DNA of 64,000 bases, from contig DGFH01000301.1 in NCBI GenBank assembly GCA_002391565.1, positions 8,122 through 72,121 of the forward strand. The letters run 5' to 3'. The position numbers and the translations under genes were made by a program. Positions within the stretch are counted from its first letter, which is position 1, and the number at the start of each line of letters is the position of its first letter. This document shows positions 1-64,000 of this stretch, piece by piece. The notes under the pieces were generated by a model. That model was given only the letters and a program-made list of their open reading frames with translations, was not told the DNA's origin and made no database searches. The stretch is from Anaerolineales bacterium UBA3905. GTDB taxonomy: Bacteria; Chloroflexota; Anaerolineae; Caldilineales; Caldilineaceae.

Positions 1-62
1 CGCGCTGATCTGTCCGATCCGCGTCATCCGCATTCCATTTCATCCTTGCGAGGGCGACACGC

Positions 63-1708
63 TTGCAACGGCTCCCAATTGGTGCGCTTTATGCGCTGCC
101 GCTGATCTTTCTGGCGGTCTTCTATCTCTACCCACTGCTGGCGATCTTACGCGTCAGTATGGGCAGCGGCGACTTTCTGGCGCAGGCGGCGACGGCGCTG
201 ACCTCGGCGGCCTTCTGGCGTTTGCTTTGGTTCACGACCTGGCAGGCGGCGCTCTCCACGCTGCTGACCGTACTGGCCGGGCTGCCGCTGGCTTACATCT
301 TTGCGCGCTTCGATTTTCCCGGCAAACGCGTGTTGCACGCGCTGCTGACCATCCCCTTCGTTATGCCGACCGTCGTCGTCGCCACCGCGTTTATGGCGCT
401 GATCGGGCGCACCGGTCTCCTCAATGAGTGGCTGCAACGCCTGCTGGCGCTCGATTCACCGCCGATCCAGCTTGAGCAGACCATCTGGCTGATCCTCATC
501 GTCCACGTCTTTTACAATGTCGCCATCATCATCCGCACCGTTGGCGGCTTTTGGAGCAACCTGAACCAGCACCTGAACGAAGCAGCGGCGGTCTTGGGCG
601 CAACGCCCTGGCAGGTCTGGCGCACCGTCACCTTGCCGCTGCTGCTGCCCAGCATCCTGGCGGCGAGCCTGCTCGTCTTTCTGTTTTGCTTCACCAGCTT
701 TGGCGTCATCTTGATTCTGGGCGGGCCGCGCTTCGCCACCATCGAGGTTGAAATCTATCGGCAGGCAGTCAGTTATTTCAACCTGCCGCTGGCGGCTTTC
801 CTCAGCATCGTGCAGCTTGGGCTGACCTTCAGCGTGATGGTCGTGTATACACGGCTGCAGGCGCGCTTGAGCCGCACATTGCGTCAACGCCGGCCTGTGC
901 GCAGTCAGCCACCGCGCGCCTGGCGACAGTGGGCGCTGGTGATTGCCGCGCTGCTGGTCACGGCCGTGGGGTTGCTGGCGCCGCTGGCTGCCCTGGTGGT
1001 GCGCAGCTTCACCCTCGGCGACCAGGGATCAACGCTGCGCTACTACCAGGCGCTGACCGAAAATCCGCGTCAGAGCGCGTTCTTTGCGCCGCCGATCACT
1101 GCCGTCGCCAACTCCTTGACCTACGCGCTGGCGACGCTCGCCATCAGCCTGCCGCTGGGCGTGATCAGCGCGTACATGCTGGCGCAACCGCGTTCGCGCA
1201 CAGCGGTCATCCTCGACCCGCTGCTGTTGCTGCCTCTCGGCACCTCAGCGGTGACGCTCGGCTTCGGCTACATCGTGGCGATGGGCCCGCTGCGCGCCTC
1301 ACCCTGGTTGACGCCGATTGCCCATGCGCTGATTGCGCTGCCTTTCGTGGTGCGCACCTTTCTGCCAGCGCGGCGTGCGCTCGATCAACGGCTGCAGATG
1401 GCGGCGGCGACGCTCGGCGCCGCCCCATGGCAACGCTGGTGGACGATCGACGCGCCACTATTGACGCGCGCGCTGGCGATCAGCGCAGCCTTCGCCTTTG
1501 CCATCAGCCTGGGCGAATTTGGCGCCACGCTGCTTGTTGCCCGTCCCGACCGGCCCACCATGCCGATGGTGATCTACCAGGCGCTGGGACGCCCCGGTTT
1601 GCTCAACTACGGCCAGGCGCTGGCAATGAGCACTATTCTGATGGTGGTCACTGCCGCTGCTCTGCTTGCCATCGAGCGCTTTCGTCTGCCCGGCGAGGAG
1701 GAGTTCTG

Positions 1709-1709
<1 letters not shown>
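63..1709 (+). CDS. ABC transporter permease, ThiP/FbpB (thiamine/Fe3+) family
   Basis: 548 aa, about 12 TM segments, two EAA loops ([20 protein letters not shown]); TTG start; stop overlaps ATPase start. Confidence 0.85.
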
Positions 1710-2767
<1,058 letters not shown>

Positions 2768-2785
<18 letters not shown>

Positions 2786-2815
2786 CGGCTGACGTGTGAC
2801 GGCTGACGTGTGACG
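2768..2815. repeat. Tandem repeat (GTGACGGCTGACGT)x3 plus partial copy
   Basis: Exact 14-nt copies at 2768, 2782, 2796 and GTGACG at 2810; spans the ATPase stop between convergent genes. Confidence 0.95.
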
Positions 2816-2817
2816 CC

Positions 2818-3699
2818 TCACGGCGCCGGCTCCAGCAGCGTCAACTGGCTGGTGTTGGCGGGCGTCCAGCCGGTGACGCCGTCGGCGGTCTCGACGTACC
2901 ACCACACAATGGTGTCACTGTCGCCCAGCAGCCAGGTGGGGCCGCCCGTAATGACAGCAGTGGCGCCATTCTCCAGGAAACCGACGGGGTCGCCTGCATC
3001 CGCCCCTGGCGCGGAACGCACGAACGAACGCAATCCAGGGCGGATGCGCACCTGCATCCCAACGGCGAGAGTCGGGTCGGCATTGACGCTAGGCGGCAGA
3101 CCGTTTGTGTTGGGCAAGAGCGAATCGACTGCGCCGGTCGCAGAGGCGCCACCGGCGGCGGGTGCTGCTTCGGCTGCGCGCGGCGCTGCACGCTGAACAA
3201 CGGCTGACGCGGCCACATCGCCCGGCAGCGCAACAGTGGCAGAAGCAGGGCGGAAAAGCGTCCGATTGAGCAGACCGACCAGCAACAACACGACGACCAG
3301 GGCGGCATAGCCCACGGCAAAGGGCCAGATACGCACGCGCTGCTCTGGGCGATAGATGGGATCGGGGTTGCTATGGCGGATGATCTCCTGCGCCATCGGT
3401 GTGCCGTCGATCACGGCCAGATCGGAACTAAGACCGTTGCCAAGATAGTTGCTTTCGACGATCTCCACCGCGCGGTCGAAAATTTCTTCCTGCACTGGCT
3501 CTAGCGCATGATAGCGCTCGTAGTAGCAAAGCTCGGCGCGCAGTACGCGTTGCTGGCTATCGAGCAGCACAGTCAATCCCGCGCGGCGATGGCCGGTGCG
3601 ATCCAGGATCTCGTAATAATGCGCATTGGTGGGGGCAGATACGACCTGGACGAAGCCTGCTTCACTGCCAGCTGATGAGGTCGAAGTAGTGTAAGTCAT
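2818..3699 (-). CDS. Hypothetical single-pass membrane protein with C-terminal SH3-like domain
   Basis: TM helix ([18 protein letters not shown]), Ala/Pro linker, C-terminal VRSAPG...GPTW...[13 protein letters not shown] pattern of bacterial SH3-like domains. Confidence 0.65.
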
Positions 3700-3734
3700 G
3701 ACATAGTTCTTCTATCTTGCGTGATCGCCGTGGC

Positions 3735-4139
3735 TCAATAAGCGCCGAGTTCGAGCAGCCGCTCATCGCTGATGCCGAAGTGGTGCGCAATTTCATGCAG
3801 AACGGTGCGCCGAATCTGGGCGCGAACGGCCTCTTCATCGGGTGGGCACATTTGCAGGATCGGTCCGCGAAAGATTGTGATCTTATCAGGCAAGACCAGA
3901 CTGTAGTGGCTGGTGCGCCGTGTCAGCGCTACGCCTTCGTATAAACCTAACAGCGTGCCGCCGCCCGGGCCGATCCCAACGCTCTCCAGCTGGCGGCGCG
4001 TCGGCCATTCCTGCACAGTGACGGCGACATTATCCACCACGTTCCACAGCGCATCAGGAATTTCCTCAATGGCTTCAGCCACCAGCTCCTCGAAGCGACG
4101 CCGCGAAATGTAGAACGGTTGATCGGCAGGTGGCAACAT
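3735..4139 (-). CDS. Zincin-like minimal metallopeptidase (DUF1025 type)
   Basis: LLGLYEG, ITIFRGPI and TVLHEIAHHFG (HExxH). Confidence 0.85.
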   Translation of the reverse strand: MLPPADQPFYISRRRFEELVAEAIEEIPDALWNVVDNVAVTVQEWPTRRQLESVGIGPGGGTLLGLYEGVALTRRTSHYSLVLPDKITIFRGPILQMCPPDEEAVRAQIRRTVLHEIAHHFGISDERLLELGAY

Positions 4140-4151
4140 GAGGTCGGCGCG

Positions 4152-4541
4152 CTACTCCTCGGGACAGATGATCTTTTCGCCATCGCTGCGGCTGTCGGTG
4201 TGCACGATGACCTGTCCATCCGCCGTTTCCAACACAATGCGATAACCAGGCGTGATGACGGCGGCGTAGATCATGTCCGGTTGGGGGCAGCCAAGCCCAG
4301 CATCGGGCCAGTTGACCGCCTCCACTGCGATGATGCGCAGCGCCTCAGGCGCAACGCCGAGCGTCGCCGCCGCAAAGTCAACGCTTGCCGCCGCCATTGC
4401 CGCTGCCTCTGGCGCCAGCACAGGCGTAGCAACTATCTCAGGAGCAGCAGCCGGCGCAGGGCGCACCGGCTGACAAGCCGTCAATAGAAGCGCCATCAGC
4501 GCCACTATTCCGGGACTGCGCAGTCCCCACCTGTGTCGCAT
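4152..4541 (-). CDS. Small lipoprotein
   Basis: Lipobox LLTAC; domain motif VNWPDAGLGCPQP...VITPGYRIVL; ATG at 4541 just downstream of yggT. Confidence 0.7.
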   Translation of the reverse strand: MRHRWGLRSPGIVALMALLLTACQPVRPAPAAAPEIVATPVLAPEAAAMAAASVDFAAATLGVAPEALRIIAVEAVNWPDAGLGCPQPDMIYAAVITPGYRIVLETADGQVIVHTDSRSDGEKIICPEE

Positions 4542-4546
4542 CAGAT

Positions 4547-4804
4547 TCACGCCAGGGTTTGCAGCATCTGCTGCAAGATCATCAACGCAAAGAAGACGAC
4601 GATCATGGAAATATCGATCGTGCCGCCCAGCGGTGGAATCAATCTGCGCACGGGCTCCAACACCGGCTCGGTGATCTGATAGAGAAATTGCACAGCCGGA
4701 TTGTAGGGATCCAGGTTGGGAATCCAACTGATCAGCGCACGCGCCACCAACACCCAACTATAAAGCTGGATCAACGTGGACAAAATCAACAAAATTTCTC
4801 TCAT
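4547..4804 (-). CDS. yggT: YggT family membrane protein
   Basis: LISW...NP...[19 protein letters not shown]...IDIS motif; follows proC. Confidence 0.9.
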
Positions 4805-5637
4805 GGGACATCCTTCTTTTCACTCAGTGCGCCAAGTTCCTGGCTGCGTCGATATGCCGCAAAGATTGCATCGTTGATGATGGCGCGAATGCTCGCCTTT
4901 TCGAGTTCGTAGAGGCCAGCGGCGGTCGTGCCACCGGGGCTGGTGACCTGATTCTTGAGTTCGGCGGAGTGGCGGCCACTGGCGCGCATCAAGGCCACAG
5001 TGCCGTCAATGGTCTGAAGCACCATCTTTTCGGCGTCGCGCCGCGAAAAGCCCATGTGGACGCCAGCGTCGATCATCGCTTCGATCAGCAGCAACACAAA
5101 ACCAGGGCCGGAGCCGCTCAGACCGGTCGCCATGTCGAGAAAGCCTTCCTCGTCAACCTGGAGTTGTTCGCCCATCGCGCCGAGAATCGCCTCAGTCTGC
5201 TTGACCTGGCGCGGCGTGACATGCTCGGTGGCCGTCCATACGGTCATGCCTTTACCAAGCTGCCCCGGCGTGTTAGGCATGGCGCGCACGATGCGGTCGT
5301 GATAGAGCTTGTTCTGCAGCGTGCTGATGCGCGTCCCGGCGATGATGCTGAGCACCAGCGCGTCGGGGTGAATCTTGCTGTGCAGATCTTTCCCAACTTT
5401 CTGCAGTGATTGCGGCTTGATGCTGAGGACGACGATGTCGGCGTCGCGCACCGCTGCGGCGTTGTCGGCGGTTGTTTCAACCCCGTAAGTTGTGCGAATG
5501 TATTCCAGCCGCTCCAGCCAAGGGTCACTGGCGCGCAGACAATCGGCGGTCGTCAACCCCTGCGCCAACAACCCTTTGATCATGGCCTCGCCCATGACGC
5601 CGCTGCCGATGAAAGCAATCCTGGTTCCGTTGAGCAT
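4801..5637 (-). CDS. proC: Pyrroline-5-carboxylate reductase
   Basis: IGSGVMG Rossmann motif, [23 protein letters not shown]. Confidence 0.95.
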
Positions 5638-5643
5638 ACTTCC

Positions 5644-6366
5644 TTACCCGTTTCTCGCCCCGAAGATGGCTGAACCGATGCGCACGATCGTCGCCCCTTC
5701 TTCGATGGCTATCTCAAAGTCATTGGTCATTCCCATCGACAGCTCACACCAGTCACCGTGCGGGAAGCGAGTGGCCAACTCGTCGCGCAGTTGGCGCAGC
5801 GCCCGAAAGACGGGACGCGTTGCTTCCGGCACGGCCTCAAAGGGCGCCATCGTCATCAGCCCATGAATGCGGATGCCGGGCAGCGCCAGCAGATCGGCGG
5901 CGGCTTCCAGCAGGTCGGCTGGCGTGAAGCCATGTTTGCTCGCCTCGCCGCTCACGTTGACCTCCAGCAGTACATCCAGTACGCAGCCGGCGGTCCGGGC
6001 GTCGCGACTCAGACGTTGGGCGATCTTGACGCGATCTACGGCGTGAATCAGCGCCAGTGGGCCGACGGCGTCACCCGTTTTACGGCTCTGGATCGTGCCG
6101 ATCATGTGCCAGCGAATGGCCTCGAGGCCTTCCGTCTGCGCGGCGGCCACCTTCGGCCATAGTTCTTCCAGCCGGTTTTCGCCAAAGTCATGCTGCCCCG
6201 CTGCCAGCGCCGCCGCAATGTCAGCCAAAGGATAGGTCTTGCTGACTGCAACCAGGCGCACATCCTCGGGATGGCGCCCACTACGTTCGGCGGCGGTCGC
6301 CATGCGCCGACGCACCTCTGCCAGGTTCGCAGCAATTTCGGCTGCACGCACGGGATCGAGCATCAT
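5644..6366 (-). CDS. yggS: PLP homeostasis protein YggS/PLPBP
   Basis: [41 protein letters not shown]; start taken at ATG 6366. Confidence 0.95.
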
Positions 6367-6558
6367 AGCGTTCGATTCTACCAACGAATTGGGCGCGGGG
6401 CAAGCCGTTGCCGAGTGCAGGGTTCGACTTCACATCGCTACACAGAGACGTCAACATTGTGATTGAAGTCGCAATTGACTATCATATGCAACGCACATGC
6501 AAAGAATGTGCTGCACAGTCGTTGCAGGTAAAGCATCAACGTATAGAAAGCAGACCAC

Positions 6559-7383
6559 ATGCACACGCAAAGACATCGTCGTGCACTGATTCTCTTTTTT
6601 GTTCTGGCATTTCTGTTGCCGTGGTTGATTTGGGGAACATCAATCGCCGAATCACGCGGCCTGTTGTCATTTCATATTCCGCAGTCGCTGGCGTTCTAGA
6701 TCGGATTAACGCTGGCGACTTATGGAACCGCTGCGATCACGGGTGGATGGCCCGCTGTCAAAGACCTTCTGGTGCGCCTGATCCGCTGGCGCGTCCAGCC
6801 AGTCTGGTATGTCGTTGCGCTCGGCGTCACTGGCGTGCTGAGTCTGCTGGCAATGGGCGGCTATCTGTTGACGGGGGGCGCGAATCAGGTGGGCGTGCTG
6901 TTGTCAGGCCAGGATTTGTTGCCGTCGCTACTGTTTCAGACTTTCTTCTTTCTGATCACCGAGGAAACCGCCTGGCGCGGCTTCGCCCTACCGCGTCTGC
7001 AAGCTAGCTACAGCGCCTTGAACGCCAGCCTGCTGCTGGGCGCGCTGTGGGGCGTCTGGCATTTACCGCTTTTCTTGATCCCGGACTCGTTTCAAGCGAC
7101 GCTGCCTCTGGCTGGCTTTCTGCTGGCAACGCTTGCCATGAGCATCATCACCACCTGGGTCTTCAATCATACACACGGCAGCGTGCTGCTGGTCGCTATC
7201 TTGCACGCCGCCACCGATGTGACGATTGCCTTCACCAATGTCATGTCGGGCGCTCCAACGCTCTTCTGGATCTTTGTTGGCGTGCAGTGCGCCTTTGCTG
7301 CGCTGCTGGTGATCACACAGGGTTCCGCCCATCTGGCGCGCAACGCTGACCTCAACGGTACGGTGACGCCAACCGATTTATGA
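6559..7383 (+). pseudogene. CPBP family (Abi/CAAX-like) intramembrane metalloprotease interrupted by an in-frame TAG at 6697-6699
   Basis: ATG 6559 after AGAAAG reads MHTQRHRRALILFFVLAF...QSLAF*IGLTLATYG in frame with ORF 6772..7383, which has EETAWRG, WHLP and LHAATD motifs. Confidence 0.75.
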
Positions 7384-7384
7384 T

Positions 7385-7439
7385 GCAAAAGACCCACAAT
7401 CAGTTTGTCATGCGACATTACTGATTGTGGGTCTTTTGC
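7385..7439. terminator. Bidirectional intrinsic terminator
   Basis: Perfect 20-bp inverted repeat (7385-7404 / 7420-7439) with AAAA/TTTT in the arms, between convergent CPBP gene and tRNA. Confidence 0.8.
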
Positions 7440-7448
7440 TGATTGGTC

Positions 7449-7525
<77 letters not shown>

Positions 7526-7582
7526 AGGCAAGTCTCTAACCAGACAATTTCATCGAACGTGCAGCGCATTTCGATGTTCGGA

Positions 7583-7611
7583 AGCATATCATGCTGCCCA
7601 CACCCTGTCAA
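7583..7611 (-). promoter_or_regulatory. Sigma70-type promoter of tRNA-Asp
   Basis: TTGACA-17 nt-TATGCT with extended TG on the minus strand, about 55 nt upstream of the tRNA. Confidence 0.75.
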
Positions 7612-7637
7612 ATCAACGAGGGTTGCACTGCACGCAA

Positions 7638-8474
7638 TCATGGTTGTGCAACCACGTTTGCACGCCAAATGGCACTGTCGATCTGCACAGCGTGGGCGCC
7701 GGCGGCGAGCGCATGGCGGACATGCATTGCATGAAGCACACCACCGCTCGCAATTAGAGCGCAGTCAAGTTGCGCCGCCGCCACCTCACGCAACACATTC
7801 ATCATCAGGGAAAATGCGCCAGTTCCATAAAGCGCACCGGCGACGGACGCTGACTCACCCATCACTGGATCAGAACGGAAGGCAACGCCCGGCGCCGGTT
7901 GGCCGACAACCACGCCGACCGCCCCCGCCGACACTGCACGCGTCGCCAGTGTTACGGCATTTGTCAATGGCAGCTTCACCCAGACTGGCGCATCACAAAC
8001 CTGCACCAATGCACGCACGCCATCGGCTGCCAGCGCAGGCGTTATGGCTGACGGCAGATTCCACTCGATGGCGGCCACCCCAGGCGCATGCGCCAGATGG
8101 CGCGCCGACTGCACCAGCTCCGCAACTGTGGCATCGACCAGTTGCACGATTACTGGACAGGCAAGCCGTTGCCAGATGGCGCCATAACGCGTCACGGCGC
8201 GACGTGCGCTGCGGCTGAAGCCAGCATCCCGCACCAACAGGCCGCCATCCAACTCGATCAGCGTTGCCGGCCCGCTGTAGCCGCGCCCTGCCGCACTGAC
8301 CGGGCCAACGATCAGCGCCCCGATTTCTGCCAGCTTGAGACCAGGCGGCAATGGATCGCCAAAGCCAGCCGCTGTCGGCGAGAGCAAGATCGGGGAGGTC
8401 ACCACCAATCCTTGTTTGTGACCGGGCGCCAGATCAATTTCGACCAGGAGGCTGCGTTGTTCAGCTTCACTCAT
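7638..8474 (-). CDS. Dihydroorotate dehydrogenase (PyrD type 1)-like protein, catalytic motif degenerate
   Basis: PyrD-like layout (SPILLS, PVIVQL, PVWVKL, LIASGGV, AGAHAVQI) but EWNLPSA in place of ELNxSCPN. Confidence 0.6.
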   Translation of the reverse strand: MSEAEQRSLLVEIDLAPGHKQGLVVTSPILLSPTAAGFGDPLPPGLKLAEIGALIVGPVSAAGRGYSGPATLIELDGGLLVRDAGFSRSARRAVTRYGAIWQRLACPVIVQLVDATVAELVQSARHLAHAPGVAAIEWNLPSAITPALAADGVRALVQVCDAPVWVKLPLTNAVTLATRAVSAGAVGVVVGQPAPGVAFRSDPVMGESASVAGALYGTGAFSLMMNVLREVAAAQLDCALIASGGVLHAMHVRHALAAGAHAVQIDSAIWRANVVAQP

Positions 8475-8480
8475 ATTGCA

Positions 8481-10508
8481 CTATCGCCGCTCGCTGTTTG
8501 CCAGCACGGCCAGCTCACCGGTGTCCTGATTGCCTAACAACACTGCGCCCTCGAAGCCTTGAATCACCAGCGCAAAGTCGCGCGGTTGCGGCTCAGTGGC
8601 AAACCCCAGCGCCTCCCAACGTCGATCCGCCTGCCACAGCGCTGCAAAACGATCCAACGGCGCAAAGAGTCCCTCTGGCGGCGGCGGTAGATCGGGCGGC
8701 GGGGCGCTCACCTCGGGGATCGGTTGGCGCTCCCAAGCATTGGTGGGGAAATAAACGACATAGAGTTCGGGCGCCGCCACCAGCCCGGCCATGTACCCAT
8801 GCTCGAAAGGCAACATTTGCGCTGCGCCGCGCTGGGCGTCGCCGATAGGACAGCCAATCGCACGGCGCTCTTCCGCCGGGAGTGCAGACAAACGCTGGCG
8901 CAGCGCTTCATCCACTTGTGGCAGACACGCTGCAAGCGCCGCATCCGGGTCAGGCGTCGGTGTGAAGGTTGCCGGCGGGGTCGCCGTCTCTGTGGGAGTG
9001 GGAGGCGGCGCCTCCGTCGGCGTTGCGGTTGCAGTTGGCGCTGGCAGCGCAGTGGCGGTAGGTAATTGCGTCGGCGTTGCCGGTGTTATCGCGGCGTCGC
9101 CGCCGGCGCTTTCGTCCACGATAGGAGGGGTAGCCACAATGTCAGCTGTTGGCGTCGTCCCATCTGTCAGGGAAGTGACGCCTGGCAGCGAGGTTGACCC
9201 GGCAAGCGTGGGCGTCAGTGAGACGCCGCCGCGCAAGAGGCGCGGCGTCTGCATCCCCAGGAGTACGCCTAATGCCATCACCAGCAAACCGCCCACAACG
9301 ATCAACAGAACGTTGACCCATGTTGGCCGCGCCGGGCGCACTGGCGGTGGCGTCGATACAGGCGGCGTCAGGGGCGCTGGCGCCAATGTCGGCGCCGCGG
9401 CAATCGTCGGCTGTGCGGCGCGCAGCAGCGGGTTGGCAGCACGCGCCCCCAGCGCACCGCCAGGCGCCGGCACCAGCACGGTCGAGGAAGTGGTCTCTGT
9501 CGGCGGATTGACCACCGGCACGGCAGTCATCGTCAGCGTGGCGGTGCTCTCGCCTGTCATCGCGTTTGGGCGTGGCGGCGTGCGCCCGGCGGCCAGCGCC
9601 AGCGCATCGGCCATGTCGGCGGCGGTGGCGTAGCGATCCTCCGGGCGTTTCGCCAGACTGCGCTGCAGCACCTCCACCATCAGCGGCGAGAGCTGGCGGA
9701 AGACGCTATCCTCAATGGTCAGCGGTTCGTAAACGTGCGCGTGCAGAATTTGCGTTGTTGTGCCGGTAAAGGGCAGACGCCCCGCCACACAACGGTAGAG
9801 CACTGCGCCCAGTGCATAGATATCGGCGCGGCCATCGACCTCGCGACTCCCTGCACATTGCTCCGGCGCCATGTAGGCGGGCGTACCCACGGTGCGCCCC
9901 ATGTTTGTCAGTTCCGGCGCGTCGAGCGCGCGCGCAATGCCAAAGTCGGTCAAGAGCGGCACCACCGGGTAATCGAGCGCCTCAAGCTGGATGCTGTGTG
10001 GTGCGCCGGGGCTGACCGGACGCAGCAAGATGTTGCCGGGCTTGACATCGCGATGGACAACGCCATGCCGATGCGCTTCGTCCAGGGCGCGGGCAATCGG
10101 TTCGAGCAGGTTGGCGGATTCCTCCGGGCGCAGCCGCCCCTGTTGGCGCAAGAGATCGGCCAGGCTTTCGCCCTCCACCAGTTCCATGGCGATATAGGCG
10201 ACCTCGCCTTGGGGTGCAATGCCGATCTGCAAGATGCGCACGATGTGGGGGTGGCGCAGCGCGCCGGCAGTCATCGCCTCGTTGCGAAAGCGCGTGTAGG
10301 CTTTGGCGTCGGCGCCGGGGAGCAGTAGCTTGAGCGCCACGGTCTGTCCCTGCACCTGGTCGTAGGCGCGATAGACCGTCGCCACCCCGCCGCTGCCCAG
10401 TTGCTGGCCGATCAGATAGCGCCCTAACTGCTTGCCGGTCAGGTTGGTCAGTCCTGCACCCAGGCTCTGACTGCCGCCCTGCTCATCCGCGCTCTCTAGC
10501 GTGTCCAC
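8481..10508 (-). CDS. Hanks-type Ser/Thr protein kinase: TM, Pro/Thr linker, extracytoplasmic LGFP-like domain
   Basis: LGSGGVATVY, VALK, HRDVKPGN, DFG, GTPAYMAPE; TM VLLIVVGGLLVMALGVLLG; start probably GTG 10508, overlapping the upstream kinase stop. Confidence 0.9.
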   Translation of the reverse strand: MDTLESADEQGGSQSLGAGLTNLTGKQLGRYLIGQQLGSGGVATVYRAYDQVQGQTVALKLLLPGADAKAYTRFRNEAMTAGALRHPHIVRILQIGIAPQGEVAYIAMELVEGESLADLLRQQGRLRPEESANLLEPIARALDEAHRHGVVHRDVKPGNILLRPVSPGAPHSIQLEALDYPVVPLLTDFGIARALDAPELTNMGRTVGTPAYMAPEQCAGSREVDGRADIYALGAVLYRCVAGRLPFTGTTTQILHAHVYEPLTIEDSVFRQLSPLMVEVLQRSLAKRPEDRYATAADMADALALAAGRTPPRPNAMTGESTATLTMTAVPVVNPPTETTSSTVLVPAPGGALGARAANPLLRAAQPTIAAAPTLAPAPLTPPVSTPPPVRPARPTWVNVLLIVVGGLLVMALGVLLGMQTPRLLRGGVSLTPTLAGSTSLPGVTSLTDGTTPTADIVATPPIVDESAGGDAAITPATPTQLPTATALPAPTATATPTEAPPPTPTETATPPATFTPTPDPDAALAACLPQVDEALRQRLSALPAEERRAIGCPIGDAQRGAAQMLPFEHGYMAGLVAAPELYVVYFPTNAWERQPIPEVSAPPPDLPPPPEGLFAPLDRFAALWQADRRWEALGFATEPQPRDFALVIQGFEGAVLLGNQDTGELAVLANSERR

Positions 10509-13246
10509 TGAATCGAATGCTCCAACCAGTTCGTCAATACACCTTCGACTGCAAACAAGGGCACCGCAACGCCGCCATCGATGGGTGCAGCATAAATGCG
10601 CCACACCCCGCCCCGGTCGCTGGCAAAGATCACGAGTTTCCCATCCGGGCTGATGGCCGGCAGCCCATCTTGCGCCGGATCATCGGTCAGTTGCAGTAGC
10701 GTGCCATCGCGCAGAGAGAGCCGGTAGACATCCCAATCGCCATTACGCGTGCTCATGAAGACGACGTTGTTGCCGTTGGGCGACCACACAGGGCGAATGT
10801 CGTTGCCGTTATCGGTGAGCCGCAAGCGATTTTCGCCATTGGTGGTCATGATATACAACCCCGGCTGCGCACCACGACTATCGACGCCATTGTAGATGAT
10901 GCGATTGGCAGCCGGCTCCCACGCCGGGTCTTTGCCCAGACCGAGATCCACTTCGGCGCCATCAGCGAGCGTGTGCACAAAAATACGCGACTGCTGATCG
11001 TCAGCCCGCACTGTGCTATACGCCAGCGCGCTGCCATCCGACGCCCAGGCTGGCGGCGCATCCAGCGCATCCTCGGGCGAAGAGGTCAATTGCTGCGTTC
11101 GTGCTGTAGGATCGCGTGTTGCGGCCAGATCATAAAGCGCAATGCCCGGCTCACCTGGTCGCAAATTGCGAAACGCCAGCAGCGCCCCCGCACGCTGCGC
11201 ACCGACCTGAGCGCCGTCGGCAATCAAGAGCGTCGAGTCGCTATTGACCTGCGCTGGCGCCGCGTAGATATTGTAGCGGTCACCCTCTTGGGTGGAATAG
11301 AGGATGCGTCCGCCGTTCTCGCTCAACTGTGCACTGATGGCAGCCAACGCCCGCGCCTGTTCACAGCCCGTGCGGTAGGCAGGCAGCTGCGTGTCAAGGA
11401 CGCCATCAGGCCAGACAGCCAACGCCGCCGTCAACTGCGCCGCTGCGCTGCAATATGCTTCTGCCTGCGCCAGTTGTTCGGCGTAGGCGACCAGCGCTCC
11501 CCATAATACGCGCCGGATCGAGGCGGCCGCCTCACCCTCGGCCGTGATCAGCGCGCTGGTGGCCGTGCGGATACGCTGCACCGGTTCGGCGTCGGGACGT
11601 AATGCCAGCGCAGCATCAAGGGCCTTGACCGCACGATCTAGCTGACCATTCGTCAACGCCTCCGCCGCCAACCCGATCTGCACGTCGAAAAGCCGGGCAG
11701 CGATGGTCTCCTGTTGATAGCTGGCATCGATGCGCTGCACCAATGTATAGAAGTCGAGCGCCACCTGCCAGTCCTGGTCGGCGTAAGCATCTTCCGCCTC
11801 GCGCCAGTAGCCCTCGATGGCGCCAGCGGGCGTAGGCGGCGGCGACGTGGCTGTGGCAGTGGATGCAACGCCTGGTGTGGCGTCTGGGGTCGCTGTCACG
11901 GTTTCAACATCAGTGTTGGAAGGAGGCGTTAGCAGAACGGTGGGCGTGCTCATGGCGGCGACCGTGGCGGCGGCCGGCGCTCGTGTGCGACCAAACAAAT
12001 CGTTCGGCAACAGATTGAGCACAGCCCAGATTGCTCCAGTAAGCAGCAAGAGCGAAATAGCCGCGCCGAGCATCGCCCCTATCCAACGGCGCCGTCCGGG
12101 CGCCACTGCTGTAGATACAGGCGGGGCAACAGGCGCTATTGACGCCAGCCGCTCACCGGGTTCAGCCGGCGCCTGCGGCGGGGTTTCCGGTGGGCGCACC
12201 GCTGGCGCCGGCACCAGCACCTGCATTGCTTCGACGGGACGCACGGTGGGTAGAGCGGGCATCGTCGCCGTGCTCTCGACTGCTGGCGCCGGCAGAGGAG
12301 GAGCAAGTTGCTCCAACGCCGCCGCCATCGCCGCGCCAGAAGCATAACGGGCGGCGGGGTCTTTTGCCAGTGAACGCTGTAAAATCTCCACAGCGGCGGC
12401 GGGCAATGTCGTCAACACTGTCTCCGGGATCAGCAATGGCTCGTAGACATGTGCGTGTAGAATCTGTGTGGTCGAGCCAGTGAAAGGGGGGCGCCCCACC
12501 AGACAGCGATAGAAGACTGCGCCCAACGAGTATAAGTCCGACCGCTGATCGAGTTCATGGCTGTCGGCGCACTGCTCCGGCGACATATAGGTTGGCGTGC
12601 CAATGGTGCGCCCAACGCCGGTCAGTTCTGGCGCATCGAGCGCGCGCGCGATGCCGAAATCGCTGAGCAGCGGAATCACGACCTCACCCATTGCGGCAAC
12701 GAAGACGGCGCCTGGCTGCCCGGCAGCGGCTGTTTGCAGCAACACGTTGCTCGGCTTGACATCGCGATGAATAATGCCCTGGCGGTGGGCGTAATCCAAC
12801 GCCCGCGCCACGCGCGCCAGAATTCCCGCTGCGTCACTCACCGACAGACGTTCCTGCGCCTCGATCAGTCCATTCAGCCCGGCGCCCACGATCAAGGGCA
12901 TGACCAGATAGGTGAGGCCGCTGGCATCTTCGTAACCTTCAGCCAGGATCGGGACAATGTTAGGATGGCGGAGCTGACGATGTGTGCGCGCCTCTTGCTG
13001 AAAACGCGCCCGCACGATAGCGTCAGCGTCGGGCAGCAACACCTTGACGGCCACAACCTCACCCGTCGCCAGCGACTGGGCGCGGTAGACAGCCGCCATG
13101 ACGCCGCCCCCCAGTTTCTCCACCAACCGGTATTGTCCAACCTGATAGCCGACAAGTGGACCGCGCGCGCCAGCGCTCTGCACGGCGGTCGGCGGTGCAG
13201 ACGATCCAGTTTCCGGCTCGATAGACGAACGTTCGGCAGACGACAT
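10496..13246 (-). CDS. Hanks-type Ser/Thr protein kinase: TM, TPR-like helices, TolB/PD40 beta-propeller
   Basis: LGGGVMAAVY, VAVK, HRDVKPSN, DFG, GTPTYMSPE; TM; helical repeats; PAW/PVWSPNG/PAISPDG PD40 repeats. Confidence 0.92.
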   Translation of the reverse strand: MSSAERSSIEPETGSSAPPTAVQSAGARGPLVGYQVGQYRLVEKLGGGVMAAVYRAQSLATGEVVAVKVLLPDADAIVRARFQQEARTHRQLRHPNIVPILAEGYEDASGLTYLVMPLIVGAGLNGLIEAQERLSVSDAAGILARVARALDYAHRQGIIHRDVKPSNVLLQTAAAGQPGAVFVAAMGEVVIPLLSDFGIARALDAPELTGVGRTIGTPTYMSPEQCADSHELDQRSDLYSLGAVFYRCLVGRPPFTGSTTQILHAHVYEPLLIPETVLTTLPAAAVEILQRSLAKDPAARYASGAAMAAALEQLAPPLPAPAVESTATMPALPTVRPVEAMQVLVPAPAVRPPETPPQAPAEPGERLASIAPVAPPVSTAVAPGRRRWIGAMLGAAISLLLLTGAIWAVLNLLPNDLFGRTRAPAAATVAAMSTPTVLLTPPSNTDVETVTATPDATPGVASTATATSPPPTPAGAIEGYWREAEDAYADQDWQVALDFYTLVQRIDASYQQETIAARLFDVQIGLAAEALTNGQLDRAVKALDAALALRPDAEPVQRIRTATSALITAEGEAAASIRRVLWGALVAYAEQLAQAEAYCSAAAQLTAALAVWPDGVLDTQLPAYRTGCEQARALAAISAQLSENGGRILYSTQEGDRYNIYAAPAQVNSDSTLLIADGAQVGAQRAGALLAFRNLRPGEPGIALYDLAATRDPTARTQQLTSSPEDALDAPPAWASDGSALAYSTVRADDQQSRIFVHTLADGAEVDLGLGKDPAWEPAANRIIYNGVDSRGAQPGLYIMTTNGENRLRLTDNGNDIRPVWSPNGNNVVFMSTRNGDWDVYRLSLRDGTLLQLTDDPAQDGLPAISPDGKLVIFASDRGGVWRIYAAPIDGGVAVPLFAVEGVLTNWLEHSIQWTR

Positions 13247-13279
13247 GCTTGGCAGATCAGACCTGTGCAGGCTGATTCT

Positions 13280-13308
13280 TTGCGGGTTGCTTTAGTTGCT
13301 GCTATAGT
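13280..13308 (+). promoter_or_regulatory. Putative promoter of the FHA regulator
   Basis: TTGCGG-17 nt-TATAGT with extended TG. Confidence 0.55.
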
Positions 13309-13353
13309 TTTCAACGACGTGCAGCAAGCGAAAAGTTCGCGAGCTGCGCTGCG

Positions 13354-13362
13354 AGTATAGCA
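13354..13362 (-). promoter_or_regulatory. Putative extended -10 promoter of the kinase operon
   Basis: TGcTATACT on the minus strand; no good -35. Confidence 0.4.
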
Positions 13363-13394
13363 CAGCGCATGAGTGGAAGCTAAAGGAGTCGCGT

Positions 13395-14036
13395 GTGAGC
13401 AGGTTTGGTCGATTGGTCTGTCTCAATGGCCCCCAAGCCGGCCAGGAGATCGAGCTAGATCGGGAAGTGATAACGGTCGGACGCTCCGCCGATGCTGGCG
13501 TTCGCCTGGAAGATCAATATGCTTCACGCCAGCACGCCGAGATTTTACACTTCGACAGCGGCTATCAGGTGCGCGATCTGCAGAGCAAAAATGGCGTCTT
13601 CGTCGACGGTCAACGACTGGCGCCGGGCGGCGCGGCCTGGCTTGCCGATGGAATGGAGGTGCAATTCGCCTCGACGCGCTATCGCTTCTACGACCCGGCG
13701 GCCACCGTAACAGCGCCTTCACTCATCGCTGTCAGCGAACCGGGGCTGCGCATCGACATCACCACGCGCCAGGTCTATGTCGACGGTCAGCCGCTTGACC
13801 CACCGCTGAGCGTCAAACAGTTTGACCTGCTCTGGTTTCTTTATCAAAATCGTGGCCGCGTCGTCAGCAAGGATGAGATTGCCCAGGCTGTGTGGCCGGA
13901 AGCTCAGGGTGATGTCTACGACGCCAATATCGACCGCATGGTCAGCCGCGTGCGCAGTCGCATCGAGCCAGAACGCGAAGATGACCCGCGCTTCATCCAC
14001 ACTATTCGCGGCTACGGCTATAAGCTAGAGACGTGA
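13395..14036 (+). CDS. FHA domain plus OmpR/PhoB-type winged-helix transcription regulator
   Basis: FHA motifs GRS, SRQHA, DLQSKNGVFV; C-terminal LLWFL...VVSKDEI...VSRVRSRIE...IHTIRGYGY. Confidence 0.9.
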   Translation: MSRFGRLVCLNGPQAGQEIELDREVITVGRSADAGVRLEDQYASRQHAEILHFDSGYQVRDLQSKNGVFVDGQRLAPGGAAWLADGMEVQFASTRYRFYDPAATVTAPSLIAVSEPGLRIDITTRQVYVDGQPLDPPLSVKQFDLLWFLYQNRGRVVSKDEIAQAVWPEAQGDVYDANIDRMVSRVRSRIEPEREDDPRFIHTIRGYGYKLET

Positions 14037-14307
14037 ATTGCGTTGACTTTTCACCAGCGCCGTACTACTCACCGCGTGTTGCGTGACAGGCGCCTGATGC
14101 ACCACGCACTACGCAACACCGGTGATAGAACCGCCTGCCTGTCAGGCAATCCAAACAATTGGTAACGCCGTCAGTCGGGCAACGGTTCCCCAAGCGTAGG
14201 AAAACAGTCCGACTTGCGTCCCAGTTTTTTCAAGTTCGCCTAATCTTTCCCCGCTACAATGGTCTCACCTTGCGCATTTTGCGCGTGTGAAAGAACAAGG
14301 AGAGACC

Positions 14308-14997
14308 ATGACCTCCACTGTCAATACATTGCGTTCGAGCGTACAACTCACCCCGTCTTGGCGACCAGCTGCCGTTGCGACCACCATGACCTGGGATGCG
14401 CTGCCGACGCCACGCGTCAACGCGGTTGATAACACGATCCAGGCTGCGCGCCTGGGTGACGATGGCGCCTTTGCAACGTTGATTGATCTCTACCGTTCCG
14501 CCGCCGAACGCGTTGCGCAGCAGATACTGCACACCGAGGAAGCCGCCGCCGATGCGGTGCAAGAAGCGATGATCAAGGCGCACCGCGCCATGACGCGCTT
14601 CCAGGAAGGCAATTTCCGTTCCTGGTTTCTGCGAATTGTCACCAATACTTGCTATGATCATCTTCGTCGTCAACGCCGGCGCGCTGCCGTCAGTCTGGAT
14701 GAGTTGACCGAACAGGCTGGCATCGATTATCTGTCGACCGAGGAATATGTAGCAGAAGACCCAGAGAGCCTAGTTTTACAGAATGAGGGGATGCGCTGTC
14801 TGCTCGCTGCAATCGATGACTTGCCAGAGTATCATCGTAACGTGGTAATGCTCGTGGATGTGCAGGGTTATGATTACGCCGAAGCCGCCGATCTGCTGGG
14901 GTTGCCGTTAGGCACCGTCAAGTCACGCCTGAGCCGGGCGCGGTCGGCGCTGCGCGACCAGTTGGTCAAAGCCGGGATCGTCGGCGCGCCGATGTGA
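14308..14997 (+). CDS. ECF RNA polymerase sigma factor
   Basis: Region 2 (DAVQEAM...FRSWFLRIVTNTCYDHLRR) and region 4 (IDDLPEYHR...YAEAADLLGLPLGTVKSRLSRAR); AAGGAG RBS before ATG 14308. Confidence 0.9.
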   Translation: MTSTVNTLRSSVQLTPSWRPAAVATTMTWDALPTPRVNAVDNTIQAARLGDDGAFATLIDLYRSAAERVAQQILHTEEAAADAVQEAMIKAHRAMTRFQEGNFRSWFLRIVTNTCYDHLRRQRRRAAVSLDELTEQAGIDYLSTEEYVAEDPESLVLQNEGMRCLLAAIDDLPEYHRNVVMLVDVQGYDYAEAADLLGLPLGTVKSRLSRARSALRDQLVKAGIVGAPM

Positions 14998-15018
14998 AAA
15001 CCGCTCTCCAGCCGTCCC

Positions 15019-15888
15019 TCACCCAAGTGTAAATTCCCACTTTCCTGGCCCATGCGTCGCCAGGTACAGCGGTACAGCCTTATCCAGATCGTTGCGCACG
15101 TCGGCGGGCTGGCTGCGCAACCAGATGCCGAAGTCGCTGCTGTAGGGTTCGCCGCTCTCAGCGGTGAGCAGGTGCAGTTCACCAATGGCGCCGGTCGCCG
15201 CCAACATCCCCGAAGACTGAAAGGCTGCCCGCAAACCGCCATGGTCGTACTCCACCTGGCGAAAGCACGCTGCCCACCGATGCACGCCCTGTTCGTTCAC
15301 AGCATCGAGCACCAGGTATTGAGCACGCGGGTCGCTGTTGTAGGGCAAACCGATGCTGCCGCCGTTGTAGATGGTCCAGTCGCCGGTGCGCCGCGCCATA
15401 GGACGATGGGTGTGTGCGCAGACAACCACCGGTTCGGCGACGCCATCAAGCAACGAGGCAATCGTGTCGCCCCCCATCTCGGGATATAGCCCCAGGAACA
15501 TATTGCCAGGCGAGCCATGAAAGAGCCGAATCGGCGGAAAGGGAGGCAGATCGATGCGCCGCGCCGCCGGCAATCGACGCAACACCTGCAGGTGACGCGG
15601 GTGAAGCGTCTCCGCCGTCCACCAGAGCGAACGGAAGCGCTGGCGGTCGGTGAAGGGTGGCATATTGTGCGGCGTATGGATGCGCCCCACCACCAGGTCG
15701 TGATTGCCAACGACGCCCGGCCAGCCAGTGTCCGTTAGCACGTCCATCACTTCATTGTTCCATGGGCAGCGGTTAACCAGGTCGCCAACAAGAAAGATCA
15801 GATCCGGCGCCTGACGGCGCAAGTCACACAACACAGCTTCCAGCGCAGGCAAGTTGCCATGGATATCGGCGAGAAAAGCGAGACGCAT
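15019..15888 (-). CDS. Metallophosphoesterase (calcineurin-like)
   Basis: ADIHGN, GDLV, GNHD, FHGSP, AHTH, NGGSIG. Confidence 0.9.
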   Translation of the reverse strand: MRLAFLADIHGNLPALEAVLCDLRRQAPDLIFLVGDLVNRCPWNNEVMDVLTDTGWPGVVGNHDLVVGRIHTPHNMPPFTDRQRFRSLWWTAETLHPRHLQVLRRLPAARRIDLPPFPPIRLFHGSPGNMFLGLYPEMGGDTIASLLDGVAEPVVVCAHTHRPMARRTGDWTIYNGGSIGLPYNSDPRAQYLVLDAVNEQGVHRWAACFRQVEYDHGGLRAAFQSSGMLAATGAIGELHLLTAESGEPYSSDFGIWLRSQPADVRNDLDKAVPLYLATHGPGKWEFTLG

Positions 15889-15905
15889 TGAACGGCGCTT
15901 TCTGT

Positions 15906-16880
15906 TTAGCCAACGAGTCGGGTGTGAAGTGGATCGGTCTGGCGGATCACTTCGGCGCGGCCGCTCTCGCGCACATAACGCTGAAAGACTTCCCGCAAGC
16001 CATCGCGGTCGGGGTCAAGTCCCCGATCATAGGCCCACCGGTAGAAGTAAATAATCTCCGGCTCGGCGCTCACCAGTTCCCAGTAAAATAGCGACGAGAT
16101 CGGGCCGCCCGCCTCCAGCATCCCCGACGTCGAGAACGACTCCAGGGCAGGGCGCCGATCATAGGCAACCTCGTGATGTTGAGCACGCCACCCACCGCGT
16201 TCAGTGGCGTCGTCCACACTCTCCAGCAAGGCGAACTGCGCCGTTGTGCGCTGATTCAACGGCAAGCCCACGCTGCCCGGGTTGATGATGTGCCAGTGAC
16301 GGATGACGGCGGTTGGTCGGTGCATATCGCCGTGCGGGTGCGTGCTCAACTCACCGTTGGCTTCGGGCGACCATCGGACGTGACGGTCGATCTGCACATG
16401 AGTATGGGCGGTGACGAAGGTCGCCTCGTGCACGTCGGCCAGTTCGGCGGCGATCTTGTCGTCCGGTTGGCTGCGATAAAGCCCCACCCGGTTGCGCCCC
16501 GGCAATCCATGCGTGATGCGCAACGGCTGAGCGCCGGGTAGATAAAAGGTGCGATCGTCGGGCAGCATGGCCAGGTAGGCGGCCTGCGCCGGCGTAATGC
16601 GGTCGTACAACCAGTGCAGTTGCCCCCAGCGTTCGGCGTCGTCGCTGCCGGGTATAGCGCGTGCGGTGCCCAGGTCGAGCAGGTAGAACTCGTGATTGCC
16701 GCGCACAACCACCCAGTCCAGCTCACCAATACGGTCGATCACTTCGCTGCTAAAAGGAACGCCGTTGATCAGGTCGCCGTCGACCACCACATAGTCGGGC
16801 TGAAGGCGCTCTAGCTCGCGCGTGACTGCCTCCAGCGCCGGCAAATTCCCGTGAATATCTGCCAAAATCGCCAGTTTCAT
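15906..16880 (-). CDS. Metallophosphoesterase (calcineurin-like), tandem paralog
   Basis: ADIHGN, GDLI, GNHE, THG, AHTH, NPGSVG; start could be 16880 or 16886. Confidence 0.9.
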   Translation of the reverse strand: MKLAILADIHGNLPALEAVTRELERLQPDYVVVDGDLINGVPFSSEVIDRIGELDWVVVRGNHEFYLLDLGTARAIPGSDDAERWGQLHWLYDRITPAQAAYLAMLPDDRTFYLPGAQPLRITHGLPGRNRVGLYRSQPDDKIAAELADVHEATFVTAHTHVQIDRHVRWSPEANGELSTHPHGDMHRPTAVIRHWHIINPGSVGLPLNQRTTAQFALLESVDDATERGGWRAQHHEVAYDRRPALESFSTSGMLEAGGPISSLFYWELVSAEPEIIYFYRWAYDRGLDPDRDGLREVFQRYVRESGRAEVIRQTDPLHTRLVG

Positions 16881-16954
16881 GTGCAATGCTCACCACTGTT
16901 TCTATCTGCAGATGACGCGGAGAAGCACGGCTTTTCTGCGCCCATGCGGTTCGC

Positions 16955-18100
16955 TCAGCTCAAGATGGAGCGGGCAATCACCATGCGCTGGATTTCGCTA
17001 GTGCCCTCGCCGATCGACATGAGGCGCGTGTCGCGATACATCCGCTCGACTTCGTATTCGCGACTGTAGCCATAGCCGCCGTGAATCTGGATAGCGTTGC
17101 GGCAGACGCGCTCGCTGACCTCAGTGGCAAAGAGCTTGGCCATGCCTGCCTGCGTCGCAAAGGGCCGGCCTTGATCCTTAAGCCATGCTGCATGGTAGAG
17201 CATCAGACGGGCGGCGTGCAACTCGGTGGCGGCGTCGGCGAGCATAAATTGGATCGCCTGGAAGTTGGCGATCGGCTGGCCAAAGGCCTCGCGCTGTTTG
17301 GCGTAGGCCAGGGCGCGTTCGTACGCTGCCTGGCCGATGCCCAGCGCCAGCGCGCCGATGCTGATGCGCCCATTGCTCAAGGTCGCCAACGTCTGCGGCA
17401 GGCCGCGTCCTTCCTCGCCCACCAGGTTTGTCAGCGGCACGCGCACATTGTCGAGCGTGACGGCATGCGTCGGTGAGCCGTTCAGCCCCATCTTTTTCTC
17501 CGGCGGCCCGACGATCACGCCCGGCGCGTCGGTGGGCACCAGAATCTGACTCAGGCTGCGGCTGCCGCCGGCGGGGTCGGTGCGACAGAGTACGATCATC
17601 GTGTCGGCGATGCCGGCGTTGGTGGCCCACATCTTGGCGCCGTTGATGACCCAGGCGTCGCCGTCGCGCACCGCCTGCGTGCGCACGCCGCCCTGCAAGT
17701 CGGAGCCGGCGCCCGGCTCGGTGAGCGCCAGGCAGGCCAGCCGGCCGCGTCCGGTCGCCAGGCGCGGCAGCCACTGCCGCTTGAGTTCCTCTGAGCCAAA
17801 AGCCACAAGCGGCCCCATGCCCAGGTGATTGTGCGCCGAGATCGCCAGCGCCGTAGAGCCGCAGCCCCAACCCAACTCTTCGATGGCGATGGTGGCGCAC
17901 AGTGTGTCAAGCGCGGCGCCGCCGTATTCCTCCGGCGCCTGCAGGCCCAGCATGCCCAGCGGCCCCATCTTGCGTACAGCCTCCCAATTGAATTCGCCGG
18001 TTTCGTCCACGTGGCGCGCGCGAGGGCGCACTTCCCTGTCCACAAAGTCGTGCACGACGCGGCGGAATTCGCGCTGTTCAGCAGTCAGATCGAAGTTCAT
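16955..18100 (-). CDS. Acyl-CoA dehydrogenase
   Basis: ALTEPGAGSD, NGAKMWATN, KMGL, QFGQ-like AFGQPIANFQ, IQIHGGYGY, IGEGTSEIQR. Confidence 0.95.
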   Translation of the reverse strand: MNFDLTAEQREFRRVVHDFVDREVRPRARHVDETGEFNWEAVRKMGPLGMLGLQAPEEYGGAALDTLCATIAIEELGWGCGSTALAISAHNHLGMGPLVAFGSEELKRQWLPRLATGRGRLACLALTEPGAGSDLQGGVRTQAVRDGDAWVINGAKMWATNAGIADTMIVLCRTDPAGGSRSLSQILVPTDAPGVIVGPPEKKMGLNGSPTHAVTLDNVRVPLTNLVGEEGRGLPQTLATLSNGRISIGALALGIGQAAYERALAYAKQREAFGQPIANFQAIQFMLADAATELHAARLMLYHAAWLKDQGRPFATQAGMAKLFATEVSERVCRNAIQIHGGYGYSREYEVERMYRDTRLMSIGEGTSEIQRMVIARSILS

Positions 18101-18213
18101 GGCACTACTCCAGATTGATGATTCAGTAAATCAACCGACTGGCTACACCGCTCAAAGGTGAATGCCGATTGGGTGTCCTGATCGTCAGTCGCTGTTCTGT
18201 TGCCATGCTGAGT

Positions 18214-18242
18214 TTGACGTAGAACAAGCAACGCGCCAGAAT
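18214..18242 (+). promoter_or_regulatory. Putative promoter of the cold-shock domain gene
   Basis: TTGACG-17 nt-CAGAAT about 60 nt upstream of ATG. Confidence 0.5.
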
Positions 18243-18304
18243 TAGCCCATACTTGATCATTCAATCATGCACCAGTTGCGAACGTGTGATCGAGGTATGC
18301 CATC

Positions 18305-18892
18305 ATGCAAGGCACCGTAGTCAAATTCGACGATAAAAAGGGCTTTGGCTTCATCCAGCCGGACGGACAGGCGGAACAGGTCTTCGTACACGCCAGCGCC
18401 GTGACCACAACAGGGCGGCTGGCACAGGGGCAGCGCGTCACTTTCGACGTGACACCCTCGCCCAAAGGCCCGCGCGCAAGCAATGTCCTGGTGGCAGGCG
18501 CGGCGGCAAAATCGGCGCCAACCCGCAACACGACGCCAGTTTCGCCGTATATGCTCTTTGGCGGGCTGGCCGTGAGCGACACCGCCATTGTCATGGCACT
18601 CGGCATGTTCGTCTTCTCGCTGGCATGGCTGTGGGCCTACCTGATCGCGATCAACGTGACCACCTTGATGCTGTACTACTACGACAAGCGCGCACCGCAA
18701 CATGGCAGGCTGCGCGTGCCCGAACGCATCTTGCACCTGGCGGAGTTGTTCGGCGGCACACCGGCAGGCTTCATCGGGCAGCATGTGCTCCACCATAAAT
18801 CTGCCAAAGGCAGCTATCAACTCAATTTCTGGCTGATCGTCGTCGTTCAGGTGTTGATCCTCATTGGGCTTTACTGGTTGGGATGGATGTGA
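18305..18892 (+). CDS. Cold-shock domain fused to DUF1294 membrane domain
   Basis: KGFGFI and VFVH RNP motifs; YDKRA...RVPE..LH...GG..G...GQHVLHHKS DUF1294 motif. Confidence 0.9.
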   Translation: MQGTVVKFDDKKGFGFIQPDGQAEQVFVHASAVTTTGRLAQGQRVTFDVTPSPKGPRASNVLVAGAAAKSAPTRNTTPVSPYMLFGGLAVSDTAIVMALGMFVFSLAWLWAYLIAINVTTLMLYYYDKRAPQHGRLRVPERILHLAELFGGTPAGFIGQHVLHHKSAKGSYQLNFWLIVVVQVLILIGLYWLGWM

Positions 18893-18909
18893 ATGGGAGT
18901 GATGTGACC

Positions 18910-19266
18910 ATGACCGAGACTCTGTTTGGCGTTCCGCTCATCTTCTGGGGGGTGCTCTGTCTGGGCGTCGCCGTCGCTTATTACTTTATCTGGCCGCAGC
19001 CTGGCCCGAAACGTCTGGCGCCGCGCACCCGGCGCGAGCACTTTATCCTGCGCTATTTTCATTCACTGGTGTGGGTGCTGCTGGCGCTGGGCTGCTTCCT
19101 GGGTGCAGCGGGCTATGGGGCGTTGGGCTGGTGGGTGGCAGCGCTGGGCATCCCGGTCTACGTTGTTTTCCTTTTTCATGTCGTGCACGATCGCAATAAA
19201 GAAGAAGCTGCGCGCGCCGCGCAGCGCCAGGGCGCCGGTGCGCGCGATGCGGGCATGCCGCAATGA
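18910..19266 (+). CDS. Hypothetical membrane protein
   Basis: Three hydrophobic segments; GGGAG RBS before ATG 18910. Confidence 0.65.
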   Translation: MTETLFGVPLIFWGVLCLGVAVAYYFIWPQPGPKRLAPRTRREHFILRYFHSLVWVLLALGCFLGAAGYGALGWWVAALGIPVYVVFLFHVVHDRNKEEAARAAQRQGAGARDAGMPQ

Positions 19267-19348
19267 GCAGCCGCAATGAGCAGCCGTCATCCGTCAGGCG
19301 TCATCAATCATTGCTGACGCGTGGCCTGTGACGTGTGACTTTGTGACG
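19261..19348. repeat. CAATGAGCAGCCG direct duplication and TGTGAC(G/T) heptamer-like repeats
   Basis: 13-nt copies at 19261 and 19274; TGTGACG TGTGACT T TGTGACG near 19327-19348. Confidence 0.7.
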
Positions 19349-19382
19349 ACCAGGCCATCAATTCAATTCACGGTAGATCATC

Positions 19383-21071
19383 ATGAACATTGATCCCATC
19401 TTTCGCTCACGGCGCAGCAACGTCCTGGCGACGCGGGGCATGGTAGCCACCAGCCAGCCCCTGGCGGCGCAGGCCGGCCTATCGATCTTGCAGGCCGGCG
19501 GCAACGCCGCGGACGCCGCCATCGCCACTGCTGCCATGCTCAACGTCGTCGAGCCGATCTCCACCGGCATTGGCGGCGACTGCTTTGCGCTCTACTTCGA
19601 CGCCGCCACCCGGCAGGTCACCGCATTGAACGGTTCAGGACGCGCACCAGCCGCCGCAGCGATCACGGCGCTCACCTCGCTTGGCTATACGAAAATGCCA
19701 ACCTTCACCGGTCACACTGTCAGCATCCCCGGCGCCGTCGCCGGTTGGAGTGACCTGCTGGCGCGCCATGGACGCATGACCCTGGCGGATGTGCTCCAGC
19801 CTGCCATCTGGACCGCCGAGCACGGTTATCCTGTTTCGGAGCTGATCGCGCTGGGCTGGCGCACGCAGGAGAAAAAACTGCGCCGCGACCCGGACTGGCT
19901 GAGCGGCGACATCGATAATGGCCCGCCCCAACCGAGCGGCTACGAGTTGCTCCTCGATGGCCGCGCCCCGCGCCCCGGCGAGATAATGCGCATACCCACC
20001 CTGGCGGAGACGCTGCGCGGCATCGCCGCCGAAGGTAAGGATTACATCTATCGCGGTGACTTCGCTCGCAAGCTGAGCGAGCATGTACAGCGCTACGGCG
20101 GCTGGATCACACCGGCGGACATGGCGGCGCACACCAGCACCTGGGACGAGCCGATCACCGCCGACTACCACGGCGTGCGCCTCTACGAATGTCCGCCCAA
20201 CGGCCAGGGACTGGCGGCGATCATCGCTCTGAACCTGGTTGCCGGCTACGACCTGGCTGCGCTGACGCCTGCCGACCGCCTCCACGTACTGATCGAGGCG
20301 ATGCGCCTGGCTTTCGCCGACGCTCAGCAGTGGGTGTGCGACCCGCGCGCCCACCCGATCCCGTTACAGGAATTGGCGAGCCGCGCCTACGCCGACCGGC
20401 GTCGCCAGCGCATCGACTTGCAGCGGGCGGCGCAGAACGCACCCTACGGCTCACCGCTGGCCGGATCAGACACCGTCTACCTGAGTGTTGTGGATGGCGA
20501 CGGCAACGCGTGCAGCTTCATCAACAGTCTCTACATGGGGACAGGCAGCGGGTTGGTGGCGCCGGGGACAGGGGTTAGCCTGCAAAACCGCGCCAACCTG
20601 TTCGTGCTCGATCCCGAACATCCCAACGCGCTGGCGCCCAACAAGCGTCCCTACCAGACGATCATCCCGGCGCTGACCACGTACACCGAAGGGGAGTTCG
20701 CTGGCGCGCTGCACGCCAGCTTTGGCGTGATGGGCGGCTACATGCAGCCGCAGGGTCATCTCCAGATGATGGTCAATTTGCTGGCGCTGGGCATGTCACC
20801 TCAACAGGCGCTCGACGCGCCGCGTTGGGCGTTGGCTGGCCCTGGCGATGGGCTGGGCGCCCACGATGAGGGAGGACTGGTTTTCATCGAAGAGGGGTGG
20901 GATTTTACCGTGCTGGCGGAGCTGGCCCGGCGCGGCCATCACCTGGCGCCGGTCACCGGCTTTGCGCGCAGTACTCTCGGCGGAGGACAGATCATCCTCC
21001 GTCATCCAGAAAATGGGGTCTTGACCGGCGGAAGTGATCCACGTAAGGATGGATGCGCCGTTGGTTGGTAG
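19383..21071 (+). CDS. ggt: Gamma-glutamyltransferase family protein (YwrD-like, cytoplasmic)
   Basis: GGNAADAAIA, TGIGGD, nucleophile DTVYL, SFINS, FGVMGG, GGSDPRKDG; no signal peptide. Confidence 0.9.
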   Translation: MNIDPIFRSRRSNVLATRGMVATSQPLAAQAGLSILQAGGNAADAAIATAAMLNVVEPISTGIGGDCFALYFDAATRQVTALNGSGRAPAAAAITALTSLGYTKMPTFTGHTVSIPGAVAGWSDLLARHGRMTLADVLQPAIWTAEHGYPVSELIALGWRTQEKKLRRDPDWLSGDIDNGPPQPSGYELLLDGRAPRPGEIMRIPTLAETLRGIAAEGKDYIYRGDFARKLSEHVQRYGGWITPADMAAHTSTWDEPITADYHGVRLYECPPNGQGLAAIIALNLVAGYDLAALTPADRLHVLIEAMRLAFADAQQWVCDPRAHPIPLQELASRAYADRRRQRIDLQRAAQNAPYGSPLAGSDTVYLSVVDGDGNACSFINSLYMGTGSGLVAPGTGVSLQNRANLFVLDPEHPNALAPNKRPYQTIIPALTTYTEGEFAGALHASFGVMGGYMQPQGHLQMMVNLLALGMSPQQALDAPRWALAGPGDGLGAHDEGGLVFIEEGWDFTVLAELARRGHHLAPVTGFARSTLGGGQIILRHPENGVLTGGSDPRKDGCAVGW

Positions 21072-21218
21072 CATCCCACAGCGCCCATAATACACTATTC
21101 CAAGCAACCAAACCCCAGGCATTCGACAGGTTTGCGCGACTCCTTTTGCGCCTAGAGTGGAGTACAGGCTTATTGCGTCCTGGAATCTCTATGTAAGGTA
21201 GCGAAAGGAGTCACGATC

Positions 21219-24200
21219 ATGTACCAGGGCTGGCATATCAACAAGGCCACGCGACCCGCCGTGCGTGTGCTCCTCAGCGTTCTCAGCGTTATAGTGCTGT
21301 TGATGGTGCAGAGCCTGCGGCCAATGCCGATTGCGCGCGCGGCGCAATTCACCGTCTCGAATCCTGACGATGCAGGGCCCGGCAGTCTGCGGCAGGCGTT
21401 GCTCGATGCCAACGCGGCGGCGGGCGCCGATGTCATTACCTTCAACCTTCCGGTCGGCGCCACGATTCTGCTGGCGTCCCCGTTGCCGCCTATCTATGAC
21501 GACCTGCTGGTGGCCGGGCCGGGCGCCGAGCAATTGACCATCTCCGGCAACCATCAATTCCGCATCTTTACCGTGTTGGGCGGCGCCGTCACAATTTCCG
21601 GCCTGACGCTGCGCGCGGGCACGGCGCAGGGCGGCGCCGGCGGCGCTGCGACGATGGCAGGCGGCGGCGGCGGCGGCGCAGGACTGGGCGGCGCACTGCT
21701 TGTCCATGCCGGCGCCGTCCATCTGATCGATGTGAATTTCGATGACAACCAGGCCATCGGCGGCGCGGGCGGCGGCGGTGGCTTTGGCACAGCCGGCGGC
21801 GGCGCTGGTGGCGGCGGCGCGGGCGGCGCCGGTGGCAATGGCAGCAATACGACCGCGTTTGGCGGCGGCGGTGGTGGCTTCCTGGGCAGCGGCGGCAGCG
21901 CAGGGGTGACTTTTGCGGGCGGTGGCGGCGGCTTCACCGGGCGCGGCGGCGGTCTGGAGGGCGCGGCGCAGGCCATCGGGGGCGGCGGCGCCAACAACGC
22001 GCCTGGCGCCGCCGGGGGTGGCAGTGGTAGTGCAGCAGGCAGTGGCGGCGGCGGCGGCAGCACCGGCATTCCCACCGCCTCAGCGGGCGCAGACGGCAAC
22101 AGCGGCGGCGGCGCCGGTGGCTTTGGCGGCGGCGGGGGTGGCGCAGCTGGCGATAGCGGCGGCGACGGCGGCGACTATGGCGGGGGCGGCGGCGGCGTCA
22201 ACACAGCAACGGCAGATAGCGGCGGCGACGGCGGCTTTGGCGGTGGGGGCGGCGGCGGCATCGACCAGGGCGGCATGGGTGGCTTTGGCGGCGGCGGAGG
22301 CGGCGCAGGCTACGGTGCAGGCGCTGGCGGCGGGACGCATGGCGGTGCAGGAATCGGCCCGAACGGTGGCGGCGGCGCCGGATTGGGCGGTGCGCTCTTC
22401 GTGCGCAGTGGGCGCGTGACCATGGCAAATGTCCGTTTCACTGGCAATAGCGCCATGGGCGGCGCAGGCGCCGGCAGCAGCGAACGCGGGCAGGGCAAAG
22501 GCGGTGCAATCTATGCGCTGGACGGCAGCACCCTCATCGGTGTAGACGGCGCCCCGTTCTTTGCCGACAACACGGCGCAAGACGCCGGCGGCGACGCGCA
22601 CGACAATGCCGATTGGTATGGCGCGATGAGCACAGTTGCTGGCAACGTAGCGGCCAAATCCGGCAGCGCACAGAGCGCCTTCGTCGGTGAAACCTTCGGC
22701 GCACCGCTGCAGGCCGAAATCACCATCGGCGGTGCAGCGGCGCCCTTTGCGCCGGTGCGCTTCACCGTGATTCCCAGCAACGGCGCCGGTGCGACCTTTC
22801 CCGGTGGCGCCACTGCCGTCGTGGTCTTTGCCGATGCCGCTGGCGTGGCGACGACGCCGCCGCTTACAGCCAATGGCAGCGTCGGCAGCTTTACGGTAAG
22901 TGCGGCGGTGGCTGGCGTCAACAGTGTCGGGCACTTTGTGTTGCTCAATCGTGGGCGGACGACGATGAGCGTCACCTCGGCGCCGTCGGAATCCGTTTTC
23001 GGTCAGGAAGTCGTCTTCACGGCGCAGGTGACGCCGACTGCACCCGCCACCGGTGCACCCGGCGGGATGATCCTGTTCAAGGATGGCGACGCCACATTGG
23101 GCACGGTGACGCTCGTTAACGGTGTTGCCACGCTACGCAGCCATGGGCTGGCGGTGGGCGACCATGCTGTGACGGCGCTCTATCTGGGCAGCTCGATCTT
23201 TGCGGCGAGTGAAGCGCCAGTCTACATCCATCGCGTGAACAAAGCCGACACGGCGACAATCCTGACGATCAACCCGGCGACGACTGTTTTTGGGCAGGCG
23301 CTGACCTTGAGCACCAGCGTGCACACCCAGGCGCCAGGAGCCGGCACGCCTGGCGGCATCGTTACCTTCCGGCAAGGCGACGCCGTACTAGGCAGCGTCA
23401 CCCTGGTCAACGGCGCCGCAACCTACAGCATCGGTGGGCTGGCGGTGGGCGCGCACAACATTACGGCGGAGTACGGTGGCAGTGTCCGCTACAACGGCAG
23501 CACCTCAGCCCCTGCCACCCACACGATCGACAAGGCGGCAACGACCACGACGTTGCAGATTGCACCTAACCCTGCCATCATCGGCGACACGGTGAGCTTC
23601 ACCGCGACGGTGACGGTCGGTGCGCCCGGCAGCGGCGCCCCGGATGGGCAGGTCATCTTTACAGATGGCGGTGCAGCGTTGGGCGTCAGCCCAGTCGTGA
23701 ACGGCGTGGCAACGCTCAACACGGCCACACTCGATGTCGGCAGCCACACGATTATGGCGCAGTATGCAGGTGGCAGCAATTTTGCCGCCAGCACGTCAGC
23801 ACCCGTCGCACAGGTCGTGAAGCGCAAGACGTTGGTCACGTTGAAGATTACACCCAATCCCGTCAAGGTCGATCAGGCTGTGATCATCGATGTACGCGTC
23901 CAGGACACACCGCCGGGAATCGATGTGCAGGCGGCAGGCGTCAACCTGGCGGCGCCCTCTGGGGCAGTTGAGATCGTCGATAGCGCAGGGGCAATCCTGG
24001 CGACGATACCGCTGCAAGAGGGAGCGGGCAGCATCACAACAACGCTGCCCGGCGGTGTGCATCAGCTGGTAGCGCGCTATCCCGGCGATGATCTTTACGG
24101 CGGTGGTGCGTCGCCCGTCGTGACTCAAAACGTCCAGCGGTATCGTAGCGTCACCACCCTGGGGCGATCCGCCAATAGCACCAGCCTGGGCCAGGCGCTG

Positions 24201-24467
24201 ATTTTGCGCGCCGAAGTCGTCGCCGACGACCCCACACGGGGACAGCCAACAGGCACGGTCGCTTTTCTAGTCGATGGCGTTGTCGTGGGGACCACCGAAC
24301 TGCAGGCCGGACAGGCGGCTATCACACTGAATACGCTTAGCTCAGGCGCGCACCTGGTGGCAGCCGAATATCAAGGCGACGCCCGCTTTAATCCCAGCGG
24401 TTCCAACCCGCTCTTCCATACCGTGGAGAGCAGCAGCTATCTCTATCTGCCCACCGTCGTGCGGTAG
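21219..24467 (+). CDS. Large secreted surface protein: Gly-rich passenger, Ig-like (Big_1, five Big_3_5-like) repeats, YLP tail
   Basis: Signal peptide ending ARAA; VSNPDDAGPGSLRQA; Gly-rich region; five Ig-like repeats; ends YLYLPTVVR. Confidence 0.85.
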   Translation: MYQGWHINKATRPAVRVLLSVLSVIVLLMVQSLRPMPIARAAQFTVSNPDDAGPGSLRQALLDANAAAGADVITFNLPVGATILLASPLPPIYDDLLVAGPGAEQLTISGNHQFRIFTVLGGAVTISGLTLRAGTAQGGAGGAATMAGGGGGGAGLGGALLVHAGAVHLIDVNFDDNQAIGGAGGGGGFGTAGGGAGGGGAGGAGGNGSNTTAFGGGGGGFLGSGGSAGVTFAGGGGGFTGRGGGLEGAAQAIGGGGANNAPGAAGGGSGSAAGSGGGGGSTGIPTASAGADGNSGGGAGGFGGGGGGAAGDSGGDGGDYGGGGGGVNTATADSGGDGGFGGGGGGGIDQGGMGGFGGGGGGAGYGAGAGGGTHGGAGIGPNGGGGAGLGGALFVRSGRVTMANVRFTGNSAMGGAGAGSSERGQGKGGAIYALDGSTLIGVDGAPFFADNTAQDAGGDAHDNADWYGAMSTVAGNVAAKSGSAQSAFVGETFGAPLQAEITIGGAAAPFAPVRFTVIPSNGAGATFPGGATAVVVFADAAGVATTPPLTANGSVGSFTVSAAVAGVNSVGHFVLLNRGRTTMSVTSAPSESVFGQEVVFTAQVTPTAPATGAPGGMILFKDGDATLGTVTLVNGVATLRSHGLAVGDHAVTALYLGSSIFAASEAPVYIHRVNKADTATILTINPATTVFGQALTLSTSVHTQAPGAGTPGGIVTFRQGDAVLGSVTLVNGAATYSIGGLAVGAHNITAEYGGSVRYNGSTSAPATHTIDKAATTTTLQIAPNPAIIGDTVSFTATVTVGAPGSGAPDGQVIFTDGGAALGVSPVVNGVATLNTATLDVGSHTIMAQYAGGSNFAASTSAPVAQVVKRKTLVTLKITPNPVKVDQAVIIDVRVQDTPPGIDVQAAGVNLAAPSGAVEIVDSAGAILATIPLQEGAGSITTTLPGGVHQLVARYPGDDLYGGGASPVVTQNVQRYRSVTTLGRSANSTSLGQALILRAEVVADDPTRGQPTGTVAFLVDGVVVGTTELQAGQAAITLNTLSSGAHLVAAEYQGDARFNPSGSNPLFHTVESSSYLYLPTVVR

Positions 24468-24643
24468 GCAGGCACATCGGTTAACAATCGGTTCATGGCA
24501 GACGACGGCCCGACGCCACGGCGCAGCGGGCCGTCGTTTACTTCTGGCGTTCTGCAATCTCTCTCTTTGCGTGAATTTGATGCGTCCTGAGTACAATAAG
24601 GCGCATTCAGCCGATTCGCCCGTGAGTTCAGGTACAAAGGTGT

Positions 24644-26047
<1,404 letters not shown>

Positions 26048-26065
26048 CACACACGCAGCCCTCTA

Positions 26066-26131
26066 TTATCTTCCCGGAAGCTTTGGAGCTTCCGGGAAGA
26101 TTGCGAGCAACATCACGCGACAACCTAGAAA
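26066..26131 (+). repeat. REP/MITE-like element, copy 1 (15-bp-arm palindrome plus 30-nt tail)
   Basis: ATCTTCCCGGAAGCT-TTGG-AGCTTCCGGGAAGAT then TGCGAGCAACATCACGCGACAACCTAGAAA; second copy at 30592-30657. Confidence 0.9.
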
Positions 26132-26223
26132 ACCAACAACGCAAAGCAATGTCGTCATTTCCGGTTGTTTTGCCCTGCGCGCCTCAGCGTCTTCGCGGCC
26201 TGGCGTCGGTGAGAGTCAAGCGC

Positions 26224-27237
26224 CTACGCGTCGTGCTCCTGTTCGGGCGTTACAACGCGCAACAACACGGCGTCTTCAGTTGCGCTAAGCTGATACTCAC
26301 CCAGTTCGGCAGGGAGCAGCACCCACTGCACGGCTGTGAGTGTTAACGGTGCGGCGTCGGAGGTAAGCATCGCCTCCCCCTGCAACACGGCCCAAATCTC
26401 AAAGGTGGAGCCATCGCACAAGCCGTAGAATTCGTGACCGGCGGGCAGGAAGATGCGTTCCGTCTCGAAATAGGGACAGGTCACCAGACGCTCGATGCGC
26501 ACCCCCTCTTCATCGAGCAGGAGCGTTGGTTTTGTCGGTTCAGGCGCCACCAGGTCGAAGTTGAGCACGTCGAGCGATTTTTCCAGATGCAACGGGCGCG
26601 GGCGACCCCAATCCCAGATGCGATAGGTTGTATCGCTGTTCTGCTGAATCTCGGCAACCATGATGCCCGGTCCCAGCGCGTGAATCGTGCCTGCCGGGAC
26701 GAAGATCACATCTCCCGGCTTGACCGCCACGCGGTGCAGCCCGTCCACGCTGGCATCCGCACCAATGATCGCGGCGTAGCGCTCACGCGTCATGCCGGGC
26801 GCAAAGCCGTAGATCAGCTCGGCGCCCGGCTCGGCGTGCAGCACCACCCACATCTCGGTCTTGCCCAGTTCGCCTTCGTGCGCCATGCCATAGGCGTCGT
26901 CGGGATGCACCTGGATCGAGAGCCAGCGGTTGGCGTCGAGGATTTTGATCAACAGCGGAAACTTGCCCGCCGTCAGCGAAGCCGCGTTGCGTTCGCCGAG
27001 CAGCGCTTCACCCAACAGTTCCTGCACTTCGGGCAGCGTCTTGCCCTTGAGCGGCCCGGTGTTGACCACGCTCGATCCGTTCGGGTGCGCAGCGATCTCC
27101 CAGCTCTCCGCCACGATGCCATCCGGGATCGTGCGCCCCAGTTTTGTCTCCAAATTGCGACCACCCCACGGGTAATCCTTGAAGACCGGGTCAAAGGTCA
27201 GCGGATAGATCATGTCACTGGTTACGCCGTCGCTCAT
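26224..27237 (-). CDS. manA: Mannose-6-phosphate isomerase, type I
   Basis: PWGG, ESWE, FPLLIKILDA, LSIQVHP, GKTEMW, GTIHA, EIQQNSDTTYR; GAGGGA RBS before ATG 27237. Confidence 0.9.
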   Translation of the reverse strand: MSDGVTSDMIYPLTFDPVFKDYPWGGRNLETKLGRTIPDGIVAESWEIAAHPNGSSVVNTGPLKGKTLPEVQELLGEALLGERNAASLTAGKFPLLIKILDANRWLSIQVHPDDAYGMAHEGELGKTEMWVVLHAEPGAELIYGFAPGMTRERYAAIIGADASVDGLHRVAVKPGDVIFVPAGTIHALGPGIMVAEIQQNSDTTYRIWDWGRPRPLHLEKSLDVLNFDLVAPEPTKPTLLLDEEGVRIERLVTCPYFETERIFLPAGHEFYGLCDGSTFEIWAVLQGEAMLTSDAAPLTLTAVQWVLLPAELGEYQLSATEDAVLLRVVTPEQEHDA

Positions 27238-27386
27238 GGTAATTTGTCCCTCAACCTGGTTTTGCACACTCCAATCGTGGTTGCTGTCGGCAACAGAAGA
27301 AGTATGCCACAAAGGGATCAATCCCATGATACGCAAAGATGTTGCGATTGGCGCTAAGGAGTCCTTTCAGGGCGATGTCATCATCT

Positions 27387-29090
27387 TTACTGGAGTGTTG
27401 GATGGCGCAGAAAATCCAGGTCGGCGCCCAGGTTCGCTTGCTGGCAGTGACGCAAATAGAGCGCTTCATAGCCGCGCAATGCTGAGGCGGCTGGCGGTGA
27501 GAATTCCGCACGGCGTCGCGCCAGCTCGGCATCTGATACGCGCAAGGTAAGTTCACGGCGGTCGCTGTTAAGTTCAATCAAATCGCCAGTGCGGACGAGC
27601 GCAAGCGGGCCTCCCACCGCCGCTTCTGGCGCGACATGCAGTACAACAGTGCCAAAGGCCGTGCCACTCATGCGCGCGTCAGAGATGCGCACCATATCGG
27701 TGACGCCAGCAGCCGCCAGCTTCTTGGGGATCGGCAGGTAACCGGCCTCTGGCATCCCCGGCCCACCCAGTGGGCCCGCGTTTTGCAGCACCAGAAAATC
27801 GTCGGGGGTTACGTCCAACTCTGGGCTGTCGATGCGCGCGGCGATGTCCGCCAGGGAAGTGAAGACGACGGCGCGCCCCACCTTGTTGAGCAAGGCAGGC
27901 GTCGCCGCGCCGCGTTTGAGCAGCGCGCCGTCCGGCGCCAGGTTTCCCTTGAGCACGATCAGCCCGCCTTTGGGTTGAAGTGGCGCAGAAGCCGGGTAAA
28001 TCACCTGTTGCCAGGTTGGGAAGGTGTAAGGTTCGTCCAGCAGTTCGCCCAGCGTCTGCCCGGTGACGGTCAACACATCCAGGTGTAAAAGATGCTTGAT
28101 CTCGTTCAGCACGACGCGCATGCCACCGGCGCGGTGGAAATCTTCCATATAACCCGATCCGGTGGGCTTCAAGTCGACCAGCACCGGCGTTGTATCTGCA
28201 ATCTCGTTCAGACGTTGGAGGTCGAGTTTGACGCCCAGGCGCCCGGCGATTGCCGTCAGGTGAATGATGGCATTGGTGGAACCGCCAATCGCCTGCAACA
28301 CGTATAAGGCATTTTCAAACGCGGCGGGCGTCATGATTTTGTCTGGCGTCAAGCCTAGGCGAAGCAACGTCATCGCCTGTTTGCCCGATTCCTCGGCATT
28401 GCGCATACGGTCGGCATAGACGGCGGGAATCGACGCGCCGCCCGGCAGCATCATGCCAAGCGCCTCGACGACGCAGGCCATTGTACTGGCGGTGCCCATG
28501 ACGCTGCAGGTGCCCGGCGTCGGGGCAAGCTGACCCTCCACGGTGTCGATGGCGACCTGGTCGATCTCGTTGCGTCGAAAGCGCGCCCAGAAGCGCCGAC
28601 AATCTGTACACGCACCCAGTCGTTCACCTTGATACTGACTGGTCAGCATCGGCCCGGCTGCAACGACAATGGCGGGCAAGCCAGCGCTGGCCGCCCCCAT
28701 GAGCAGGGCAGGCAGCGTCTTGTCGCAGCCGCCTGTCAACACGACTGCGTCGAGTGGTTGGGCGCGCAGCATCGACTCCACATCCATCGCCATCAAGTTG
28801 CGATAGAGCATACTGGTGGGTGAGAGAAATACTTCACCCAACGAAATGGTGGGAAATTCCAGCGGCAGCCCGCCTGCCTGCCAGACTCCACGTTTGACAG
28901 CATCCACCAACTGCGGAAAGTGGCGATGACAATTGTTGAGTTCGCTGTAGGTGTTGAGAATCCCTACAATCGGCTTGCGCAACGCTTCGCTGCTGAAACC
29001 CATTGCCCGTGCAAATGAACGGCGCAAGTAAAGGGCGAACTCCCGATCTCCGTACTCAGTCAGATTATTGGCCAGGCCGTGCGCGGTCAT
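27387..29090 (-). CDS. IlvD/Edd family dehydratase (sugar-acid dehydratase-like)
   Basis: NNCH, GGCDKT, GTCSVMGTASTM, GGSTNA, SDARMSGT, HVAPEAAVGGP. Confidence 0.9.
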   Translation of the reverse strand: MTAHGLANNLTEYGDREFALYLRRSFARAMGFSSEALRKPIVGILNTYSELNNCHRHFPQLVDAVKRGVWQAGGLPLEFPTISLGEVFLSPTSMLYRNLMAMDVESMLRAQPLDAVVLTGGCDKTLPALLMGAASAGLPAIVVAAGPMLTSQYQGERLGACTDCRRFWARFRRNEIDQVAIDTVEGQLAPTPGTCSVMGTASTMACVVEALGMMLPGGASIPAVYADRMRNAEESGKQAMTLLRLGLTPDKIMTPAAFENALYVLQAIGGSTNAIIHLTAIAGRLGVKLDLQRLNEIADTTPVLVDLKPTGSGYMEDFHRAGGMRVVLNEIKHLLHLDVLTVTGQTLGELLDEPYTFPTWQQVIYPASAPLQPKGGLIVLKGNLAPDGALLKRGAATPALLNKVGRAVVFTSLADIAARIDSPELDVTPDDFLVLQNAGPLGGPGMPEAGYLPIPKKLAAAGVTDMVRISDARMSGTAFGTVVLHVAPEAAVGGPLALVRTGDLIELNSDRRELTLRVSDAELARRRAEFSPPAASALRGYEALYLRHCQQANLGADLDFLRHPTLQ

Positions 29091-29100
29091 GCGTTTTCCG

Positions 29101-30537
29101 TTACCCTTCGATGGCCATGGAAACGAACTTAATTTCCATGTATTCATGCAGACCTTCCTGCGCGCCCTCGCGCCCGAAGCCGCTCTGTTTGACGCCGCCA
29201 AAGGGCGCCTCGGCGGTGGCAGGCGTCATGTCATTGACGCCAATGATGCCAAACTTCAGGCCTTCATAGGCGCGAATCGCCGTCCGCAGGTCGTTGGTGA
29301 GCACATAAGCCGCCAGTCCATAGGGCGTGTTGTTTGCCTGCGCCAATGCCGATGCCATGTCATCGAATGAATTGAGCAGCATCACCGGGCCAAAGGTCTC
29401 TTCCTGCATCACGCGCATCTGCGGCGCCAGATTGGTTAGCAACGTTGGGGCATAGAAGAAACCGCGCGCTCTGCCTGGCGGCGGCGCGCCGCCAGTGAGC
29501 ACCTGCGCTCCCCGCTCAACCGCATCGGCCACAAAATCGGCAATGCGCGTACGCGCGGCGGCAGAGACCAGCGGGCCGGTCGTCACCTGCGGGTCTAACC
29601 CAGGCCCCACCACCAGATTCTCAACAATCGCCCGGCTGGCGGCAATGAAGTCATCTTCGATCGCCCGATGCACATAGAAGCGACTCGGCGAAATGCAGAC
29701 CTGGCCGTTGTTACGGAACTTGGCGGCGACAGCAATTTTGGCGACCGCCTCCACGTCCACGTCGGGAAAGACAAGGACGGGCGCGCTGCCGCCCAGTTCA
29801 AGTGAGAGGCGTTTGATGCCCTCGGCAGCGTTGCGCATGAGCAGCCTGCCAACTGCCTGCGACCCGGTAAAGGAGAGCTTGTCCACCTGCGGCGAACGCA
29901 GGAAGACTTCGCCGATCGGTGCAGGCTGACCGTTGACCAGATTGAGCACACCAGGCGGCATTCCTGCCTCCTCGAGCAGGTTGACCAGCGCCATTGCGCT
30001 CATCGGCGTCAACTCGCTGGGGCGCGCCACAACCGTGCAGCCGGCAGCCAGCGCCCCCGACCATTTGCGCGCAGGCAAGTAGGCCGGGAAATTCCAGGCG
30101 GTAATCGTGGCAACGACGCCAACGGGCATGGGAATGGCAAGCAGCCGCTTGTGGCCGCGGCGGGGCGGAATGGTGCGGCCGTAGGCGCGCTTGCCTTCCT
30201 CGGCAAACCAGTCGAAAAGGTCGGCGCACGCTGTCCACTCGCCGCGCGCCTCGGCCAGGGGCTTGCCACATTCGCGCGTCATGATCGGCGCCAGCTCATC
30301 CAGCCGACTGTAGATCAGATCGGCGACGCGCCGCAGGATGGCGCCGCGTTCGTAGGCGGTCATCGCCGCCCACTTTGGCTGCGCCGCTGCTGCTGCTGCA
30401 ATTGCAGCCTCGGCGTCAGCGGCATCGCCAAAGGGCACGTCCAGAATCGCGGCTTCCGTAGCCGGATCGATCACGGTCCAGGTTGCACCACTCTGGGCGT
30501 CCACCCACCGACCATTGATATATTGTTTGTAGTTCAT
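29101..30537 (-). CDS. NAD(P)-dependent aldehyde dehydrogenase (GabD/SSADH-like)
   Basis: ITAWNFP, SFTGS, LELGG, GQVC, EETFGP, FGGVKQSGFGRE; start may be 30537 or 30558. Confidence 0.92.
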   Translation of the reverse strand: MNYKQYINGRWVDAQSGATWTVIDPATEAAILDVPFGDAADAEAAIAAAAAAQPKWAAMTAYERGAILRRVADLIYSRLDELAPIMTRECGKPLAEARGEWTACADLFDWFAEEGKRAYGRTIPPRRGHKRLLAIPMPVGVVATITAWNFPAYLPARKWSGALAAGCTVVARPSELTPMSAMALVNLLEEAGMPPGVLNLVNGQPAPIGEVFLRSPQVDKLSFTGSQAVGRLLMRNAAEGIKRLSLELGGSAPVLVFPDVDVEAVAKIAVAAKFRNNGQVCISPSRFYVHRAIEDDFIAASRAIVENLVVGPGLDPQVTTGPLVSAAARTRIADFVADAVERGAQVLTGGAPPPGRARGFFYAPTLLTNLAPQMRVMQEETFGPVMLLNSFDDMASALAQANNTPYGLAAYVLTNDLRTAIRAYEGLKFGIIGVNDMTPATAEAPFGGVKQSGFGREGAQEGLHEYMEIKFVSMAIEG

Positions 30538-30591
30538 GACCAGACTCTCTTTTTCCATTGGCAGCACGCGCCAGCTTCAGAAAGATATCGA

Positions 30592-30657
30592 TTTCTAGGT
30601 TGTCACGTGATATTGCTCGCAATCTTCCCGGAAGCTTTGGAGCTTCCGGGAAGATAA
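30592..30657 (-). repeat. REP/MITE-like element, copy 2 (inverted relative to copy 1)
   Basis: Same 15-bp-arm palindrome at 30622-30655; tail reverse-complement matches copy 1 at 28 of 30 nt. Confidence 0.9.
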
Positions 30658-30705
30658 ACAGTTAACCTAGCGGTCAGTAGTATATGCTGTGCAACGTGGC
30701 ATCCA

Positions 30706-32514
30706 CTAGATGACCTCTTCGCTGCGTTCGCGTTCGTAGACGGCGCGCTTGTCGCCCAGATACTCAGGCGCCGGCACATCCCACCAGCCCGGCGCCTGAC
30801 CGCCCGAAGCGCCATGCTGCATGTCGATCATGACCTCCACCACGGCCGGACGGTTTGCCGCCAGCGCCTCGGCAATGGCTTCAGCCACATCGGCGGCGGC
30901 GGTGACGCGGCGGCTGTGGGCGCCAAATGCCGCGGCGATGTCGGCGATGTGCGGCGAAATGGGGTGATCATCTTGCTCGAACATGACGCCATAATTCGCC
31001 TGGTCGCCAAAGACGATCTGCTGTAGATCGCGGATTGCCTGCCAGCCTTGATTGTTGAACACGATGGCAACCACCGGGATATCGTACTGCACGGCGGTGG
31101 CTATCTCTTGAATCGTCATCAGGAAATCACCGTCGCCGACCAGCGCCACGACCGGGGCGTCTGCTCGCGCCAGGCGCGCGCCCAGCGCGGCCGGATAGGC
31201 CCAGCCCATTGTACTGAAACCGCCTGCGGAGATGTAGGTGCGCGGCAGCGTGAACGCCATTTCCTGGAAGACCTGCGCCTGGATATTGCCTGACGACGTG
31301 AAAACAATGGTTTGCGGCGGCAAGACGCGGCGCGCCTCAGCGATCACGCGGCCCATGGTGGGCGGGTTCGCCGTCGAGGTGGCCTGGGCGCGGAAAGTTG
31401 CCTGCCACTGGCTGACAACGTGTGCGATCTCCACTGTGTAGGGACTTGCCTGCCAAGCGCGCGGCGGGGTCAATGCCGCCAATTCCCGTAGCAGGTCGCG
31501 CAGCACAGCGCGTGCATCCCCCACGATGCCGACTGTCGCCGGATAGTTCTTGCCGATCTCGAAGGGATCGATATCGACATGGATCAGTTGCGTTGGAGGG
31601 ATGTTGAAGGCGTAGCCAGGACGGTAAGACGAAGTCGCTTTATCGGCAAAGCGCACACCAACCGCCAGAATGACATCGGCCTGCGTCGTGAGGTGGTTGC
31701 CACAGGTTGTGCCGTTGCTGCCCATATGCCAGCCGTACAGCGGGTGATCTTCCGGGAACGCGCCTTTGCCTTGCATGGTGCTGACCACAGCCGCCCCGAC
31801 ATGCTCGGCGAGCTGACGCACCTCCGCCTCCGCCTGGGCAATTACAACGCCGCCACCGACCAGGATGACGGGACGTTGCGCCTGATTGAGCAGGGCAGCC
31901 GCCTGGACGATCGCCGCTGGATCACCGGTGGGCGCGCCGCGCGGTCGCCGCGTGGTCGGATCGGGCAGATCGTGTAGATCGACCGACTCGGCCTGCACAT
32001 CCATCGGCAGCGTGATGACCGCCGGGCCGGGGCGTCCGGTCAACATGGCGTTGAAGGCCTGGCTCATGGCGCGCGGCAGTTGTCGCGGCTGATCAATGCG
32101 CCAGGCGCGCTTGACGATGGGATCGAATGTGCGCGGGAGATCCGACCAATATTGACGGTCGATCTCCTGCAGGACGCCTACGCCGCGCATGTAGGTGTGC
32201 GTCTCGCCGACGAGCAGCAGCAGGGGAATCGAATCGACGTAGGCGGTCGCCAGTCCGATGGCGGTGTTGGCGGCGCCTGCCCCGATCGACGTGTAGACGG
32301 CTAACGGACGACCGCAGGCGCGGAAGTAGCCATCCGCCATGTGCACGGCCGCCTGTTCGTGGCGCGGCATGATGACCTTGATCGCTTCCTGGCGACGGCG
32401 CAGTGCATCCACCAGCGGCAGATTGCCATGACCAGGAATGCCGATCGCAAATGGCACGCCTTCCCGCACCAACATTTCCACGACAATTTCCGATCCATTC
32501 AGGCGTAGTGACAT
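30706..32514 (-). CDS. ThDP-dependent enzyme (acetolactate synthase/IolD-like superfamily)
   Basis: GIPGHGN, RHEQAA, SIGAGAAN, ThDP motif GDGDF...IVFNN. Confidence 0.88.
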   Translation of the reverse strand: MSLRLNGSEIVVEMLVREGVPFAIGIPGHGNLPLVDALRRRQEAIKVIMPRHEQAAVHMADGYFRACGRPLAVYTSIGAGAANTAIGLATAYVDSIPLLLLVGETHTYMRGVGVLQEIDRQYWSDLPRTFDPIVKRAWRIDQPRQLPRAMSQAFNAMLTGRPGPAVITLPMDVQAESVDLHDLPDPTTRRPRGAPTGDPAAIVQAAALLNQAQRPVILVGGGVVIAQAEAEVRQLAEHVGAAVVSTMQGKGAFPEDHPLYGWHMGSNGTTCGNHLTTQADVILAVGVRFADKATSSYRPGYAFNIPPTQLIHVDIDPFEIGKNYPATVGIVGDARAVLRDLLRELAALTPPRAWQASPYTVEIAHVVSQWQATFRAQATSTANPPTMGRVIAEARRVLPPQTIVFTSSGNIQAQVFQEMAFTLPRTYISAGGFSTMGWAYPAALGARLARADAPVVALVGDGDFLMTIQEIATAVQYDIPVVAIVFNNQGWQAIRDLQQIVFGDQANYGVMFEQDDHPISPHIADIAAAFGAHSRRVTAAADVAEAIAEALAANRPAVVEVMIDMQHGASGGQAPGWWDVPAPEYLGDKRAVYERERSEEVI

Positions 32515-32517
32515 GGT

Positions 32518-33588
32518 TCAGCCTTTCGCAAGCGTGACAGCCTGTCCCAGCCGCGCCGACTCCTGCGCGGCCAGGGCAAAGCGCAGCACCTCCCGCCCTT
32601 GCTCGCCGGTCAAGGACGGGGCGGCGCCGGCAAAATAGGCGTCGATCATGTGGCGCGTCGAGTTGATGAAACTGTGTTCCCAACCCACCGGCATATCAGA
32701 GAAGGTGCGCGTTTGCCGGTCTCGGTAGAGCACCACCGGCGGTGCGTCGAGCATCTTGCCATGGCCGCGCGTCACCCAGATGACGCCCTTGGCGCCGGTG
32801 ATTTCGATGCGGTCGTCCTGGGCGTAGTGCTGCGTATCGAGCACCAACTCAGGCGAGTAGACCACCTCCAGCGCGCCGACGCCGCCATTAGCAAACTTCC
32901 ATGAGATGATGGAAGGTGAGTCCAGGATTGCCCCAGGAAAGACTTCCGTGGCGCCGATCCAGGCGTGCACAGCTTCCGCCTGCCCCATAAAATGCCAGGC
33001 CAAGGCAAACTTATGATGGCCGTCATCGAAGACCAGCGGGCCGCCGCCATTCTGCGCAGGATCAAAGCGCCAGATTTGGGCGGCAAGGGGCACCTGCCAG
33101 GCGTTGGGGCTGGTGGCGGCGTTGCTCTTGATGCGAATCGAAAGCGGTTCGCCAATCTCGCCGGCGTCGACCAGCGCCTTGGCGCGCTGCACGGGCGGAT
33201 AAAAAATGAAATTCTCGAAGACTTTGAACATCACCCCTGCGCGTTGAGTGGCTGCGATCATGGCGTCGGCCTGTTCCACACTCAACGCCATCGGTTTTTG
33301 CACCGAGACGTGTTTCCCTGCCTGCGCAGCATCCAGGACAGCCTGGTAATGCAGATGATGGGGCAGCAGAATTTCCACCAGGTCGACCTCAGGCAGCGCC
33401 AGCAAGTCATGGTAGTTGGTGAAAATAGCATGCGCAGGCACGCCCCACGCACGCCCGCGCGTTTGCGCATTTTCTGCAACCATATCCGCCACGGCCACAA
33501 TCTCGGCGCGTGGGTTGGCAAGATATTCGAGCGCGTGCAGGTCGGAAATGCGACCGGCGCCAATGATTCCGACACGTAGTTTTTCCAT
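32518..33588 (-). CDS. Gfo/Idh/MocA family oxidoreductase
   Basis: IIGAGRIS, LLPHHLH, AGKHVSVQKP, DDGHH. Confidence 0.9.
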   Translation of the reverse strand: MEKLRVGIIGAGRISDLHALEYLANPRAEIVAVADMVAENAQTRGRAWGVPAHAIFTNYHDLLALPEVDLVEILLPHHLHYQAVLDAAQAGKHVSVQKPMALSVEQADAMIAATQRAGVMFKVFENFIFYPPVQRAKALVDAGEIGEPLSIRIKSNAATSPNAWQVPLAAQIWRFDPAQNGGGPLVFDDGHHKFALAWHFMGQAEAVHAWIGATEVFPGAILDSPSIISWKFANGGVGALEVVYSPELVLDTQHYAQDDRIEITGAKGVIWVTRGHGKMLDAPPVVLYRDRQTRTFSDMPVGWEHSFINSTRHMIDAYFAGAAPSLTGEQGREVLRFALAAQESARLGQAVTLAKG

Positions 33589-33632
33589 GTTACAACCTCA
33601 ACGTTTGGTTAGATTACCTTGATTGATGGGTT

Positions 33633-34502
33633 TCATCCCTTCACCGATCCCAGCGTCAAACCGCGAATGAAGTAACGCTGGAAGAAGATGAAGACCAGAA
33701 GCGTGGGAATGCTGGCAATGATCGCCATGGCGCCCTGGACGCCGTACGCCACGCTATACTGCCCTTTGAGCGACGCCAGCCCGACCATGATCGTGCGCAT
33801 CTCGTCCGACTGTGTGAAGATGATCGGCCAGAGGAAGTCGTTCCAAATCCACGTGAACTGCAGCGTAGCCAATACGGCGATCGCTGGCAGGCTCACCGGC
33901 AGCATCACGCGCACCAACACCTGCCATTCGTTGGCGCCATCGATGATGGCTGCCTCACGGATAGCATTGGGCACAGCTGCAAAGAAGTTGCGCATCACCA
34001 GAGTGCAGATCGGAATGCCAAAGGCGGCGTGCACGATGATCATCGGCCAGAGGGTGTCATACAGATGTACGGCATTGAAGAGGCGAAAGAGCGGGATCAA
34101 CACGATTTGTGGGGGATAAAACATGCCCGCAACGACAAAGATAAACAGCGCCTCAGAGCCGCGAAAGCGGAGCTTGCTGAAGACATAGCCGGTCAGGATG
34201 CCTAACAGGATCGAAACAAAGGTGGCTGGGATGGTCACCAGGAACGAGTTGCGCGCATAGACGACCACATTGCCGCCCACCCACGCCTCGGTGAAGTTTG
34301 TGAACCGCAGCGCATCTGGCAACGCCCACAGCCCATCGCGCGCAATCTCCTCAGTGCTCTTGAACGAGGTCAAGACGACGCCGATCACCGGCAGCGAATA
34401 GAGCACGACAAGCGCTGTCAGCACCCCGTAGAAGAGGATGCTGCCAGCCTCCTTGCGTGATTTGGCGGCGACGCCTGTTTGGGTCAAGGTCACATCAGTC
34501 AT
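33633..34502 (-). CDS. Carbohydrate ABC transporter permease (MalG-type)
   Basis: EAAIIDGA loop, WNDFLWP; ATG at 34502 overlaps the upstream stop. Confidence 0.9.
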   Translation of the reverse strand: MTDVTLTQTGVAAKSRKEAGSILFYGVLTALVVLYSLPVIGVVLTSFKSTEEIARDGLWALPDALRFTNFTEAWVGGNVVVYARNSFLVTIPATFVSILLGILTGYVFSKLRFRGSEALFIFVVAGMFYPPQIVLIPLFRLFNAVHLYDTLWPMIIVHAAFGIPICTLVMRNFFAAVPNAIREAAIIDGANEWQVLVRVMLPVSLPAIAVLATLQFTWIWNDFLWPIIFTQSDEMRTIMVGLASLKGQYSVAYGVQGAMAIIASIPTLLVFIFFQRYFIRGLTLGSVKG

Positions 34503-35376
34503 AGAGCCGATCCAGCGCCTGCACCTGGCGGAAGTAGAAGACAATGATCACCAGCGAAATCGCAAAGAGCACGACGGCGATTGCACTGCCATACCCCATG
34601 TAATACTTCTTGAACGATTCCGTGTACATGAACATTGCCAGTGTGTCCGATGAGTGGAAGGGGCCGCCTTGCGTCATCACATAGACGATATCGAAGCTCT
34701 TGAGCGAGTTGATAATCGCAAGCGCCATCACAACCACCGTCGCCGGCAGCAAGAGTGGAATCACGACGTGACGCAGCCCCTGCCAGTAGGTGGCGCCGTC
34801 GATTTCGGCGGCTTCAGTCAATTCTTTGGGCACGGAAGTCAACCCGGCAAGAAAAATGACCATGGCAAGGCCGGTCTGCTGCCAGGCCCACGCCACGATC
34901 ACCGCCAGCAGTGCTGTCTGGGGATCGGCCAACCAGGCGCGCGTCCAGTCTGGTGCGCCGAGGCCTTCCAGGGTCACGTTGATCAGCCCCCAATCTGGGT
35001 GATACATCCAGATCCAGACCTGGCCGATCACGACCAGCGACAGACAGATCGGCAGGTAGAAAAGCGACTTGTAGAGGTTGCCGGCCACGCCGCGACCATT
35101 CAGCGCCAGGGCAATCGCCAGCCCACCCAGCGATGGCAACAAAATCGCCGCCGCCATCCAGATGACCGTGTTGCGGATTGCATTGGCAAACAGTGGGTCG
35201 CGCCCAATTTTGAGGAAATTGTCCAGCCCGACGAAGTTATAGTTTGGATTAAAGCCGTTCCAATCGGTCAGGCTATAGTAGAAAGAGACCAGCAACGGCG
35301 CCACAACGATCACTGTGTAGAGCGCCAGTGGTGGTGTGAGAAAGAGCGCTGCCCAGAGTGTACGCGACCGAGCCAC
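34495..35376 (-). CDS. Carbohydrate ABC transporter permease (MalF-type)
   Basis: FVGLDNF, EAAEIDGA, SLKSFDIV; CAGGAGG RBS before GTG 35376. Confidence 0.9.
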   Translation of the reverse strand: MARSRTLWAALFLTPPLALYTVIVVAPLLVSFYYSLTDWNGFNPNYNFVGLDNFLKIGRDPLFANAIRNTVIWMAAAILLPSLGGLAIALALNGRGVAGNLYKSLFYLPICLSLVVIGQVWIWMYHPDWGLINVTLEGLGAPDWTRAWLADPQTALLAVIVAWAWQQTGLAMVIFLAGLTSVPKELTEAAEIDGATYWQGLRHVVIPLLLPATVVVMALAIINSLKSFDIVYVMTQGGPFHSSDTLAMFMYTESFKKYYMGYGSAIAVVLFAISLVIIVFYFRQVQALDRLYD

Positions 35377-35503
35377 GTCCAATCCTCCTGCAAACCATCT
35401 GAGTTGGTGGCGACTACCATAGAGCATAGCCGCCACCGGTGTACGAATGAGCTACAAGCAGTCTTGAGGAGACGCCTGCCGCCGGCAGCTTACTGCGCGT
35501 CTG

Positions 35504-36807
35504 CTACTTGCCAAAGACTTCCTTCGCCACATTCTCGGTTTCAGCCAGATAGTCGGAGTATCGGGACGGGTCATTCATGAACTGCGCAAACATGTTTAGC
35601 CCGCCCTCAGCCATTGGCGGCGTCGTCGCCAGATCATAATTGAAGGCAAAGACCTCGGCGTTCGCCACCTGCTCGTTGGCCTTGCTCATCACCACATTGT
35701 AAATGCCGGGATCAACCTTCATGCTCGGTGCAAGCGCGCCTTGCGCCTGGGCCCAGTCAGCCTGCACCTGTGGGTCAAGCAGATAAAGCAAAAGTTTTTC
35801 CGTTTCGGGTTTATGCTTGGATGCGGCGGTCATCACAAAACCATCAACCGGGCCGAGCGCTGCGTTGGGCACCCCCTCTTGCATGGCCGGGAAGGGGAAG
35901 AAGTCATAATCCTCGCCTGGGGTCAGTTGTTGCCGTTCCAGTAGCCGGTAATCCAGGTGCCCATGAGCGTCATTGCCGCCTGGCCATTGGCGACCTGATC
36001 GGCGGCGTCGGTCCAATCATAGGCATTGGCATTCGCGACAAAGTAACCGGCGTCCGCCAGGCTCTTCCAAAGTTCCATCGCCGTCATCACCTCAGGGTCA
36101 GTGTAGGTCGCCTCGCCAGCCATCAATTTAGCGCGGTATTCGGGGCCTGCCGTGCGCAGGAGCAAATAATCGAACCAAAATTGCGCCGGCCAGCGATTCT
36201 TGGAGCCAAGCGCAAAGGGTGTGACGCCCGCGGCTTTGAGCTGCTCGGCGACTGCCAACATCTCATCCCAGGTCTCAGGCATCTTCGTAACGCCGGCTGC
36301 AGCCATGACCTTTGGATTGTAGAACATGCCTACATAGTGATAGCCGATAGGAATCAAATACTTGTTGCCATTGTAGGTCGATGCGCCTGCCGCAATGCCA
36401 GCGGGGATGACTTCGTCCAGGTTGTTGGCGGCCCACATCTCATCGATCGGCGCCAGGCGTCCGCCGTCAACCACAAACTGCGTGCGTGCGCCCGCCCAGT
36501 AGGAAAAAGCATCGGGCGGATTGTCACCTGCCAGAGTGACAAGAATCTGCGTCTTGAAATCTTCGTGGCCAGCCGAGTTATCGATGGCTTCGATGCCGGG
36601 GTTAGCGGCATTGAAGCCGTTAAGAATTTTGGACATGGCCTCCTTGCCCAACGTGTCGCTGAAATAGTGGATCACGCTGAGCTTGGTCACGCCGGCGTTG
36701 GCGTCACCGGCGCTGCCGGCTGGGCTGGCAGGCACAGTCGTACACCCAGCAAGCAGCGCAGCGACAACCAAAAGCAACGGCATTGCTTTCCCAATTGACC
36801 TGAACAT
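35504..36807 (-). pseudogene. Sugar ABC substrate-binding lipoprotein split by a 1-nt frameshift near 35926
   Basis: Lipobox LAGC; N-part stops at YWNGNN* (35923); C-part LTPGEDYDFFPFP...EVFGK continues in another frame; one added C restores the ORF. Confidence 0.8.
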
Positions 36808-36853
36808 AGATCTCCTCCATTGTGATAAAATAGGAAGAAACGGAACGAAAGAA

Positions 36854-36873
36854 ATGTGGTTACGTTTTCACAT
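36854..36873. promoter_or_regulatory. Putative LacI-family operator
   Basis: ATGTGGTTACGTTTTCACAT: central CG, right half CGTTTTCA matches LacI-family TGnAAnCGnTTnCA; just downstream of the operon -10. Confidence 0.65.
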
Positions 36874-36882
36874 CGCCGCCAC

Positions 36883-36911
36883 ATCATAGCGAAATTCACA
36901 GGCAAAGTCAA
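36883..36911 (-). promoter_or_regulatory. Sigma70-type promoter of the sugar operon
   Basis: TTGACT-17 nt-TATGAT on the minus strand. Confidence 0.75.
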
Positions 36912-36931
36912 GCATTATTTCGCATATAATC

Positions 36932-36960
36932 TTGAATAACCGGAAAAATTCAGCTAGAAT
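36932..36960 (+). promoter_or_regulatory. Sigma70-type promoter of the LacI regulator
   Basis: TTGAAT-17 nt-TAGAAT. Confidence 0.7.
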
Positions 36961-37033
36961 CAATATGAAAATTTTGATTTATTTTTTCACATTAAATCAT
37001 CCTGGATGACAATGAGACGAGGCTGACAAGGCA

Positions 37034-38065
37034 ATGCGACGCAAACAGGAAGTCACTATAGTGGATGTTGCAATGGCGGCAGGGTTATCCCCGAGCACAG
37101 TTTCACGCGTGCTCAATCAAAAGGGCTACTACAGCGCCGAGAATGAGCAGAAAGTGAGACATGCCGTCGAGTCACTCGGGTATCGTCCGAGTTGGAGTGC
37201 GCGTTCGCTCAAAGGGGCGCCCACGCGCGTCGTTGGCTTGATCATTCCCGATATTTCGAATGTCTTCTATACGACGTTGGCGGGCGCGCTGCTGGCGAGG
37301 ATGCGCGTCCTGGACTACGATATGATCCTGTGCGTCAACGACGAAAACGCCCAACTTGACTTGAACTACCTGGAAATGCTGCAACAAAAAGGGGTGGATG
37401 GCATCTTCTACACTCACCCGGCGCATGGCAATAACTCTGTCCACGTTCGCCGTCTGGTCGCAGAAGGGCTGCCCATTGTGGAATTAAATCGCCAGCGTGA
37501 GAAGAATTTTCTGGATGCAGTGTTGCCTGACAACTTTCGCGGTGTGCACCAGGCCGTCGAATATCTCGCCAGTTTGGGACATCGGCGCATTGGCTTCATC
37601 AGCGGTTCCGCGGAGATCACCACCGGTCATGAAAGGTTGCTTGGTTATCAGAGCGCTGTGCGGCTGCTAGGACTCGACGACGATCCGGCGCTACTCAAAA
37701 TTGGCGCTTTCACGCGCCAACACGGTGAACAGGCAACGGCAGAACTGCTGGCCCTGCCCAATCGCCCGACAGCGCTGATTGCGGGCAGCAATCGCATCTC
37801 CATGGGCGCCCTTATGGTCATGGGACAGGCGGCAATTCGCATCCCTGACGACATGTCGGTAATCGGCTACAACGACACCGAATGGTTGACTGCCTGGAAT
37901 CCACCGATCACAGCGGTTGATATTGCTGTAGATGAAATGGCGCAGCTTGCTGTAGACTTGCTGCATCGCCGCGTCAGTGGCGGCAACGGCGGCGACGGCA
38001 AGCCTGTCACTTACCACCTGAGTACATCGCTCATTATTCGTCAGTCGTGCCGGAAGATCGGGTGA
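37034..38065 (+). CDS. LacI family transcriptional regulator
   Basis: TIVDVAMAAGLSPSTVSRVLN HTH, hinge ARSLK, periplasmic-binding-fold effector domain. Confidence 0.95.
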   Translation: MRRKQEVTIVDVAMAAGLSPSTVSRVLNQKGYYSAENEQKVRHAVESLGYRPSWSARSLKGAPTRVVGLIIPDISNVFYTTLAGALLARMRVLDYDMILCVNDENAQLDLNYLEMLQQKGVDGIFYTHPAHGNNSVHVRRLVAEGLPIVELNRQREKNFLDAVLPDNFRGVHQAVEYLASLGHRRIGFISGSAEITTGHERLLGYQSAVRLLGLDDDPALLKIGAFTRQHGEQATAELLALPNRPTALIAGSNRISMGALMVMGQAAIRIPDDMSVIGYNDTEWLTAWNPPITAVDIAVDEMAQLAVDLLHRRVSGGNGGDGKPVTYHLSTSLIIRQSCRKIG

Positions 38066-38238
38066 CGATCGTCAAGCCGATCTGACCGGCGCAACGTCAG
38101 CTATCTTCGCCGCGTCGGCGCAGAGAAAGCAAAACGCAATCCTTATATCTGCGCGCTTTGTAGTTTTGCCTCTGCACATCTCTGCGCCTGAGCGTCGGAG
38201 TTTGTACTCTTCAATCTGTCTCTTCGCCCAGACAACCC

Positions 38239-39753
<1,515 letters not shown>

Positions 39754-40137
39754 GTGGACACCTCTTCGTCGTCCATTCGATGGTGATTCATTGCCGCAGC
39801 CTTGGAGCAAGGCGGATTCGATGGCTGTCATCTTATCGCAGGCGGATGCTGATAGCAAAGCCCCATCCCTTTCCGGGCGTCGTTCCTGTTCAGCGCAACT
39901 TACATCCATAGCAACATTGCTCCACCAATTTATCTAACCTTTTCTGGAAGAAACCACTGTCACATGGTGCTACCATCGTAAGCTGGCATCGATGTTCAAC
40001 GCCACGGGATGACCCAGACGCAACATTCATCTTGATTCGGTTTTGATTTCGGTTTGATGAGCGTTCAAGCTGACTTGCATACCATCATGACAACGAATGT
40101 TTTCATCTTCACTTCTTCTGCTCATGGAGAAATGTCT

Positions 40138-43100
40138 ATGCAATCGAATACAGCAACCAGACGGAAATTCACAGGGCTGAGTATCCTCACGCTGCTGGTG
40201 ATGCTGACCGCAGCGACGATAGCGCCAGCCACGACTCAGGCGCAAGGCGGCGCTCCGGTGCTGGCGTTGTCGCATAGCGTCAGCCAGGAGCCATTGCTTA
40301 GCGGGCAAGTGGCCTTCACGTTAAACGTGCGCAACAACGGCGCCGTCGCTGTGACCGATCGCGGCTACAACCTGACCATCACCGACACCTTGCCCGTTGG
40401 CCTCACCTATGTCAGCGCCGATCCGGCGCCCACCAACGTCACCCGCCAGGCGGACGGCGCAACCGCGTTGACGTGGGATAACATCGCCGACCTGGAGGCC
40501 GGCGAAAGCCTGAGCATCAACATAATCGCTTCCCTGGCGAACACGGTGACGGTCGCCAACGACATGGTGAACCGCGCTGGCGCCAAAGTGAACACGATGC
40601 CCGACAACAGCGGCGCCTGGGTGACAGCCTTCAGCGAGTTGTCCACGCGCCCACAGGCGATCGACATCGAAGCCAGCATTCTGCAATCCACCGCCGACGA
40701 ACAGGCGACGGGCGCCGGTGAATATGCTACGGCGCCAGGTCAGAAAGCTGGCGCGGATTGGCCCTTCCAGGTGCGGGTCACTGTACGTAATAACAATGTG
40801 GGCGCAACCAGCAACGTCGTCGCGCGCGTCACGCTGCCAGCAGGTCTGGCTTATCTGGGCAATGTCACAATCAGCCCGAACCCGAACAGTGTCTCAACCA
40901 CACCGACGCTGACGCGCAAACCGGGCGGTGCGCTGGAGCTAAGCTGGGCGCTGGGCAACCTCACGACCGCACAATACGCCACCCCGCTTGTGATCACCTT
41001 CCAAACTGCCATTCCTTACCGCTATCGCAGCAACGCAGATACTGCAGCGGGCGCCGGCCCCTATGCCGGGCCAATGAGTGGCGAGATCATCCCGGAAGAT
41101 GCAGTAATGGCGGTGCTCTATGAAGCCAGTGGCGCCTACGCCAACGCTCCGACGGCGGATGGCTCAGAATCGACGCCAGACGACGACCCGCCTGCGCAGA
41201 CGACCGCCGAGATCATGACGGTGGACAAGAACGCCTCACCCACCACCGTCGGCATCGGCACGGAAGTCACCTTCTCACTCACCTACTACGTCTCCGAGTA
41301 CTACACCGTCACCAATGCCTCGCTGGTGGATGTCCTGCCCGATGGGATGATTTACGTCGATGGCAGCGCCAACCTGACGCCGGTCAGCGTGACGCCGGGC
41401 TTGCCGGGCGCCGGTCAGACCACCATCGTCTGGGCGCTGCCCGCCGAAGCAACGACGCCGGGCGCCAGCGCCGCCGTCACCTTCCGTGCACTGGTCGACA
41501 CCACCTACGAGGCGGCGCCGCTCACCGGTCAACCCATCGTCTCCGGCGACAGCCTGACCAACCGCGTCACCCTCAGCGGCGACTGGGCGGATGCAGTGAC
41601 AGCGGAGCGGCTGGGCGCGTTGACGCCCGATGTCGCTTCCGCCACGGTCAACACACGCATGCCGGGCTTCAATAAGGAGGTCTTCAACCCGTTGACGCAG
41701 CAATGGGGGAGCAGCGTCGACGCCTATGTCGGCGACACCGTGACCTTCCGCCTGACCTACGCCAGCGCCGCCGACATCGACGCCAGGAACATCATCATCC
41801 GCGACTTCCTGCCGCGCGGCATGACCTACATCGACGGCAGCGCCACGCACACCGTCAACGGGACATTCAGCAACGGAAGCAGCTGCACTGCCGCGCCACA
41901 GTCGCCCACAGTGGGCACGCTGGGCGGGCTGCAATATCTGGAGTGGCGGTTGTGCAACGCTGCGCGCGGCGCCACCTGGGAGGCGCAAATTCAGGCGCGC
42001 GTTGGGCCGGAGCCGAACGTACAACCAGGCTGGATCGTCGCCAACTTTGGCAAGCTGAGCGGCGCCAACAGTTACGGCGAGAATTACAGCCTGCGCGCAA
42101 TGGCGATCACCAACTACAAAGCGCCGCGCCTGGTGCTGACCAAAAGCGCCACGCCCAGCAGCAACCTGCAGGCCGGCAGCGTCATCAACTACAGCATTTC
42201 GGTGCTCAACGTTGGAGAAGCCACCGCCTACAATTTGAGTGTAATCGACACCGTGCCAGCGTCGCTGATCATCCCCAACAGCGGCGGCTCCGGGGCGCCC
42301 AACGCTGCCACTTACACAGCCACCGCAGGCGACCCGGCCTCGGGTGCGGGCGGCGTGCTCATCTGGACGACGGTCGGTGCGCTGGCGCCGGGACAGACGC
42401 AGACCTTCACCTACCAGGCAACGGTGGCGGCAGGCTTGCCCGCCGGCGCAGCGCTCAACAACTTGGCGAGTGTGGCGTACAACAGCCGCAGCGATAACCA
42501 GGGACACGCCGTCACCCACAGCAGCAATGTCGATGATGACCAGACCGACGACATCACGGTCTACATCAAGAACCTGACGATTACCAAGACCGGCGCCCGC
42601 GTTGGTGGCGAGGGTGCGGCGGAACAGGTCACCATCGGCGACACCATGCGCTGGACGCTGACCGTCACCGTGCCTACCGGCGTCATCGCCTACTGGCCTG
42701 TCGTCGAGGAAAATGACCTGCCGCCAGGCTTCAACTACGTCGCCGGCAGCCGCGCCATTGCAGGCGCCAGCTTCGACGACGCGCATCACACCGCCAACCC
42801 CAAGATCAGCACGAACCCGACCGACCTGCGCTTTTATCTGAACACGGTCGACAATACGGCGGGGTCAACCCCTTACGTCTTCACGCTGACCTTCGACGCC
42901 ATCGTCACCGGTGTGCGCGCCGACCAGCCGACGACGATTTACTACACCAACAACACGGTGCTCAACGACGCCCTCAACACGACCTACATCGGCTGGTATG
43001 ACTCGATCAACGGCTACAATGGCAGCGGCTACGCCTACGACGCCGGCTTCGAGACCAACCGCATCGATCGCCGCAGCCCGCGTGGACGCTTCACCGCCAA

Positions 43101-46100
43101 AGTGCGCCAGCCCTATCTGACTATCCAGAAGGTGGCGTCCAACAATCGCATCGGCGCAGGTGACATCATTACCTACACAGTGGTGGTGCGCAACCAGGGC
43201 TACGCCAGCGCCTACGACATGAAGCTGCGCGATGTCCTGCCCGCCGATCTGACCTTTATCGGCATCGACTCGACTCAACAACCTGACAATACAACCCTCA
43301 CGCCGACTACCGCCAGTGGCGCTGCCTACGCCTACCTGATCAACCGCCTGGACGCCGGCGCGTCGGTGACGATTGTCTATCGGGCGCAGGTGAACGCCAA
43401 CGTCCCGTCGGACTCATCGCTCACCAACACGGCCTCGGTGGAGAGCTACTCCACCCAGCCCGGCAGCGCCGCCGTCGAACGCAGCTACACCGGCCCGCGC
43501 ACGACGGCCAGCGTCCACACGCCGCAGGGTGGCATCCGCAAGACAGTGACTGCCAATGAACTCACCTACGGCGGCACGCTTGTCTACACTTTGACGGTGC
43601 CAGGCGAACCGATCAACGCCACCATGTACAACGTCGTCGTGACCGATACAGTAGACAGCCGCTTCGAGATTCTCAACGTCGCCAACGGCGCCGTCAACGG
43701 CAATGTTGTAAGCGCTGCATTCGTTGCCATCCCACCGAACACACAGCAGCAGATTGCGATCACCGTGCGTTTACCCGAAAACAGCGTCACTGCCGCCGAC
43801 TACGTGGACGCCACCCCTGCAGAGTTCCGCGATCTCGTGCTGCTTCAGAGCGGCGGGGTCGGTGCAGCGTCACTTGTCGATCCGCTGGCGCCGGGGACGC
43901 TGCTCTACAACCGGGCGTATGTGCACTACGACAAAGGCGGCGTGAAAGGTTCCAACACTGTCTCCAACCGCATCGTGACGCCAGCGCTGGTCGTCGAACA
44001 TCAGGCGGCGCAGATCGAAGCCGCGGCCGGCTCCCTGGTCGACTACACGGTCAGGGTGCACAACGTGGGCAACGGCTACGCCGAGAATCTGCTCCTCGAT
44101 GTGACGCTGCCTGCCAACCTGCAGTTTGAGGTCGGCACAGCAATGCTCGATGGCGCACCCTTTGCCATTGGCGGGTTGACCGGGCTGGCGCTGCCAAATC
44201 TCCCAGGCGAAAGCTCACACATCCTGACCTTCCAGGCGCGTGTGCTTGCCGTCGAGGCGGGCGTTGGCTACCAGAGCACGGCGCACGCCGTTGGCACGGA
44301 CAGCCGCGGCCAGGCCATCGTGGCCGACAACAGCGCCCGCATCCCGGAGGACATCGATCCTGACGACACAGCGACCACGCGCATCTTCGGCCCGCTCGAC
44401 TGGGACAACGCCAGCACCTACGTTGCCTTCGAAGACCTCAAGAACGTTGGCTGGTCAGATTGGGATTACAACGACTTTATCGTGAAGATCGCCGTGGCGC
44501 GCGGCAAGACCAGCGATGGCAACCTGGCCGCCCTGCGACTCGACTATGAAGCCATGGCGCGCGGCGCCTCGTACAATCATCGCTTCCTGCATGGGTTGCC
44601 CATCTACGGCGGCGGCAGCTATGCGCTGGCAGTGCGCAACGCTGATGGACAGGTCATCAGCACACAGAGCGGTGATTTCACCACCGATGAACCGGCCTTT
44701 GCTGTCTTCGAGCGTACGCAACAGGCGCTGCCCTTACAAAGCGGCATCACCGACAACCGCTACAAGCTCTTCACCAACACGGCGCCTATGCAGACCTGGG
44801 TGCAGAAAGGCTACACTGCACAGTTGCAGGTTGTGCTGGCTGACCCGACGCAAAATCTGATCGATGCACTGCCGCCGTTGCCCTGGGATCCCTACCTGGA
44901 GGTCATCAACACCAACCAGACCATCCACCTGGTGCAACCTGGCCACACTGGCAACACGCAGGTGGTCAACAGCAACTGGGACCCGAACAGCCCGTTGATC
45001 GGCTTTGACTTGCCGCTGGCGTATGTCTTTGACACGCGCTGGAAGTGGCCGCAGGAGTTCCTGGGCATCTGGAATGTCTACCCGGATTATGTACAGTACG
45101 AACTCTCGGATGGCTTCACGAACCAGAACTGGTGGGACCCCAATGTTGCCACCACCCACATGGAATACGCCTGGATGGGCGGCGCGCTGGCGGTCATGGC
45201 GGCGCAGCTCAACCAGGTGCAGGCGAACCCATCGCGCTACTACGCGGCGCCAGTGGTCGCCGACCTGGATGGCGACGGCTCGCCCGAAATCATCGTGGGC
45301 AATCTGGTCAAGTGGCAGGTGGAAGTCTACAACAGCAACGGCCGCATGCGCAGCGGCTGGCCGCAACTTCTGCGCAGCGGAGTGAAGACAGCCGCAGGCG
45401 TCGGCGATCTCAACGGCGACGGCAAGCTGGACGTGGTCGTCGGCGATCTGCGCGGCTACCTGCACGCCTTCAACGCCGACGGCACGCGGCTGGCAGGCTG
45501 GAGCAGCCAGGGCGTCAAGCTCGGCGACCGCCCCGATGCGGAGTATCGTTTGCTGGCGCAACCGCAGGTGGTCGATCTGGATCAGAACGGCGCACGTGAG
45601 ATCGTTGTAGCGCTCTCCGACTCCAAGCTTTACGTCTACGAAGCAAACGGCGCCCTGCGCGCCGGCTGGCCTGTCTCGCTAGGCGACGCGCCGGATATCT
45701 ACGGCAGCCATGTCATCGACAGCGCGCCGGTGATCGCCGACATCGACGGTGATGGTCAGCAAGAGATCATCGTTGGCTCCTACGACCACAACCTCTACGT
45801 CTACCGCGCCAACGGTCAACTTGTCTGGAAATATGAGACGCGCGACGTGATCATGAGCACAGCGGCGGTGGGCGATGTGGCGCCCGGCTCCCCCGGTCTG
45901 GAGATCGTGATTGGCTCGGGCGACCGCTTCATCTACTTGCTGAGCAGCAGCGGGCAGTTGCTGTGGAAGCGCGCCACCGGCTGGATCGTGCGTTCGTCGC
46001 CGCTGCTGGTGGACATCGACGGCGACGGTGCGCTGGAGATCGTAGTCGGCAGCGACGACAAGAAGGTCTGGGCATGGCGCAACAACGGCGACCGGCTGAC

Positions 46101-46401
46101 CGGCTGGCCCCAGACCACCGGCGCGGCTGTCTCCTCGTCGCCCATCACCGGCGACGTAGATCACGACGGTCAGCCCGAAATCGTGGTCGGTTCGGACGAT
46201 GGTTATGTCTATGTCTGGAACGCCGATGGTTCGGCGCCGAAGGAGTGGCCGAAGGACGCTGGCTATCCGATCAAGAGCGCGCCGGCTTTGCTAAACGCCG
46301 ACAGTGACGTCGAGTTGGAGGTGGTAGCCGCCACCTACGAGGGTGCAATCAAGATTCTGGGCGGGCCACTGCCAACTTACCTGCCGTTGATCCGGCGGTA
46401 A
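40138..46401 (+). CDS. Giant secreted surface protein: about 9 DUF11/isopeptide Ig-like repeats, LruC/DUF4842-like domain, FG-GAP/VCBS repeats, YLP tail
   Basis: Signal peptide; repeated xxK...V.YT..V.N...DxLP...N; AFEDL...DWDYND; DLDGDG/DLNGDG/DIDGDG repeats; ends TYLPLIRR; GGAG RBS before ATG 40138. Confidence 0.85.
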   Translation: MQSNTATRRKFTGLSILTLLVMLTAATIAPATTQAQGGAPVLALSHSVSQEPLLSGQVAFTLNVRNNGAVAVTDRGYNLTITDTLPVGLTYVSADPAPTNVTRQADGATALTWDNIADLEAGESLSINIIASLANTVTVANDMVNRAGAKVNTMPDNSGAWVTAFSELSTRPQAIDIEASILQSTADEQATGAGEYATAPGQKAGADWPFQVRVTVRNNNVGATSNVVARVTLPAGLAYLGNVTISPNPNSVSTTPTLTRKPGGALELSWALGNLTTAQYATPLVITFQTAIPYRYRSNADTAAGAGPYAGPMSGEIIPEDAVMAVLYEASGAYANAPTADGSESTPDDDPPAQTTAEIMTVDKNASPTTVGIGTEVTFSLTYYVSEYYTVTNASLVDVLPDGMIYVDGSANLTPVSVTPGLPGAGQTTIVWALPAEATTPGASAAVTFRALVDTTYEAAPLTGQPIVSGDSLTNRVTLSGDWADAVTAERLGALTPDVASATVNTRMPGFNKEVFNPLTQQWGSSVDAYVGDTVTFRLTYASAADIDARNIIIRDFLPRGMTYIDGSATHTVNGTFSNGSSCTAAPQSPTVGTLGGLQYLEWRLCNAARGATWEAQIQARVGPEPNVQPGWIVANFGKLSGANSYGENYSLRAMAITNYKAPRLVLTKSATPSSNLQAGSVINYSISVLNVGEATAYNLSVIDTVPASLIIPNSGGSGAPNAATYTATAGDPASGAGGVLIWTTVGALAPGQTQTFTYQATVAAGLPAGAALNNLASVAYNSRSDNQGHAVTHSSNVDDDQTDDITVYIKNLTITKTGARVGGEGAAEQVTIGDTMRWTLTVTVPTGVIAYWPVVEENDLPPGFNYVAGSRAIAGASFDDAHHTANPKISTNPTDLRFYLNTVDNTAGSTPYVFTLTFDAIVTGVRADQPTTIYYTNNTVLNDALNTTYIGWYDSINGYNGSGYAYDAGFETNRIDRRSPRGRFTAKVRQPYLTIQKVASNNRIGAGDIITYTVVVRNQGYASAYDMKLRDVLPADLTFIGIDSTQQPDNTTLTPTTASGAAYAYLINRLDAGASVTIVYRAQVNANVPSDSSLTNTASVESYSTQPGSAAVERSYTGPRTTASVHTPQGGIRKTVTANELTYGGTLVYTLTVPGEPINATMYNVVVTDTVDSRFEILNVANGAVNGNVVSAAFVAIPPNTQQQIAITVRLPENSVTAADYVDATPAEFRDLVLLQSGGVGAASLVDPLAPGTLLYNRAYVHYDKGGVKGSNTVSNRIVTPALVVEHQAAQIEAAAGSLVDYTVRVHNVGNGYAENLLLDVTLPANLQFEVGTAMLDGAPFAIGGLTGLALPNLPGESSHILTFQARVLAVEAGVGYQSTAHAVGTDSRGQAIVADNSARIPEDIDPDDTATTRIFGPLDWDNASTYVAFEDLKNVGWSDWDYNDFIVKIAVARGKTSDGNLAALRLDYEAMARGASYNHRFLHGLPIYGGGSYALAVRNADGQVISTQSGDFTTDEPAFAVFERTQQALPLQSGITDNRYKLFTNTAPMQTWVQKGYTAQLQVVLADPTQNLIDALPPLPWDPYLEVINTNQTIHLVQPGHTGNTQVVNSNWDPNSPLIGFDLPLAYVFDTRWKWPQEFLGIWNVYPDYVQYELSDGFTNQNWWDPNVATTHMEYAWMGGALAVMAAQLNQVQANPSRYYAAPVVADLDGDGSPEIIVGNLVKWQVEVYNSNGRMRSGWPQLLRSGVKTAAGVGDLNGDGKLDVVVGDLRGYLHAFNADGTRLAGWSSQGVKLGDRPDAEYRLLAQPQVVDLDQNGAREIVVALSDSKLYVYEANGALRAGWPVSLGDAPDIYGSHVIDSAPVIADIDGDGQQEIIVGSYDHNLYVYRANGQLVWKYETRDVIMSTAAVGDVAPGSPGLEIVIGSGDRFIYLLSSSGQLLWKRATGWIVRSSPLLVDIDGDGALEIVVGSDDKKVWAWRNNGDRLTGWPQTTGAAVSSSPITGDVDHDGQPEIVVGSDDGYVYVWNADGSAPKEWPKDAGYPIKSAPALLNADSDVELEVVAATYEGAIKILGGPLPTYLPLIRR

Positions 46402-46404
46402 GCG

Positions 46405-46424
46405 CGTTGCGCTCCGGCGCAACG
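46405..46424 (+). terminator. Hairpin just after the giant surface protein
   Basis: CGTTGCGC-TCCG-GCGCAACG 8-bp stem; no clear U tract. Confidence 0.45.
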
Positions 46425-46442
46425 GTCGCGCATGTAGGATCG

Positions 46443-46477
46443 AATCAACCAGGTTTCTCGGCGAAACCTGGTTGATT
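46443..46477. repeat. REP-like perfect palindrome overlapping the MenE-like stop
   Basis: AATCAACCAGGTTTC-TCGGC-GAAACCTGGTTGATT, 15-bp arms. Confidence 0.85.
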
Positions 46478-47617
46478 TATTTCTGCCAGCGTCGCCGTGC
46501 GGTCGATCTTGCCGGTCGGCGTCTCGGCGAAACGAGAAGCATAGAGCACCTGGCGCGGGGCATGGTGGCGCGGCAACGCCTGGCTTGCCGCCCACCGGAG
46601 TTGTTGCCACTGATCTTCCTGCAGGGCAGCGCCTTCGATCACAAGCGTCACCACCTGACCCAACCGGTCGTCGGGCAAACCGGCGACAAAATAGCGACGC
46701 CGCGCCAACCCCAACTCCGGCTGATCGGCGCCGATGGTCGCCAGCGCCGCCTCCACGCTTTCGACGTGCACCTTGACGCCGCCGCTGTTGATCACATTAT
46801 CCCAACGCCCAATCCAGATGAAGGCGCCGTCGGCCTGCAACTCGACGAGATCGTTAGTCTGCACCATCACATCGTCGGTCATCGGGCCGCACAGATGCAG
46901 ACAACTGCGAGCGTCGACGCCGGTGATGACGCCGGGCAACGGAACAAAGGCAGGCGACGCGTTCGGCCCGTTGAGCCGCCGCAGCGCCACGTGGGTGGCG
47001 GTCTCCGTCATGCCATAGGTGTGGTGCACGGGCGCAGCGAGTTGACGAATCTGCGCTTCCAACGCGGGTATGAGTGGCCCGCCGCCGACCAGGATGGCGT
47101 GCATGGCATCCAGCCGACGGCGATAGCGAAAGGCCTGGGTTGTGTCGTCAGGAAAGCAAGAGTCGTTGTGCGCTGTCAGCGCCAGATCAAGCAACGTCTG
47201 CATCTGCAACGGCACGAATGCCGCAAAGTCGATAGCGATCTCCTCCGGTAGCCCAGCCAGTGGATCGGCGGATGGTGCAACGATCACCAGGTTCAGCCCC
47301 AGCTCAAAGCCGCGCACCAACATCATGCGTCCGGCAATGTACTGTACAGGCAGACAGACCAGCGCCGTCATTCCCGCCCTCAGCCCCAGAGCGGCGCCGG
47401 TGGCGCATGCGCTGGCGATCATTTGACGGCGGCGCAACTGGATCGGTCTGGGCGCGCCCGTCGATCCGGAAGTGTGCACGGTGAACTCGCCATCCCCACG
47501 CAACCAGGCGCGGGTAAACTCGCGCACAGCATTGACCTGTGCAGCGTTGACGGGATCAGCATCGCATGCCGCAACATCCTCCGCCAGCTGCCACCGTCCA
47601 TCGATCCAGAGCTTCAC
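46445..47617 (-). CDS. menE: O-succinylbenzoate-CoA ligase (MenE)-like AMP-binding enzyme, short type
   Basis: HTSGSTGAPR, LPVQYIAG, YGMTET, TNDLV, GRWDNVINSGG, TPTGKIDR; GAGGT RBS before GTG 47617. Confidence 0.7.
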   Translation of the reverse strand: MKLWIDGRWQLAEDVAACDADPVNAAQVNAVREFTRAWLRGDGEFTVHTSGSTGAPRPIQLRRRQMIASACATGAALGLRAGMTALVCLPVQYIAGRMMLVRGFELGLNLVIVAPSADPLAGLPEEIAIDFAAFVPLQMQTLLDLALTAHNDSCFPDDTTQAFRYRRRLDAMHAILVGGGPLIPALEAQIRQLAAPVHHTYGMTETATHVALRRLNGPNASPAFVPLPGVITGVDARSCLHLCGPMTDDVMVQTNDLVELQADGAFIWIGRWDNVINSGGVKVHVESVEAALATIGADQPELGLARRRYFVAGLPDDRLGQVVTLVIEGAALQEDQWQQLRWAASQALPRHHAPRQVLYASRFAETPTGKIDRTATLAEINQPGFAEKPG

Positions 47618-47828
47618 CGGCCACCTCTTTCTTTGCTGCTTTCTTTGCCGCCATTTTTGCTCATCATGATCGTGCATTTTCGCATTGGCTGGTAGGCAAC
47701 GCACAATATGATATGCTATCGAATAGTGCGTCAAGCCATTTTTGTCATTTGATCCCTTTGATTGATCCATTTGATCGATCCATGTGAACAGCTATGTTGA
47801 GCAACAAAGCAGTGAGAGGAGTCTGAGG

Positions 47829-49115
47829 ATGCAAGCGTGTGTGATCGGAGCCGGCGTCATAGGCTGCGCAGTGGCGCTGGAATTGCGGCGGCGTGGCTTT
47901 GCGGTCACGGTGATCGATAAGAACGGCGACGCTGGCCATGGTTCGACCTCGTCGTCGTGCGGTATTGTGCGCCGCTTCTATAGCCAGCCCGGCATGATTG
48001 CGATGGCGCACGAAGGCTGGCATATCTGGGCGGAGTGGCGGTCGTTTGTCGGCGACATCGAAGGCGAGTTGATCGAGTTTCCGCGTCCGGGCATGGTCTT
48101 CATCCCGCCGCGATTGGATGAAAGTGTGCTGGCGACAGCGGGTGAGATGCAGCGATTAGGGATCAAGGCGCACGTGCTGTCACACGCCGAAGCCAAAGCG
48201 CGCTTCCCCTTTCTCGACCTGAGTTCCTTCTATCCCGCCACGCCGGTCGATGATCCGCGCTTCTTTGAGCCAAGCGAACGGCAGTTGGAAGGTGTGGTAT
48301 GGGAGGAAGATGCCGGTTATGTGGTTTTTCCGGCGCTGGCGGCGCAGAACCTGCGTCAGGCCGCTACGCGCGCCGGCGTCGAGTTTCGCTTTCACCAGCA
48401 GGTCACGGCGATTGAGGCAGGCGCAACACAGCGCTTCGAGCTGCGGTTGGCAAGCGGCGCCGCGCTGACAACCGACGTCGTCGTGAATGTGGCTGGGCCA
48501 CATTCCGCCATCGTCAATCGCATGGCAGGGGTCACGCTGCCGTTGGAGACGCGCCCACTGCGCCGCGAGGTGCACGCTCAGGCGAATCCACTCTTCGAGC
48601 GCGGCGTTTCCCTGCCGATTGTCGGCGATCTGGACGGCGGCATCTACTTTCGGCCCGAGTCACGCGGGCGCGACATTATCGTTGGCTCCACCGACCCGCA
48701 ATGTGATGTGCTGGAATTTGTCGATGACCCCGACGCCATCGATCGCAGCATCACACAGTTGTATCGCCAACGCCAGTCGCTGCGTCTGATGAAGCGCATG
48801 CCCAGTGTGACAATGGGACGTCCGCGCGGGGTCGCCGATCTGTACGATGTGACGGTGCAGGATTGGTACCCGATCGTCGATCGCACTGATCTGCCCGGCT
48901 ATTATGTCTGCATCGGCACAAGCGGCTCGTCGTTCAAAACGGCGCCCGTGCTCGGCATGTTGACGGCGCAGATCGTCGAGGCGTGCGAGAGTGGGCGCGA
49001 CACCGACGCCTCGCCGCTGCCATTCGAACTGCCGCGCATCGGGTGCACGGTGAACACGCAGTTCCTCTCGCGTCATCGCGGCAAGCTGCAAACGACCGCC
49101 ACCGTGATTGGGTAA
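47829..49115 (+). CDS. FAD-dependent oxidoreductase (DAO/sarcosine oxidase beta family)
   Basis: [41 protein letters not shown]. Confidence 0.88.
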
Positions 49116-49134
49116 CGGCATCCTGTCCTCCGGG

Positions 49135-50640
49135 CTATGCAGCGTCGCGCTGGCGAACGGCGGCCAGGGTCGGCTCCGGCGCCCAGGGCAAATCGGCAGC
49201 GCGACGATCGCGGAACTCCTGGAGAAAGTGCACAAAGGCGTAAACATCGGCAAAGTTCGACGCCACCCCCAACGAGACGCGGAGCGTGCTTGGCGTTTTG
49301 CCGGTGGCGACATGCAGTAGATCGTAAAATTCGTAGAAAGAGGAAGGCGGGGCGTCGGTGAAGTAACAGGCCATCTCTGCGCGCGTCAGGCTGTGCGCCA
49401 CCTCTCCGTCGCCGGGATTGCAAAAACAGCCTGTGCGCAGTGAGATCAACCGCGCCGCCGCCGCCGCCTCCACGCGGCGAAAGTCGAAATCTTCCCCTGT
49501 TGGGTCGCGCAGCGTAAATGCAATCGTCCCGCCACGCGCATCGGTGTGCGTCGGGCCGAAGATATGGACAAGCGGCGCGCCGTTGCTGTGCGCCAACGCC
49601 GTCATCTGCTCCAGCAGCCAGCCGGTCAAGGCCATGACGCGCGCATGAATGGCGTCGATGCCGATGGTCTCGATGTGCCGCAGACCGATCTCTACGGCCG
49701 GCAGATTGAGATAATTGACCGTGCCATCCTCGAAACCCGCAGCGCCGGGAATCAGAGCATGCCAGCCTTCACCCTGCACCGATGTGATCGTGATCGTACC
49801 GCCGGCAAACCAGGGGCGGCGGAGTTTAGCAAGGGCGTGGCGGCGCGCCAGCAGCGCCCCAACCCCGGTCGGATAGCCAAAAATCTTATAGAAAGAGAGC
49901 GGCACGAAATCGGGCTTGACCTGACGCAGATCAAGGCGGTTGGTCGGTGTAAAGGCGGCGCCGTCAAGCAGCACATCCCACCCGCGCACCTGCGCCGCCT
50001 CCACCCAATCCAACGGATGCTGCACGCCGCTGAAGTTGGATTGCGCCGGGAAGGCAAAGAGGTTAGGACGCGCCGGGTCAGCCAGCGCCAAGACATCCAG
50101 CACGCGCGCAGTGGGGACGCGCAGATCGGGCAGGCTAACGGGGATGTAGTGAACACCAGCGCCACGTGCACGCGCGAACTCGCGGATGCCGTTGACCGAA
50201 TTGTGGTTGTCATAGAGCAGGGCATAGCGACCGCCCGGCGTAAAAGGATAAGACTCACCCACCAGCTTGAGCGCGCCACTGGCGTTGGGCGTAAAGATCA
50301 CTGTGTACTCATCAGGATCGGCGTTGAAAAAGTGCAACACATGCTCACGCGCCTGTTCGACCAGGTGCGTCATCGCCAGCGAAGTGGGGTTCTGTGAATG
50401 AGGGTTGCCAAAGACATTGTTCGCCAATAATTCGTGGTGCTTGCGCAATTGCGACTCGGCGTAGAGGCTGCCACCGGTGTAGTCCAGATAGATGTGGCCG
50501 GTGCGATCCAGCCGCGCATAGTCGGTGGCGCGTAGGGCGTCGAGGTGAGCATGTGCGGCGTAATCGGGATAACGTCGCGTGAAATCCGTCAGCGCCACCG
50601 TATAATCAGCAGGCAACACGCGCACAGTGGGCTGTATCAT
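49135..50640 (-). CDS. Class V PLP enzyme resembling the NifS-like domain of eukaryotic molybdenum cofactor sulfurase
   Basis: YLDYTGGSLY, GNPHS, FTPNASGALKLVGE, DNHNSVNGIRE, FPAQSNFSG, SFYKIFGYPTG, LRTGCFCNPG. Confidence 0.85.
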   Translation of the reverse strand: MIQPTVRVLPADYTVALTDFTRRYPDYAAHAHLDALRATDYARLDRTGHIYLDYTGGSLYAESQLRKHHELLANNVFGNPHSQNPTSLAMTHLVEQAREHVLHFFNADPDEYTVIFTPNASGALKLVGESYPFTPGGRYALLYDNHNSVNGIREFARARGAGVHYIPVSLPDLRVPTARVLDVLALADPARPNLFAFPAQSNFSGVQHPLDWVEAAQVRGWDVLLDGAAFTPTNRLDLRQVKPDFVPLSFYKIFGYPTGVGALLARRHALAKLRRPWFAGGTITITSVQGEGWHALIPGAAGFEDGTVNYLNLPAVEIGLRHIETIGIDAIHARVMALTGWLLEQMTALAHSNGAPLVHIFGPTHTDARGGTIAFTLRDPTGEDFDFRRVEAAAAARLISLRTGCFCNPGDGEVAHSLTRAEMACYFTDAPPSSFYEFYDLLHVATGKTPSTLRVSLGVASNFADVYAFVHFLQEFRDRRAADLPWAPEPTLAAVRQRDAA

Positions 50641-50724
50641 GAAATGCCTCCTTGCACAAAGTGGGATGGAATGATTGCCCTGATTCTAACATGGAAGCAC
50701 TTGCAAGTAACCTTGACGGGCGTC

Positions 50725-50760
50725 GTTGCATCAAAATATCGGCGCCTATTTTGATGCGAC
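50725..50760. promoter_or_regulatory. Inverted repeat in a divergent promoter region
   Basis: GCATCAAAATA-8 nt-TATTTTGATGC; TATAAT at 50791-50796. Confidence 0.5.
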
Positions 50761-50846
50761 AGGCGTCACATCATAGTGGCAGCGATGCGGTATAATCGAG
50801 TCACTGCCCGGTCTCAGCTCAGCGACAAGGCAGAGGAGCGCTACGT

Positions 50847-51425
50847 ATGAAACGAATAGGTGTGTTGGTGCTGCTACTCTTGACGTTAGCAGCTTGTGGT
50901 GGTCAAAGCAACAGTAGTCTGCCGGCGGGCGCCAAACGCGTGGGGCTGGATGAGTTTCCCACCACCATTGGGCGCGGCTTTCCCCAGGCTGTGCTCGAAG
51001 AGGCAGGACCGCCTCAACTGCTCAAGCTCGGTCAAACGCCGCCCAACTTTACGCTGCTGCTGCCCGATGGTCGCCACGCATCGCTGGCCGACTTCAAAGG
51101 GCGCCCGGTGTTGATCAATTTCTGGGCAACCTGGTGCCCGCCCTGTCGCGCCGAGATGCCGGAATTGCTGCAGGCGGCGCGCGATTATCCTGATCTGGTG
51201 TTGTTGGCCGTCAACGCCAATGAGTCAGCGGACGTAGTCAGCCAGTTCGCCGAACAGTTTCGCATGAATGTACCCGTAGTGATTGACCAGGAGGGAGCGA
51301 TCAGCAATCGCTACAACGTGAACGGGCTGCCAACCAGCATCTTCATTCATCCGGATGGGACGATCATCGATGTACGCCCCGGCGCCATCAACCGGGCGGT
51401 GATCGACGCTGTATTGGGGCGCTAA
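50847..51425 (+). CDS. TlpA/ResA-like thiol-disulfide oxidoreductase lipoprotein
   Basis: Lipobox LAAC; INFWATWCPPCRAEMP; GLPTS. Confidence 0.92.
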   Translation: MKRIGVLVLLLLTLAACGGQSNSSLPAGAKRVGLDEFPTTIGRGFPQAVLEEAGPPQLLKLGQTPPNFTLLLPDGRHASLADFKGRPVLINFWATWCPPCRAEMPELLQAARDYPDLVLLAVNANESADVVSQFAEQFRMNVPVVIDQEGAISNRYNVNGLPTSIFIHPDGTIIDVRPGAINRAVIDAVLGR

Positions 51426-51467
51426 GCAAGTAGGCGTCAGGTAAGTGGGGCGTCAGAGTGGAGCGAC

Positions 51468-52025
51468 ATGGCTGATAAAAGCACCCAGGCCGCGCGGCTT
51501 GCCGCTGAGGTGACGCACACTCCTCCCCAATCCGCAGTCCAGGGTCGCGCTGTCAGCGTCGTAACACGCTATCGACTCCAGCCGGACGATCTCCCCAACG
51601 GGCAGTGGGAAGGGCGCATCCACAGCGTCAACACCCAGGGCGTCGAAGCTCTGACGCCGCTTATCTTCATTGAAGGGTTGACAAAACCACTGGTATTGAG
51701 CGCCGACGACATACAAACCTTGTTACGCATGACGGACAGCCCCTTTGCCAGCGATTGGATTGGCTGCAAGGTGGTGGTGCGCGCCGTGCGCGTCGACGGA
51801 CAACGGGTGCTGCGGCTCTATGCGCCGGGCATGGCCGGCCCACCGGTGGACATGCCGGTTGCGCCCCGTCGCCGCCACCCTAGACGCCTCTGGCTGACCC
51901 TGAGTTTGTTGCTGGCGCTGATTGCGTTGAGCGTCTGGCTCGTGTATGCTGTGGAACAGCGCACACTGCTCTGGACGTTCCTGCAGCAGGCGGTGACGAC
52001 GCCAGGTGTGACGCCGACGCCGTAA
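51468..52025 (+). CDS. Hypothetical protein with a phage-like small beta domain and C-terminal TM helix
   Basis: GGAG RBS; soluble domain LQPDDL...KPLVL...DWIGCKVVV; TM LWLTLSLLLALIALSVWLVYAV. Confidence 0.65.
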   Translation: MADKSTQAARLAAEVTHTPPQSAVQGRAVSVVTRYRLQPDDLPNGQWEGRIHSVNTQGVEALTPLIFIEGLTKPLVLSADDIQTLLRMTDSPFASDWIGCKVVVRAVRVDGQRVLRLYAPGMAGPPVDMPVAPRRRHPRRLWLTLSLLLALIALSVWLVYAVEQRTLLWTFLQQAVTTPGVTPTP

Positions 52026-52059
52026 TTGCAGCCTGCAAGTTGGGCAAAGGTAATAGACT

Positions 52060-53643
52060 GTGGCAAATCCTGACGACTACGAGATCATTCCTGATGCCAC
52101 TGGACAAGGCGCGCCGCCGTCGCGTCCACGCTGGTGGTTGTGGCTGGCCGGCGCCGGCCTTCTCTTCGTCTTCGCCTTTGCGGTTGGCGTCGGCTGGACA
52201 ACCCTGGCCGATCGGCTGGGCGGCGCTGCTACAGAAGCGCCGATTGCCGCAGTCACCTCGCAACCTGTCGCCACCTTCACACCCACCAGCACAGCGGCGC
52301 CGGAAGCCGCTGCGACAGCAGACGGCGTTAGCGCCGCCACACCCGCCATCACGCCGCCAGCGACAGCGACGCCACTGCCCACGCCGACAGCGCCGCCCCC
52401 GACGCGCGTCTGCACCGTGCCGCTCGACCCACAATTTGCTGCCAGTTTCGATCCGGGCGCCCTGGGCTGCCCGGTGGCGCCCACCAGTATCGTCTGGGCC
52501 GCCTACGAAAGCTTCGAACGCGGCGCCATGTTGTGGCGCAGTGACACCAATCTCTCCTACATTCTCTTTGGCGACGGTAGTTGGACGCCATCGAACGAGA
52601 CCTGGAATGGACAGGAGCCCCCGTGGCGCGGAGAGCCGCCGCCCGGGCTCTATCGCCCGGAGCGCGGCTTCGGTTACATTTGGGGCGTGCGCGACGATGT
52701 CTTCACACGTCTGGGTTGGGCGACCATGCCGGAAAAGGGCTTCTGCGCCGCTGTACAGAACTTCGAGCAGGGCTTTGCGCTTGCCAGCGTCCCGGCGCCC
52801 AGTTGCACCGCCGAAAATCTCTATAACCAGGCGACCGACGCCAGCTGGCGTCCATTGTGGTTGACCTTTATCAACGATGGGCGCTGGCGCAGCGGCCCAT
52901 TGGCAGGCGCGCCGGGTGGCGTCACGACGCCGCCCACAGCCACCAGTCTCCCGGTTCCGCCAACCGCAACCGCAGTCAGCAGCGCTGCCGATATGCGGCC
53001 CGCAGCAAACGGCGTCTTCACCGCACGGCGCGGTCAGCCGATCACACTCGACGGGCGTTTCGAGGATTGGCCTGGCCCCTGGCTACCCGTCAGCGCCGTG
53101 ATTCAGGGGCGCGAACAGTGGAATGGCGCCAGCGATCTTGGCGGCGTGATGCAGATGATGTGGACGCCGGAAGGGTTGTATCTTGCCGTACAGATCACCG
53201 ACGATGTGTTGCGCGCAGGGCCGGATGGCAGCGACCAGTGGCAGGGTGACGGCGTAGAGTTGCAATTTGACCGCCGCCTGATTGATGATTTCGCCGATAC
53301 GCGCGCCAACGATGACGATACGCAGCTTGGGTTGGCGCCAGATGCTGCATTTCAATATGTGCGCGGCTATCGCTGGCTGCCTTTGGCAGCGGAAAGTCGT
53401 TTCGACCCGCCTGGCGTGGTGACGACAGCGCCGGGTCAATACACCCTGGAAGTGCAGATACCCTGGCTCTATTTTGATCTGAATGGCGCTGACTTGCAGC
53501 CCGGTGCACGCTTTGGTTTCAACCTGAGCATCAACGACAACGACGGCGAAACCCCGGCGCAGCAGACCGTCCTCTCCGCCTCGCCAGCGCGCACCACTCA
53601 CGACAACCCCACAGAATGGGGCACACTGGTGTTGGGAGAGTGA
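52060..53643 (+). CDS. Membrane-anchored protein with LGFP-like and CBM9/DOMON-like sugar-binding domains
   Basis: N-terminal TM; Pro/Thr linkers; LGCP...FERG; ITLDGRFEDW, LYLAVQITDD, YTLEVQIPW, FGFNLSINDND. Confidence 0.75.
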   Translation: MANPDDYEIIPDATGQGAPPSRPRWWLWLAGAGLLFVFAFAVGVGWTTLADRLGGAATEAPIAAVTSQPVATFTPTSTAAPEAAATADGVSAATPAITPPATATPLPTPTAPPPTRVCTVPLDPQFAASFDPGALGCPVAPTSIVWAAYESFERGAMLWRSDTNLSYILFGDGSWTPSNETWNGQEPPWRGEPPPGLYRPERGFGYIWGVRDDVFTRLGWATMPEKGFCAAVQNFEQGFALASVPAPSCTAENLYNQATDASWRPLWLTFINDGRWRSGPLAGAPGGVTTPPTATSLPVPPTATAVSSAADMRPAANGVFTARRGQPITLDGRFEDWPGPWLPVSAVIQGREQWNGASDLGGVMQMMWTPEGLYLAVQITDDVLRAGPDGSDQWQGDGVELQFDRRLIDDFADTRANDDDTQLGLAPDAAFQYVRGYRWLPLAAESRFDPPGVVTTAPGQYTLEVQIPWLYFDLNGADLQPGARFGFNLSINDNDGETPAQQTVLSASPARTTHDNPTEWGTLVLGE

Positions 53644-53679
53644 TGCGCGGCTTTTCCGGTCACCCACAGGGGTAATTCC

Positions 53680-53708
53680 TTGTCAACCGGCCTCACTACA
53701 GCTATAAT
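53680..53708 (+). promoter_or_regulatory. Sigma70-type promoter of the hybrid kinase
   Basis: TTGTCA-17 nt-TATAAT. Confidence 0.75.
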
Positions 53709-53818
53709 TTAGTCGTAAACCCTGTTTCTCAGCTGCCGCATCTATTCGTCAGGTAGAGTCATCGCACCTGACGATTGGTTGCGGCTTCTTCTTATTATAC
53801 TGATCACGGGAGCTGGCA

Positions 53819-56785
53819 ATGGGCACACAAGACCTGGTGCAACCGCAGCCACCACAACGACTGGCGGCGCCTTCAGAGGACGCCCCACAACGCCCCGCGC
53901 AGCCAGAGGATTTGCTCGAACAAGCCATGCAGATGGCGCGCGTCGGCGCCTGGGTATTGGACGTGACCAACCAGGCGCTCTACTGGTCGGCTGTGACGCG
54001 TGAAATTCACGAAGCCCCTCCAGACTTTACGCCTGACCTGACGAATGCGATCAACTTCTACAAAGCCGGTGCATCGCGCGAGACAATCACCCGTTGCGTT
54101 GCCCAGGCCATCGAACAGGGTAAACCCTTCGACGTGACAGCAGAATTGGTCACGCTGCATGGGCAAGTGCGATGGGTGCGCGCCATTGGCAGGGCAGAAC
54201 GTCATGATGGACGCTGCATTCGGATCTTCGGCACGATTCAAGACATCCACGCCCAGAAACTGGCGGAGGATGCCCGGCGCGAAAGCGAGGATCGCTTCCG
54301 TCAGATCGCCGAAAATGTGGGCGAGGTCTTCTGGCTGCGCAATGTCGAAAACAACAAGATGCTCTACATCAACCCCGCTTATGAGCAAGTCTGGGGGCGT
54401 AGCTGTGAAAGCCTCTATGCTGACCCTCAATCGTTCCTGGACGCCGTTCACGAGGCCGATCGTCCGGCGGTCATGAAAGCCTATGCGACCTACGCTGCGG
54501 GGGGCAACTTCGACATGGAGTATCGCATTGTGCGACCAGATGGCGAAGTGCGTTGGGTGCATGCCAAATCATTCCCTGTACGGGACGAAGCCGGCGCAGT
54601 CATTCGGCACGCCGGCACCGCTGTTGACATCACTGAACGCAAGCACATCGAAGAGCAGTTGTTGCAACAGACGCGGTTGCAGGAGATGCTGATGGAGATC
54701 TCGTCCACCTACATCAGCATGCCGCTAGATCAGGTGGATCGCGCCATCGAAGCCTCGCTGGGTGAGTTGGGCGAGTTTGTCGGCGCCGACCGCGTCTATC
54801 TGTTCGACTATGATTTTGAGCGGCAAATCTGTAGCAACACGCACGAATGGTGCGTCGATGGCATCACGCCGCAAATCGACCAGCTACAGCAGGTGCCGTT
54901 GAACCTGGTGCCCGACTGGGTCGCCACCCACATGCGTGGGGAAACGATGTACGTGCCCGATGTCTTTGCACTGCCGCCCGAAAGCGGCATTCGTCAGGTT
55001 TTAGAGCCGCAGGAGATCAAAAGCCTGATCGCCGTCCCCCTGATGGATGGGACGCGTTGTCTGGGCTTTGTCGGCTTCGATTCCGTCCGACGCCATTACA
55101 ACTACACAGCGGCTGAACAGCGTTTGCTGACCGTCTTTGCGCAGATGCTGGTGAATGTCCGCAAACGCCGTGAGATCGAACAGGCGTTGCAAGCTGCGAC
55201 CGCCCAGGCGCAGGCGGCCAGCAAAGCCAAGTCGGAATTTCTGGCAAATATGAGTCACGAGATCCGCACGCCGCTCAACGGCGTGATCGGCTTCACCGAG
55301 TTGCTGCTGAAAACGCCGCTGACGTCGGTGCAACAGCAATATGCCCAACACGCCAATACGTCAGGTCAGGCATTGCTCGGCATCATCAACGACATCCTCG
55401 ACTTCTCGAAGATCGAAGCCGGCAAGCTGGAACTGGAAATTATCCAGGCGGACCTGGTCGAACTCATGGAACAAACCGCCGACATCATCAAGTATCACGC
55501 CGGCCAGAAACAGCTCGAATTGCTGCTCAGCATTGCGCCGGACATGCCGCGCCTGGCCAAAGTCGATCCGGTGCGTTTGAAGCAGATTCTGATCAACCTG
55601 CTCAGCAACGCCGTCAAATTTACCGAACAAGGCGAAGTCGAGCTGAAGGTGGAGTTCACACCACTCGACCAGACGCATGGGCGCTACACCTTCACCGTAC
55701 GCGACACTGGCATTGGCATTGCGCCTGAGCAGCGACGACGCCTCTTCCAGGCGTTTACGCAGGCGGATACTTCCACCACGCGTCGCTTCGGCGGCACTGG
55801 ACTGGGGCTGACCATCTCCAACTTGCTGGCGCAAAAGATGGGCAGCCAAATCGAGGTGCACAGCGAACCGGGCAAAGGCTCGATCTTCTATTTCGCCATC
55901 GAGACCACCTATATACACACCGGCGATGCGTTGCCCAGGCTCCCCATCCAACGCGTGCTGGTCGTTGATGATAACGACAACAATCGGCTGATCCTGGAGC
56001 ACAACTTTGCTTACTGGGGCATCGAGTATGTCGGTTGCGACAGCGGCGCAGCTGCGTTGGCGTTGTTAACCAACACGCCGCCCTACGACGTGCTCATCAT
56101 CGACTACCACATGCCCGAGATGGATGGACTGGAAACGATCCGGCTGATCCGCGAACAGTTGCGCCTGTCTCCTGCACAGATGCCGATCATCCTGTTGCAC
56201 AGTTCATCCGACGATCCAGGGCTAAGCGAGGAATGCAAGAAACTTGGCATCCGCTTCAACCTGACCAAACCGGTCAAGGCCAGAGAACTCTATCGGTTCC
56301 TGTGCAACCTTCACGACAGTGACCACCAACCCAATGCGCCGGCGTCGCCATCGCAAGAGACAGTCGCACCGACGGACGCGGAACAGCCAGTCACGATCCT
56401 GGTGGCGGAAGATGTCGCCACCAACATGATGTTGATCAAGATTTTGCTGAAAAAGATCATCCCTGGCGTTGAAATCCTGGAGGCGCACAACGGTCTGGAG
56501 GCGGTGGAGGCAACGCGCACGCATCCCATCGACCTGATCCTGATGGATGTGCAAATGCCGGAACTCGACGGACTGGCCGCCACCCAATTGATTCGCCAGG
56601 CGGAACAAGGCGCACGGCGCGTCCCCATCATTGCCTTGACAGCGGGGGCGTTGCATGAGGAGCGCGAACGCTGTCTTGCCAGCGGCATGGATGACTTCCT
56701 GACCAAGCCGGTGCAGCCAGCGGCGTTAGCCGAGATGAAGAAAAAATATCTCTCAGACGGCGCTATGTTACAGCGGGCGCCGTAA
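53819..56785 (+). CDS. Cytoplasmic hybrid histidine kinase (PAS-PAS-GAF-HisKA-HATPase-REC-REC)
   Basis: Two [42 protein letters not shown], two receivers (IDYHMP, MDVQMP). Confidence 0.93.
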
Positions 56786-56786
56786 A

Positions 56787-58112
56787 TCAGCTTGCTGCCT
56801 GCGGCAGCGCCGCACGCACAGCCGCCAATGTCGGCGCAATCTCGCGCACTTCGCCCGTCACCTCCATCGCGGCGCGCACATCTTTGAGGCCGCTGCCGGT
56901 GTTGATCACCACGATCGTTTCATCCGCCTTGATCAAACCGTCGCGCTGGGCTTGCAGCAAGCCCGCGTAGGCGGTGGCGCCTGCCGGTTCGGCAAAGACG
57001 CCGCCCAGTCGCGCCAGCGGCAGGATCGCCTGCAAAATGGCGGCGTCCTCCACCAGCACGTAGGCGCCGCCGGTGGCGCGCACCGCCGCCAGCGCCTTAA
57101 CTGCATCGCGCGGCGCATCGACGCTGATGCTGTCGGCGCGCGTCGTGGCATGGACGGGCGCAGGCACGTCGACGCCGGCGCGCCAGGCATTGTACAAGGC
57201 GGGGCTGAGGGCGGACTGTACGCCGTAGATGCGCGGCATCCGCTCGATCCATCCCAGCGTCAACAGATCGCGAAAGCCCTTATGCACACCGCCAATAATG
57301 CAGCCGTCGCCCACCGAGACGAAGACAGCGTCGGGGGCCACTAGCCGGATCGGCTCCTGGAGTATGGCGCCGCTCTGTTCCGCCAGTTGTAATGCGATCT
57401 CATATGAGACTGTTTTCTTGCCTTCCGTCATGTAGGGGTTATAGCCGGTGCTGCGATTGTACCAGCCAAACTCCAGGCAGGCCTCGGTGCACAAGTCGAA
57501 CGCATCGTCATAGCTGCCATCAACCGCCAGCACTGTGCTGCCATAGACCAGAAGTTGCGCGATCTTGGCAGGCGGCGCGCTCTTAGGCACAAAGATCACA
57601 GTCGCCTGTCCAGCCGCCGCCGCCTGACCCGCCAATGCCGCCGCCGCGTTGCCGGTGCTTGCCGTCGCCACAATGGCGCGCCCGGCGCGCTGGGCGCGCG
57701 CCACGGCGATCGCCGACGCCCGATCCTTGAACGAAGCGCTGGGGTTGCGACCATCGTCCTTGATCCACAAATGTTTCAGACCGGTTGCAGCGCGTAGACG
57801 CGGCGCAGCCAGCAACGGGGTGCCGCCCACCGGCAAGGGGGGCAGAGCGTCGCGGTTAGCAATCGGCAACAGGCGCCAAAAGCGACCAATCGAACGATCC
57901 GGGTCAGCATGCCAGACAGCGGGCGTCAACAGACGAGCAAGCGCTGCATAGTCATATTCAACATCGAGTGTGCCAAGATCACTGCCCCGATTCGGACGAC
58001 AATCGCATACATAGTCGATGGCGCCGGGCGCATAGAAGGCGCCACATCGTAGACAACGCAATCCAGTGATAAAAGGTGATTCAACCGGCATCGACTCGAC
58101 AGGTGGCTGCAT
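56787..58112 (-). CDS. thrC: Threonine synthase (class with N-terminal Cys motif)
   Basis: CLRC...CDC, GGTPL, NPSASFKDR, ASTGNAA, EGKKT, SVGDG, EPAGA, NTGSGLK; GGAG RBS before ATG 58112. Confidence 0.8.
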   Translation of the reverse strand: MQPPVESMPVESPFITGLRCLRCGAFYAPGAIDYVCDCRPNRGSDLGTLDVEYDYAALARLLTPAVWHADPDRSIGRFWRLLPIANRDALPPLPVGGTPLLAAPRLRAATGLKHLWIKDDGRNPSASFKDRASAIAVARAQRAGRAIVATASTGNAAAALAGQAAAAGQATVIFVPKSAPPAKIAQLLVYGSTVLAVDGSYDDAFDLCTEACLEFGWYNRSTGYNPYMTEGKKTVSYEIALQLAEQSGAILQEPIRLVAPDAVFVSVGDGCIIGGVHKGFRDLLTLGWIERMPRIYGVQSALSPALYNAWRAGVDVPAPVHATTRADSISVDAPRDAVKALAAVRATGGAYVLVEDAAILQAILPLARLGGVFAEPAGATAYAGLLQAQRDGLIKADETIVVINTGSGLKDVRAAMEVTGEVREIAPTLAAVRAALPQAAS

Positions 58113-58159
58113 GAATGTTCTCCAATAAATGCAATAATTTTTGATGCTCTGAAAGGGAA

Positions 58160-58178
58160 TTGCAATGATGGATTGCAA
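58160..58178. promoter_or_regulatory. Palindromic candidate operator upstream of thrC
   Basis: TTGCAAT-GATGG-ATTGCAA. Confidence 0.5.
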
Positions 58179-58416
58179 AATGCTGTTCTACACTGGAACG
58201 CAGGATAGGGCCGTCACTTGCGCCCTCCACCACGCGCCATAGGCAAGGGTAACGCATCTTTTGGGGGGTTGCAAAACCAGCGCATCTCACTCTGGCAATG
58301 CGGTCGGTGCAAGCGGCAATGACGCTGTGATCCCTCCCTTAGTTTCGTAGGCAATAGACATTTTGTTGATCCTGTGGGATAATTCGCCCAGTGTCATGAC
58401 GAGAGTAGGAGAAAAA

Positions 58417-59634
58417 ATGCGTATGGAAAAGTCAGAACGGTATCCAAGCTATGCGACCTGTGTGGCGCGTGCCTTGAGTGCATCGGAACAGCCACTCACT
58501 ATCGACGGGTTGCTAAGCGTGATCGGGCGTCAGCGTCCGCTGGGCGCTGGGGCGCGCCGTGCTGTCTATCGCGCCGTGCGCGAGCTATACCAGGCGGTGC
58601 CGGTGGCGCCCAGCCGCGTCGGGTGGTTGTCCCACTTGCTACAGGGCAACACCTTCCGGCATCCGCTCACCGCCGAAGAGGTGCGACGAGGGTATCTCCT
58701 GCTCGACGAGTTGGAGCATGCCGTGTTCTTTCCACAATTTTTCCAGAATCAGCGTCCTGACCTGCGGCGCCTGACGATCGAATTGATGGGTGGGCCGGTG
58801 CTGAAGGCGGAAGCCGCCATCGAGCGCAAGATGTGGGCGTTACACCTGGGCAGCGCCTTCAGCGCCTGGATCGATGCCCAGGGCGGTCAAAGTCGCGACG
58901 ACATCATGATCACAGTGCGCGATGCGGTGGCAGGCAGCTACATCTTGCGGCTGCAGCCGCGCGAAAGTCGCGATGAAGAAGCGATCCAGGAGCAGAACCT
59001 GCGCGTGGCGCTGGCGGCGGAGGAAATTGTCGCCTCCCGCCGCCGCAGCGACAAGATCGTGCCCACCTGGGAACTGGCGGCGCTGCTCATCGGGCGCGAC
59101 CTGTTTCGCGGCGCCATCCCCCCCGACGACCTGCATATGGTGCTGCACAAATTCAGCACGTTGCGCATCCCCAAAGATGGAGCCGGATACACGATAGAGC
59201 CGCCTGCCGCGCCGACCATTGCGGGACGCCAGACGCCGGGTCAGAACAGAACAGGCGGACAGAATCGCGGGGAACTGCGTGCAGCGCCCCAACGCGATTT
59301 TCCAGAGCCAACCGCCTGGATCAATGACGAGGATGACCCCTTCGAGATGGACTCAGGCGAGGACACCTGCCCCGACTACGAATCCTACCTGGAAGGCTAT
59401 CGTATGGCTGGCGATCCAGGCGCCCCGCTGTCGCACAGTGACTATCACCTGCTCGAAGCCGAGCTGGAGACCCTGTTGGGGCTGGAGCAGGAATTTGGCT
59501 ATTTGCTCCCCGAACAGAGCAAGCGCGTCGAAGACCTGGCCGAACGACTGTTCATCGATCCAGACTCGTTACGCGACTTCGATGACTCCGACGAAGATTT
59601 CGACGACGATCAGTCGCCTTTCTGGAAGAATTGA
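58417..59634 (+). CDS. Hypothetical protein with an acidic C-terminal tail
   Basis: AGGAG RBS; about 405 aa; ends DFDDSDEDFDDDQSPFWKN. Confidence 0.75.
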   Translation: MRMEKSERYPSYATCVARALSASEQPLTIDGLLSVIGRQRPLGAGARRAVYRAVRELYQAVPVAPSRVGWLSHLLQGNTFRHPLTAEEVRRGYLLLDELEHAVFFPQFFQNQRPDLRRLTIELMGGPVLKAEAAIERKMWALHLGSAFSAWIDAQGGQSRDDIMITVRDAVAGSYILRLQPRESRDEEAIQEQNLRVALAAEEIVASRRRSDKIVPTWELAALLIGRDLFRGAIPPDDLHMVLHKFSTLRIPKDGAGYTIEPPAAPTIAGRQTPGQNRTGGQNRGELRAAPQRDFPEPTAWINDEDDPFEMDSGEDTCPDYESYLEGYRMAGDPGAPLSHSDYHLLEAELETLLGLEQEFGYLLPEQSKRVEDLAERLFIDPDSLRDFDDSDEDFDDDQSPFWKN

Positions 59635-59684
59635 CGGCGCACTGGGGCGATTCGCTCACGCTGCATGGTTCGAGACCACAGTTC

Positions 59685-59720
59685 GAGACCGCGTGCCCCC
59701 TGCGGTCTCCTTTGCTTTTG
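59685..59720 (+). terminator. Putative terminator
   Basis: GAGACCGC/GCGGTCTC stem followed by CTTTGCTTTT; GTTCGAGACC repeated at 59668 and 59681. Confidence 0.45.
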
Positions 59721-59734
59721 ATCATGACGCCACT

Positions 59735-60061
59735 ATGAACAAACCAGTCAACTGTCGCTATTTCTACGGCGATTACTTTCGTGGCAAGAACAAAGAAGCC
59801 TGTCGTCTGTTGGAAGCCAACCCCAACAACCAGCACGCATGGAAGCGCACCTATTGTGATAGCTGCCCTGTGCCCGAAATTCTGATCGCCAGCAACTCGC
59901 GCGACCTGGCGCTGGAAGCCACCGTCACAAAACGCTTTTTGCGCGGCCAGGTGGAAGTGACCTTCGCCGTCTGCACCAAACATATGGAAGAACTGGCCGA
60001 TCCTCGCTTTTGCCCCCGGTGCGCAGAGGAACAACAACGACCAACAGGAGGCGCCCTATGA
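59735..60061 (+). CDS. Small Cys-rich hypothetical protein (108 aa), probably metal-binding
   Basis: MNKPVNCRYF...C...CDSC...CTKH...CPRC; 3' part of track ORF 59219..60061; stop overlaps patatin ATG (ATGA). Confidence 0.75.
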   Translation: MNKPVNCRYFYGDYFRGKNKEACRLLEANPNNQHAWKRTYCDSCPVPEILIASNSRDLALEATVTKRFLRGQVEVTFAVCTKHMEELADPRFCPRCAEEQQRPTGGAL

Positions 60062-60966
60062 AGCGCGCCTTTGTCCTGAGCGGCGGCGGTTCACTTGGCG
60101 CCTTGCAGGTTGGCGCCCTCCGCCTGTTGCTCGAACGAAAAATCATCCCAGACCTGGTCGTGGGCTGTTCTGTCGGTGCGCTCAATGCCTCGTTTCTGGC
60201 GACCGCACCAACCCTCGCCGAACTCGAAAACGCTGCAACCATCTGGCGCCGCGTGACGACTGACCGCGTCTACCCCGGCGCCAAAGTGCGCGTGCTGTGG
60301 CGCTTTTTCAGTGGTCAGGATAGCCTGTACGACAATCGTAGCTTCTTTGAGTTTCTCCAGGAAAGTGGTTGCACGCCAGCGCTCACCTTTGGCGACCTGA
60401 CCGGTTGCCGCCTCTACGTGACGGCCACTCACCTGCGCAGCGGGCAATTGCATGTCTTTGGCGATGATCCCCACGACCGTGTGCTCGACGCCTTGATGGC
60501 CAGCACAGCCTTGACGCCCATGCACCCACCCTGGGAAGTCAACGGCGAACTTTATGTCGATGGAGGCACCGTCACACCGTTGCCGCTGCGCGTTGCCCTT
60601 GAGCGTGGCGCCACCGAAATCTACGCCCTACACCTGCATCACCCGTCCAAAGCACCGCGTCCAGGGCGCTTGCGCGGTGTAGCCGCACACATCAACCAGG
60701 CCGTCTCTACGATGTTGCGCCTTCAGGCCGACCATGATCTGCACCTGATCGAGACCGCGCGCCGTGTGCGGCTGCACTATCTACCACTGTGGACAGAAGA
60801 CCCCATCGAACCAGCCGACTTCGGGCACTCGGCCAGCCTGATCGAACAGGGCTATGCACAGGCTGCCGCATGGATCGGACGCGGCGACGCCAGCACGTTG
60901 GTCGACGCCAAAAAACCGGGCAAGCAGCGCCGCCAGGGGTGGCGGTTCGTGACGCGTCACGCATAA
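60058..60966 (+). CDS. Patatin-like phospholipase
   Basis: LSGGGSLG, GCSVG (GxSxG), VDGG; CAGGAGG RBS. Confidence 0.92.
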   Translation: MKRAFVLSGGGSLGALQVGALRLLLERKIIPDLVVGCSVGALNASFLATAPTLAELENAATIWRRVTTDRVYPGAKVRVLWRFFSGQDSLYDNRSFFEFLQESGCTPALTFGDLTGCRLYVTATHLRSGQLHVFGDDPHDRVLDALMASTALTPMHPPWEVNGELYVDGGTVTPLPLRVALERGATEIYALHLHHPSKAPRPGRLRGVAAHINQAVSTMLRLQADHDLHLIETARRVRLHYLPLWTEDPIEPADFGHSASLIEQGYAQAAAWIGRGDASTLVDAKKPGKQRRQGWRFVTRHA

Positions 60967-61062
60967 AGGTTGTCTGGCGTCACTCGTCATCGGCGCACAA
61001 TCTGCTGACAGCCCGTGCGCTCAATCGCCTTCCCCCATGTGCTGAGAGCGACTTGGTGCAAG

Positions 61063-62040
61063 TCAGACGTCAATCTGGCAACGGCAGTTCGGGATATTTC
61101 TTGCCGCCGGCGGCGATGTCGGCGGCGCGCCGCTGCGTCTCGGCATCAAGTTCGGCGTTGGTGCGTAGCCGCGCCTCGTAACGCTGACGCTCTGGCCGTT
61201 GCCAGCGGCCATCTCCTCGCCAGCATCGATACAGCGCGCAAAGACCAGGTACCCGGTGTGGCCGATCAGGTTATCATCCGGGCGGAAGCGATCAGGCGTA
61301 GGTTTGTAGGGGCGCAACAACAGCTCTTCGACCGTGACATCGGCAAAGTGATGTTTGTCGAAACCGGCCAACAGATCGATCACCTGGTTGGCAGTTGGGA
61401 GCAGGCTGGCAAAGAAACCGCCAGGGCGCAAGGCGGCGCGCACATGGTTGAGATACCGCCAGGGTTCGCGCACGTCGAGAAACACCGCATCGACGTCGCC
61501 TGCCTGGAACCCCTGTTCGATGTCGGCCAGAAAGAGCCTGACGTAAGGCAACAGCGCCACGCGCGCCAGATTCTCACGCGCAATCTGGTGGATGTCGGGG
61601 CGCACCTCGTGAGTGAAGACCATGCCGGTCGGCATCACCGCCCACGCCAGCGCCGTCGTCAGGCCGCCGCTGCCCGTGCCCGCCTCGATCACGCGGCTGC
61701 CTGCGTGCAGACTCAAGCGATGAACAATATAGGCTGCGTCTTTGGGGTAGATGATCTGCGTGCCGCGCTTGAGCGTTTTCATGAGATCGGTCAGCGACGG
61801 CTGCAGCAGCAACGCCCGATGGCCGAGCTGACTCTGCACGGGCGCGCCCCACGTCTGGCCGATCAGGTCGCGATGCCAATAGACGCCAAGATGGGTGTGC
61901 GTGGCGCCGTCGGGATGAAGCTGAACCACATACCGTTTATAGTCAGAGGTGAAGAGCATGGCAAGATCGCCGATCTGAGCCATGCGGCGTGCGCTCAGCG
62001 GCGTGGCAGCTTGCGCCGCCGACAAGGGTTGATCAGTCAT
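61063..62040 (-). CDS. trmI: tRNA (adenine-N1)-methyltransferase TrmI; probable 1-nt frameshift near 61207 alters the C-terminus
   Basis: HTHLG, QIIYPKD, EAGTGSG, FLDVREPW, RPDD...GHTGYL. Confidence 0.9.
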   Translation of the reverse strand: MTDQPLSAAQAATPLSARRMAQIGDLAMLFTSDYKRYVVQLHPDGATHTHLGVYWHRDLIGQTWGAPVQSQLGHRALLLQPSLTDLMKTLKRGTQIIYPKDAAYIVHRLSLHAGSRVIEAGTGSGGLTTALAWAVMPTGMVFTHEVRPDIHQIARENLARVALLPYVRLFLADIEQGFQAGDVDAVFLDVREPWRYLNHVRAALRPGGFFASLLPTANQVIDLLAGFDKHHFADVTVEELLLRPYKPTPDRFRPDDNLIGHTGYLVFARCIDAGEEMAAGNGQSVSVTRRGYAPTPNLMPRRSGAPPTSPPAARNIPNCRCQIDV

Positions 62041-62638
62041 AGGAGAGAGATTCGCTTAGATTCGCGGCGTCGAAGGTGACTTTTTCATAGACATCCGCCG
62101 CAGCCAGCGTGCAGCCGATGGCGTCAAGTTGAAACACTGCATCGGGCTGGTCGCTTTCGAAGAAGAGCCAGCGTCCATCCGGTTGGCGCGTGTAGTGCTC
62201 GATGTGAATGCTATCCTGCGCAACCAGCAGATACTCGACCAGCGAAGGCAGCGTGCGATACATCTGAAATTTGCGCCCGCGATCATAGTTCTCGGTGGAA
62301 GGTGACAAGACCTCGACGATCACGAGCGGGTTTAGCAGCGTATCGCGCCGCGCATCCTCAAACTGCGGTGCGCCGCAGACAACGCTGATGTCAGGGTAGG
62401 TGTAGAACCCCAGTGCACTCACCTTCACGCGCATGTCGCTGGGATAGACATTGCAGGCGCGCCGGCGCAATTGGCTGTGCAGTGATGCGCCGATATTCAT
62501 AGCAACTAGGTTGTGGCGTTCGCTGGCTCCGGCCATCGCATAGACCTCGCCGGCGTAATACTCATGCTTCTTCTCCCCGGCGCGTTCCGCCGCCAGGTAG
62601 GCCTCCGGTGATATGTACACTTTGGCGCGTGCCGACAT
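62033..62638 (-). CDS. Uma2 (DUF820) family PD-(D/E)xK-fold protein
   Basis: YLAAER...KHEY...AMAGAS, YPDISVVC, VEVLSPST..YDRGRKF..Y...EYLLV. Confidence 0.92.
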   Translation of the reverse strand: MSARAKVYISPEAYLAAERAGEKKHEYYAGEVYAMAGASERHNLVAMNIGASLHSQLRRRACNVYPSDMRVKVSALGFYTYPDISVVCGAPQFEDARRDTLLNPLVIVEVLSPSTENYDRGRKFQMYRTLPSLVEYLLVAQDSIHIEHYTRQPDGRWLFFESDQPDAVFQLDAIGCTLAAADVYEKVTFDAANLSESLSYD

Positions 62639-62793
62639 GATGGTTCCTCCCCAATTACCTGTAGCAGCTACCGCCTGCCGCCAGTTGCATGCCAGTATAC
62701 CACAGACGTTTGACAGAGCACCCCGGCCAAAGTAGAATCCAGGATGGAAGTCGACATTCGCCCGCATCACAAAATCAATCAGGAGGGAATCTC

Positions 62794-63780
62794 ATGCCTG
62801 TCAAGCGTTTCTGGCTCCTGGCCGCTCTGGCCGTACTCGCCGCCCTTATGCTGACCGGTTGCGGTGCACGCGCCGGCGCCGGGGAGACCGCCGCCGCCGC
62901 CACCGATGCGGCGCTGGCCGTCGATCTGCCAGCATTGACGATCGATTTCGATAGTGAAGGCGTCGCCAGCCTGGGTGGGGCGCCACTCTCTAGCTTTGGC
63001 GCACTGCTGCCTGCTGGTCTCGCCGATCTCAAACTCGACAAGGCGACCATCGCACAGTTAACCGCCGCCAACATTCAGCATATTCAGGTGACAACGGTGC
63101 CGAGCGGTCTGCTGATCATGGTCAACGGCGAGCCAATTCCGTCGATGCGCTGGAATGATGAGCAACTGGCAAACCTGGGCGATGTCGTCGAATTGCTTGG
63201 CCCGGCCGCGCCGGCTGCGCTCAAGGCCGTGCTCCCGATCATTACCGATGTCGGCGTAGGCGTGGCGCTGCGCTTCCCGGTTGGACAGGGCGCCGAGATG
63301 ATCCCCATGCAGGTGGCGGGCGATGCGTCAGCGGCTGCCACTGCGCGCGCTGCCCAGGAAGCGTTCATGACGAAGGTGGGTGCAGCGCCTGTGATCCGCA
63401 TTCCGGTGGTGTACGACATCGAGGGCAACTACACAGTGCAGGGCATCACCGACGCCGAGTGGCAGGCGCTGACAGGCGCACCTTTTGGACAACTAAAACT
63501 GAACGCACAGTTGGTGAAAGACGCTGTGGCAGCTGGCATCACGAACGCCACCGTGCGCACCGACGCGGCTGGCATCCACATCGCGCTCAACGGCAAAGAA
63601 TTGCCGGTGTTGGGGTGGGCGGATGGCGAGCTCAACCACCTGATCAAACTGGCGGCTGGCGCTGGTCTGCTGGACAGCACCGGCATGGATGGCGCCGCTA
63701 TTTCATCGCTGGTGAGCGCGCTGCTGCCCGCCATTCAGTCAAGCAACGTCGAAATTAACGTCTCTTTCCCGGCGCAGTAA
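62794..63780 (+). CDS. Lipoprotein with an internally duplicated domain
   Basis: AGGAGGG RBS; lipobox LTGC; two similar halves. Confidence 0.75.
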   Translation: MPVKRFWLLAALAVLAALMLTGCGARAGAGETAAAATDAALAVDLPALTIDFDSEGVASLGGAPLSSFGALLPAGLADLKLDKATIAQLTAANIQHIQVTTVPSGLLIMVNGEPIPSMRWNDEQLANLGDVVELLGPAAPAALKAVLPIITDVGVGVALRFPVGQGAEMIPMQVAGDASAAATARAAQEAFMTKVGAAPVIRIPVVYDIEGNYTVQGITDAEWQALTGAPFGQLKLNAQLVKDAVAAGITNATVRTDAAGIHIALNGKELPVLGWADGELNHLIKLAAGAGLLDSTGMDGAAISSLVSALLPAIQSSNVEINVSFPAQ

Positions 63781-63789
63781 TCGTCGTTG

Positions 63790-63827
63790 TGCGCCTTCCG
63801 CGAAGCAGACGCTTCGCGGAAGGCGCA
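63790..63827. repeat. REP-like perfect palindrome / bidirectional terminator
   Basis: TGCGCCTTCCGCGAAGC-AGAC-GCTTCGCGGAAGGCGCA, 17-bp arms, between convergent genes. Confidence 0.85.
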
Positions 63828-63871
63828 ACCGTCAGATTCGTGGCATCGTGTCTGCCGGCCATCACATCAAC

Positions 63872-64000
63872 TCAACGCCGCATAGCGGCCCGCCCCAGGC
63901 TGCGCACGGTGGCGATCAACGCCGCCGCCTCGGTTGCGCGCAAGCCGGCGCCGTGCAGCACAATCTCCACATGCACATCTTCTCGATCCGCCACGACGCT
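63872..64000 (-). CDS. 3' end of a CDS continuing beyond the window (product unknown)
   Basis: Open frame SVVADREDVHVEIVLHGAGLRATEAAALIATVRSLGRAAMRR* ending TGA at 63872. Confidence 0.5.
   Translation of the reverse strand, partial: SVVADREDVHVEIVLHGAGLRATEAAALIATVRSLGRAAMRR

Follow-up and report, generated by a model that had tools for sequence, protein, structure and literature searches.

Paralogous Hanks kinases and a divergently encoded FHA-winged-helix regulator in Caldilineaceae, with an ECF sigma factor gene as their probable output

Bacterial Hanks kinases are commonly described as having many substrates and few dedicated transcription partners, EmbR/PknH being the textbook exception. 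In the PknH-EmbR system of Mycobacterium tuberculosis, a membrane Hanks kinase gene adjoins the gene of a regulator that combines an FHA domain with an OmpR-like winged-helix, and the FHA domain reads the phosphothreonine of the kinase (PMC4601284). In the CseBC-SigE system of Streptomyces coelicolor, SigE (ECF39) is an anti-sigma-less sigma factor that is transcriptionally controlled by an adjoining OmpR-type regulator answering a membrane sensor kinase (PMC8999054). Another arrangement is that of the ECF43 group, to which EcfP/PknT of Vibrio parahaemolyticus and EcfK/PknS of Xanthomonas citri belong, where an anti-sigma-less ECF sigma factor is encoded near a membrane Hanks kinase gene. The ECF43 sigma factors have no DAED motif and carry a phospho-acceptor Thr in its place (STTA) (PMC8999054, PMC13147305).

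The locus described here lies in a window of 64,000 nucleotides from Anaerolineales bacterium UBA3905 (Caldilineaceae, Chloroflexota) and has features of each of these systems. As in PknH-EmbR, a membrane Hanks kinase gene adjoins that of an FHA and OmpR-like winged-helix regulator. However, EmbR is a SARP-type protein of ~390 aa with the order wHTH-BTAD-FHA, whereas the regulator here has 213 aa and, by Pfam and its model, the order FHA-linker-wHTH with no BTAD match, and the two have no sequence kinship beyond their shared domains. The locus also differs in having two tandem kinases and, as its likely target, a sigma factor gene. The likeness to CseBC-SigE is in an ECF sigma factor without an anti-sigma factor, an adjoining OmpR-type regulator and a membrane sensor kinase, with promoter control here suggested by a set of repeats; the histidine kinase and receiver domain of CseBC are replaced by a Hanks Ser/Thr kinase and an FHA domain. 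The ECF43 loci share the anti-sigma-less sigma factor near a membrane Hanks kinase gene, but the sigma factor here reads TEE-AAAD, with Ala at the acceptor position and the Asp kept, and its gene is separated from those of the kinases by an FHA-wHTH gene and a promoter with repeats. Lastly, the Trans_reg_C winged-helix is that of OmpR/PhoB-family response regulators, and the candidate operator, formed by 11-bp direct repeats over the -35 region, is Pho-box-like. Unlike those response regulators, the regulator here has no receiver domain or phospho-Asp, its input domain being FHA.

Analyses of the open reading frames and of Pfam and NCBIfam matches found all six genes that a preliminary description had placed in positions 8481-16886, with domain calls far above chance, and the gene order is common to dozens of relatives. 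The gene assignments of that description were borne out, namely two membrane Hanks kinases with differing outer domains, a divergent FHA and winged-helix regulator, an ECF sigma factor without an adjoining anti-sigma gene and two tandem phosphoesterase genes. The six genes are not one six-part system. The core module consists of two paralogous Hanks kinases, encoded in an operon, and a divergently encoded regulator with an FHA domain and an OmpR/PhoB-type winged-helix.

The first gene of the kinase operon, K2 (10496-13246, minus strand), had matches to Pkinase (E=2.5e-41), PD40 (E=3.4e-22) and the TolB propeller (E=1.6e-28). The cytoplasmic catalytic domain of its product is joined by a juxtamembrane linker to a single TM helix, which is followed by a TPR-like helical region and a PD40/TolB-like beta-propeller ectodomain. 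K1 (8481-10508, minus strand; Pkinase E=4.4e-44) also has one TM helix. The start codon of K1 is GTG 10508, and GTG 10604 was set aside as a candidate start. The 13-nt overlap of GTG 10508 with the K2 stop codon suggests that the two genes are translationally coupled. The catalytic domains of K1 and K2 are 54% identical, as paralogues, and direct reading found the VA[IV]K, HRD, DFG and APE motifs complete in both. Two tandem kinases were present in 38 of 57 family loci and a single kinase in the other 19. The operon probably ends with a PyrD-like gene (7638-8474, minus strand; Pfam DHO_dh E=7e-8), which begins 6 nt after the K1 stop codon and follows the kinase genes in 40 of 52 loci. Its probable promoter is the box GAGTATAGCACAG (13353-13365, minus strand), which reads TGTGCTATACT on the minus strand, has the form of an extended -10 and hardly varies among close relatives.

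The ectodomain of K1 (147 aa; 8484-8924, minus strand) is predicted to be a conserved sensor domain without a known family. It had no Pfam match, and in an alignment of 25 orthologues one Cys and several Trp and Gly residues did not vary. The AF2 model of this domain had a pLDDT of 94.3. Searches of the PDB with Foldseek returned only chance-level, galectin-like matches (best E=0.19, TM ≤0.27).

Both kinases have a short conserved motif of consensus TxT[L/M] in the juxtamembrane linker, ESTATMPALP in K2 (12248-12277, minus strand) and ESTATLTMTAVP in K1 (9516-9551, minus strand). The TxT[L/M] motif, and a VLVP motif ~15 residues later, are kept family-wide in both paralogues, and the rest of the linker is variable. 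Because the K2 motif fits pT-x-x-L/M, we consider it a candidate site of autophosphorylation at which an FHA domain might dock.

The FHA-wHTH regulator (213 aa; 13395-14036, plus strand) matched Pfam FHA with E=1.3e-17 and Trans_reg_C with E=4.5e-20. The FHA domain comprises residues 1-100, a disordered linker residues 104-115 and the OmpR/PhoB-type winged-helix residues 117-213. An AF2 model was consistent with this division, as it had two confident domains, a linker with pLDDT <50 and a pTM of 0.49. NCBIfam response-regulator models matched residues ~95-213 only, residues 1-100 being an FHA and not a receiver domain. FHA residues G29, R30, S44, R45, H47, S64, N66 and G67, which include those that bind pThr, were invariant. 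In addition, a DPxAT motif stands at the start of the linker, and in 34 sequences, down to 41% identity, its residues D100, A103 and T104 were invariant and P101 nearly so. Thr104 (codon 13704-13706, plus strand) is a candidate phospho-acceptor; the residue at +3 from it is A or G, which is not classically preferred by FHA domains. The gene of the regulator has a putative sigma-70-type promoter at 13280-13308 (plus strand), with a -35 hexamer TTGCGG, a 17-nt spacer and an extended -10, TGCTATAGT, and both hexamers were conserved in an alignment of 22 relatives. The TGCTATAGT box and the box GAGTATAGCACAG of the kinase operon form an inverted repeat.

Of 61 Caldilineaceae loci, 60 had a Hanks kinase gene in divergent orientation to that of the FHA-wHTH regulator, and the orthologous regulators were 65-95% identical (72 loci). 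The divergent pair was also present in two sets of distant Chloroflexota loci (24/29 and 17/20, or 41/49), with regulator identities of 33-49%. The regulator family comprises well over a hundred 50%-identity clusters, and the source genome carries three kinase/FHA-wHTH pairs (C324, C241 and C26). Literature searches aimed at FHA-OmpR regulators of Chloroflexota yielded nothing beyond EmbR and general reviews, with no description of this regulator family among them. Together with the invariant pThr-binding residues and the juxtamembrane motif kept in both kinases, the linkage upholds the pairing of writer and reader that had been proposed. The proposed check of gene neighbourhood was thus favorable for this pair and not for the phosphoesterase genes, which are considered below.

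The ECF sigma factor (229 aa; 14308-14997, plus strand) matched Sigma70_r2, Sigma70_r4_2 and TIGR02937. Its open reading frame opens at GTG 14287, and the conserved start is ATG 14308, which is preceded by an AAGGAG ribosome-binding site. No anti-sigma-like gene adjoins the sigma gene at the locus, and none was found among the downstream genes read directly in relatives, which encoded a DeoR regulator, a secreted propeller, a membrane hydrolase, an aminotransferase, a GNAT protein or phosphoesterases. In three loci an anti-sigma-like gene (c37) was observed to follow a different, paralogous sigma gene.

An EcfP-like activation of this sigma factor by phosphorylation, as had been suggested, was not borne out by the sequence of region 2.2. 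The region reads T-E-E-AAAD, with AAAD at the DAED position in the window and in 37 of 44 orthologues, and Ser or Thr was found within the motif in only 6 of the 44 (none in 38/44). The position that is phosphorylated in EcfP (STTA) is Ala in 39 of 44 orthologues, and the Asp and the two preceding Glu residues are kept. Direct phosphorylation is nonetheless possible, because an invariant Thr stands before the partly degenerate DAED, as part of a T-[ED]-[ED] sequence, and because the variable N-terminal extension of ~45 aa is Ser/Thr-rich.

The sigma promoter offered a different route of control. An array of three to four 11-bp direct repeats (14195-14238, plus strand) lies at about -72 to -29 of this promoter and comprises R0 CGTAGGAAAAC, R1 AGTCCGACTTG, R2 CGTCCCAGTTT and R3 TTTCAAGTTCG; the consensus in the family is GGnnAACnGTCCGnnTnnnGTCnnnnnnnnnTCA. 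Downstream there is a -10-like hexamer, TACAAT (14255-14260, plus strand), where TAnnAT is conserved in relatives. The promoter has no good -35 hexamer, as repeat R3 occupies that position. Such a placement, over the missing -35 hexamer, is that of sites for OmpR/PhoB-type activators, and we propose that the array is the operator of the FHA-wHTH regulator. Among linked loci, 44 of 46 had the array ahead of the sigma gene; it was also retained with 12 of 14 sigma orthologues that are unlinked and was missing where a locus had no sigma gene. It is unique in the genome, with a PWM score of 49.0 compared with 20.7 for the next best site, and the genome scan found no further copies that might represent a regulon, nor any in the kinase/FHA intergenic region. 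Since the sigma gene with its array and the regulator are both present in every family genome, their joint presence does not reveal by which protein the array is bound.

Other features of this region were also considered. An ECF-type autoregulated promoter within the array was rejected, as the spacing of AAC to CGTC is 11 nt and the usual spacing is ~16 nt. A simple promoter and terminator scan left the conserved promoters uncalled and found no terminator between the regulator and sigma genes, or between the sigma gene and the phosphoesterase gene that follows it (MPE1). The predicted 5' end of the sigma mRNA carries a GC-rich hairpin, GCGC-ATTTT-GCGC (14270-14286, plus strand). Covariation was unconvincing, RNAalifold on a MAFFT alignment having recovered only 3 pairs, and direct reading found hairpins at the same place in relatives, with differing stem sequences.

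Based on these findings, we interpret the locus as a Ser/Thr-kinase counterpart of a two-component system, with the ECF sigma gene as its dedicated output, and give this reading a probability of about 0.58. It is built on observations of domain content, of the residues for catalysis and pThr binding, of gene linkage through the phylum and of an array that is conserved and unique genome-wide. An outside signal would activate K1 and K2, which would autophosphorylate at sites including the juxtamembrane TxT[L/M]. The FHA domain of the regulator, standing in the place of a receiver domain ahead of the OmpR/PhoB-type winged-helix, would then dock on this phosphothreonine. The regulator would be phosphorylated, probably on Thr104 of the linker, and/or would oligomerize, bind head to tail on the 11-bp repeats and activate transcription of the sigma gene. 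As it has no anti-sigma partner, the sigma factor would be active as soon as it is made and would redirect RNA polymerase to its regulon. Each physical interaction in this scheme is inferred, and so are the sites of phosphorylation, which protein occupies the repeats and whether its effect is positive or negative. The sigma factor thus keeps its proposed place as the output of the locus, probably by transcriptional control at the repeats and not by the EcfP-like route.

The linkage of the sigma gene is looser than that of the kinase/FHA-wHTH pair, and this bears on an alternative in which the pair is real and the sigma gene is a mere neighbour by descent. The array would then bind another regulator, or be an unusual promoter of the sigma factor's own, and the FHA-wHTH protein would control other targets elsewhere. 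Of 59 family loci, 42 have the sigma gene after that of the regulator, and in the other 17 the two are unlinked. A sigma orthologue was found elsewhere in 14 of 15 genomes where it was unlinked, a finding that does not sit with the description of the locus as self-contained, and the array accompanies the sigma gene also at sites away from the regulator. The sigma gene adjoined the FHA-wHTH homologues in none of the distant loci (29 + 20), housekeeping neighbours such as the PyrD-like gene are similarly conserved, and the genome encodes >10 other Trans_reg_C proteins. Nevertheless, we consider this alternative rather unlikely. The array, single in the genome, has a period of 11 bp, as is typical of OmpR/PhoB-type binding, is spaced unlike an ECF -35/-10 pair and in most loci begins just 12 to 330 bp past the stop codon of the regulator. 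Moreover, there is no other candidate operator in the intergenic region of this very highly conserved regulator. The direction of control could also be the reverse, with the FHA-wHTH protein repressing or holding back the sigma promoter and kinase signalling relieving it, for example by membrane capture through FHA-pThr docking. The overlap of R3 with the -35 region is compatible with repression as well, and docking on a juxtamembrane pThr would sequester the regulator. However, the lack of a recognizable -35 hexamer is typical of activator-dependent promoters and repeats reaching to about -72 fit class I/II activation better, and we regard repression as very improbable.

Activation of the sigma promoter by the regulator, if true, would connect Ser/Thr kinases to a sigma factor in a cascade that dispenses with both an anti-sigma factor and phosphorylation of the sigma factor. 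If confirmed, it would be a third route from Ser/Thr kinases to ECF sigma factors, after anti-sigma control and direct sigma phosphorylation. Since the distant FHA-wHTH homologues have no sigma gene nearby, the sigma output appears specific to the Caldilineaceae family. The module of one kinase and one regulator looks much more general than EmbR/PknH, being phylum-wide and present in three copies in the source genome. More tentatively, and at less than even odds, we speculate that pairs of an FHA-wHTH protein and its cognate Hanks kinase are widespread, form a Thr-based counterpart of two-component systems and occur as several paralogues per genome, and that in Caldilineaceae one pair has the promoter of the anti-sigma-less ECF sigma factor as its sole, dedicated target. 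In such systems the FHA domain and a phosphorylated Thr104 would take the part of the receiver domain and its Asp~P as the switch that responds to phosphorylation, and head-to-tail oligomerization would take place on 11-bp repeats. The locus provides a compact set of sensor, regulator and promoter, in which the sensor domain of K1 folds confidently in its model and is without a structural relative.

The two remaining genes encode paralogous metallophosphoesterases, MPE1 (15019-15888, minus strand) and MPE2 (15906-16886, minus strand), which matched Metallophos_2 and, each with E of about 1e-15, Metallophos. Their closest solved relatives were 3RQZ, 3QFM (SapH), 1SU1 (YfcE) and 2QJC, along with PF1291-like proteins, with E-values reaching 1e-14. 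MPE1 and MPE2 have the Metallophos_2-type core and metal-binding motifs of YfcE, SapH/Spr1479 and the Sphaerobacter metallophosphoesterase 3RQZ, but differ from them in a C-terminal extension of ~60-90 aa. The best NCBIfam matches were to YfcE, a phosphodiesterase model and ApaH, all below the curated cut-offs, and there was no match to PPP protein phosphatases such as PrpA, lambda phosphatase or PP1 among the solved-structure and NCBIfam matches. The two MPE genes converge on the sigma gene and share their direction with an acyl-CoA dehydrogenase gene (16955-18100), and their operon partners are acyl-CoA dehydrogenase, or purB and a methyltransferase. They were present in 22 of 51 loci and absent from 29, no better than housekeeping neighbours. 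As their relatives are of the YfcE/SapH/Ap4A-hydrolase type, their operon is separate and their linkage is no tighter than that of housekeeping genes, the role of "erasers" that had been assigned to them is unsupported. We judge that MPE1 and MPE2 are not part of the signalling module; by homology they are most likely nucleotide or phosphodiester hydrolases.

These data also bear on the reading of all six genes as one system, in which the kinases would phosphorylate and activate the sigma factor as in EcfP/PknT and the MPEs would dephosphorylate the pathway. The kinases are indeed encoded near an anti-sigma-less ECF sigma gene, whose product has a degenerate DAED position with an invariant Thr before it and a Ser/Thr-rich extension, and Ser/Thr-kinase-linked ECF groups other than ECF43 carry Ser/Thr in or around DAED (PMC8999054). 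Of 14 relocated copies of the sigma gene, 7 still had the MPE genes beside them, and the genome has no PP2C phosphatase of PF13672 or PF00481. We find this reading quite improbable, as the position phosphorylated in EcfP is mostly Ala with the acidic residues retained, the closest characterized relatives of the MPEs are phosphodiesterases or Ap4A hydrolases, and the MPE genes are convergent with the sigma gene, in operons of their own, and missing from more than half of the loci. Adjoining "calcineurin-like" genes should not be taken as pathway phosphatases by adjacency alone. In addition, three PPM phosphatases of the SpoIIE type are encoded elsewhere in the genome, one of which is a stand-alone protein of 260 aa.

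Analyses of ORFs, Pfam and NCBIfam matches located all six genes named in the preliminary description within 8481-16886; the source of the window is a draft genome of 5.9 Mb with 92.6% completeness. Two paralogous Hanks Ser/Thr kinases lie on the minus strand. K2 (10496-13246) has one TM helix, a helical region and a PD40/TolB-like propeller, and K1 (8481-10508) has one TM helix, a Pro/Thr-rich spacer and a C-terminal domain of 147 aa that matches no Pfam family; the catalytic motifs are complete in both. The K1 start codon (GTG, 10508) has a 13-nt overlap with the K2 stop codon and is preceded by GGAG, indicating that the two genes form one operon. A PyrD-like gene (7638-8474, minus strand) begins 6 nt past the K1 stop codon, and in more distant relatives a gene for a lipoprotein with a Pro/Thr-rich linker (protein cluster c5) lies between the kinases and the PyrD-like gene. 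On the plus strand are the regulator (13395-14036), which joins an FHA domain to a Trans_reg_C winged-helix domain (FHA-wHTH), and an ECF sigma gene (14308-14997; Sigma70_r2, Sigma70_r4_2, TIGR02937). These are followed on the minus strand by two paralogous calcineurin-like phosphoesterase genes, MPE1 (15019-15888) and MPE2 (15906-16886).

The nearest loci were all from Caldilineaceae or Caldilineales metagenome-assembled genomes, and the FHA-wHTH protein was conserved to an unusually high degree, with 65-95% identity across 72 loci. The regulator of Litorilinea aerophila, a cultured relative, shows 76% identity. The window's proteins were placed on these family loci by tblastn, with the loci having enough flanking sequence as denominators. 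A divergent Hanks kinase was beside the regulator in 60 of 61 loci, the sole exception being an apparently fragmented assembly. The kinases were a tandem pair in 38 of 57 loci and a single gene in the other 19 of 57. A same-strand sigma gene was downstream of the regulator in 42/59 loci, the PyrD-like gene was past the kinases in 40/52, and an MPE gene was within 8 kb in 22/51. The remaining neighbors were housekeeping genes of variable presence (radical-SAM enzyme, Dtd, GH42, threonine aldolase, purB, methyltransferase). By these counts the kinase/regulator pairing is far above background and the MPE linkage is not.

Alignment of the interval between the regulator and sigma genes revealed, in order, a strongly conserved block, a TAAT or TAAG motif, a -10-like TAnnAT, a short GC hairpin, AAGGAG and ATG. 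In the window the -10-like hexamer is TACAAT (14255-14260), a proper -35 hexamer is lacking, and the ribosome-binding site AAGGAG precedes a conserved start codon, ATG 14308. The GC-rich hairpin (14270-14286), located where the sigma mRNA is predicted to begin, occurs in the same place in relatives with other stem sequences; its covariation was not confirmed by RNAalifold. The conserved block spans 14195-14238 and is made up of direct repeats of 11 bp, R0 (CGTAGGAAAAC), R1 (AGTCCGACTTG), R2 (CGTCCCAGTTT) and R3 (TTTCAAGTTCG), with the family consensus GGnnAACnGTCCGnnTnnnGTCnnnnnnnnnTCA; one lineage shows three obvious copies of the unit (GTCTGAAT, GTCTGAAT, GTCCGAC). Relative to the -10 hexamer the array runs from about -72 to about -29, so that R3 stands in place of a -35 hexamer. 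As judged from sequence, this is the classic layout of OmpR/PhoB-activated promoters. An ECF-type self-promoter within the array was considered and rejected, as the AAC-to-CGTC spacing of 11 nt is unsuitable.

The array was found in 44 of 46 sigma-bearing loci and was absent where that gene was missing. It has a single copy in the genome, with a PWM score of 49.0 versus 20.7 at the next site. Where the sigma gene was not beside the regulator, a clear orthologue was identified elsewhere in 14 of 15 genomes (55-68% identity, versus approximately 45% for the next paralogue), and 12 of these 14 relocated orthologues had retained the array. The best-supported reading is that the kinases and the FHA-wHTH protein are a signaling pair whose family-specific output would be transcription of an ECF sigma gene that has no anti-sigma partner. 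The main rival is that the repeats are bound by another protein and that the sigma gene is a neighbor only by descent. Under the reading of a signaling pair with a sigma output, the kinases and regulator would work like PknH-EmbR, from which they differ in belonging to a different family. CseBC-SigE would be a functional parallel, in that it involves transcription of an ECF sigma without an anti-sigma partner (PMC8999054). In three relatives' loci (L008, L010 and L041, at approximately 1000-2600), a paralogous second ECF sigma gene, with a gene for an anti-sigma-like small membrane protein after it, was observed a few kb past the PyrD-like gene. No partner of this kind accompanies the window's sigma gene.

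Kinase/FHA-wHTH pairs were also found well beyond the family. Full-length homologues of the regulator were present in approximately 90 of 401 sampled Chloroflexota genomes, including 44 of the 45 additional genomes sampled from the same class. A divergent kinase adjoined the regulator in 24 of the best 29 distant loci and, at 33-41% identity, in 17 of 20 additional loci belonging to other families; a sigma gene was beside the regulator in none of these 29 and 20 loci. Nine Hanks kinases are encoded in the window's own genome, which has a total of three kinase/FHA-wHTH pairs. The two further pairs are divergent (C241:31011-33130) and in one operon with a 1001-aa kinase (C26:172-3825), and neither has an adjoining sigma gene. 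Among 1.8 billion representative proteins searched, the best 150 matches were mostly proteins of approximately 210 aa that aligned over both domains, indicating that the FHA-wHTH family is large. A literature search found no paper describing this regulator family.

In the regulator, the phosphothreonine-binding FHA residues R30, S44, H47 and N66 were invariant among 34 sequences, down to 41% identity, as was a D100-P-x-A-T104 motif. The AlphaFold2 model has two confident domains, whose arrangement relative to one another is not fixed (pTM 0.49), and a disordered linker (residues 104-115). Thr104 would thus be the first residue of an exposed linker and, on the basis of the model, is a candidate phospho-acceptor.

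The cytoplasmic juxtamembrane linkers of both kinase paralogues are variable across the family except for two motifs, T-x-T-[L/M] (ESTATL or ESTATM here) and, about 15 residues on, VLVP. Bacterial FHA domains prefer pT-x-x-hydrophobic. Since L or M is at +3 of either Thr in the first motif, we consider T-x-T-[L/M] a plausible docking site for the FHA domain. The K1 ectodomain (8484-8924, minus strand; 147 aa) is kept across the family and was modeled very confidently by AlphaFold2 (pLDDT 94); it matched no Pfam family, and the top Foldseek hit in the PDB was at chance level (E=0.19, TM <=0.27). The model may represent an undescribed sensor fold. Between their catalytic loop (HRDVKPxN) and DFG motif, K1 and K2 also share an insert of approximately 13 residues (about 9950-10060 and 12620-12730, minus strand); its sequence in K1 is ILLRPVSPGAPHSIQLEALDYPVVPLLTDFG.

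The intergenic region between the kinases and the regulator has no 11-bp repeat array. It contains two conserved extended -10 boxes, TGCTATAGT (plus strand) and TGTGCTATACT (minus strand); TGCTATAGT and AGTATAGCA are an inverted repeat approximately 47 nt apart (13300-13365), with an extended -10 each on opposite strands. The boxes look like constitutive, overlapping promoters of both transcription units, and were they promoters, kinase and regulator transcripts would have an antisense overlap of approximately 35 nt at their 5' ends. In the closest relative (L001), tandem TTTTCAACCTATAGG-like units form an additional insertion of approximately 35 bp immediately past the TGCTATAGT box, upstream of L001 position 10001.

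A direct, EcfP-like route from kinase to sigma factor had also been proposed. In EcfP, STTA replaces the DAED motif of region 2.2 and the second Thr is phosphorylated (PMC8999054). In contrast, this position in 44 orthologues of the sigma studied here was mostly AAAD (37), with AASD in four and AATD, SAAD and GAAD in one each, and in every case came after T-[E/D]-[E/D]. A site of the EcfP type is thus lacking and a degree of negative charge is retained, and direct phospho-control of the sigma appears unlikely as the main route. An invariant Thr near the DAED position and a Ser/Thr-rich N-terminal extension of approximately 45 aa leave this route some probability.

The suggestion that the phosphoesterases might be erasers of the system was not supported. 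Both match Metallophos and Metallophos_2, and their best NCBIfam matches, all below cut-off, were a YfcE-family phosphodiesterase, another phosphodiesterase model and ApaH. Among solved structures they matched a Sphaerobacter metallophosphoesterase (3RQZ), the Ap4A/ATP hydrolase and phosphodiesterase SapH (3QFM), YfcE (1SU1), a trypanosome protein labeled in its entry as a putative Ap4A hydrolase (2QJC) and two hypothetical proteins from archaea; no PPP protein phosphatase was among these matches. The MPE genes converge with the sigma gene, 21 bp separating the stop codons, and are co-directional with an acyl-CoA dehydrogenase gene. Elsewhere among the relatives they come after purB and a methyltransferase gene, and in the more distant members of the family the sigma and MPE genes are separated by a GNAT gene. 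An MPE gene was approximately 1 kb downstream of 7 of the 14 relocated sigma genes, which ties the phosphoesterases to the sigma gene and not to the kinases. A convergent neighbor in changing operon contexts is weak evidence of a shared function. The window's own genome has no PP2C phosphatase of PF13672 or PF00481. It does encode three SpoIIE-type PPM phosphatases (GAF-PPM-HATPase, REC-PPM and a stand-alone protein of approximately 260 aa), and candidate erasers are thus present elsewhere in the genome. Divergent from the acyl-CoA dehydrogenase/MPE operon is a gene for a cold-shock domain fused to a DUF1294 membrane domain (18305-18892, plus strand), an arrangement kept in the closest relatives.

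Follow-up and report, generated by a model that had tools for sequence, protein, structure and literature searches.

The YLP-box, a short linear motif on exported proteins of filamentous Chloroflexota and a possible surface docking peptide

The LPXTG, PEP-CTERM and MYXO-CTERM signals are short C-terminal motifs carried by many unrelated exported proteins of one genome, and in this they resemble the YLP-box which is the subject of this report. They are, however, tripartite (motif, membrane helix and basic cluster), and of these three parts the box lacks both the helix and the cluster. The C-terminal domain of the Bacteroidota type IX secretion system (T9SS) is a folded unit of ~80 residues which is cleaved off, whereas the YLP-box is 7–9 residues long, may be N-terminal and is also present in genomes that have no C25 peptidase. 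The lipobox differs in being a covalent lipid anchor, and SLH in being a folded domain of ~45 residues per repeat which binds wall polymer. The closest description of the box is found in NCBIfam, where NF050076 [sort_motif_YLP] and NF053834 [ultrashort_CTERM] both stand for a “YLP-box putative sorting motif-containing protein.” The tail is thus not undescribed; it is already modelled by these two entries, with which it shares the consensus xYLPLVxR, the extreme C-terminal site on exported proteins and the phylum. The two models are confined to the C-terminal form and carry no mechanism; they do not extend to boxes at the N-terminus, inside proteins or without the final Arg, all of which were observed in this analysis. 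A literature search returned no paper containing “YLP-box” and none pairing Chloroflexi with box peptides.

Two giant exported proteins, P0001 and P0002, are encoded in the window, that is, the whole stretch of 64,000 nucleotides that was analysed. Their features are as follows:

21219..24467, + strand: gene of P0001, the first giant exported protein, 1082 amino acids (open reading frame and translation)
21219..21341, + strand: signal peptide of P0001 (translation and hydrophobic-segment scan)
24438..24464, + strand: YLP-box of P0001, YLYLPTVVR (translation; stop codon 24465–24467)
40138..46401, + strand: gene of P0002, the second giant exported protein, 2087 amino acids (ATG at 40138; open frame from 40054)
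40138..40242, + strand: signal peptide of P0002, MQSNTATRRKFTGLSILTLLVMLTAATIAPATTQA / QG (translation and hydrophobic-segment scan; cleavage site inferred)
46378..46398, + strand: YLP-box of P0002, YLPLIRR (translation; stop codon 46399–46401)

P0001 consists of a Gly-rich N-terminal half followed by five Big_3_5 Ig-like repeats [PF16640, the sole Pfam match] and the YLP-box tail. P0002, the start codon of which (40138) was adopted from the identical database protein P0003, possesses according to Pfam seven DUF11 or isopeptide-type repeats, an LruC/DUF4842 domain and an FG-GAP beta-propeller, and again ends in the box. Both proteins begin with a Sec-type signal peptide. In that of P0001 the n-region is basic and the hydrophobic stretch reads VLLSVLSVIVLLMV; cleavage is likely to occur near ARA/AQ, a site placed by eye and not by a dedicated predictor. 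Translation of 21219–24467 (+) ends in ...SSSYLYLPTVVR, and that of 40054–46401 (+) in ...LPTYLPLIRR, each followed by the stop codon. The two tails lie where the original prediction had put them, except that TYLPLIRR does not begin at 46378, its Thr codon being 46375–46377, one codon upstream. In addition to the signal peptide both proteins have the motif hydrophobic-[YF]-L-P-x-[VI]-x-[RK] as their C-terminal end. Both fit the logo derived from 71 carriers of this genome, and the tail of P0001 matches its form [LVI][YF]LP[VLTA][VI]xR.

The hydrophobic-segment scan found no segment in either protein beyond the signal peptide, and the Pfam scan of both found no SLH domain [PF00395], autotransporter or T9SS C-terminal domain [PF18962 or related]. 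Neither has an LPXTG signal with membrane helix, and no residues follow the box. No operon partner of either gene was found among their neighbours in the window, which specify ordinary metabolism (GGT, UDP-glucose pyrophosphorylase, LacI, aldehyde dehydrogenase, AMP-binding protein and FAD oxidoreductase). Scanned alone, the P0002 tail scored 13.9 bits against NF053834 (cut-off 10) and 13.0 bits against NF050076 (cut-off 15); the P0001 tail scanned alone gave no NCBIfam match. The two models also match five of eight other isolated tails from the same genome. Whole-protein NCBIfam scans of P0001 and P0002 gave no match at E <= 0.1, only isolated tails being matched; the whole-protein scan missed the tag because both models are very short. 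The tails of P0001 and P0002 are most likely instances of the already catalogued YLP-box.

A census was made on the complete genome with gene calls of our own (4,740 predicted proteins), the signal-peptide test being home-made as well. Sixty-one of these proteins end in [YF]LPxxx[RK] plus 0–3 residues, against 0.58 expected from the internal frequency, a terminal enrichment of more than 100-fold. At a position matrix score of >=16 the real proteome contains 65 sites and the shuffled one none. The position-matrix census comprises 74 C-terminal, 13 N-terminal and 15 internal sites, together with 15 C-terminal sites lacking the final Arg. At the DNA level the pattern was counted 41 times vs 3 for the reversed control, and the codons of the box differ synonymously, from which it follows that the peptide, rather than its coding DNA, is under selection. 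The consensus, over 7–9 residues, reads hydrophobic, Tyr/Phe, Leu, Pro, hydrophobic, Val/Ile, any, Arg/Lys, and the box is located at the extreme C-terminus, ~10 residues behind the signal-peptide cleavage site or, occasionally, between domains. In all, about a hundred exported proteins carry it (~2% of the proteome); they are long, with many unrelated folds, among them propellers, C11, S8 and M10 peptidases, beta-helix, cadherin-like and CBM96 domains. A signal peptide was found in 52 of 71 box carriers vs 28% of the background (p = 9e-15). Both a shared conserved tail on otherwise unanchored exported proteins and its enrichment on proteins with signal peptides, as anticipated from the two giants, are borne out.

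Forty-nine of the 71 boxes stop at the last residue and the other 22 are followed by 1–3 more; in orthologues up to 9 residues come after the box. Judging from these trailing residues a free carboxylate is unnecessary for the box. The 30 residues before C-terminal boxes contain 17.7% Pro + Thr vs 10.9%, but a Pro/Thr-rich linker was rejected as a fixed feature, this enrichment being mild and only 4 of 61 cases clearly Pro/Thr-rich. Domains downstream of internal boxes were considered as a receptor in cis and likewise rejected, since the C264 and C275 domains have no paralogues in the genome.

Within Chloroflexota the box is patchily distributed, as seen in a DNA-pattern profile of genomes, and the nearest relatives are Chloroflexota MAGs; the earlier attribution of such tails to this phylum was correct. 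The profile misses divergent boxes, for example WLPxxF in genus g65, and Lys endings took a second scan. Strict DNA patterns undercount boxes, and “box-poor” labels are therefore lower bounds. The YLP-box is a linear motif on Sec-exported proteins of filamentous Chloroflexota.

The box is conserved in homologues of both giants. Among P0002 homologues it is present in 69 of 120, down to 31% identity, against 0.016 expected per protein, and P0001 orthologues at 63–77% identity retain the tail as YLYLPAIVR, HLYLPAIVR or FLYLPRITR. Outside the phylum LruC/FG-GAP homologues end in a T9SS C-terminal domain [PF18962], situated where P0002 has its box, or in a membrane helix plus basic tail; PF18962 was found in the P0002 homologues P0109, P0114 and P0119. 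Big_3_5 homologues elsewhere end in MYXO-CTERM, which there stands in for the box, or again in helix plus basic tail. The occurrence of the box at the site of these anchors in homologues from other phyla agrees with the original comparison to known sorting domains and suggests, by position, that the box may be equivalent to an anchor.

A second family places the box at the other end. Of 120 homologues in the DNRLRE/CBM96 family, 95 carry it directly behind the signal peptide, 12–64 residues ahead of a conserved RINAP motif, whereas in five it is C-terminal; the C-terminal form also occurs in the orthologue of one further genome. The N-terminal position is occupied by a lipobox cysteine in ~10 homologues and by SLH in three according to Pfam, two others having an SLH-like start by eye. 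The presence of lipobox or SLH at this position points to a shared job, namely holding the exoprotein at the envelope. Very few Chloroflexota genomes contain SLH at all (8 of 301, none of them box-rich) and no match was found in this genome; its anti-correlation with the box is not meaningful because SLH is too rare. The AlphaFold2 model of the DNRLRE/CBM96 member of this genome has pLDDT >90 in the folded domain and <50 in residues 34–96, which hold the box, and it contains no predicted contact of the box in cis. The N-terminal box is thus predicted to be part of a disordered tether, free of the fold.

That the shared tail might be due to chance, or simply be the structural beta-strand which closes the final domain and plays no part in sorting, has in its favour that the motif is only 7–8 residues long and rich in hydrophobic residues, but it is barely credible. 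A chance origin is refuted by the terminal enrichment and the empty shuffled control, the box is carried by unrelated folds and moves from N- to C-terminus within one family, and it is predicted to be disordered and unattached to the fold. We also think it very improbable that a sortase or exosortase reads the box as a degenerate signal with an LPxxx core. The L-P of the core is there, and this genome contains two sortase genes and one of the exosortase/archaeosortase family, but behind the box there is neither a membrane helix nor a basic cluster, and N-terminal boxes fit neither mechanism. Nor do the enzymes track the box. Of 30 panel genomes 26 have sortase, box-poor ones among them; it is present in the box-poor family f2 and missing from the box-rich G076, a single contig; the exosortase family [TIGR04178] is found in only three of the 30, this genome being one, and is missing from 13 of 16 box-rich genomes. 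On this distribution both were rejected as readers of the box. In this genome a loose LPXTG regex found no canonical LPXTG proteins; a search for C-terminal helix plus basic tail yielded two MPVTG-type candidates, and it is these separate proteins that have the full signal of MPVTG, helix and RRR.

A PorU-like C25 cysteine peptidase might instead recognize the box, cleave there or just ahead of it and pass the cargo on to some acceptor in the envelope, as in T9SS but without a T9SS. Of 24 box-rich genomes 22 have strong C25 matches, vs 20 of 277 others. Of the two C25 genes in this genome that at G000:C83:22558-25839, the closest solved relative of which is PorU [6za2, E = 2.7e-10], is ~3.5 kb away from two giants with box tails, on contig C83. 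The C25 proteins are themselves tagged with box-like tails (FLPAVQ..., VFLPAMQR, YLPLVLNP), as PorU has its own C-terminal domain. Co-occurrence is, however, phylogenetically non-independent and would be expected anyway if C25 peptidases were typical cargo. Moreover G242 (3 contigs, 97% complete) and G266 contain 10 and 7 box tails vs 0 controls, one of them ending in ...QQLYLPVIRR, and have no C25 homologue even when a C25 protein of the same genus is used as query; C25 was therefore rejected as an obligatory enzyme. Where the box is N-terminal, a transpeptidase would link the stub of the signal peptide to the acceptor and free the cargo, and where nothing comes after the box, as in 49 of 71 cases, there is no leaving group for a cut after Arg. 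The co-occurrence and the proximity on C83 leave an enzymatic step some probability, though we regard the PorU-like scheme as distinctly doubtful. The analogy with a transpeptidase or protease system dedicated to C-termini is a poor one: the box is also N-terminal and occasionally internal, it mostly ends at the last residue, and sortase, exosortase and C25 are each absent from some box-rich genomes. It is somewhat less doubtful, yet still unlikely, that the box is a translocation or release signal, read while proteins cross outer wall or sheath layers or marking a processing site which frees them from the membrane. Short terminal signals can drive surface export in other bacteria, examples being those for lipoprotein export in Bacteroidota and the C-terminal domain of T9SS; the box swaps with the latter in homologues, and N-terminal boxes are near the membrane-proximal end of the mature chain. 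Against this, swaps with pure anchors (lipobox, SLH, helix plus basic tail) are equally frequent, no dedicated translocon is known or was found, and a box that ends the protein leaves nothing to be released by a cut there.

The YLP-box is probably not a sortase-type cleavage signal and, judged by gene content, the sorting concerned has no need of sortase, exosortase or C25. We consider that there is an even chance that it is a docking or retention peptide, usable at either end and read by a partner in the envelope. After export the box would be exposed on a flexible stretch and would dock onto a common partner in the envelope, which may be a receptor protein or a polymer of the wall, thereby tethering the cargo to the cell surface. 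The core hydrophobic-LP-hydrophobic-hydrophobic peptide would be recognized in trans, in place of the C-terminal cleavage and transfer of sortase or PorU type. Function at either end, replacement of anchors and independence of these enzymes together narrow the search for a partner from “new transpeptidase” to “receptor for free peptide.” More tentatively, and with slightly less than an even chance of being right, we might suggest a new class of surface-sorting signal: a docking peptide of 7–9 residues at either end or between domains, with no helix, folded domain, lipid or known sorting enzyme, by which a receptor or wall polymer would hold ~2% of the proteome.

While the C-terminal tag was already catalogued, the N-terminal, internal and Arg-less forms of the box and the anchor swaps are added here. 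In annotation the tag marks surface proteins which standard predictors would label “secreted.” Chloroflexota, the envelope of which is unusual, abound in soils, sediments, hot springs and wastewater sludge. With peptidases, glycan-binding proteins and giant adhesins among its carriers, the tag probably provides lineages possessing it with their principal means of protein display.

The following two features of the window carry the tail considered here:

21219–24467, + strand: gene of P0001, the first giant exported protein, 1082 aa, translated tail ...SSSYLYLPTVVR and stop

40054–46401, + strand: open frame of P0002, the second giant exported protein, translated tail ...LPTYLPLIRR and stop

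The most likely start codon of P0002 is the ATG at 40138, the one used in an identical database entry of 2087 aa. Each protein possesses a typical Sec signal peptide at its N-terminus, beyond which a hydrophobic-segment scan found no further segment. Pfam and NCBIfam identified five Big_3_5 repeats in P0001, and in P0002 seven DUF11 or isopeptide-type repeats, an LruC/DUF4842 domain and an FG-GAP propeller; neither has an SLH domain, an autotransporter, a T9SS domain or an LPXTG-type signal. Translation and these scans thus bear out the original prediction of a tail common to two secreted proteins lacking a known anchor. The tail apart, the two are unrelated, and since the genes flanking them on both sides are ordinary metabolic genes, they have no operon partner. 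The N-terminal half of P0001 (residues about 130–470, window 21600–22630) is an extreme Gly-rich low-complexity region with GGxGG runs and no Pfam match.

The tail, hereafter the YLP-box, recurs throughout the source genome (5.86 Mb, 391 contigs, 60% G+C; 4,740 proteins in our own gene call). [YF]LPxxx[RK] followed by 0–3 residues ends 61 of these proteins, against 0.58 expected from its internal frequency, and the logo is [LVI][YF]LP[VLTA][VI]xR. A position matrix built from the sites finds 65 at a score of at least 16 in the real proteome and none in a shuffled one (102 versus 15 at a score of at least 12); that the box is chance or a structural strand is scarcely credible. Synonymous positions of its codons vary freely, and therefore what has been conserved is the peptide rather than a DNA element. 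With a median of 790 aa versus 319 aa, carriers are long proteins, and 49 of 71 stop exactly at the box Arg or Lys. As the original prediction anticipated, the motif is enriched on signal-peptide proteins: 52 of the 71 carriers, versus 28% of the remaining proteome, have an N-terminal hydrophobic segment (Fisher p = 9e-15), and among the carriers without one, several are truncated by contig ends. Twenty carriers scanned against Pfam form a cross-section of the exoproteome: SBBP, BNR and Kelch propellers, C11, S8 and M10 peptidases, beta-helix, cohesin and cadherin-like repeats, CAP, CBM96, DUF5666 and DUF1501.

A search for homologues of P0002's LruC/FG-GAP part gave, among the best 120, 69 with [YFW][LMFIV]P within the last 16 residues (0.016 expected per protein). 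Retention of the box extends down to 31% identity, among others in entries named Caldilineaceae, Chloroploca, Anaerolineales, Ardenticatenaceae and Promineifilaceae; their endings drift through YLPLIRR, FLPLIFK, YLPLITATP, FLPLVMAP and FLPLIFK plus nine further residues. Orthologues of P0001 (63–77% identity) end in YLYLPAIVR, HLYLPAIVR or FLYLPRITR. In other phyla, by contrast, the end of P0002 homologues is occupied by either a T9SS C-terminal domain (PF18962) or a membrane helix plus basic tail, and that of Big_3_5 proteins by MYXO-CTERM or, again, a helix and basic tail. Since known signals stand where P0001 and P0002 have the box, it occupies an accepted sorting-signal position, which supports the proposal that the tail is a sorting signal.

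Scanned alone, the P0002 tail matched NCBIfam NF053834 “ultrashort_CTERM” (13.9 bits, cut-off 10) and scored 13.0 bits with NF050076 “sort_motif_YLP” (cut-off 15). So treated, five of eight other tails of the genome matched these models and the P0001 tail matched neither. Both are titled “YLP-box putative sorting motif-containing protein.” A literature search returned no paper with the term “YLP-box” and none joining Chloroflexi and box peptides; the box is therefore catalogued but unpublished, and P0001 and P0002 are new members of this already catalogued kind.

The box is not confined to C-termini. The source genome has 74 C-terminal sites, 13 within the first 110 residues (8 directly after a signal peptide or anchor) and a few internal ones, and C-terminal variants without the final Arg number 15 versus 4.5 expected. 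A DNRLRE/CBM96 protein (G000:C119:20680-22269, locus L108) bears ...DNTLFLPVIVRQEPPTPTP... after its signal peptide. Of its 120 closest homologues, 95 have an N-terminal box 12–64 residues (median 15) upstream of a conserved RINAP motif, including entries named Roseiflexus castenholzii, Caldilinea and Thermoflexus; five have a C-terminal box without the N-terminal one (e.g., ...RVYLPLLLKTP), about 10 a lipoprotein cysteine in place of the latter, and three N-terminal SLH domains by Pfam, with an SLH-like start seen by eye in two more. One orthologue (genome G250) has only a C-terminal box, NFLPAVQR, and those of one genus (g65) a divergent N-terminal QWLPAIFAP or QWLPVVFGP. In an AlphaFold2 model from an alignment of 77 family members, pLDDT exceeds 90 at residues 100–529 and is below 50 at residues 34–96, the box and linker, which have no predicted contact with the fold. 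The L108 protein (with L109–L115) is 62–65% identical to orthologues in another class of Chloroflexota, and about 70 residues are invariant across the 77 sequences, unusual conservation for an exoprotein that suggests a core envelope function.

Internal high-scoring boxes occur in G000:C264:13472-17098 (QIFLPLITR, residue 866 of 1208) and G000:C275:2923-5295 (TLYLPMVNR, residue 568 of 790). Both are followed by an extra domain of 210–330 aa, of which the genome has no paralogue, and these proteins may have arisen recently by fusion of that domain behind what was once a C-terminal box. A 1708-aa beta-helix-like protein (G000:C203:265-5391) has ATYLPMVSR after its signal peptide and AYLPFVGR at its C-terminus.

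Two DNA patterns (Arg-stop and Lys-stop boxes) with reversed-pattern controls, applied to 301 genomes, gave a patchy distribution across Chloroflexota. The source genome has 41 matches versus 3 in the control, and several genera of families f18, f34, f55, f4 and f6 are box-rich; there was no excess over control in the same-family genome G094, in family f2 or, save one borderline f24 genome, in the small-genome families f24 and f16.

Strong matches to the C25 peptidase (PF01364) occur in 22 of 24 box-rich versus 20 of 277 other genomes (odds ratio 141, the genomes being phylogenetically non-independent), which favors the box as a signal for C25-dependent processing. Nevertheless G242 (3 contigs, 97% complete) and G266, which have real boxes (one tail is ...QQLYLPVIRR), have no C25 homologue even with a same-genus protein as query; C25 is thereby rejected as an obligatory enzyme, and we consider such processing distinctly improbable. 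The source genome has two C25 genes, each with a box-like tail. One (L119), whose best relative of solved structure is PorU, is about 3.5 kb away from two giants with box tails. It belongs to a cluster outside the window (G000:C83:9880-28336) that comprises, in order, a box-tailed S8 peptidase, a box-tailed 1906-aa protein, a radical SAM/SPASM enzyme, a 571-aa exported protein ending LWLPLVTAPE, the C25 peptidase ending ...FLPAVQASAQEGG, an NTP_transf_5 protein and a small PqqD-like protein. G184 (L085) has the same pairing of C25 with NTP_transf_5. This cluster may combine a surface-display with a peptide-maturation module.

A sortase or exosortase signal is very improbable: sortase, which 26 of the 30 panel genomes have, box-poor ones among them, was not found in box-rich G076, and exosortase-family genes (TIGR04178) occur in only 3 of the 30. 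The source genome has one exosortase/archaeosortase-family gene (G000:C92:14998-15846, TIGR04178, E = 1e-18). Unlike box carriers, two adjacent genes at L120 (G000:C141:1017-3909) end in a complete sortase-type signal, MPVTG (Met replacing Leu), hydrophobic helix and RRR; their products are probably substrates of the genome's two sortases. Box-poor family f2 has an unusual architecture, with sortase domains (G043:C1:2764960-2765361, G139:C5:75300-75713 and G112:C21:70436-70837) within giant open frames of 2,966–3,620 aa. SLH occurs in 8 of 301 genomes, none box-rich. As for the co-occurring transpeptidase or protease envisaged originally, no known sorting enzyme (C25, sortase, exosortase) tracks the box.

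As to mechanism, C-terminal transpeptidase systems are probably the wrong analogy. A sortase- or PorU-type reaction is disfavored because most boxes have no leaving group behind them, because an N-terminal box would release the cargo rather than attach it, and because the box is independent of a free carboxylate. A translocation or release signal we think unlikely. We give an even chance to the box being a short docking or retention peptide that a common component of the envelope would recognize in trans. This reading fits because the box sits in a disordered segment at either terminus of the mature chain, because one per protein is the rule (the C203 protein, with one at each end, is the one exception noted), because homologues replace it with a lipid anchor, SLH, T9SS domain, MYXO-CTERM or membrane helix, and because it is borne by about 2% of the source proteome.

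Follow-up and report, generated by a model that had tools for sequence, protein, structure and literature searches.

A conserved LacI-associated operon of an uncultured Chloroflexota bacterium pairs a Gfo/Idh/MocA dehydrogenase with an IolD-like ThDP enzyme

The stretch of DNA analyzed here (64,000 nucleotides of contig DGFH01000301.1, called the window) carries an operon of an uncultured Chloroflexota bacterium that is real and not a chance association of genes, and its gene content and order are borne out. Tentatively, we read it as coding for the LacI-repressed uptake of a sugar-like compound and its oxidative breakdown through C-C cleavage by a ThDP enzyme, with neither kinase nor aldolase. 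An earlier note on this DNA had suspected an undescribed catabolic pathway, and a literature search found no paper describing it. Relatives in culturable bacteria make the proposed pathway testable.

Organization and conservation of the operon

Seven minus-strand genes code, in this order, for a CUT1 solute-binding protein (SBP), two permeases, a Gfo/Idh/MocA dehydrogenase, a ThDP enzyme, an SSADH-like aldehyde dehydrogenase (ALDH) and an IlvD/Edd dehydratase, and a LacI gene is divergent from them (Table 1). Every gene listed in the earlier note was found in its place and in that order. The note had also described an operon free of kinase, aldolase and second dehydratase, and indeed none of these, nor a lactonase or an ABC ATPase, is encoded in or beside it. 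Its statement that neither the Weimberg route nor the Dahms route matches the operon holds as well. A type I PMI-like gene and a UGPase gene occupy the downstream flank, and beyond LacI lies an L-piperidine-6-carboxylate dehydrogenase gene.

Table 1. Features of the operon and its control region (window positions)
Feature	Position	Strand	Basis
LacI-family repressor	37034..38065	+	Pfam LacI HTH and Peripla_BP_3/1 domains
Promoter-like site	36883..36911	-	TTGACT, 17 nt spacer, TATGAT; consensus match only
LacI-type operator-like pseudo-palindrome TGTGGTTACGTTTTCACA	36855..36872		18 bp; putative function
CUT1 solute-binding protein gene, frameshifted	35504..36807	-	Two overlapping ORFs with SBP_bac_1 matches
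ABC permease 1	34495..35376	-	Pfam BPD_transp_1; start set by 293-aa gene call in L084
ABC permease 2	33633..34502	-	Pfam BPD_transp_1; L084 gene call of 289 aa
Gfo/Idh/MocA NAD(P)-dependent dehydrogenase	32518..33588	-	Pfam GFO_IDH_MocA N- and C-terminal domains
ThDP-dependent enzyme	30706..32514	-	Three TPP_enzyme domains
SSADH/GabD-like aldehyde dehydrogenase	29101..30537	-	Aldedh domain
IlvD/Edd-family sugar-acid dehydratase	27387..29090	-	Passes NF004784

Two further assemblies of this organism, L084 and L085, have an intact SBP ORF (434 aa). Alignment with them traced the frameshift to a single missing C, at about 35926/35927, where they read CC, and the earlier note was right to speak of a repaired SBP. 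The solved structures nearest to the intact orthologue, all distant, are AcbH and the glucose/galactose-binding proteins of Thermus.

The gene order recurs with short gaps in at least 13 Chloroflexota loci (67-83% protein identity). Together with a syntenic version in Alphaproteobacteria (identities of 63% for SBP, 60% for Gfo, 46-49% for ALDH and 64% for IlvD; IclR present), this shows that the arrangement did not arise by chance.

The LacI orthologue is divergent and in the same position in L002, L003, L009 and L084/85. The best sigma-70-type match of the region, and its only good promoter match, agrees with the consensus at 10/12 positions, and a TTGAC..TATGAT/TATTAT arrangement also precedes orthologous SBP genes. 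The 18-mer follows immediately on the -10 element and recurs unchanged at the corresponding place of L084/L085 and of L002, a 79%-identical orthologous locus. This predicted operator-like site lends indirect support to the earlier claim of LacI control.

The ThDP enzyme and its partner dehydrogenase

The ThDP enzyme remains below every NCBIfam cut-off (score/cut-off: ALS 432/538, IolD 337/715, Gcl 318/791 and Xsc 304/676). Members of its family are 47-82% identical, and the next-best matches are ALS proteins at 37% or less. A canonical iolB-C-D-A cluster resides elsewhere in the genome, with IolB, IolC, a true IolD (905 bits, cut-off 715), IolA and its own CUT2 transporter. As the reading of the earlier note required, the enzyme is distinct from the characterized IolD, Gcl and Xsc. 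The GHGN motif (residues 28-31), which the note had connected with IolD, is part of a G-I-x-G-H-G loop present in 33/33 sequences of the family and 11/11 IolD sequences and in 0/13 ALS sequences, and a WWDVxVP C-terminal tail is likewise common to the family and IolD and absent from ALS. In a tree that joins long branches and holds no Gcl, CDH or Xsc references, the family falls together with IolD, apart from ALS (99/96 support). These sequence features place the enzyme in an unnamed, unstudied sister family of IolD, not in IolD itself. Its score is higher on the ALS model (432 bits) than on that of IolD (337 bits), and the ALS-type RHEQ is retained. The catalytic motifs of the operon enzymes are all intact.

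IolG, DgpA and levoglucosan dehydrogenase are no more than distant relatives of the Gfo protein (E about 1e-21), and its top NCBIfam match, IolG, falls far short of the cut-off. The Gfo reading frame stops 3 nt ahead of the ThDP start, and Gfo adjoins the ThDP gene in about 26 of 38 family loci compared; a minimal cluster in L087 consists of ABC transporter, IclR, Gfo and ThDP genes. The two genes, translationally coupled, make up the invariant core of the family.

Downstream of this pair follow either ALDH and IlvD, as in the window (route A), or a split transketolase, a DhuI-like isomerase (match to PDB 4u8e, E 1.6e-46) and an MMSDH (route B). The route B genes are absent from the window and from its genome. 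In the tree, the ThDP enzymes of route A and of route B fall into separate subclades, so constraints derived from the transketolase clusters may not apply to the window operon. No related locus contains a lactonase, and many of the clusters have no IlvD. In the genomes of L013 and L004, which carry Gfo-ThDP, the sole IlvD homologue is 38-41% identical and probably biosynthetic. These two genomes without a dedicated IlvD orthologue indicate that no dehydratase is required between Gfo and ThDP.

Gfo-less variants also occur. L001 has a ThDP-ALDH-IlvD trio beside an MFS transporter, and in Alphaproteobacteria ALDH-IlvD is found with an analogous ThDP enzyme (ThDP'), sometimes beside TctABC tricarboxylate-type transporters. 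In such clusters, the imported acid appears to go directly to the ThDP enzyme. ThDP' comes from another IolD-like family: it is 27% identical, has IolD as its best HMM and carries a GHG loop, RNE and a W-N-V tail. That the Alphaproteobacteria keep the cluster but swap the ThDP family suggests interchangeable IolD-like chemistry at this step. Some loci have further genes. Three encode an RraA-like class II pyruvate aldolase behind IlvD or in its vicinity, L089 has BKACE and SDR genes and, in the divergent relatives L100, L102 and L178/179, an IolE-fold (xylose isomerase-like TIM barrel) gene adjoins the ThDP gene.

The aldehyde dehydrogenase and the dehydratase

The solved structures nearest to the ALDH are SSADHs and the Acinetobacter baumannii malic semialdehyde dehydrogenase (8of1), and the protein scores 517 bits on the SSADH model and 260 on the MMSDH model. 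The catalytic Cys and Glu and a carboxylate-binding Arg/Arg/Ser triad are kept in 12/12 orthologues. This triad binds the substrate carboxylate in SSADH, and docking or prediction gives it the same role in malic semialdehyde dehydrogenase and RlGabD (PMC11353897; bioRxiv 10.1101/2023.03.13.532361). Its retention argues for an anionic rather than a neutral aldehyde.

With 822 bits against a cut-off of 539, the dehydratase passes NF004784, the model of a sugar-acid dehydratase subfamily, and it stays below the cut-off of the L-arabinonate dehydratase model. The structures nearest to it are 8ej0 and L-arabinonate dehydratase (9evv/5j84). A second IlvD elsewhere in the genome, 37% identical, is presumably biosynthetic.

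Proposed pathway and alternatives

We infer the order of the reactions, which follows the order of the genes, every substrate and the end product. The CUT1 importer would bring in a sugar-like compound, which Gfo would oxidize to a carbonyl substrate for the ThDP enzyme. The latter would cut one C-C bond, either by hydrolyzing a vicinal dicarbonyl or alpha-ketol in the manner of IolD or by removing CO2 from a 2-oxo acid, and release an aldehyde on which a carboxylate and a 2,3-diol remain. The SSADH-type ALDH could convert it into a 2,3-dihydroxy-dicarboxylate and the IlvD/Edd-type dehydratase this into a 2-oxo-3-deoxy-dicarboxylate, namely 2-oxoglutarate from a C5 and oxaloacetate from a C4 chain. 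Longer chains would give a 4-hydroxy-2-oxo-diacid and then need a pyruvate aldolase encoded elsewhere; the RraA-like aldolase of three loci fits such a product in those genomes. The IolD product of the Bacillus subtilis iol pathway, 5-deoxyglucuronate, speaks for this order: it is an aldehyde that bears a carboxylate and, adjacent to the aldehyde group, a 2,3-diol. The ALS-leaning score and RHEQ of the ThDP enzyme speak against it, as does our inability to name a common natural compound that, to our knowledge, one Gfo oxidation would make a suitable IolD-type substrate.

IlvD could also act ahead of the ThDP enzyme. Gfo would then be a sugar 1-dehydrogenase, IlvD would form a 2-keto-3-deoxy acid, and the ThDP enzyme would decarboxylate it to a semialdehyde for the ALDH. 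This order is unlikely overall; starting from a uronic acid or aldarate, it is nevertheless a serious rival. In this most coherent form, a uronate would pass through an aldarate, a 5-keto-4-deoxy-aldarate and, with loss of CO2, 2,3-dihydroxy-5-oxopentanoate to 2,3-dihydroxyglutarate, from which a second IlvD step would yield 2-oxoglutarate, a central metabolite; the ALDH triad is satisfied, and TctABC in the Gfo-less clusters could import aldarate or aldonate directly. We know of no IlvD-family aldarate dehydratase, which counts against it. Precedents exist for the roles of all four families, IlvD is nearest to aldonate dehydratases, and the neighboring genes for the ThDP enzyme and the SSADH-like ALDH have a counterpart in the cyanobacterial 2-oxoglutarate decarboxylase/SSADH pair. 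The nearest solved relatives of the SBP, though distant, bind neutral monosaccharides, and SDR with BKACE in L089, as in the known deoxyribonate route, would fit a 2-deoxy-aldonate; both observations disfavor the steps in gene order. On the other side stand the many clusters and two genomes lacking a dedicated IlvD, the coupling of Gfo to ThDP rather than to IlvD, the missing lactonase and the IolD-like motifs, which are not expected of a plain decarboxylase, although compatible with one. The version that the earlier note had put forward, from aldose via aldonate and 2-keto-3-deoxy acid to a neutral aldehyde, would end in a 2-deoxy-aldonate or 3,4-dihydroxybutyrate. It conflicts with the ALDH triad, and its product would be a dead end here because no BKACE was detected in the genome (a 92.6% complete MAG). 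The Gfo-ThDP core, the IlvD absences, the missing lactonase and the Gfo-less trio beside acid-type transporters weaken it further and leave it less likely than the uronate or aldarate form of that enzyme order.

A variant of the myo-inositol pathway, with Gfo as IolG, the ThDP enzyme as a divergent IolD acting on 3D-(3,5/4)-trihydroxycyclohexane-1,2-dione and an IolA-like ALDH, is very improbable. The GHG loop and WWDV tail, the IolG match of Gfo and the IolE-fold neighbors in the divergent loci agree with it. The ThDP enzyme, however, is far from the IolD cut-off, the ALDH is SSADH-like rather than MMSDH, and the operon has no IolE-type dehydratase, IolB, IolC or IolJ. With canonical iol genes in the same genome, the plain cyclitol-dione cleavage considered in the earlier note finds no support. 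Least probable of all are chance neighbors or the remnant of a decaying locus: the frameshifted SBP and absent ATPase could suggest decay, but the other two assemblies have an undamaged SBP gene, CUT1 importers commonly use a shared ATPase encoded elsewhere, the catalytic motifs are intact and the gene order recurs across loci.

Comparison with known systems

The route B clusters, with Gfo-ThDP, split transketolase, non-phosphate sugar isomerase and acylating ALDH, resemble the SqwGH, SqwI and SqwD logic of the sulfoglycolytic transketolase (sulfo-TK) pathway. Their terminal ALDH is an IolA-type MMSDH, and this comparison revealed no sulfite, sulfonate or sulfoquinovosidase genes. Four enzyme classes of the window operon recur in the engineered route from xylose via xylonate, 2-keto-3-deoxy-xylonate and 3,4-dihydroxybutanal to 3,4-dihydroxybutyrate or 1,2,4-butanetriol. 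That route relies on promiscuous MdlC/KdcA-type decarboxylases and a neutral aldehyde, whereas the window ALDH has retained the triad for carboxylate binding and related clusters can do without IlvD. The cyanobacterial TCA bypass, compared by description, combines an ALS-like 2-oxoglutarate decarboxylase with succinic semialdehyde dehydrogenase and so shares the ALS-superfamily ThDP gene beside an SSADH-type ALDH and an aldehyde with a distal carboxylate. The window differs in its sugar transporter, Gfo and IlvD context and in its IolD-type motifs.

With the Weimberg, Dahms and uronate-aldarate routes, the operon has in common a sugar dehydrogenase, an IlvD/Edd-type dehydratase, an ALDH5/KGSADH-like enzyme, the absence of a kinase and a 2-oxo-dicarboxylate as probable end point. 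The uronate route leads through aldarate to 5-keto-4-deoxyglucarate, followed by KdgD, 2-oxoglutarate semialdehyde and KGSADH. The window operon lacks the second dehydratase (KdxD/KdgD), KDG-type aldolase and lactonase and, unlike any described natural variant of these non-phosphorylative oxidative routes that we know of, has a ThDP enzyme at its center.

A close parallel is the front half of the B. subtilis myo-inositol pathway (IolG, IolE, IolD), where a Gfo/Idh/MocA gene likewise accompanies a ThDP gene. The window enzyme has RHEQ instead of RNEQ, its operon is devoid of IolE, IolB, IolC, IolJ and IolA, and oxidation and dehydration would take the place of isomerase, kinase and aldolase. 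It shares with IolD the GHG loop, the WWDV tail and the grouping against ALS, and the ALDH and IlvD of the window would accept a carboxylated aldehyde such as IolD produces.

Operon layout and control region

The operon appears to serve a non-phosphorylative catabolism of a sugar or sugar acid, built around an uncharacterized family of thiamine diphosphate (ThDP) enzymes. Every gene that the earlier note had named between 27387 and 38065 was recovered as such by domain and profile matches, and the absence of a kinase, an aldolase and a second dehydratase from the operon was borne out; a lactonase and an ABC ATPase are missing from it as well. Only 3 nt separate the stop of the Gfo/Idh/MocA dehydrogenase (Gfo) gene from the start of the ThDP gene, and 10 nt the stop of the aldehyde dehydrogenase (ALDH) gene from the start of the IlvD/Edd gene. 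The putative CUT1 importer is represented by its solute-binding protein (SBP) and two permeases, the ATPase not being encoded in the operon. The SBP gene is frameshifted in the window by the loss of one C of a CC pair at about 35926/7, as deduced by aligning it to two further assemblies of this organism (L084 and L085); in both, the gene is intact (434 aa) and the ThDP protein is 100% identical to that of the window. The genome is that of an uncultured Chloroflexota MAG (5.86 Mb, 391 contigs, 92.6% complete), whose nearest relatives carry the names Chloroflexia, Caldilineaceae and Anaerolineae.

Features of the operon, its control region and flanking genes in the window
Feature	Position	Strand	Remarks
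UTP-glucose-1-phosphate uridylyltransferase, eukaryote-type	24644-26047	+	adjoins the phosphomannose-isomerase-like gene
Type I phosphomannose-isomerase-like cupin	26224-27237	-	149 nt downstream of IlvD/Edd, same strand
IlvD/Edd dehydratase	29090-27387	-	both ILVD_EDD domains, N and C
ALDH	30537-29101	-	
ThDP enzyme	32514-30706	-	three-domain
Gfo/Idh/MocA dehydrogenase	33588-32518	-	
Two BPD_transp_1 permeases	between SBP and Gfo genes	-	
CUT1 SBP	36807-35504	-	SBP_bac_1; two frames in the window assembly
LacI-type pseudo-palindrome, 18 bp	36855-36872		directly downstream of the -10; candidate operator
Second inverted repeat	36948-37007		near the lacI start
LacI-family gene	37034-38065	+	repressor domains; divergent from the operon
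Second ALDH	38239-39909	-	beyond LacI
Very large ORF, about 2100 aa	40054-46401	+	

The intergenic region contains a single good sigma-70-like match, all other results of the promoter and terminator scans being at background level. The candidate operator recurs with the same sequence and at the same place in L002, an orthologous locus of 79% identity. The second inverted repeat (TGTGAAAA, a spacer of about 17 nt, TTTTCA) is kept in the related loci L003 and L009, both of which are devoid of the 18-bp operator-like site, and may be an autoregulatory site.

The phosphomannose-isomerase-like gene follows IlvD only in the organism of the window (L084/L085), not in other loci with the same ALDH and IlvD ending, and probably lies outside the pathway, even though KduI and IolB likewise are cupin isomerases. 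The second ALDH scores above the cut-off of the L-piperidine-6-carboxylate dehydrogenase model (772 versus 730 bits) and therefore belongs to lysine catabolism, unrelated to the operon. The very large ORF is probably a giant surface protein, on account of the CLIPPER, FG-GAP and beta-propeller domains of its L084 counterpart.

The ThDP enzyme and its likeness to IolD

By profile scores and motifs, the ThDP enzyme of the window is not an IolD, but IolD-like. An affiliation with characterized IolD, glyoxylate carboligase (Gcl) or sulfoacetaldehyde acetyltransferase (Xsc) in a known pathway, which the earlier note regarded as fatal to its proposal, was looked for, and every curated cut-off was missed: 337.4 bits for IolD (TIGR04377, THcHDO acylhydrolase; cut-off 715), 318.4 for Gcl (NF008431; 791), 303.6 for Xsc (TIGR03457; 676) and 431.7 for the large subunit of biosynthetic acetolactate synthase (ALS; TIGR00118; 538). 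Gcl lacks the catalytic Glu, which the window enzyme retains (RHEQ). An assignment as biosynthetic ALS, for which the criteria were 538 bits, a loop of the form GG(A/V/S) and either a small-subunit gene next to it or an ilv context, was discarded on the score, the GHG instead of GGA loop, the lack of a small-subunit gene and the catabolic context; a separate ALS-like gene lies on another contig of the genome (C231).

The link to IolD through the GHGN motif held up, the G-I-x-G-H-G loop being present in 33/33 family members and 11/11 IolD proteins, and in 0/13 ALS. Family and IolD also have in common a WWD-V-x-V C-terminal tail, which is gapped in 12 of the 13 ALS; the family carries the ALS-type RHEQ versus RNEQ in IolD. 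In a maximum-likelihood tree confined to ALS, IolD and the new families, with no Gcl, CDH or Xsc references and a long IolD branch, the family groups with IolD against ALS (support 99/96). Its members show 47-82% identity, ALS being cleanly apart at 37% or less, and public sources call them no more than 'thiamine pyrophosphate-binding protein' or 'acetolactate synthase'. The family is rare: among the GTDB species representatives that were searched, 16 have it, and within the phylum it occurs in 9 of the 172 genera sampled. No IolD structure for active-site comparison was found in the PDB at E<1e-60. Divergent members (43-47% identity) occur in complete genomes of the same phylum (L178/L179:9028-14518), where they adjoin a xylose-isomerase-fold gene and have no Gfo; a 1031-aa ORF and several short unannotated ORFs, one creatininase-like and one PhyH-like (both by eye only), are further neighbors. 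This looks like a further genomic context of the ThDP clade.

On gene content, the organism has a standard inositol route besides the operon. Contig C291 (L170:266-18237) encodes LacI, a transaldolase-fold protein, IolB, IolC, IolD, IolA/MMSDH, a CUT2 ABC transporter and a further Gfo, and its IolD reaches 904.8 bits against the cut-off of 715. The complete cluster and the low HMM score rule out a canonical IolD for the window enzyme, and in view of this cluster the operon would serve another substrate. IolE, IolB, IolC and IolJ/IolA are found neither in the operon nor in the loci sharing its ending.

The accompanying enzymes

The window ALDH scores as SSADH/GabD-like and not as a curated succinate-semialdehyde dehydrogenase (SSADH), reaching 516.9 bits with the TIGR01780 model (cut-off 646). 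Among solved structures it comes closest to SSADHs and to 8of1, the malic semialdehyde dehydrogenase of Acinetobacter. In human SSADH the carboxylate is bound by R213, R334 and S498; the same role has been proposed from docking or prediction for R166, R284 and S447 of the A. baumannii malic semialdehyde dehydrogenase, and sulfonate binding, likewise from docking or prediction, for the RlGabD equivalents (PMC11353897; bioRxiv 10.1101/2023.03.13.532361). Alignment of the window ALDH to 3jz4, 8of1 and others, and comparison with its orthologs, revealed that this Arg/Arg/Ser triad and the catalytic Cys and Glu are kept in the window and in 12/12 orthologs from loci with the same ALDH and IlvD ending (motifs ARK, FRNxGQVC with its Arg six positions ahead of the catalytic Cys, KQSG and ELGG). 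The aldehyde substrate is therefore probably anionic. This speaks against 3,4-dihydroxybutanal or a 2-deoxy-aldose, the neutral compounds of the scheme first put forward.

With NF004784, a subfamily model for sugar-acid dehydratases, the IlvD/Edd protein scores well above the cut-off (822.5 versus 539 bits), and it stays below the L-arabinonate dehydratase equivalog (699, cut-off 882); its closest structures are 8ej0 and L-arabinonate dehydratase structures. A second IlvD elsewhere in the genome, 37% identical, is presumably the biosynthetic enzyme. A longer IlvD/Edd paralog (about 665-713 aa, longest ORFs) was noticed in L003:12446-14587 (-), L009 and L191:8360-10357 (-), the L191 copy being 63% identical to the Chloroflexota copies; it adjoins the pathway IlvD in some of the loci with the window's ending and in a Trueperaceae genome. 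The Gfo protein bears only remote likeness to IolG, DgpA and levoglucosan dehydrogenase, and the solved relatives of the SBP are distant and bind neutral monosaccharides.

Gene neighborhoods across the family

The neighborhood analysis that had been proposed for the ThDP enzyme was carried out on 38 loci. Gfo adjoins ThDP in about 26 of them and lies at most three genes away in at least 30, and a lactonase is absent from every locus compared. Two endings recur, which correspond to two closely related sister subclades of the ThDP tree. Route A, with an SSADH-like ALDH and IlvD, is found in 13 of the 38 loci including the window, and in three additional ones (L193, L196, L198). Route B combines a split transketolase, an RpiB-fold isomerase and an IolA-type MMSDH, sometimes with IlvD or a xylose-isomerase-fold gene; its isomerase matches the streptococcal 4-deoxy-L-threo-5-hexosulose-uronate isomerase DhuI (4u8e, E 1.6e-46). 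A minimal form (L087) consists of an ABC transporter, IclR, Gfo and ThDP only, and one locus (L001) has ThDP, ALDH and IlvD without Gfo. Two genomes with Gfo-ThDP clusters (L013 and L004) possess a sole IlvD homolog, of 38-41% identity. Transporters are of the CUT1, CUT2-like, GPH, MFS and TTT types, and the IclR regulators of the sister clusters are KdgR-like, below the cut-off. The genome of the window contains no DhuI-like, BKACE (beta-keto acid cleavage enzyme) or RraA-like genes, and the split transketolase is represented in it by a single homolog of 44% identity, on another contig. In one route A locus (L089:14958-18813), four genes for an M24/creatinase-fold protein, a second Gfo, a BKACE and an SDR are inserted between IlvD and the orthologous SBP; this insert may be a branch that consumes a 3-hydroxy-acid intermediate.

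A search with the IlvD protein uncovered related clusters in Alphaproteobacteria, among them Ciceribacter sp. T2.26MG-112.2, a Rhizobium MAG, Rhodovulum euryhalinum DSM 4868 and Alkalilacustris brevis. One layout comprises SBP (63% identity to the Chloroflexota SBP), IclR, Gfo (60%), a different ThDP enzyme (ThDP'), ALDH (46-49%) and IlvD (64%). The other has TctABC, sometimes a molybdenum hydroxylase-type dehydrogenase, then ThDP', in some cases ALDH, and IlvD, and is devoid of Gfo. ThDP' is only 27-31% identical to the window enzyme and has IolD as its best model (155-184 bits); it carries the GHG loop, has RNE and ends in a W-N-V tail of related type. These clusters appear to be a second, independent version, in which another IolD-like family takes over the ThDP step and the rest is orthologous; such an exchange argues for equivalent chemistry at this step. 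The Gfo-less TctABC clusters indicate that an imported acid can be the starting compound of the ThDP-ALDH-IlvD trio. Three loci encode an RraA-like class II pyruvate aldolase after or near IlvD.

Order of steps and candidate substrates

The pathway fits neither the Weimberg nor the Dahms route, as had been stated, since the operon and the route A loci lack both the 2-keto-3-deoxy-pentonate dehydratase plus KGSADH of the former and the KDP aldolase of the latter. We tentatively favor an order of steps that follows the gene order, Gfo, ThDP, ALDH, IlvD, and ends in a 2-oxo-3-deoxy-dicarboxylate, while granting it somewhat less than an even chance. It draws on the invariant coupling of Gfo and ThDP, the lack of a lactonase in any locus, the L013 and L004 genomes with nothing closer than their distant IlvD homolog, and the Gfo-less trios beside acid transporters. 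The Gfo step would come first, and the ThDP enzyme would then, like IolD, release an aldehyde that has a carboxylate and a 2,3-diol. This aldehyde would be oxidized by the ALDH to a 2,3-dihydroxy-dicarboxylate, which IlvD would convert to the 2-oxo-3-deoxy-dicarboxylate. The product would be 2-oxoglutarate from a C5 chain and oxaloacetate from a C4 chain; from longer ones it would be 4-hydroxy-2-oxo-diacids, which would fit the RraA-like aldolases of a few loci.

The main rival, which we rate as rather less probable, is the order originally suggested, in which IlvD acts before the ThDP enzyme; any such scheme must account for the clusters without IlvD. Its most coherent form starts from a uronic acid and proceeds through the aldarate and 5-keto-4-deoxy-aldarate, decarboxylation to a semialdehyde and 2,3-dihydroxyglutarate to 2-oxoglutarate. 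This agrees with the ALDH triad and leads to a central metabolite, but requires IlvD to act twice and to include an aldarate dehydratase activity unprecedented in the IlvD family. Starting from a neutral aldose is the weakest form and would leave a dead-end deoxy-acid in the genome of the window, although the SDR and BKACE genes of L089 could consume such a compound.

Sequence comparison leaves several candidate substrates, each fitting part of the observations: 4-deoxy-5-keto-uronate or -glucarate, 5-ketogluconate (via tartrate semialdehyde and tartrate to oxaloacetate), hexuronates or aldarates, and oxidized cyclitols, with scyllo-inosose and 2-keto-aldonates as further ones. One candidate for a ThDP product common to both endings, and the best fit, is 3,4-dihydroxy-5-oxopentanoate, which could give 2-oxoglutarate with ALDH and IlvD, or malonate semialdehyde and xylulose-5-phosphate with isomerase and transketolase. 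However, route A and route B loci fall into separate ThDP subclades, and no natural precursor reachable by a single Gfo step was found. Sulfoquinovose (sulfo-ED or sulfo-TK) was considered in view of the GabD-like ALDH, the IlvD/Edd-type dehydratase and an Xsc-like ThDP enzyme; it was dropped on the Xsc score (304 versus 676) and the lack of sulfoquinovosidase, sulfite exporter or sulfonate genes in any locus.

Relation to known systems

Full-text literature searches returned no description of the pathway, in agreement with the suggestion that it is undescribed. The analogous clusters of the cultured Ciceribacter sp., R. euryhalinum and A. brevis strains make it testable by genetics and growth. 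In a wider and more doubtful reading, IolD is one branch of an unrecognized ThDP clade of at least three families (the window family, the divergent family of 43-47% identity and ThDP'), which together with Gfo opens or shortens sugar or sugar-acid skeletons and feeds two interchangeable ATP-independent endings. The ending in the window, ALDH and IlvD, would lead to a 2-oxo-dicarboxylate of the TCA cycle such as 2-oxoglutarate; that of the sister clusters, a DhuI-like isomerase, a dedicated transketolase and MMSDH, would yield xylulose-5-phosphate and acetyl-CoA. The former ending is the contribution of the window, and it also provides the connection to culturable Alphaproteobacteria. If true, this would define a new family of catabolic routes for carbohydrates that need neither kinase nor aldolase, in Chloroflexota, Bacillota, Deinococcota and Alphaproteobacteria. 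Should the reading of the operon hold, it would add a new way of converting a carbohydrate to a central 2-oxo acid independently of ATP and, beside IolD, a new type of ThDP reaction or at least a new substrate class; both would fill a gap in pathway annotation because the members bear only their generic names. It would then represent a natural counterpart of the engineered dehydratase, decarboxylase and ALDH cascades that make hydroxy acids.
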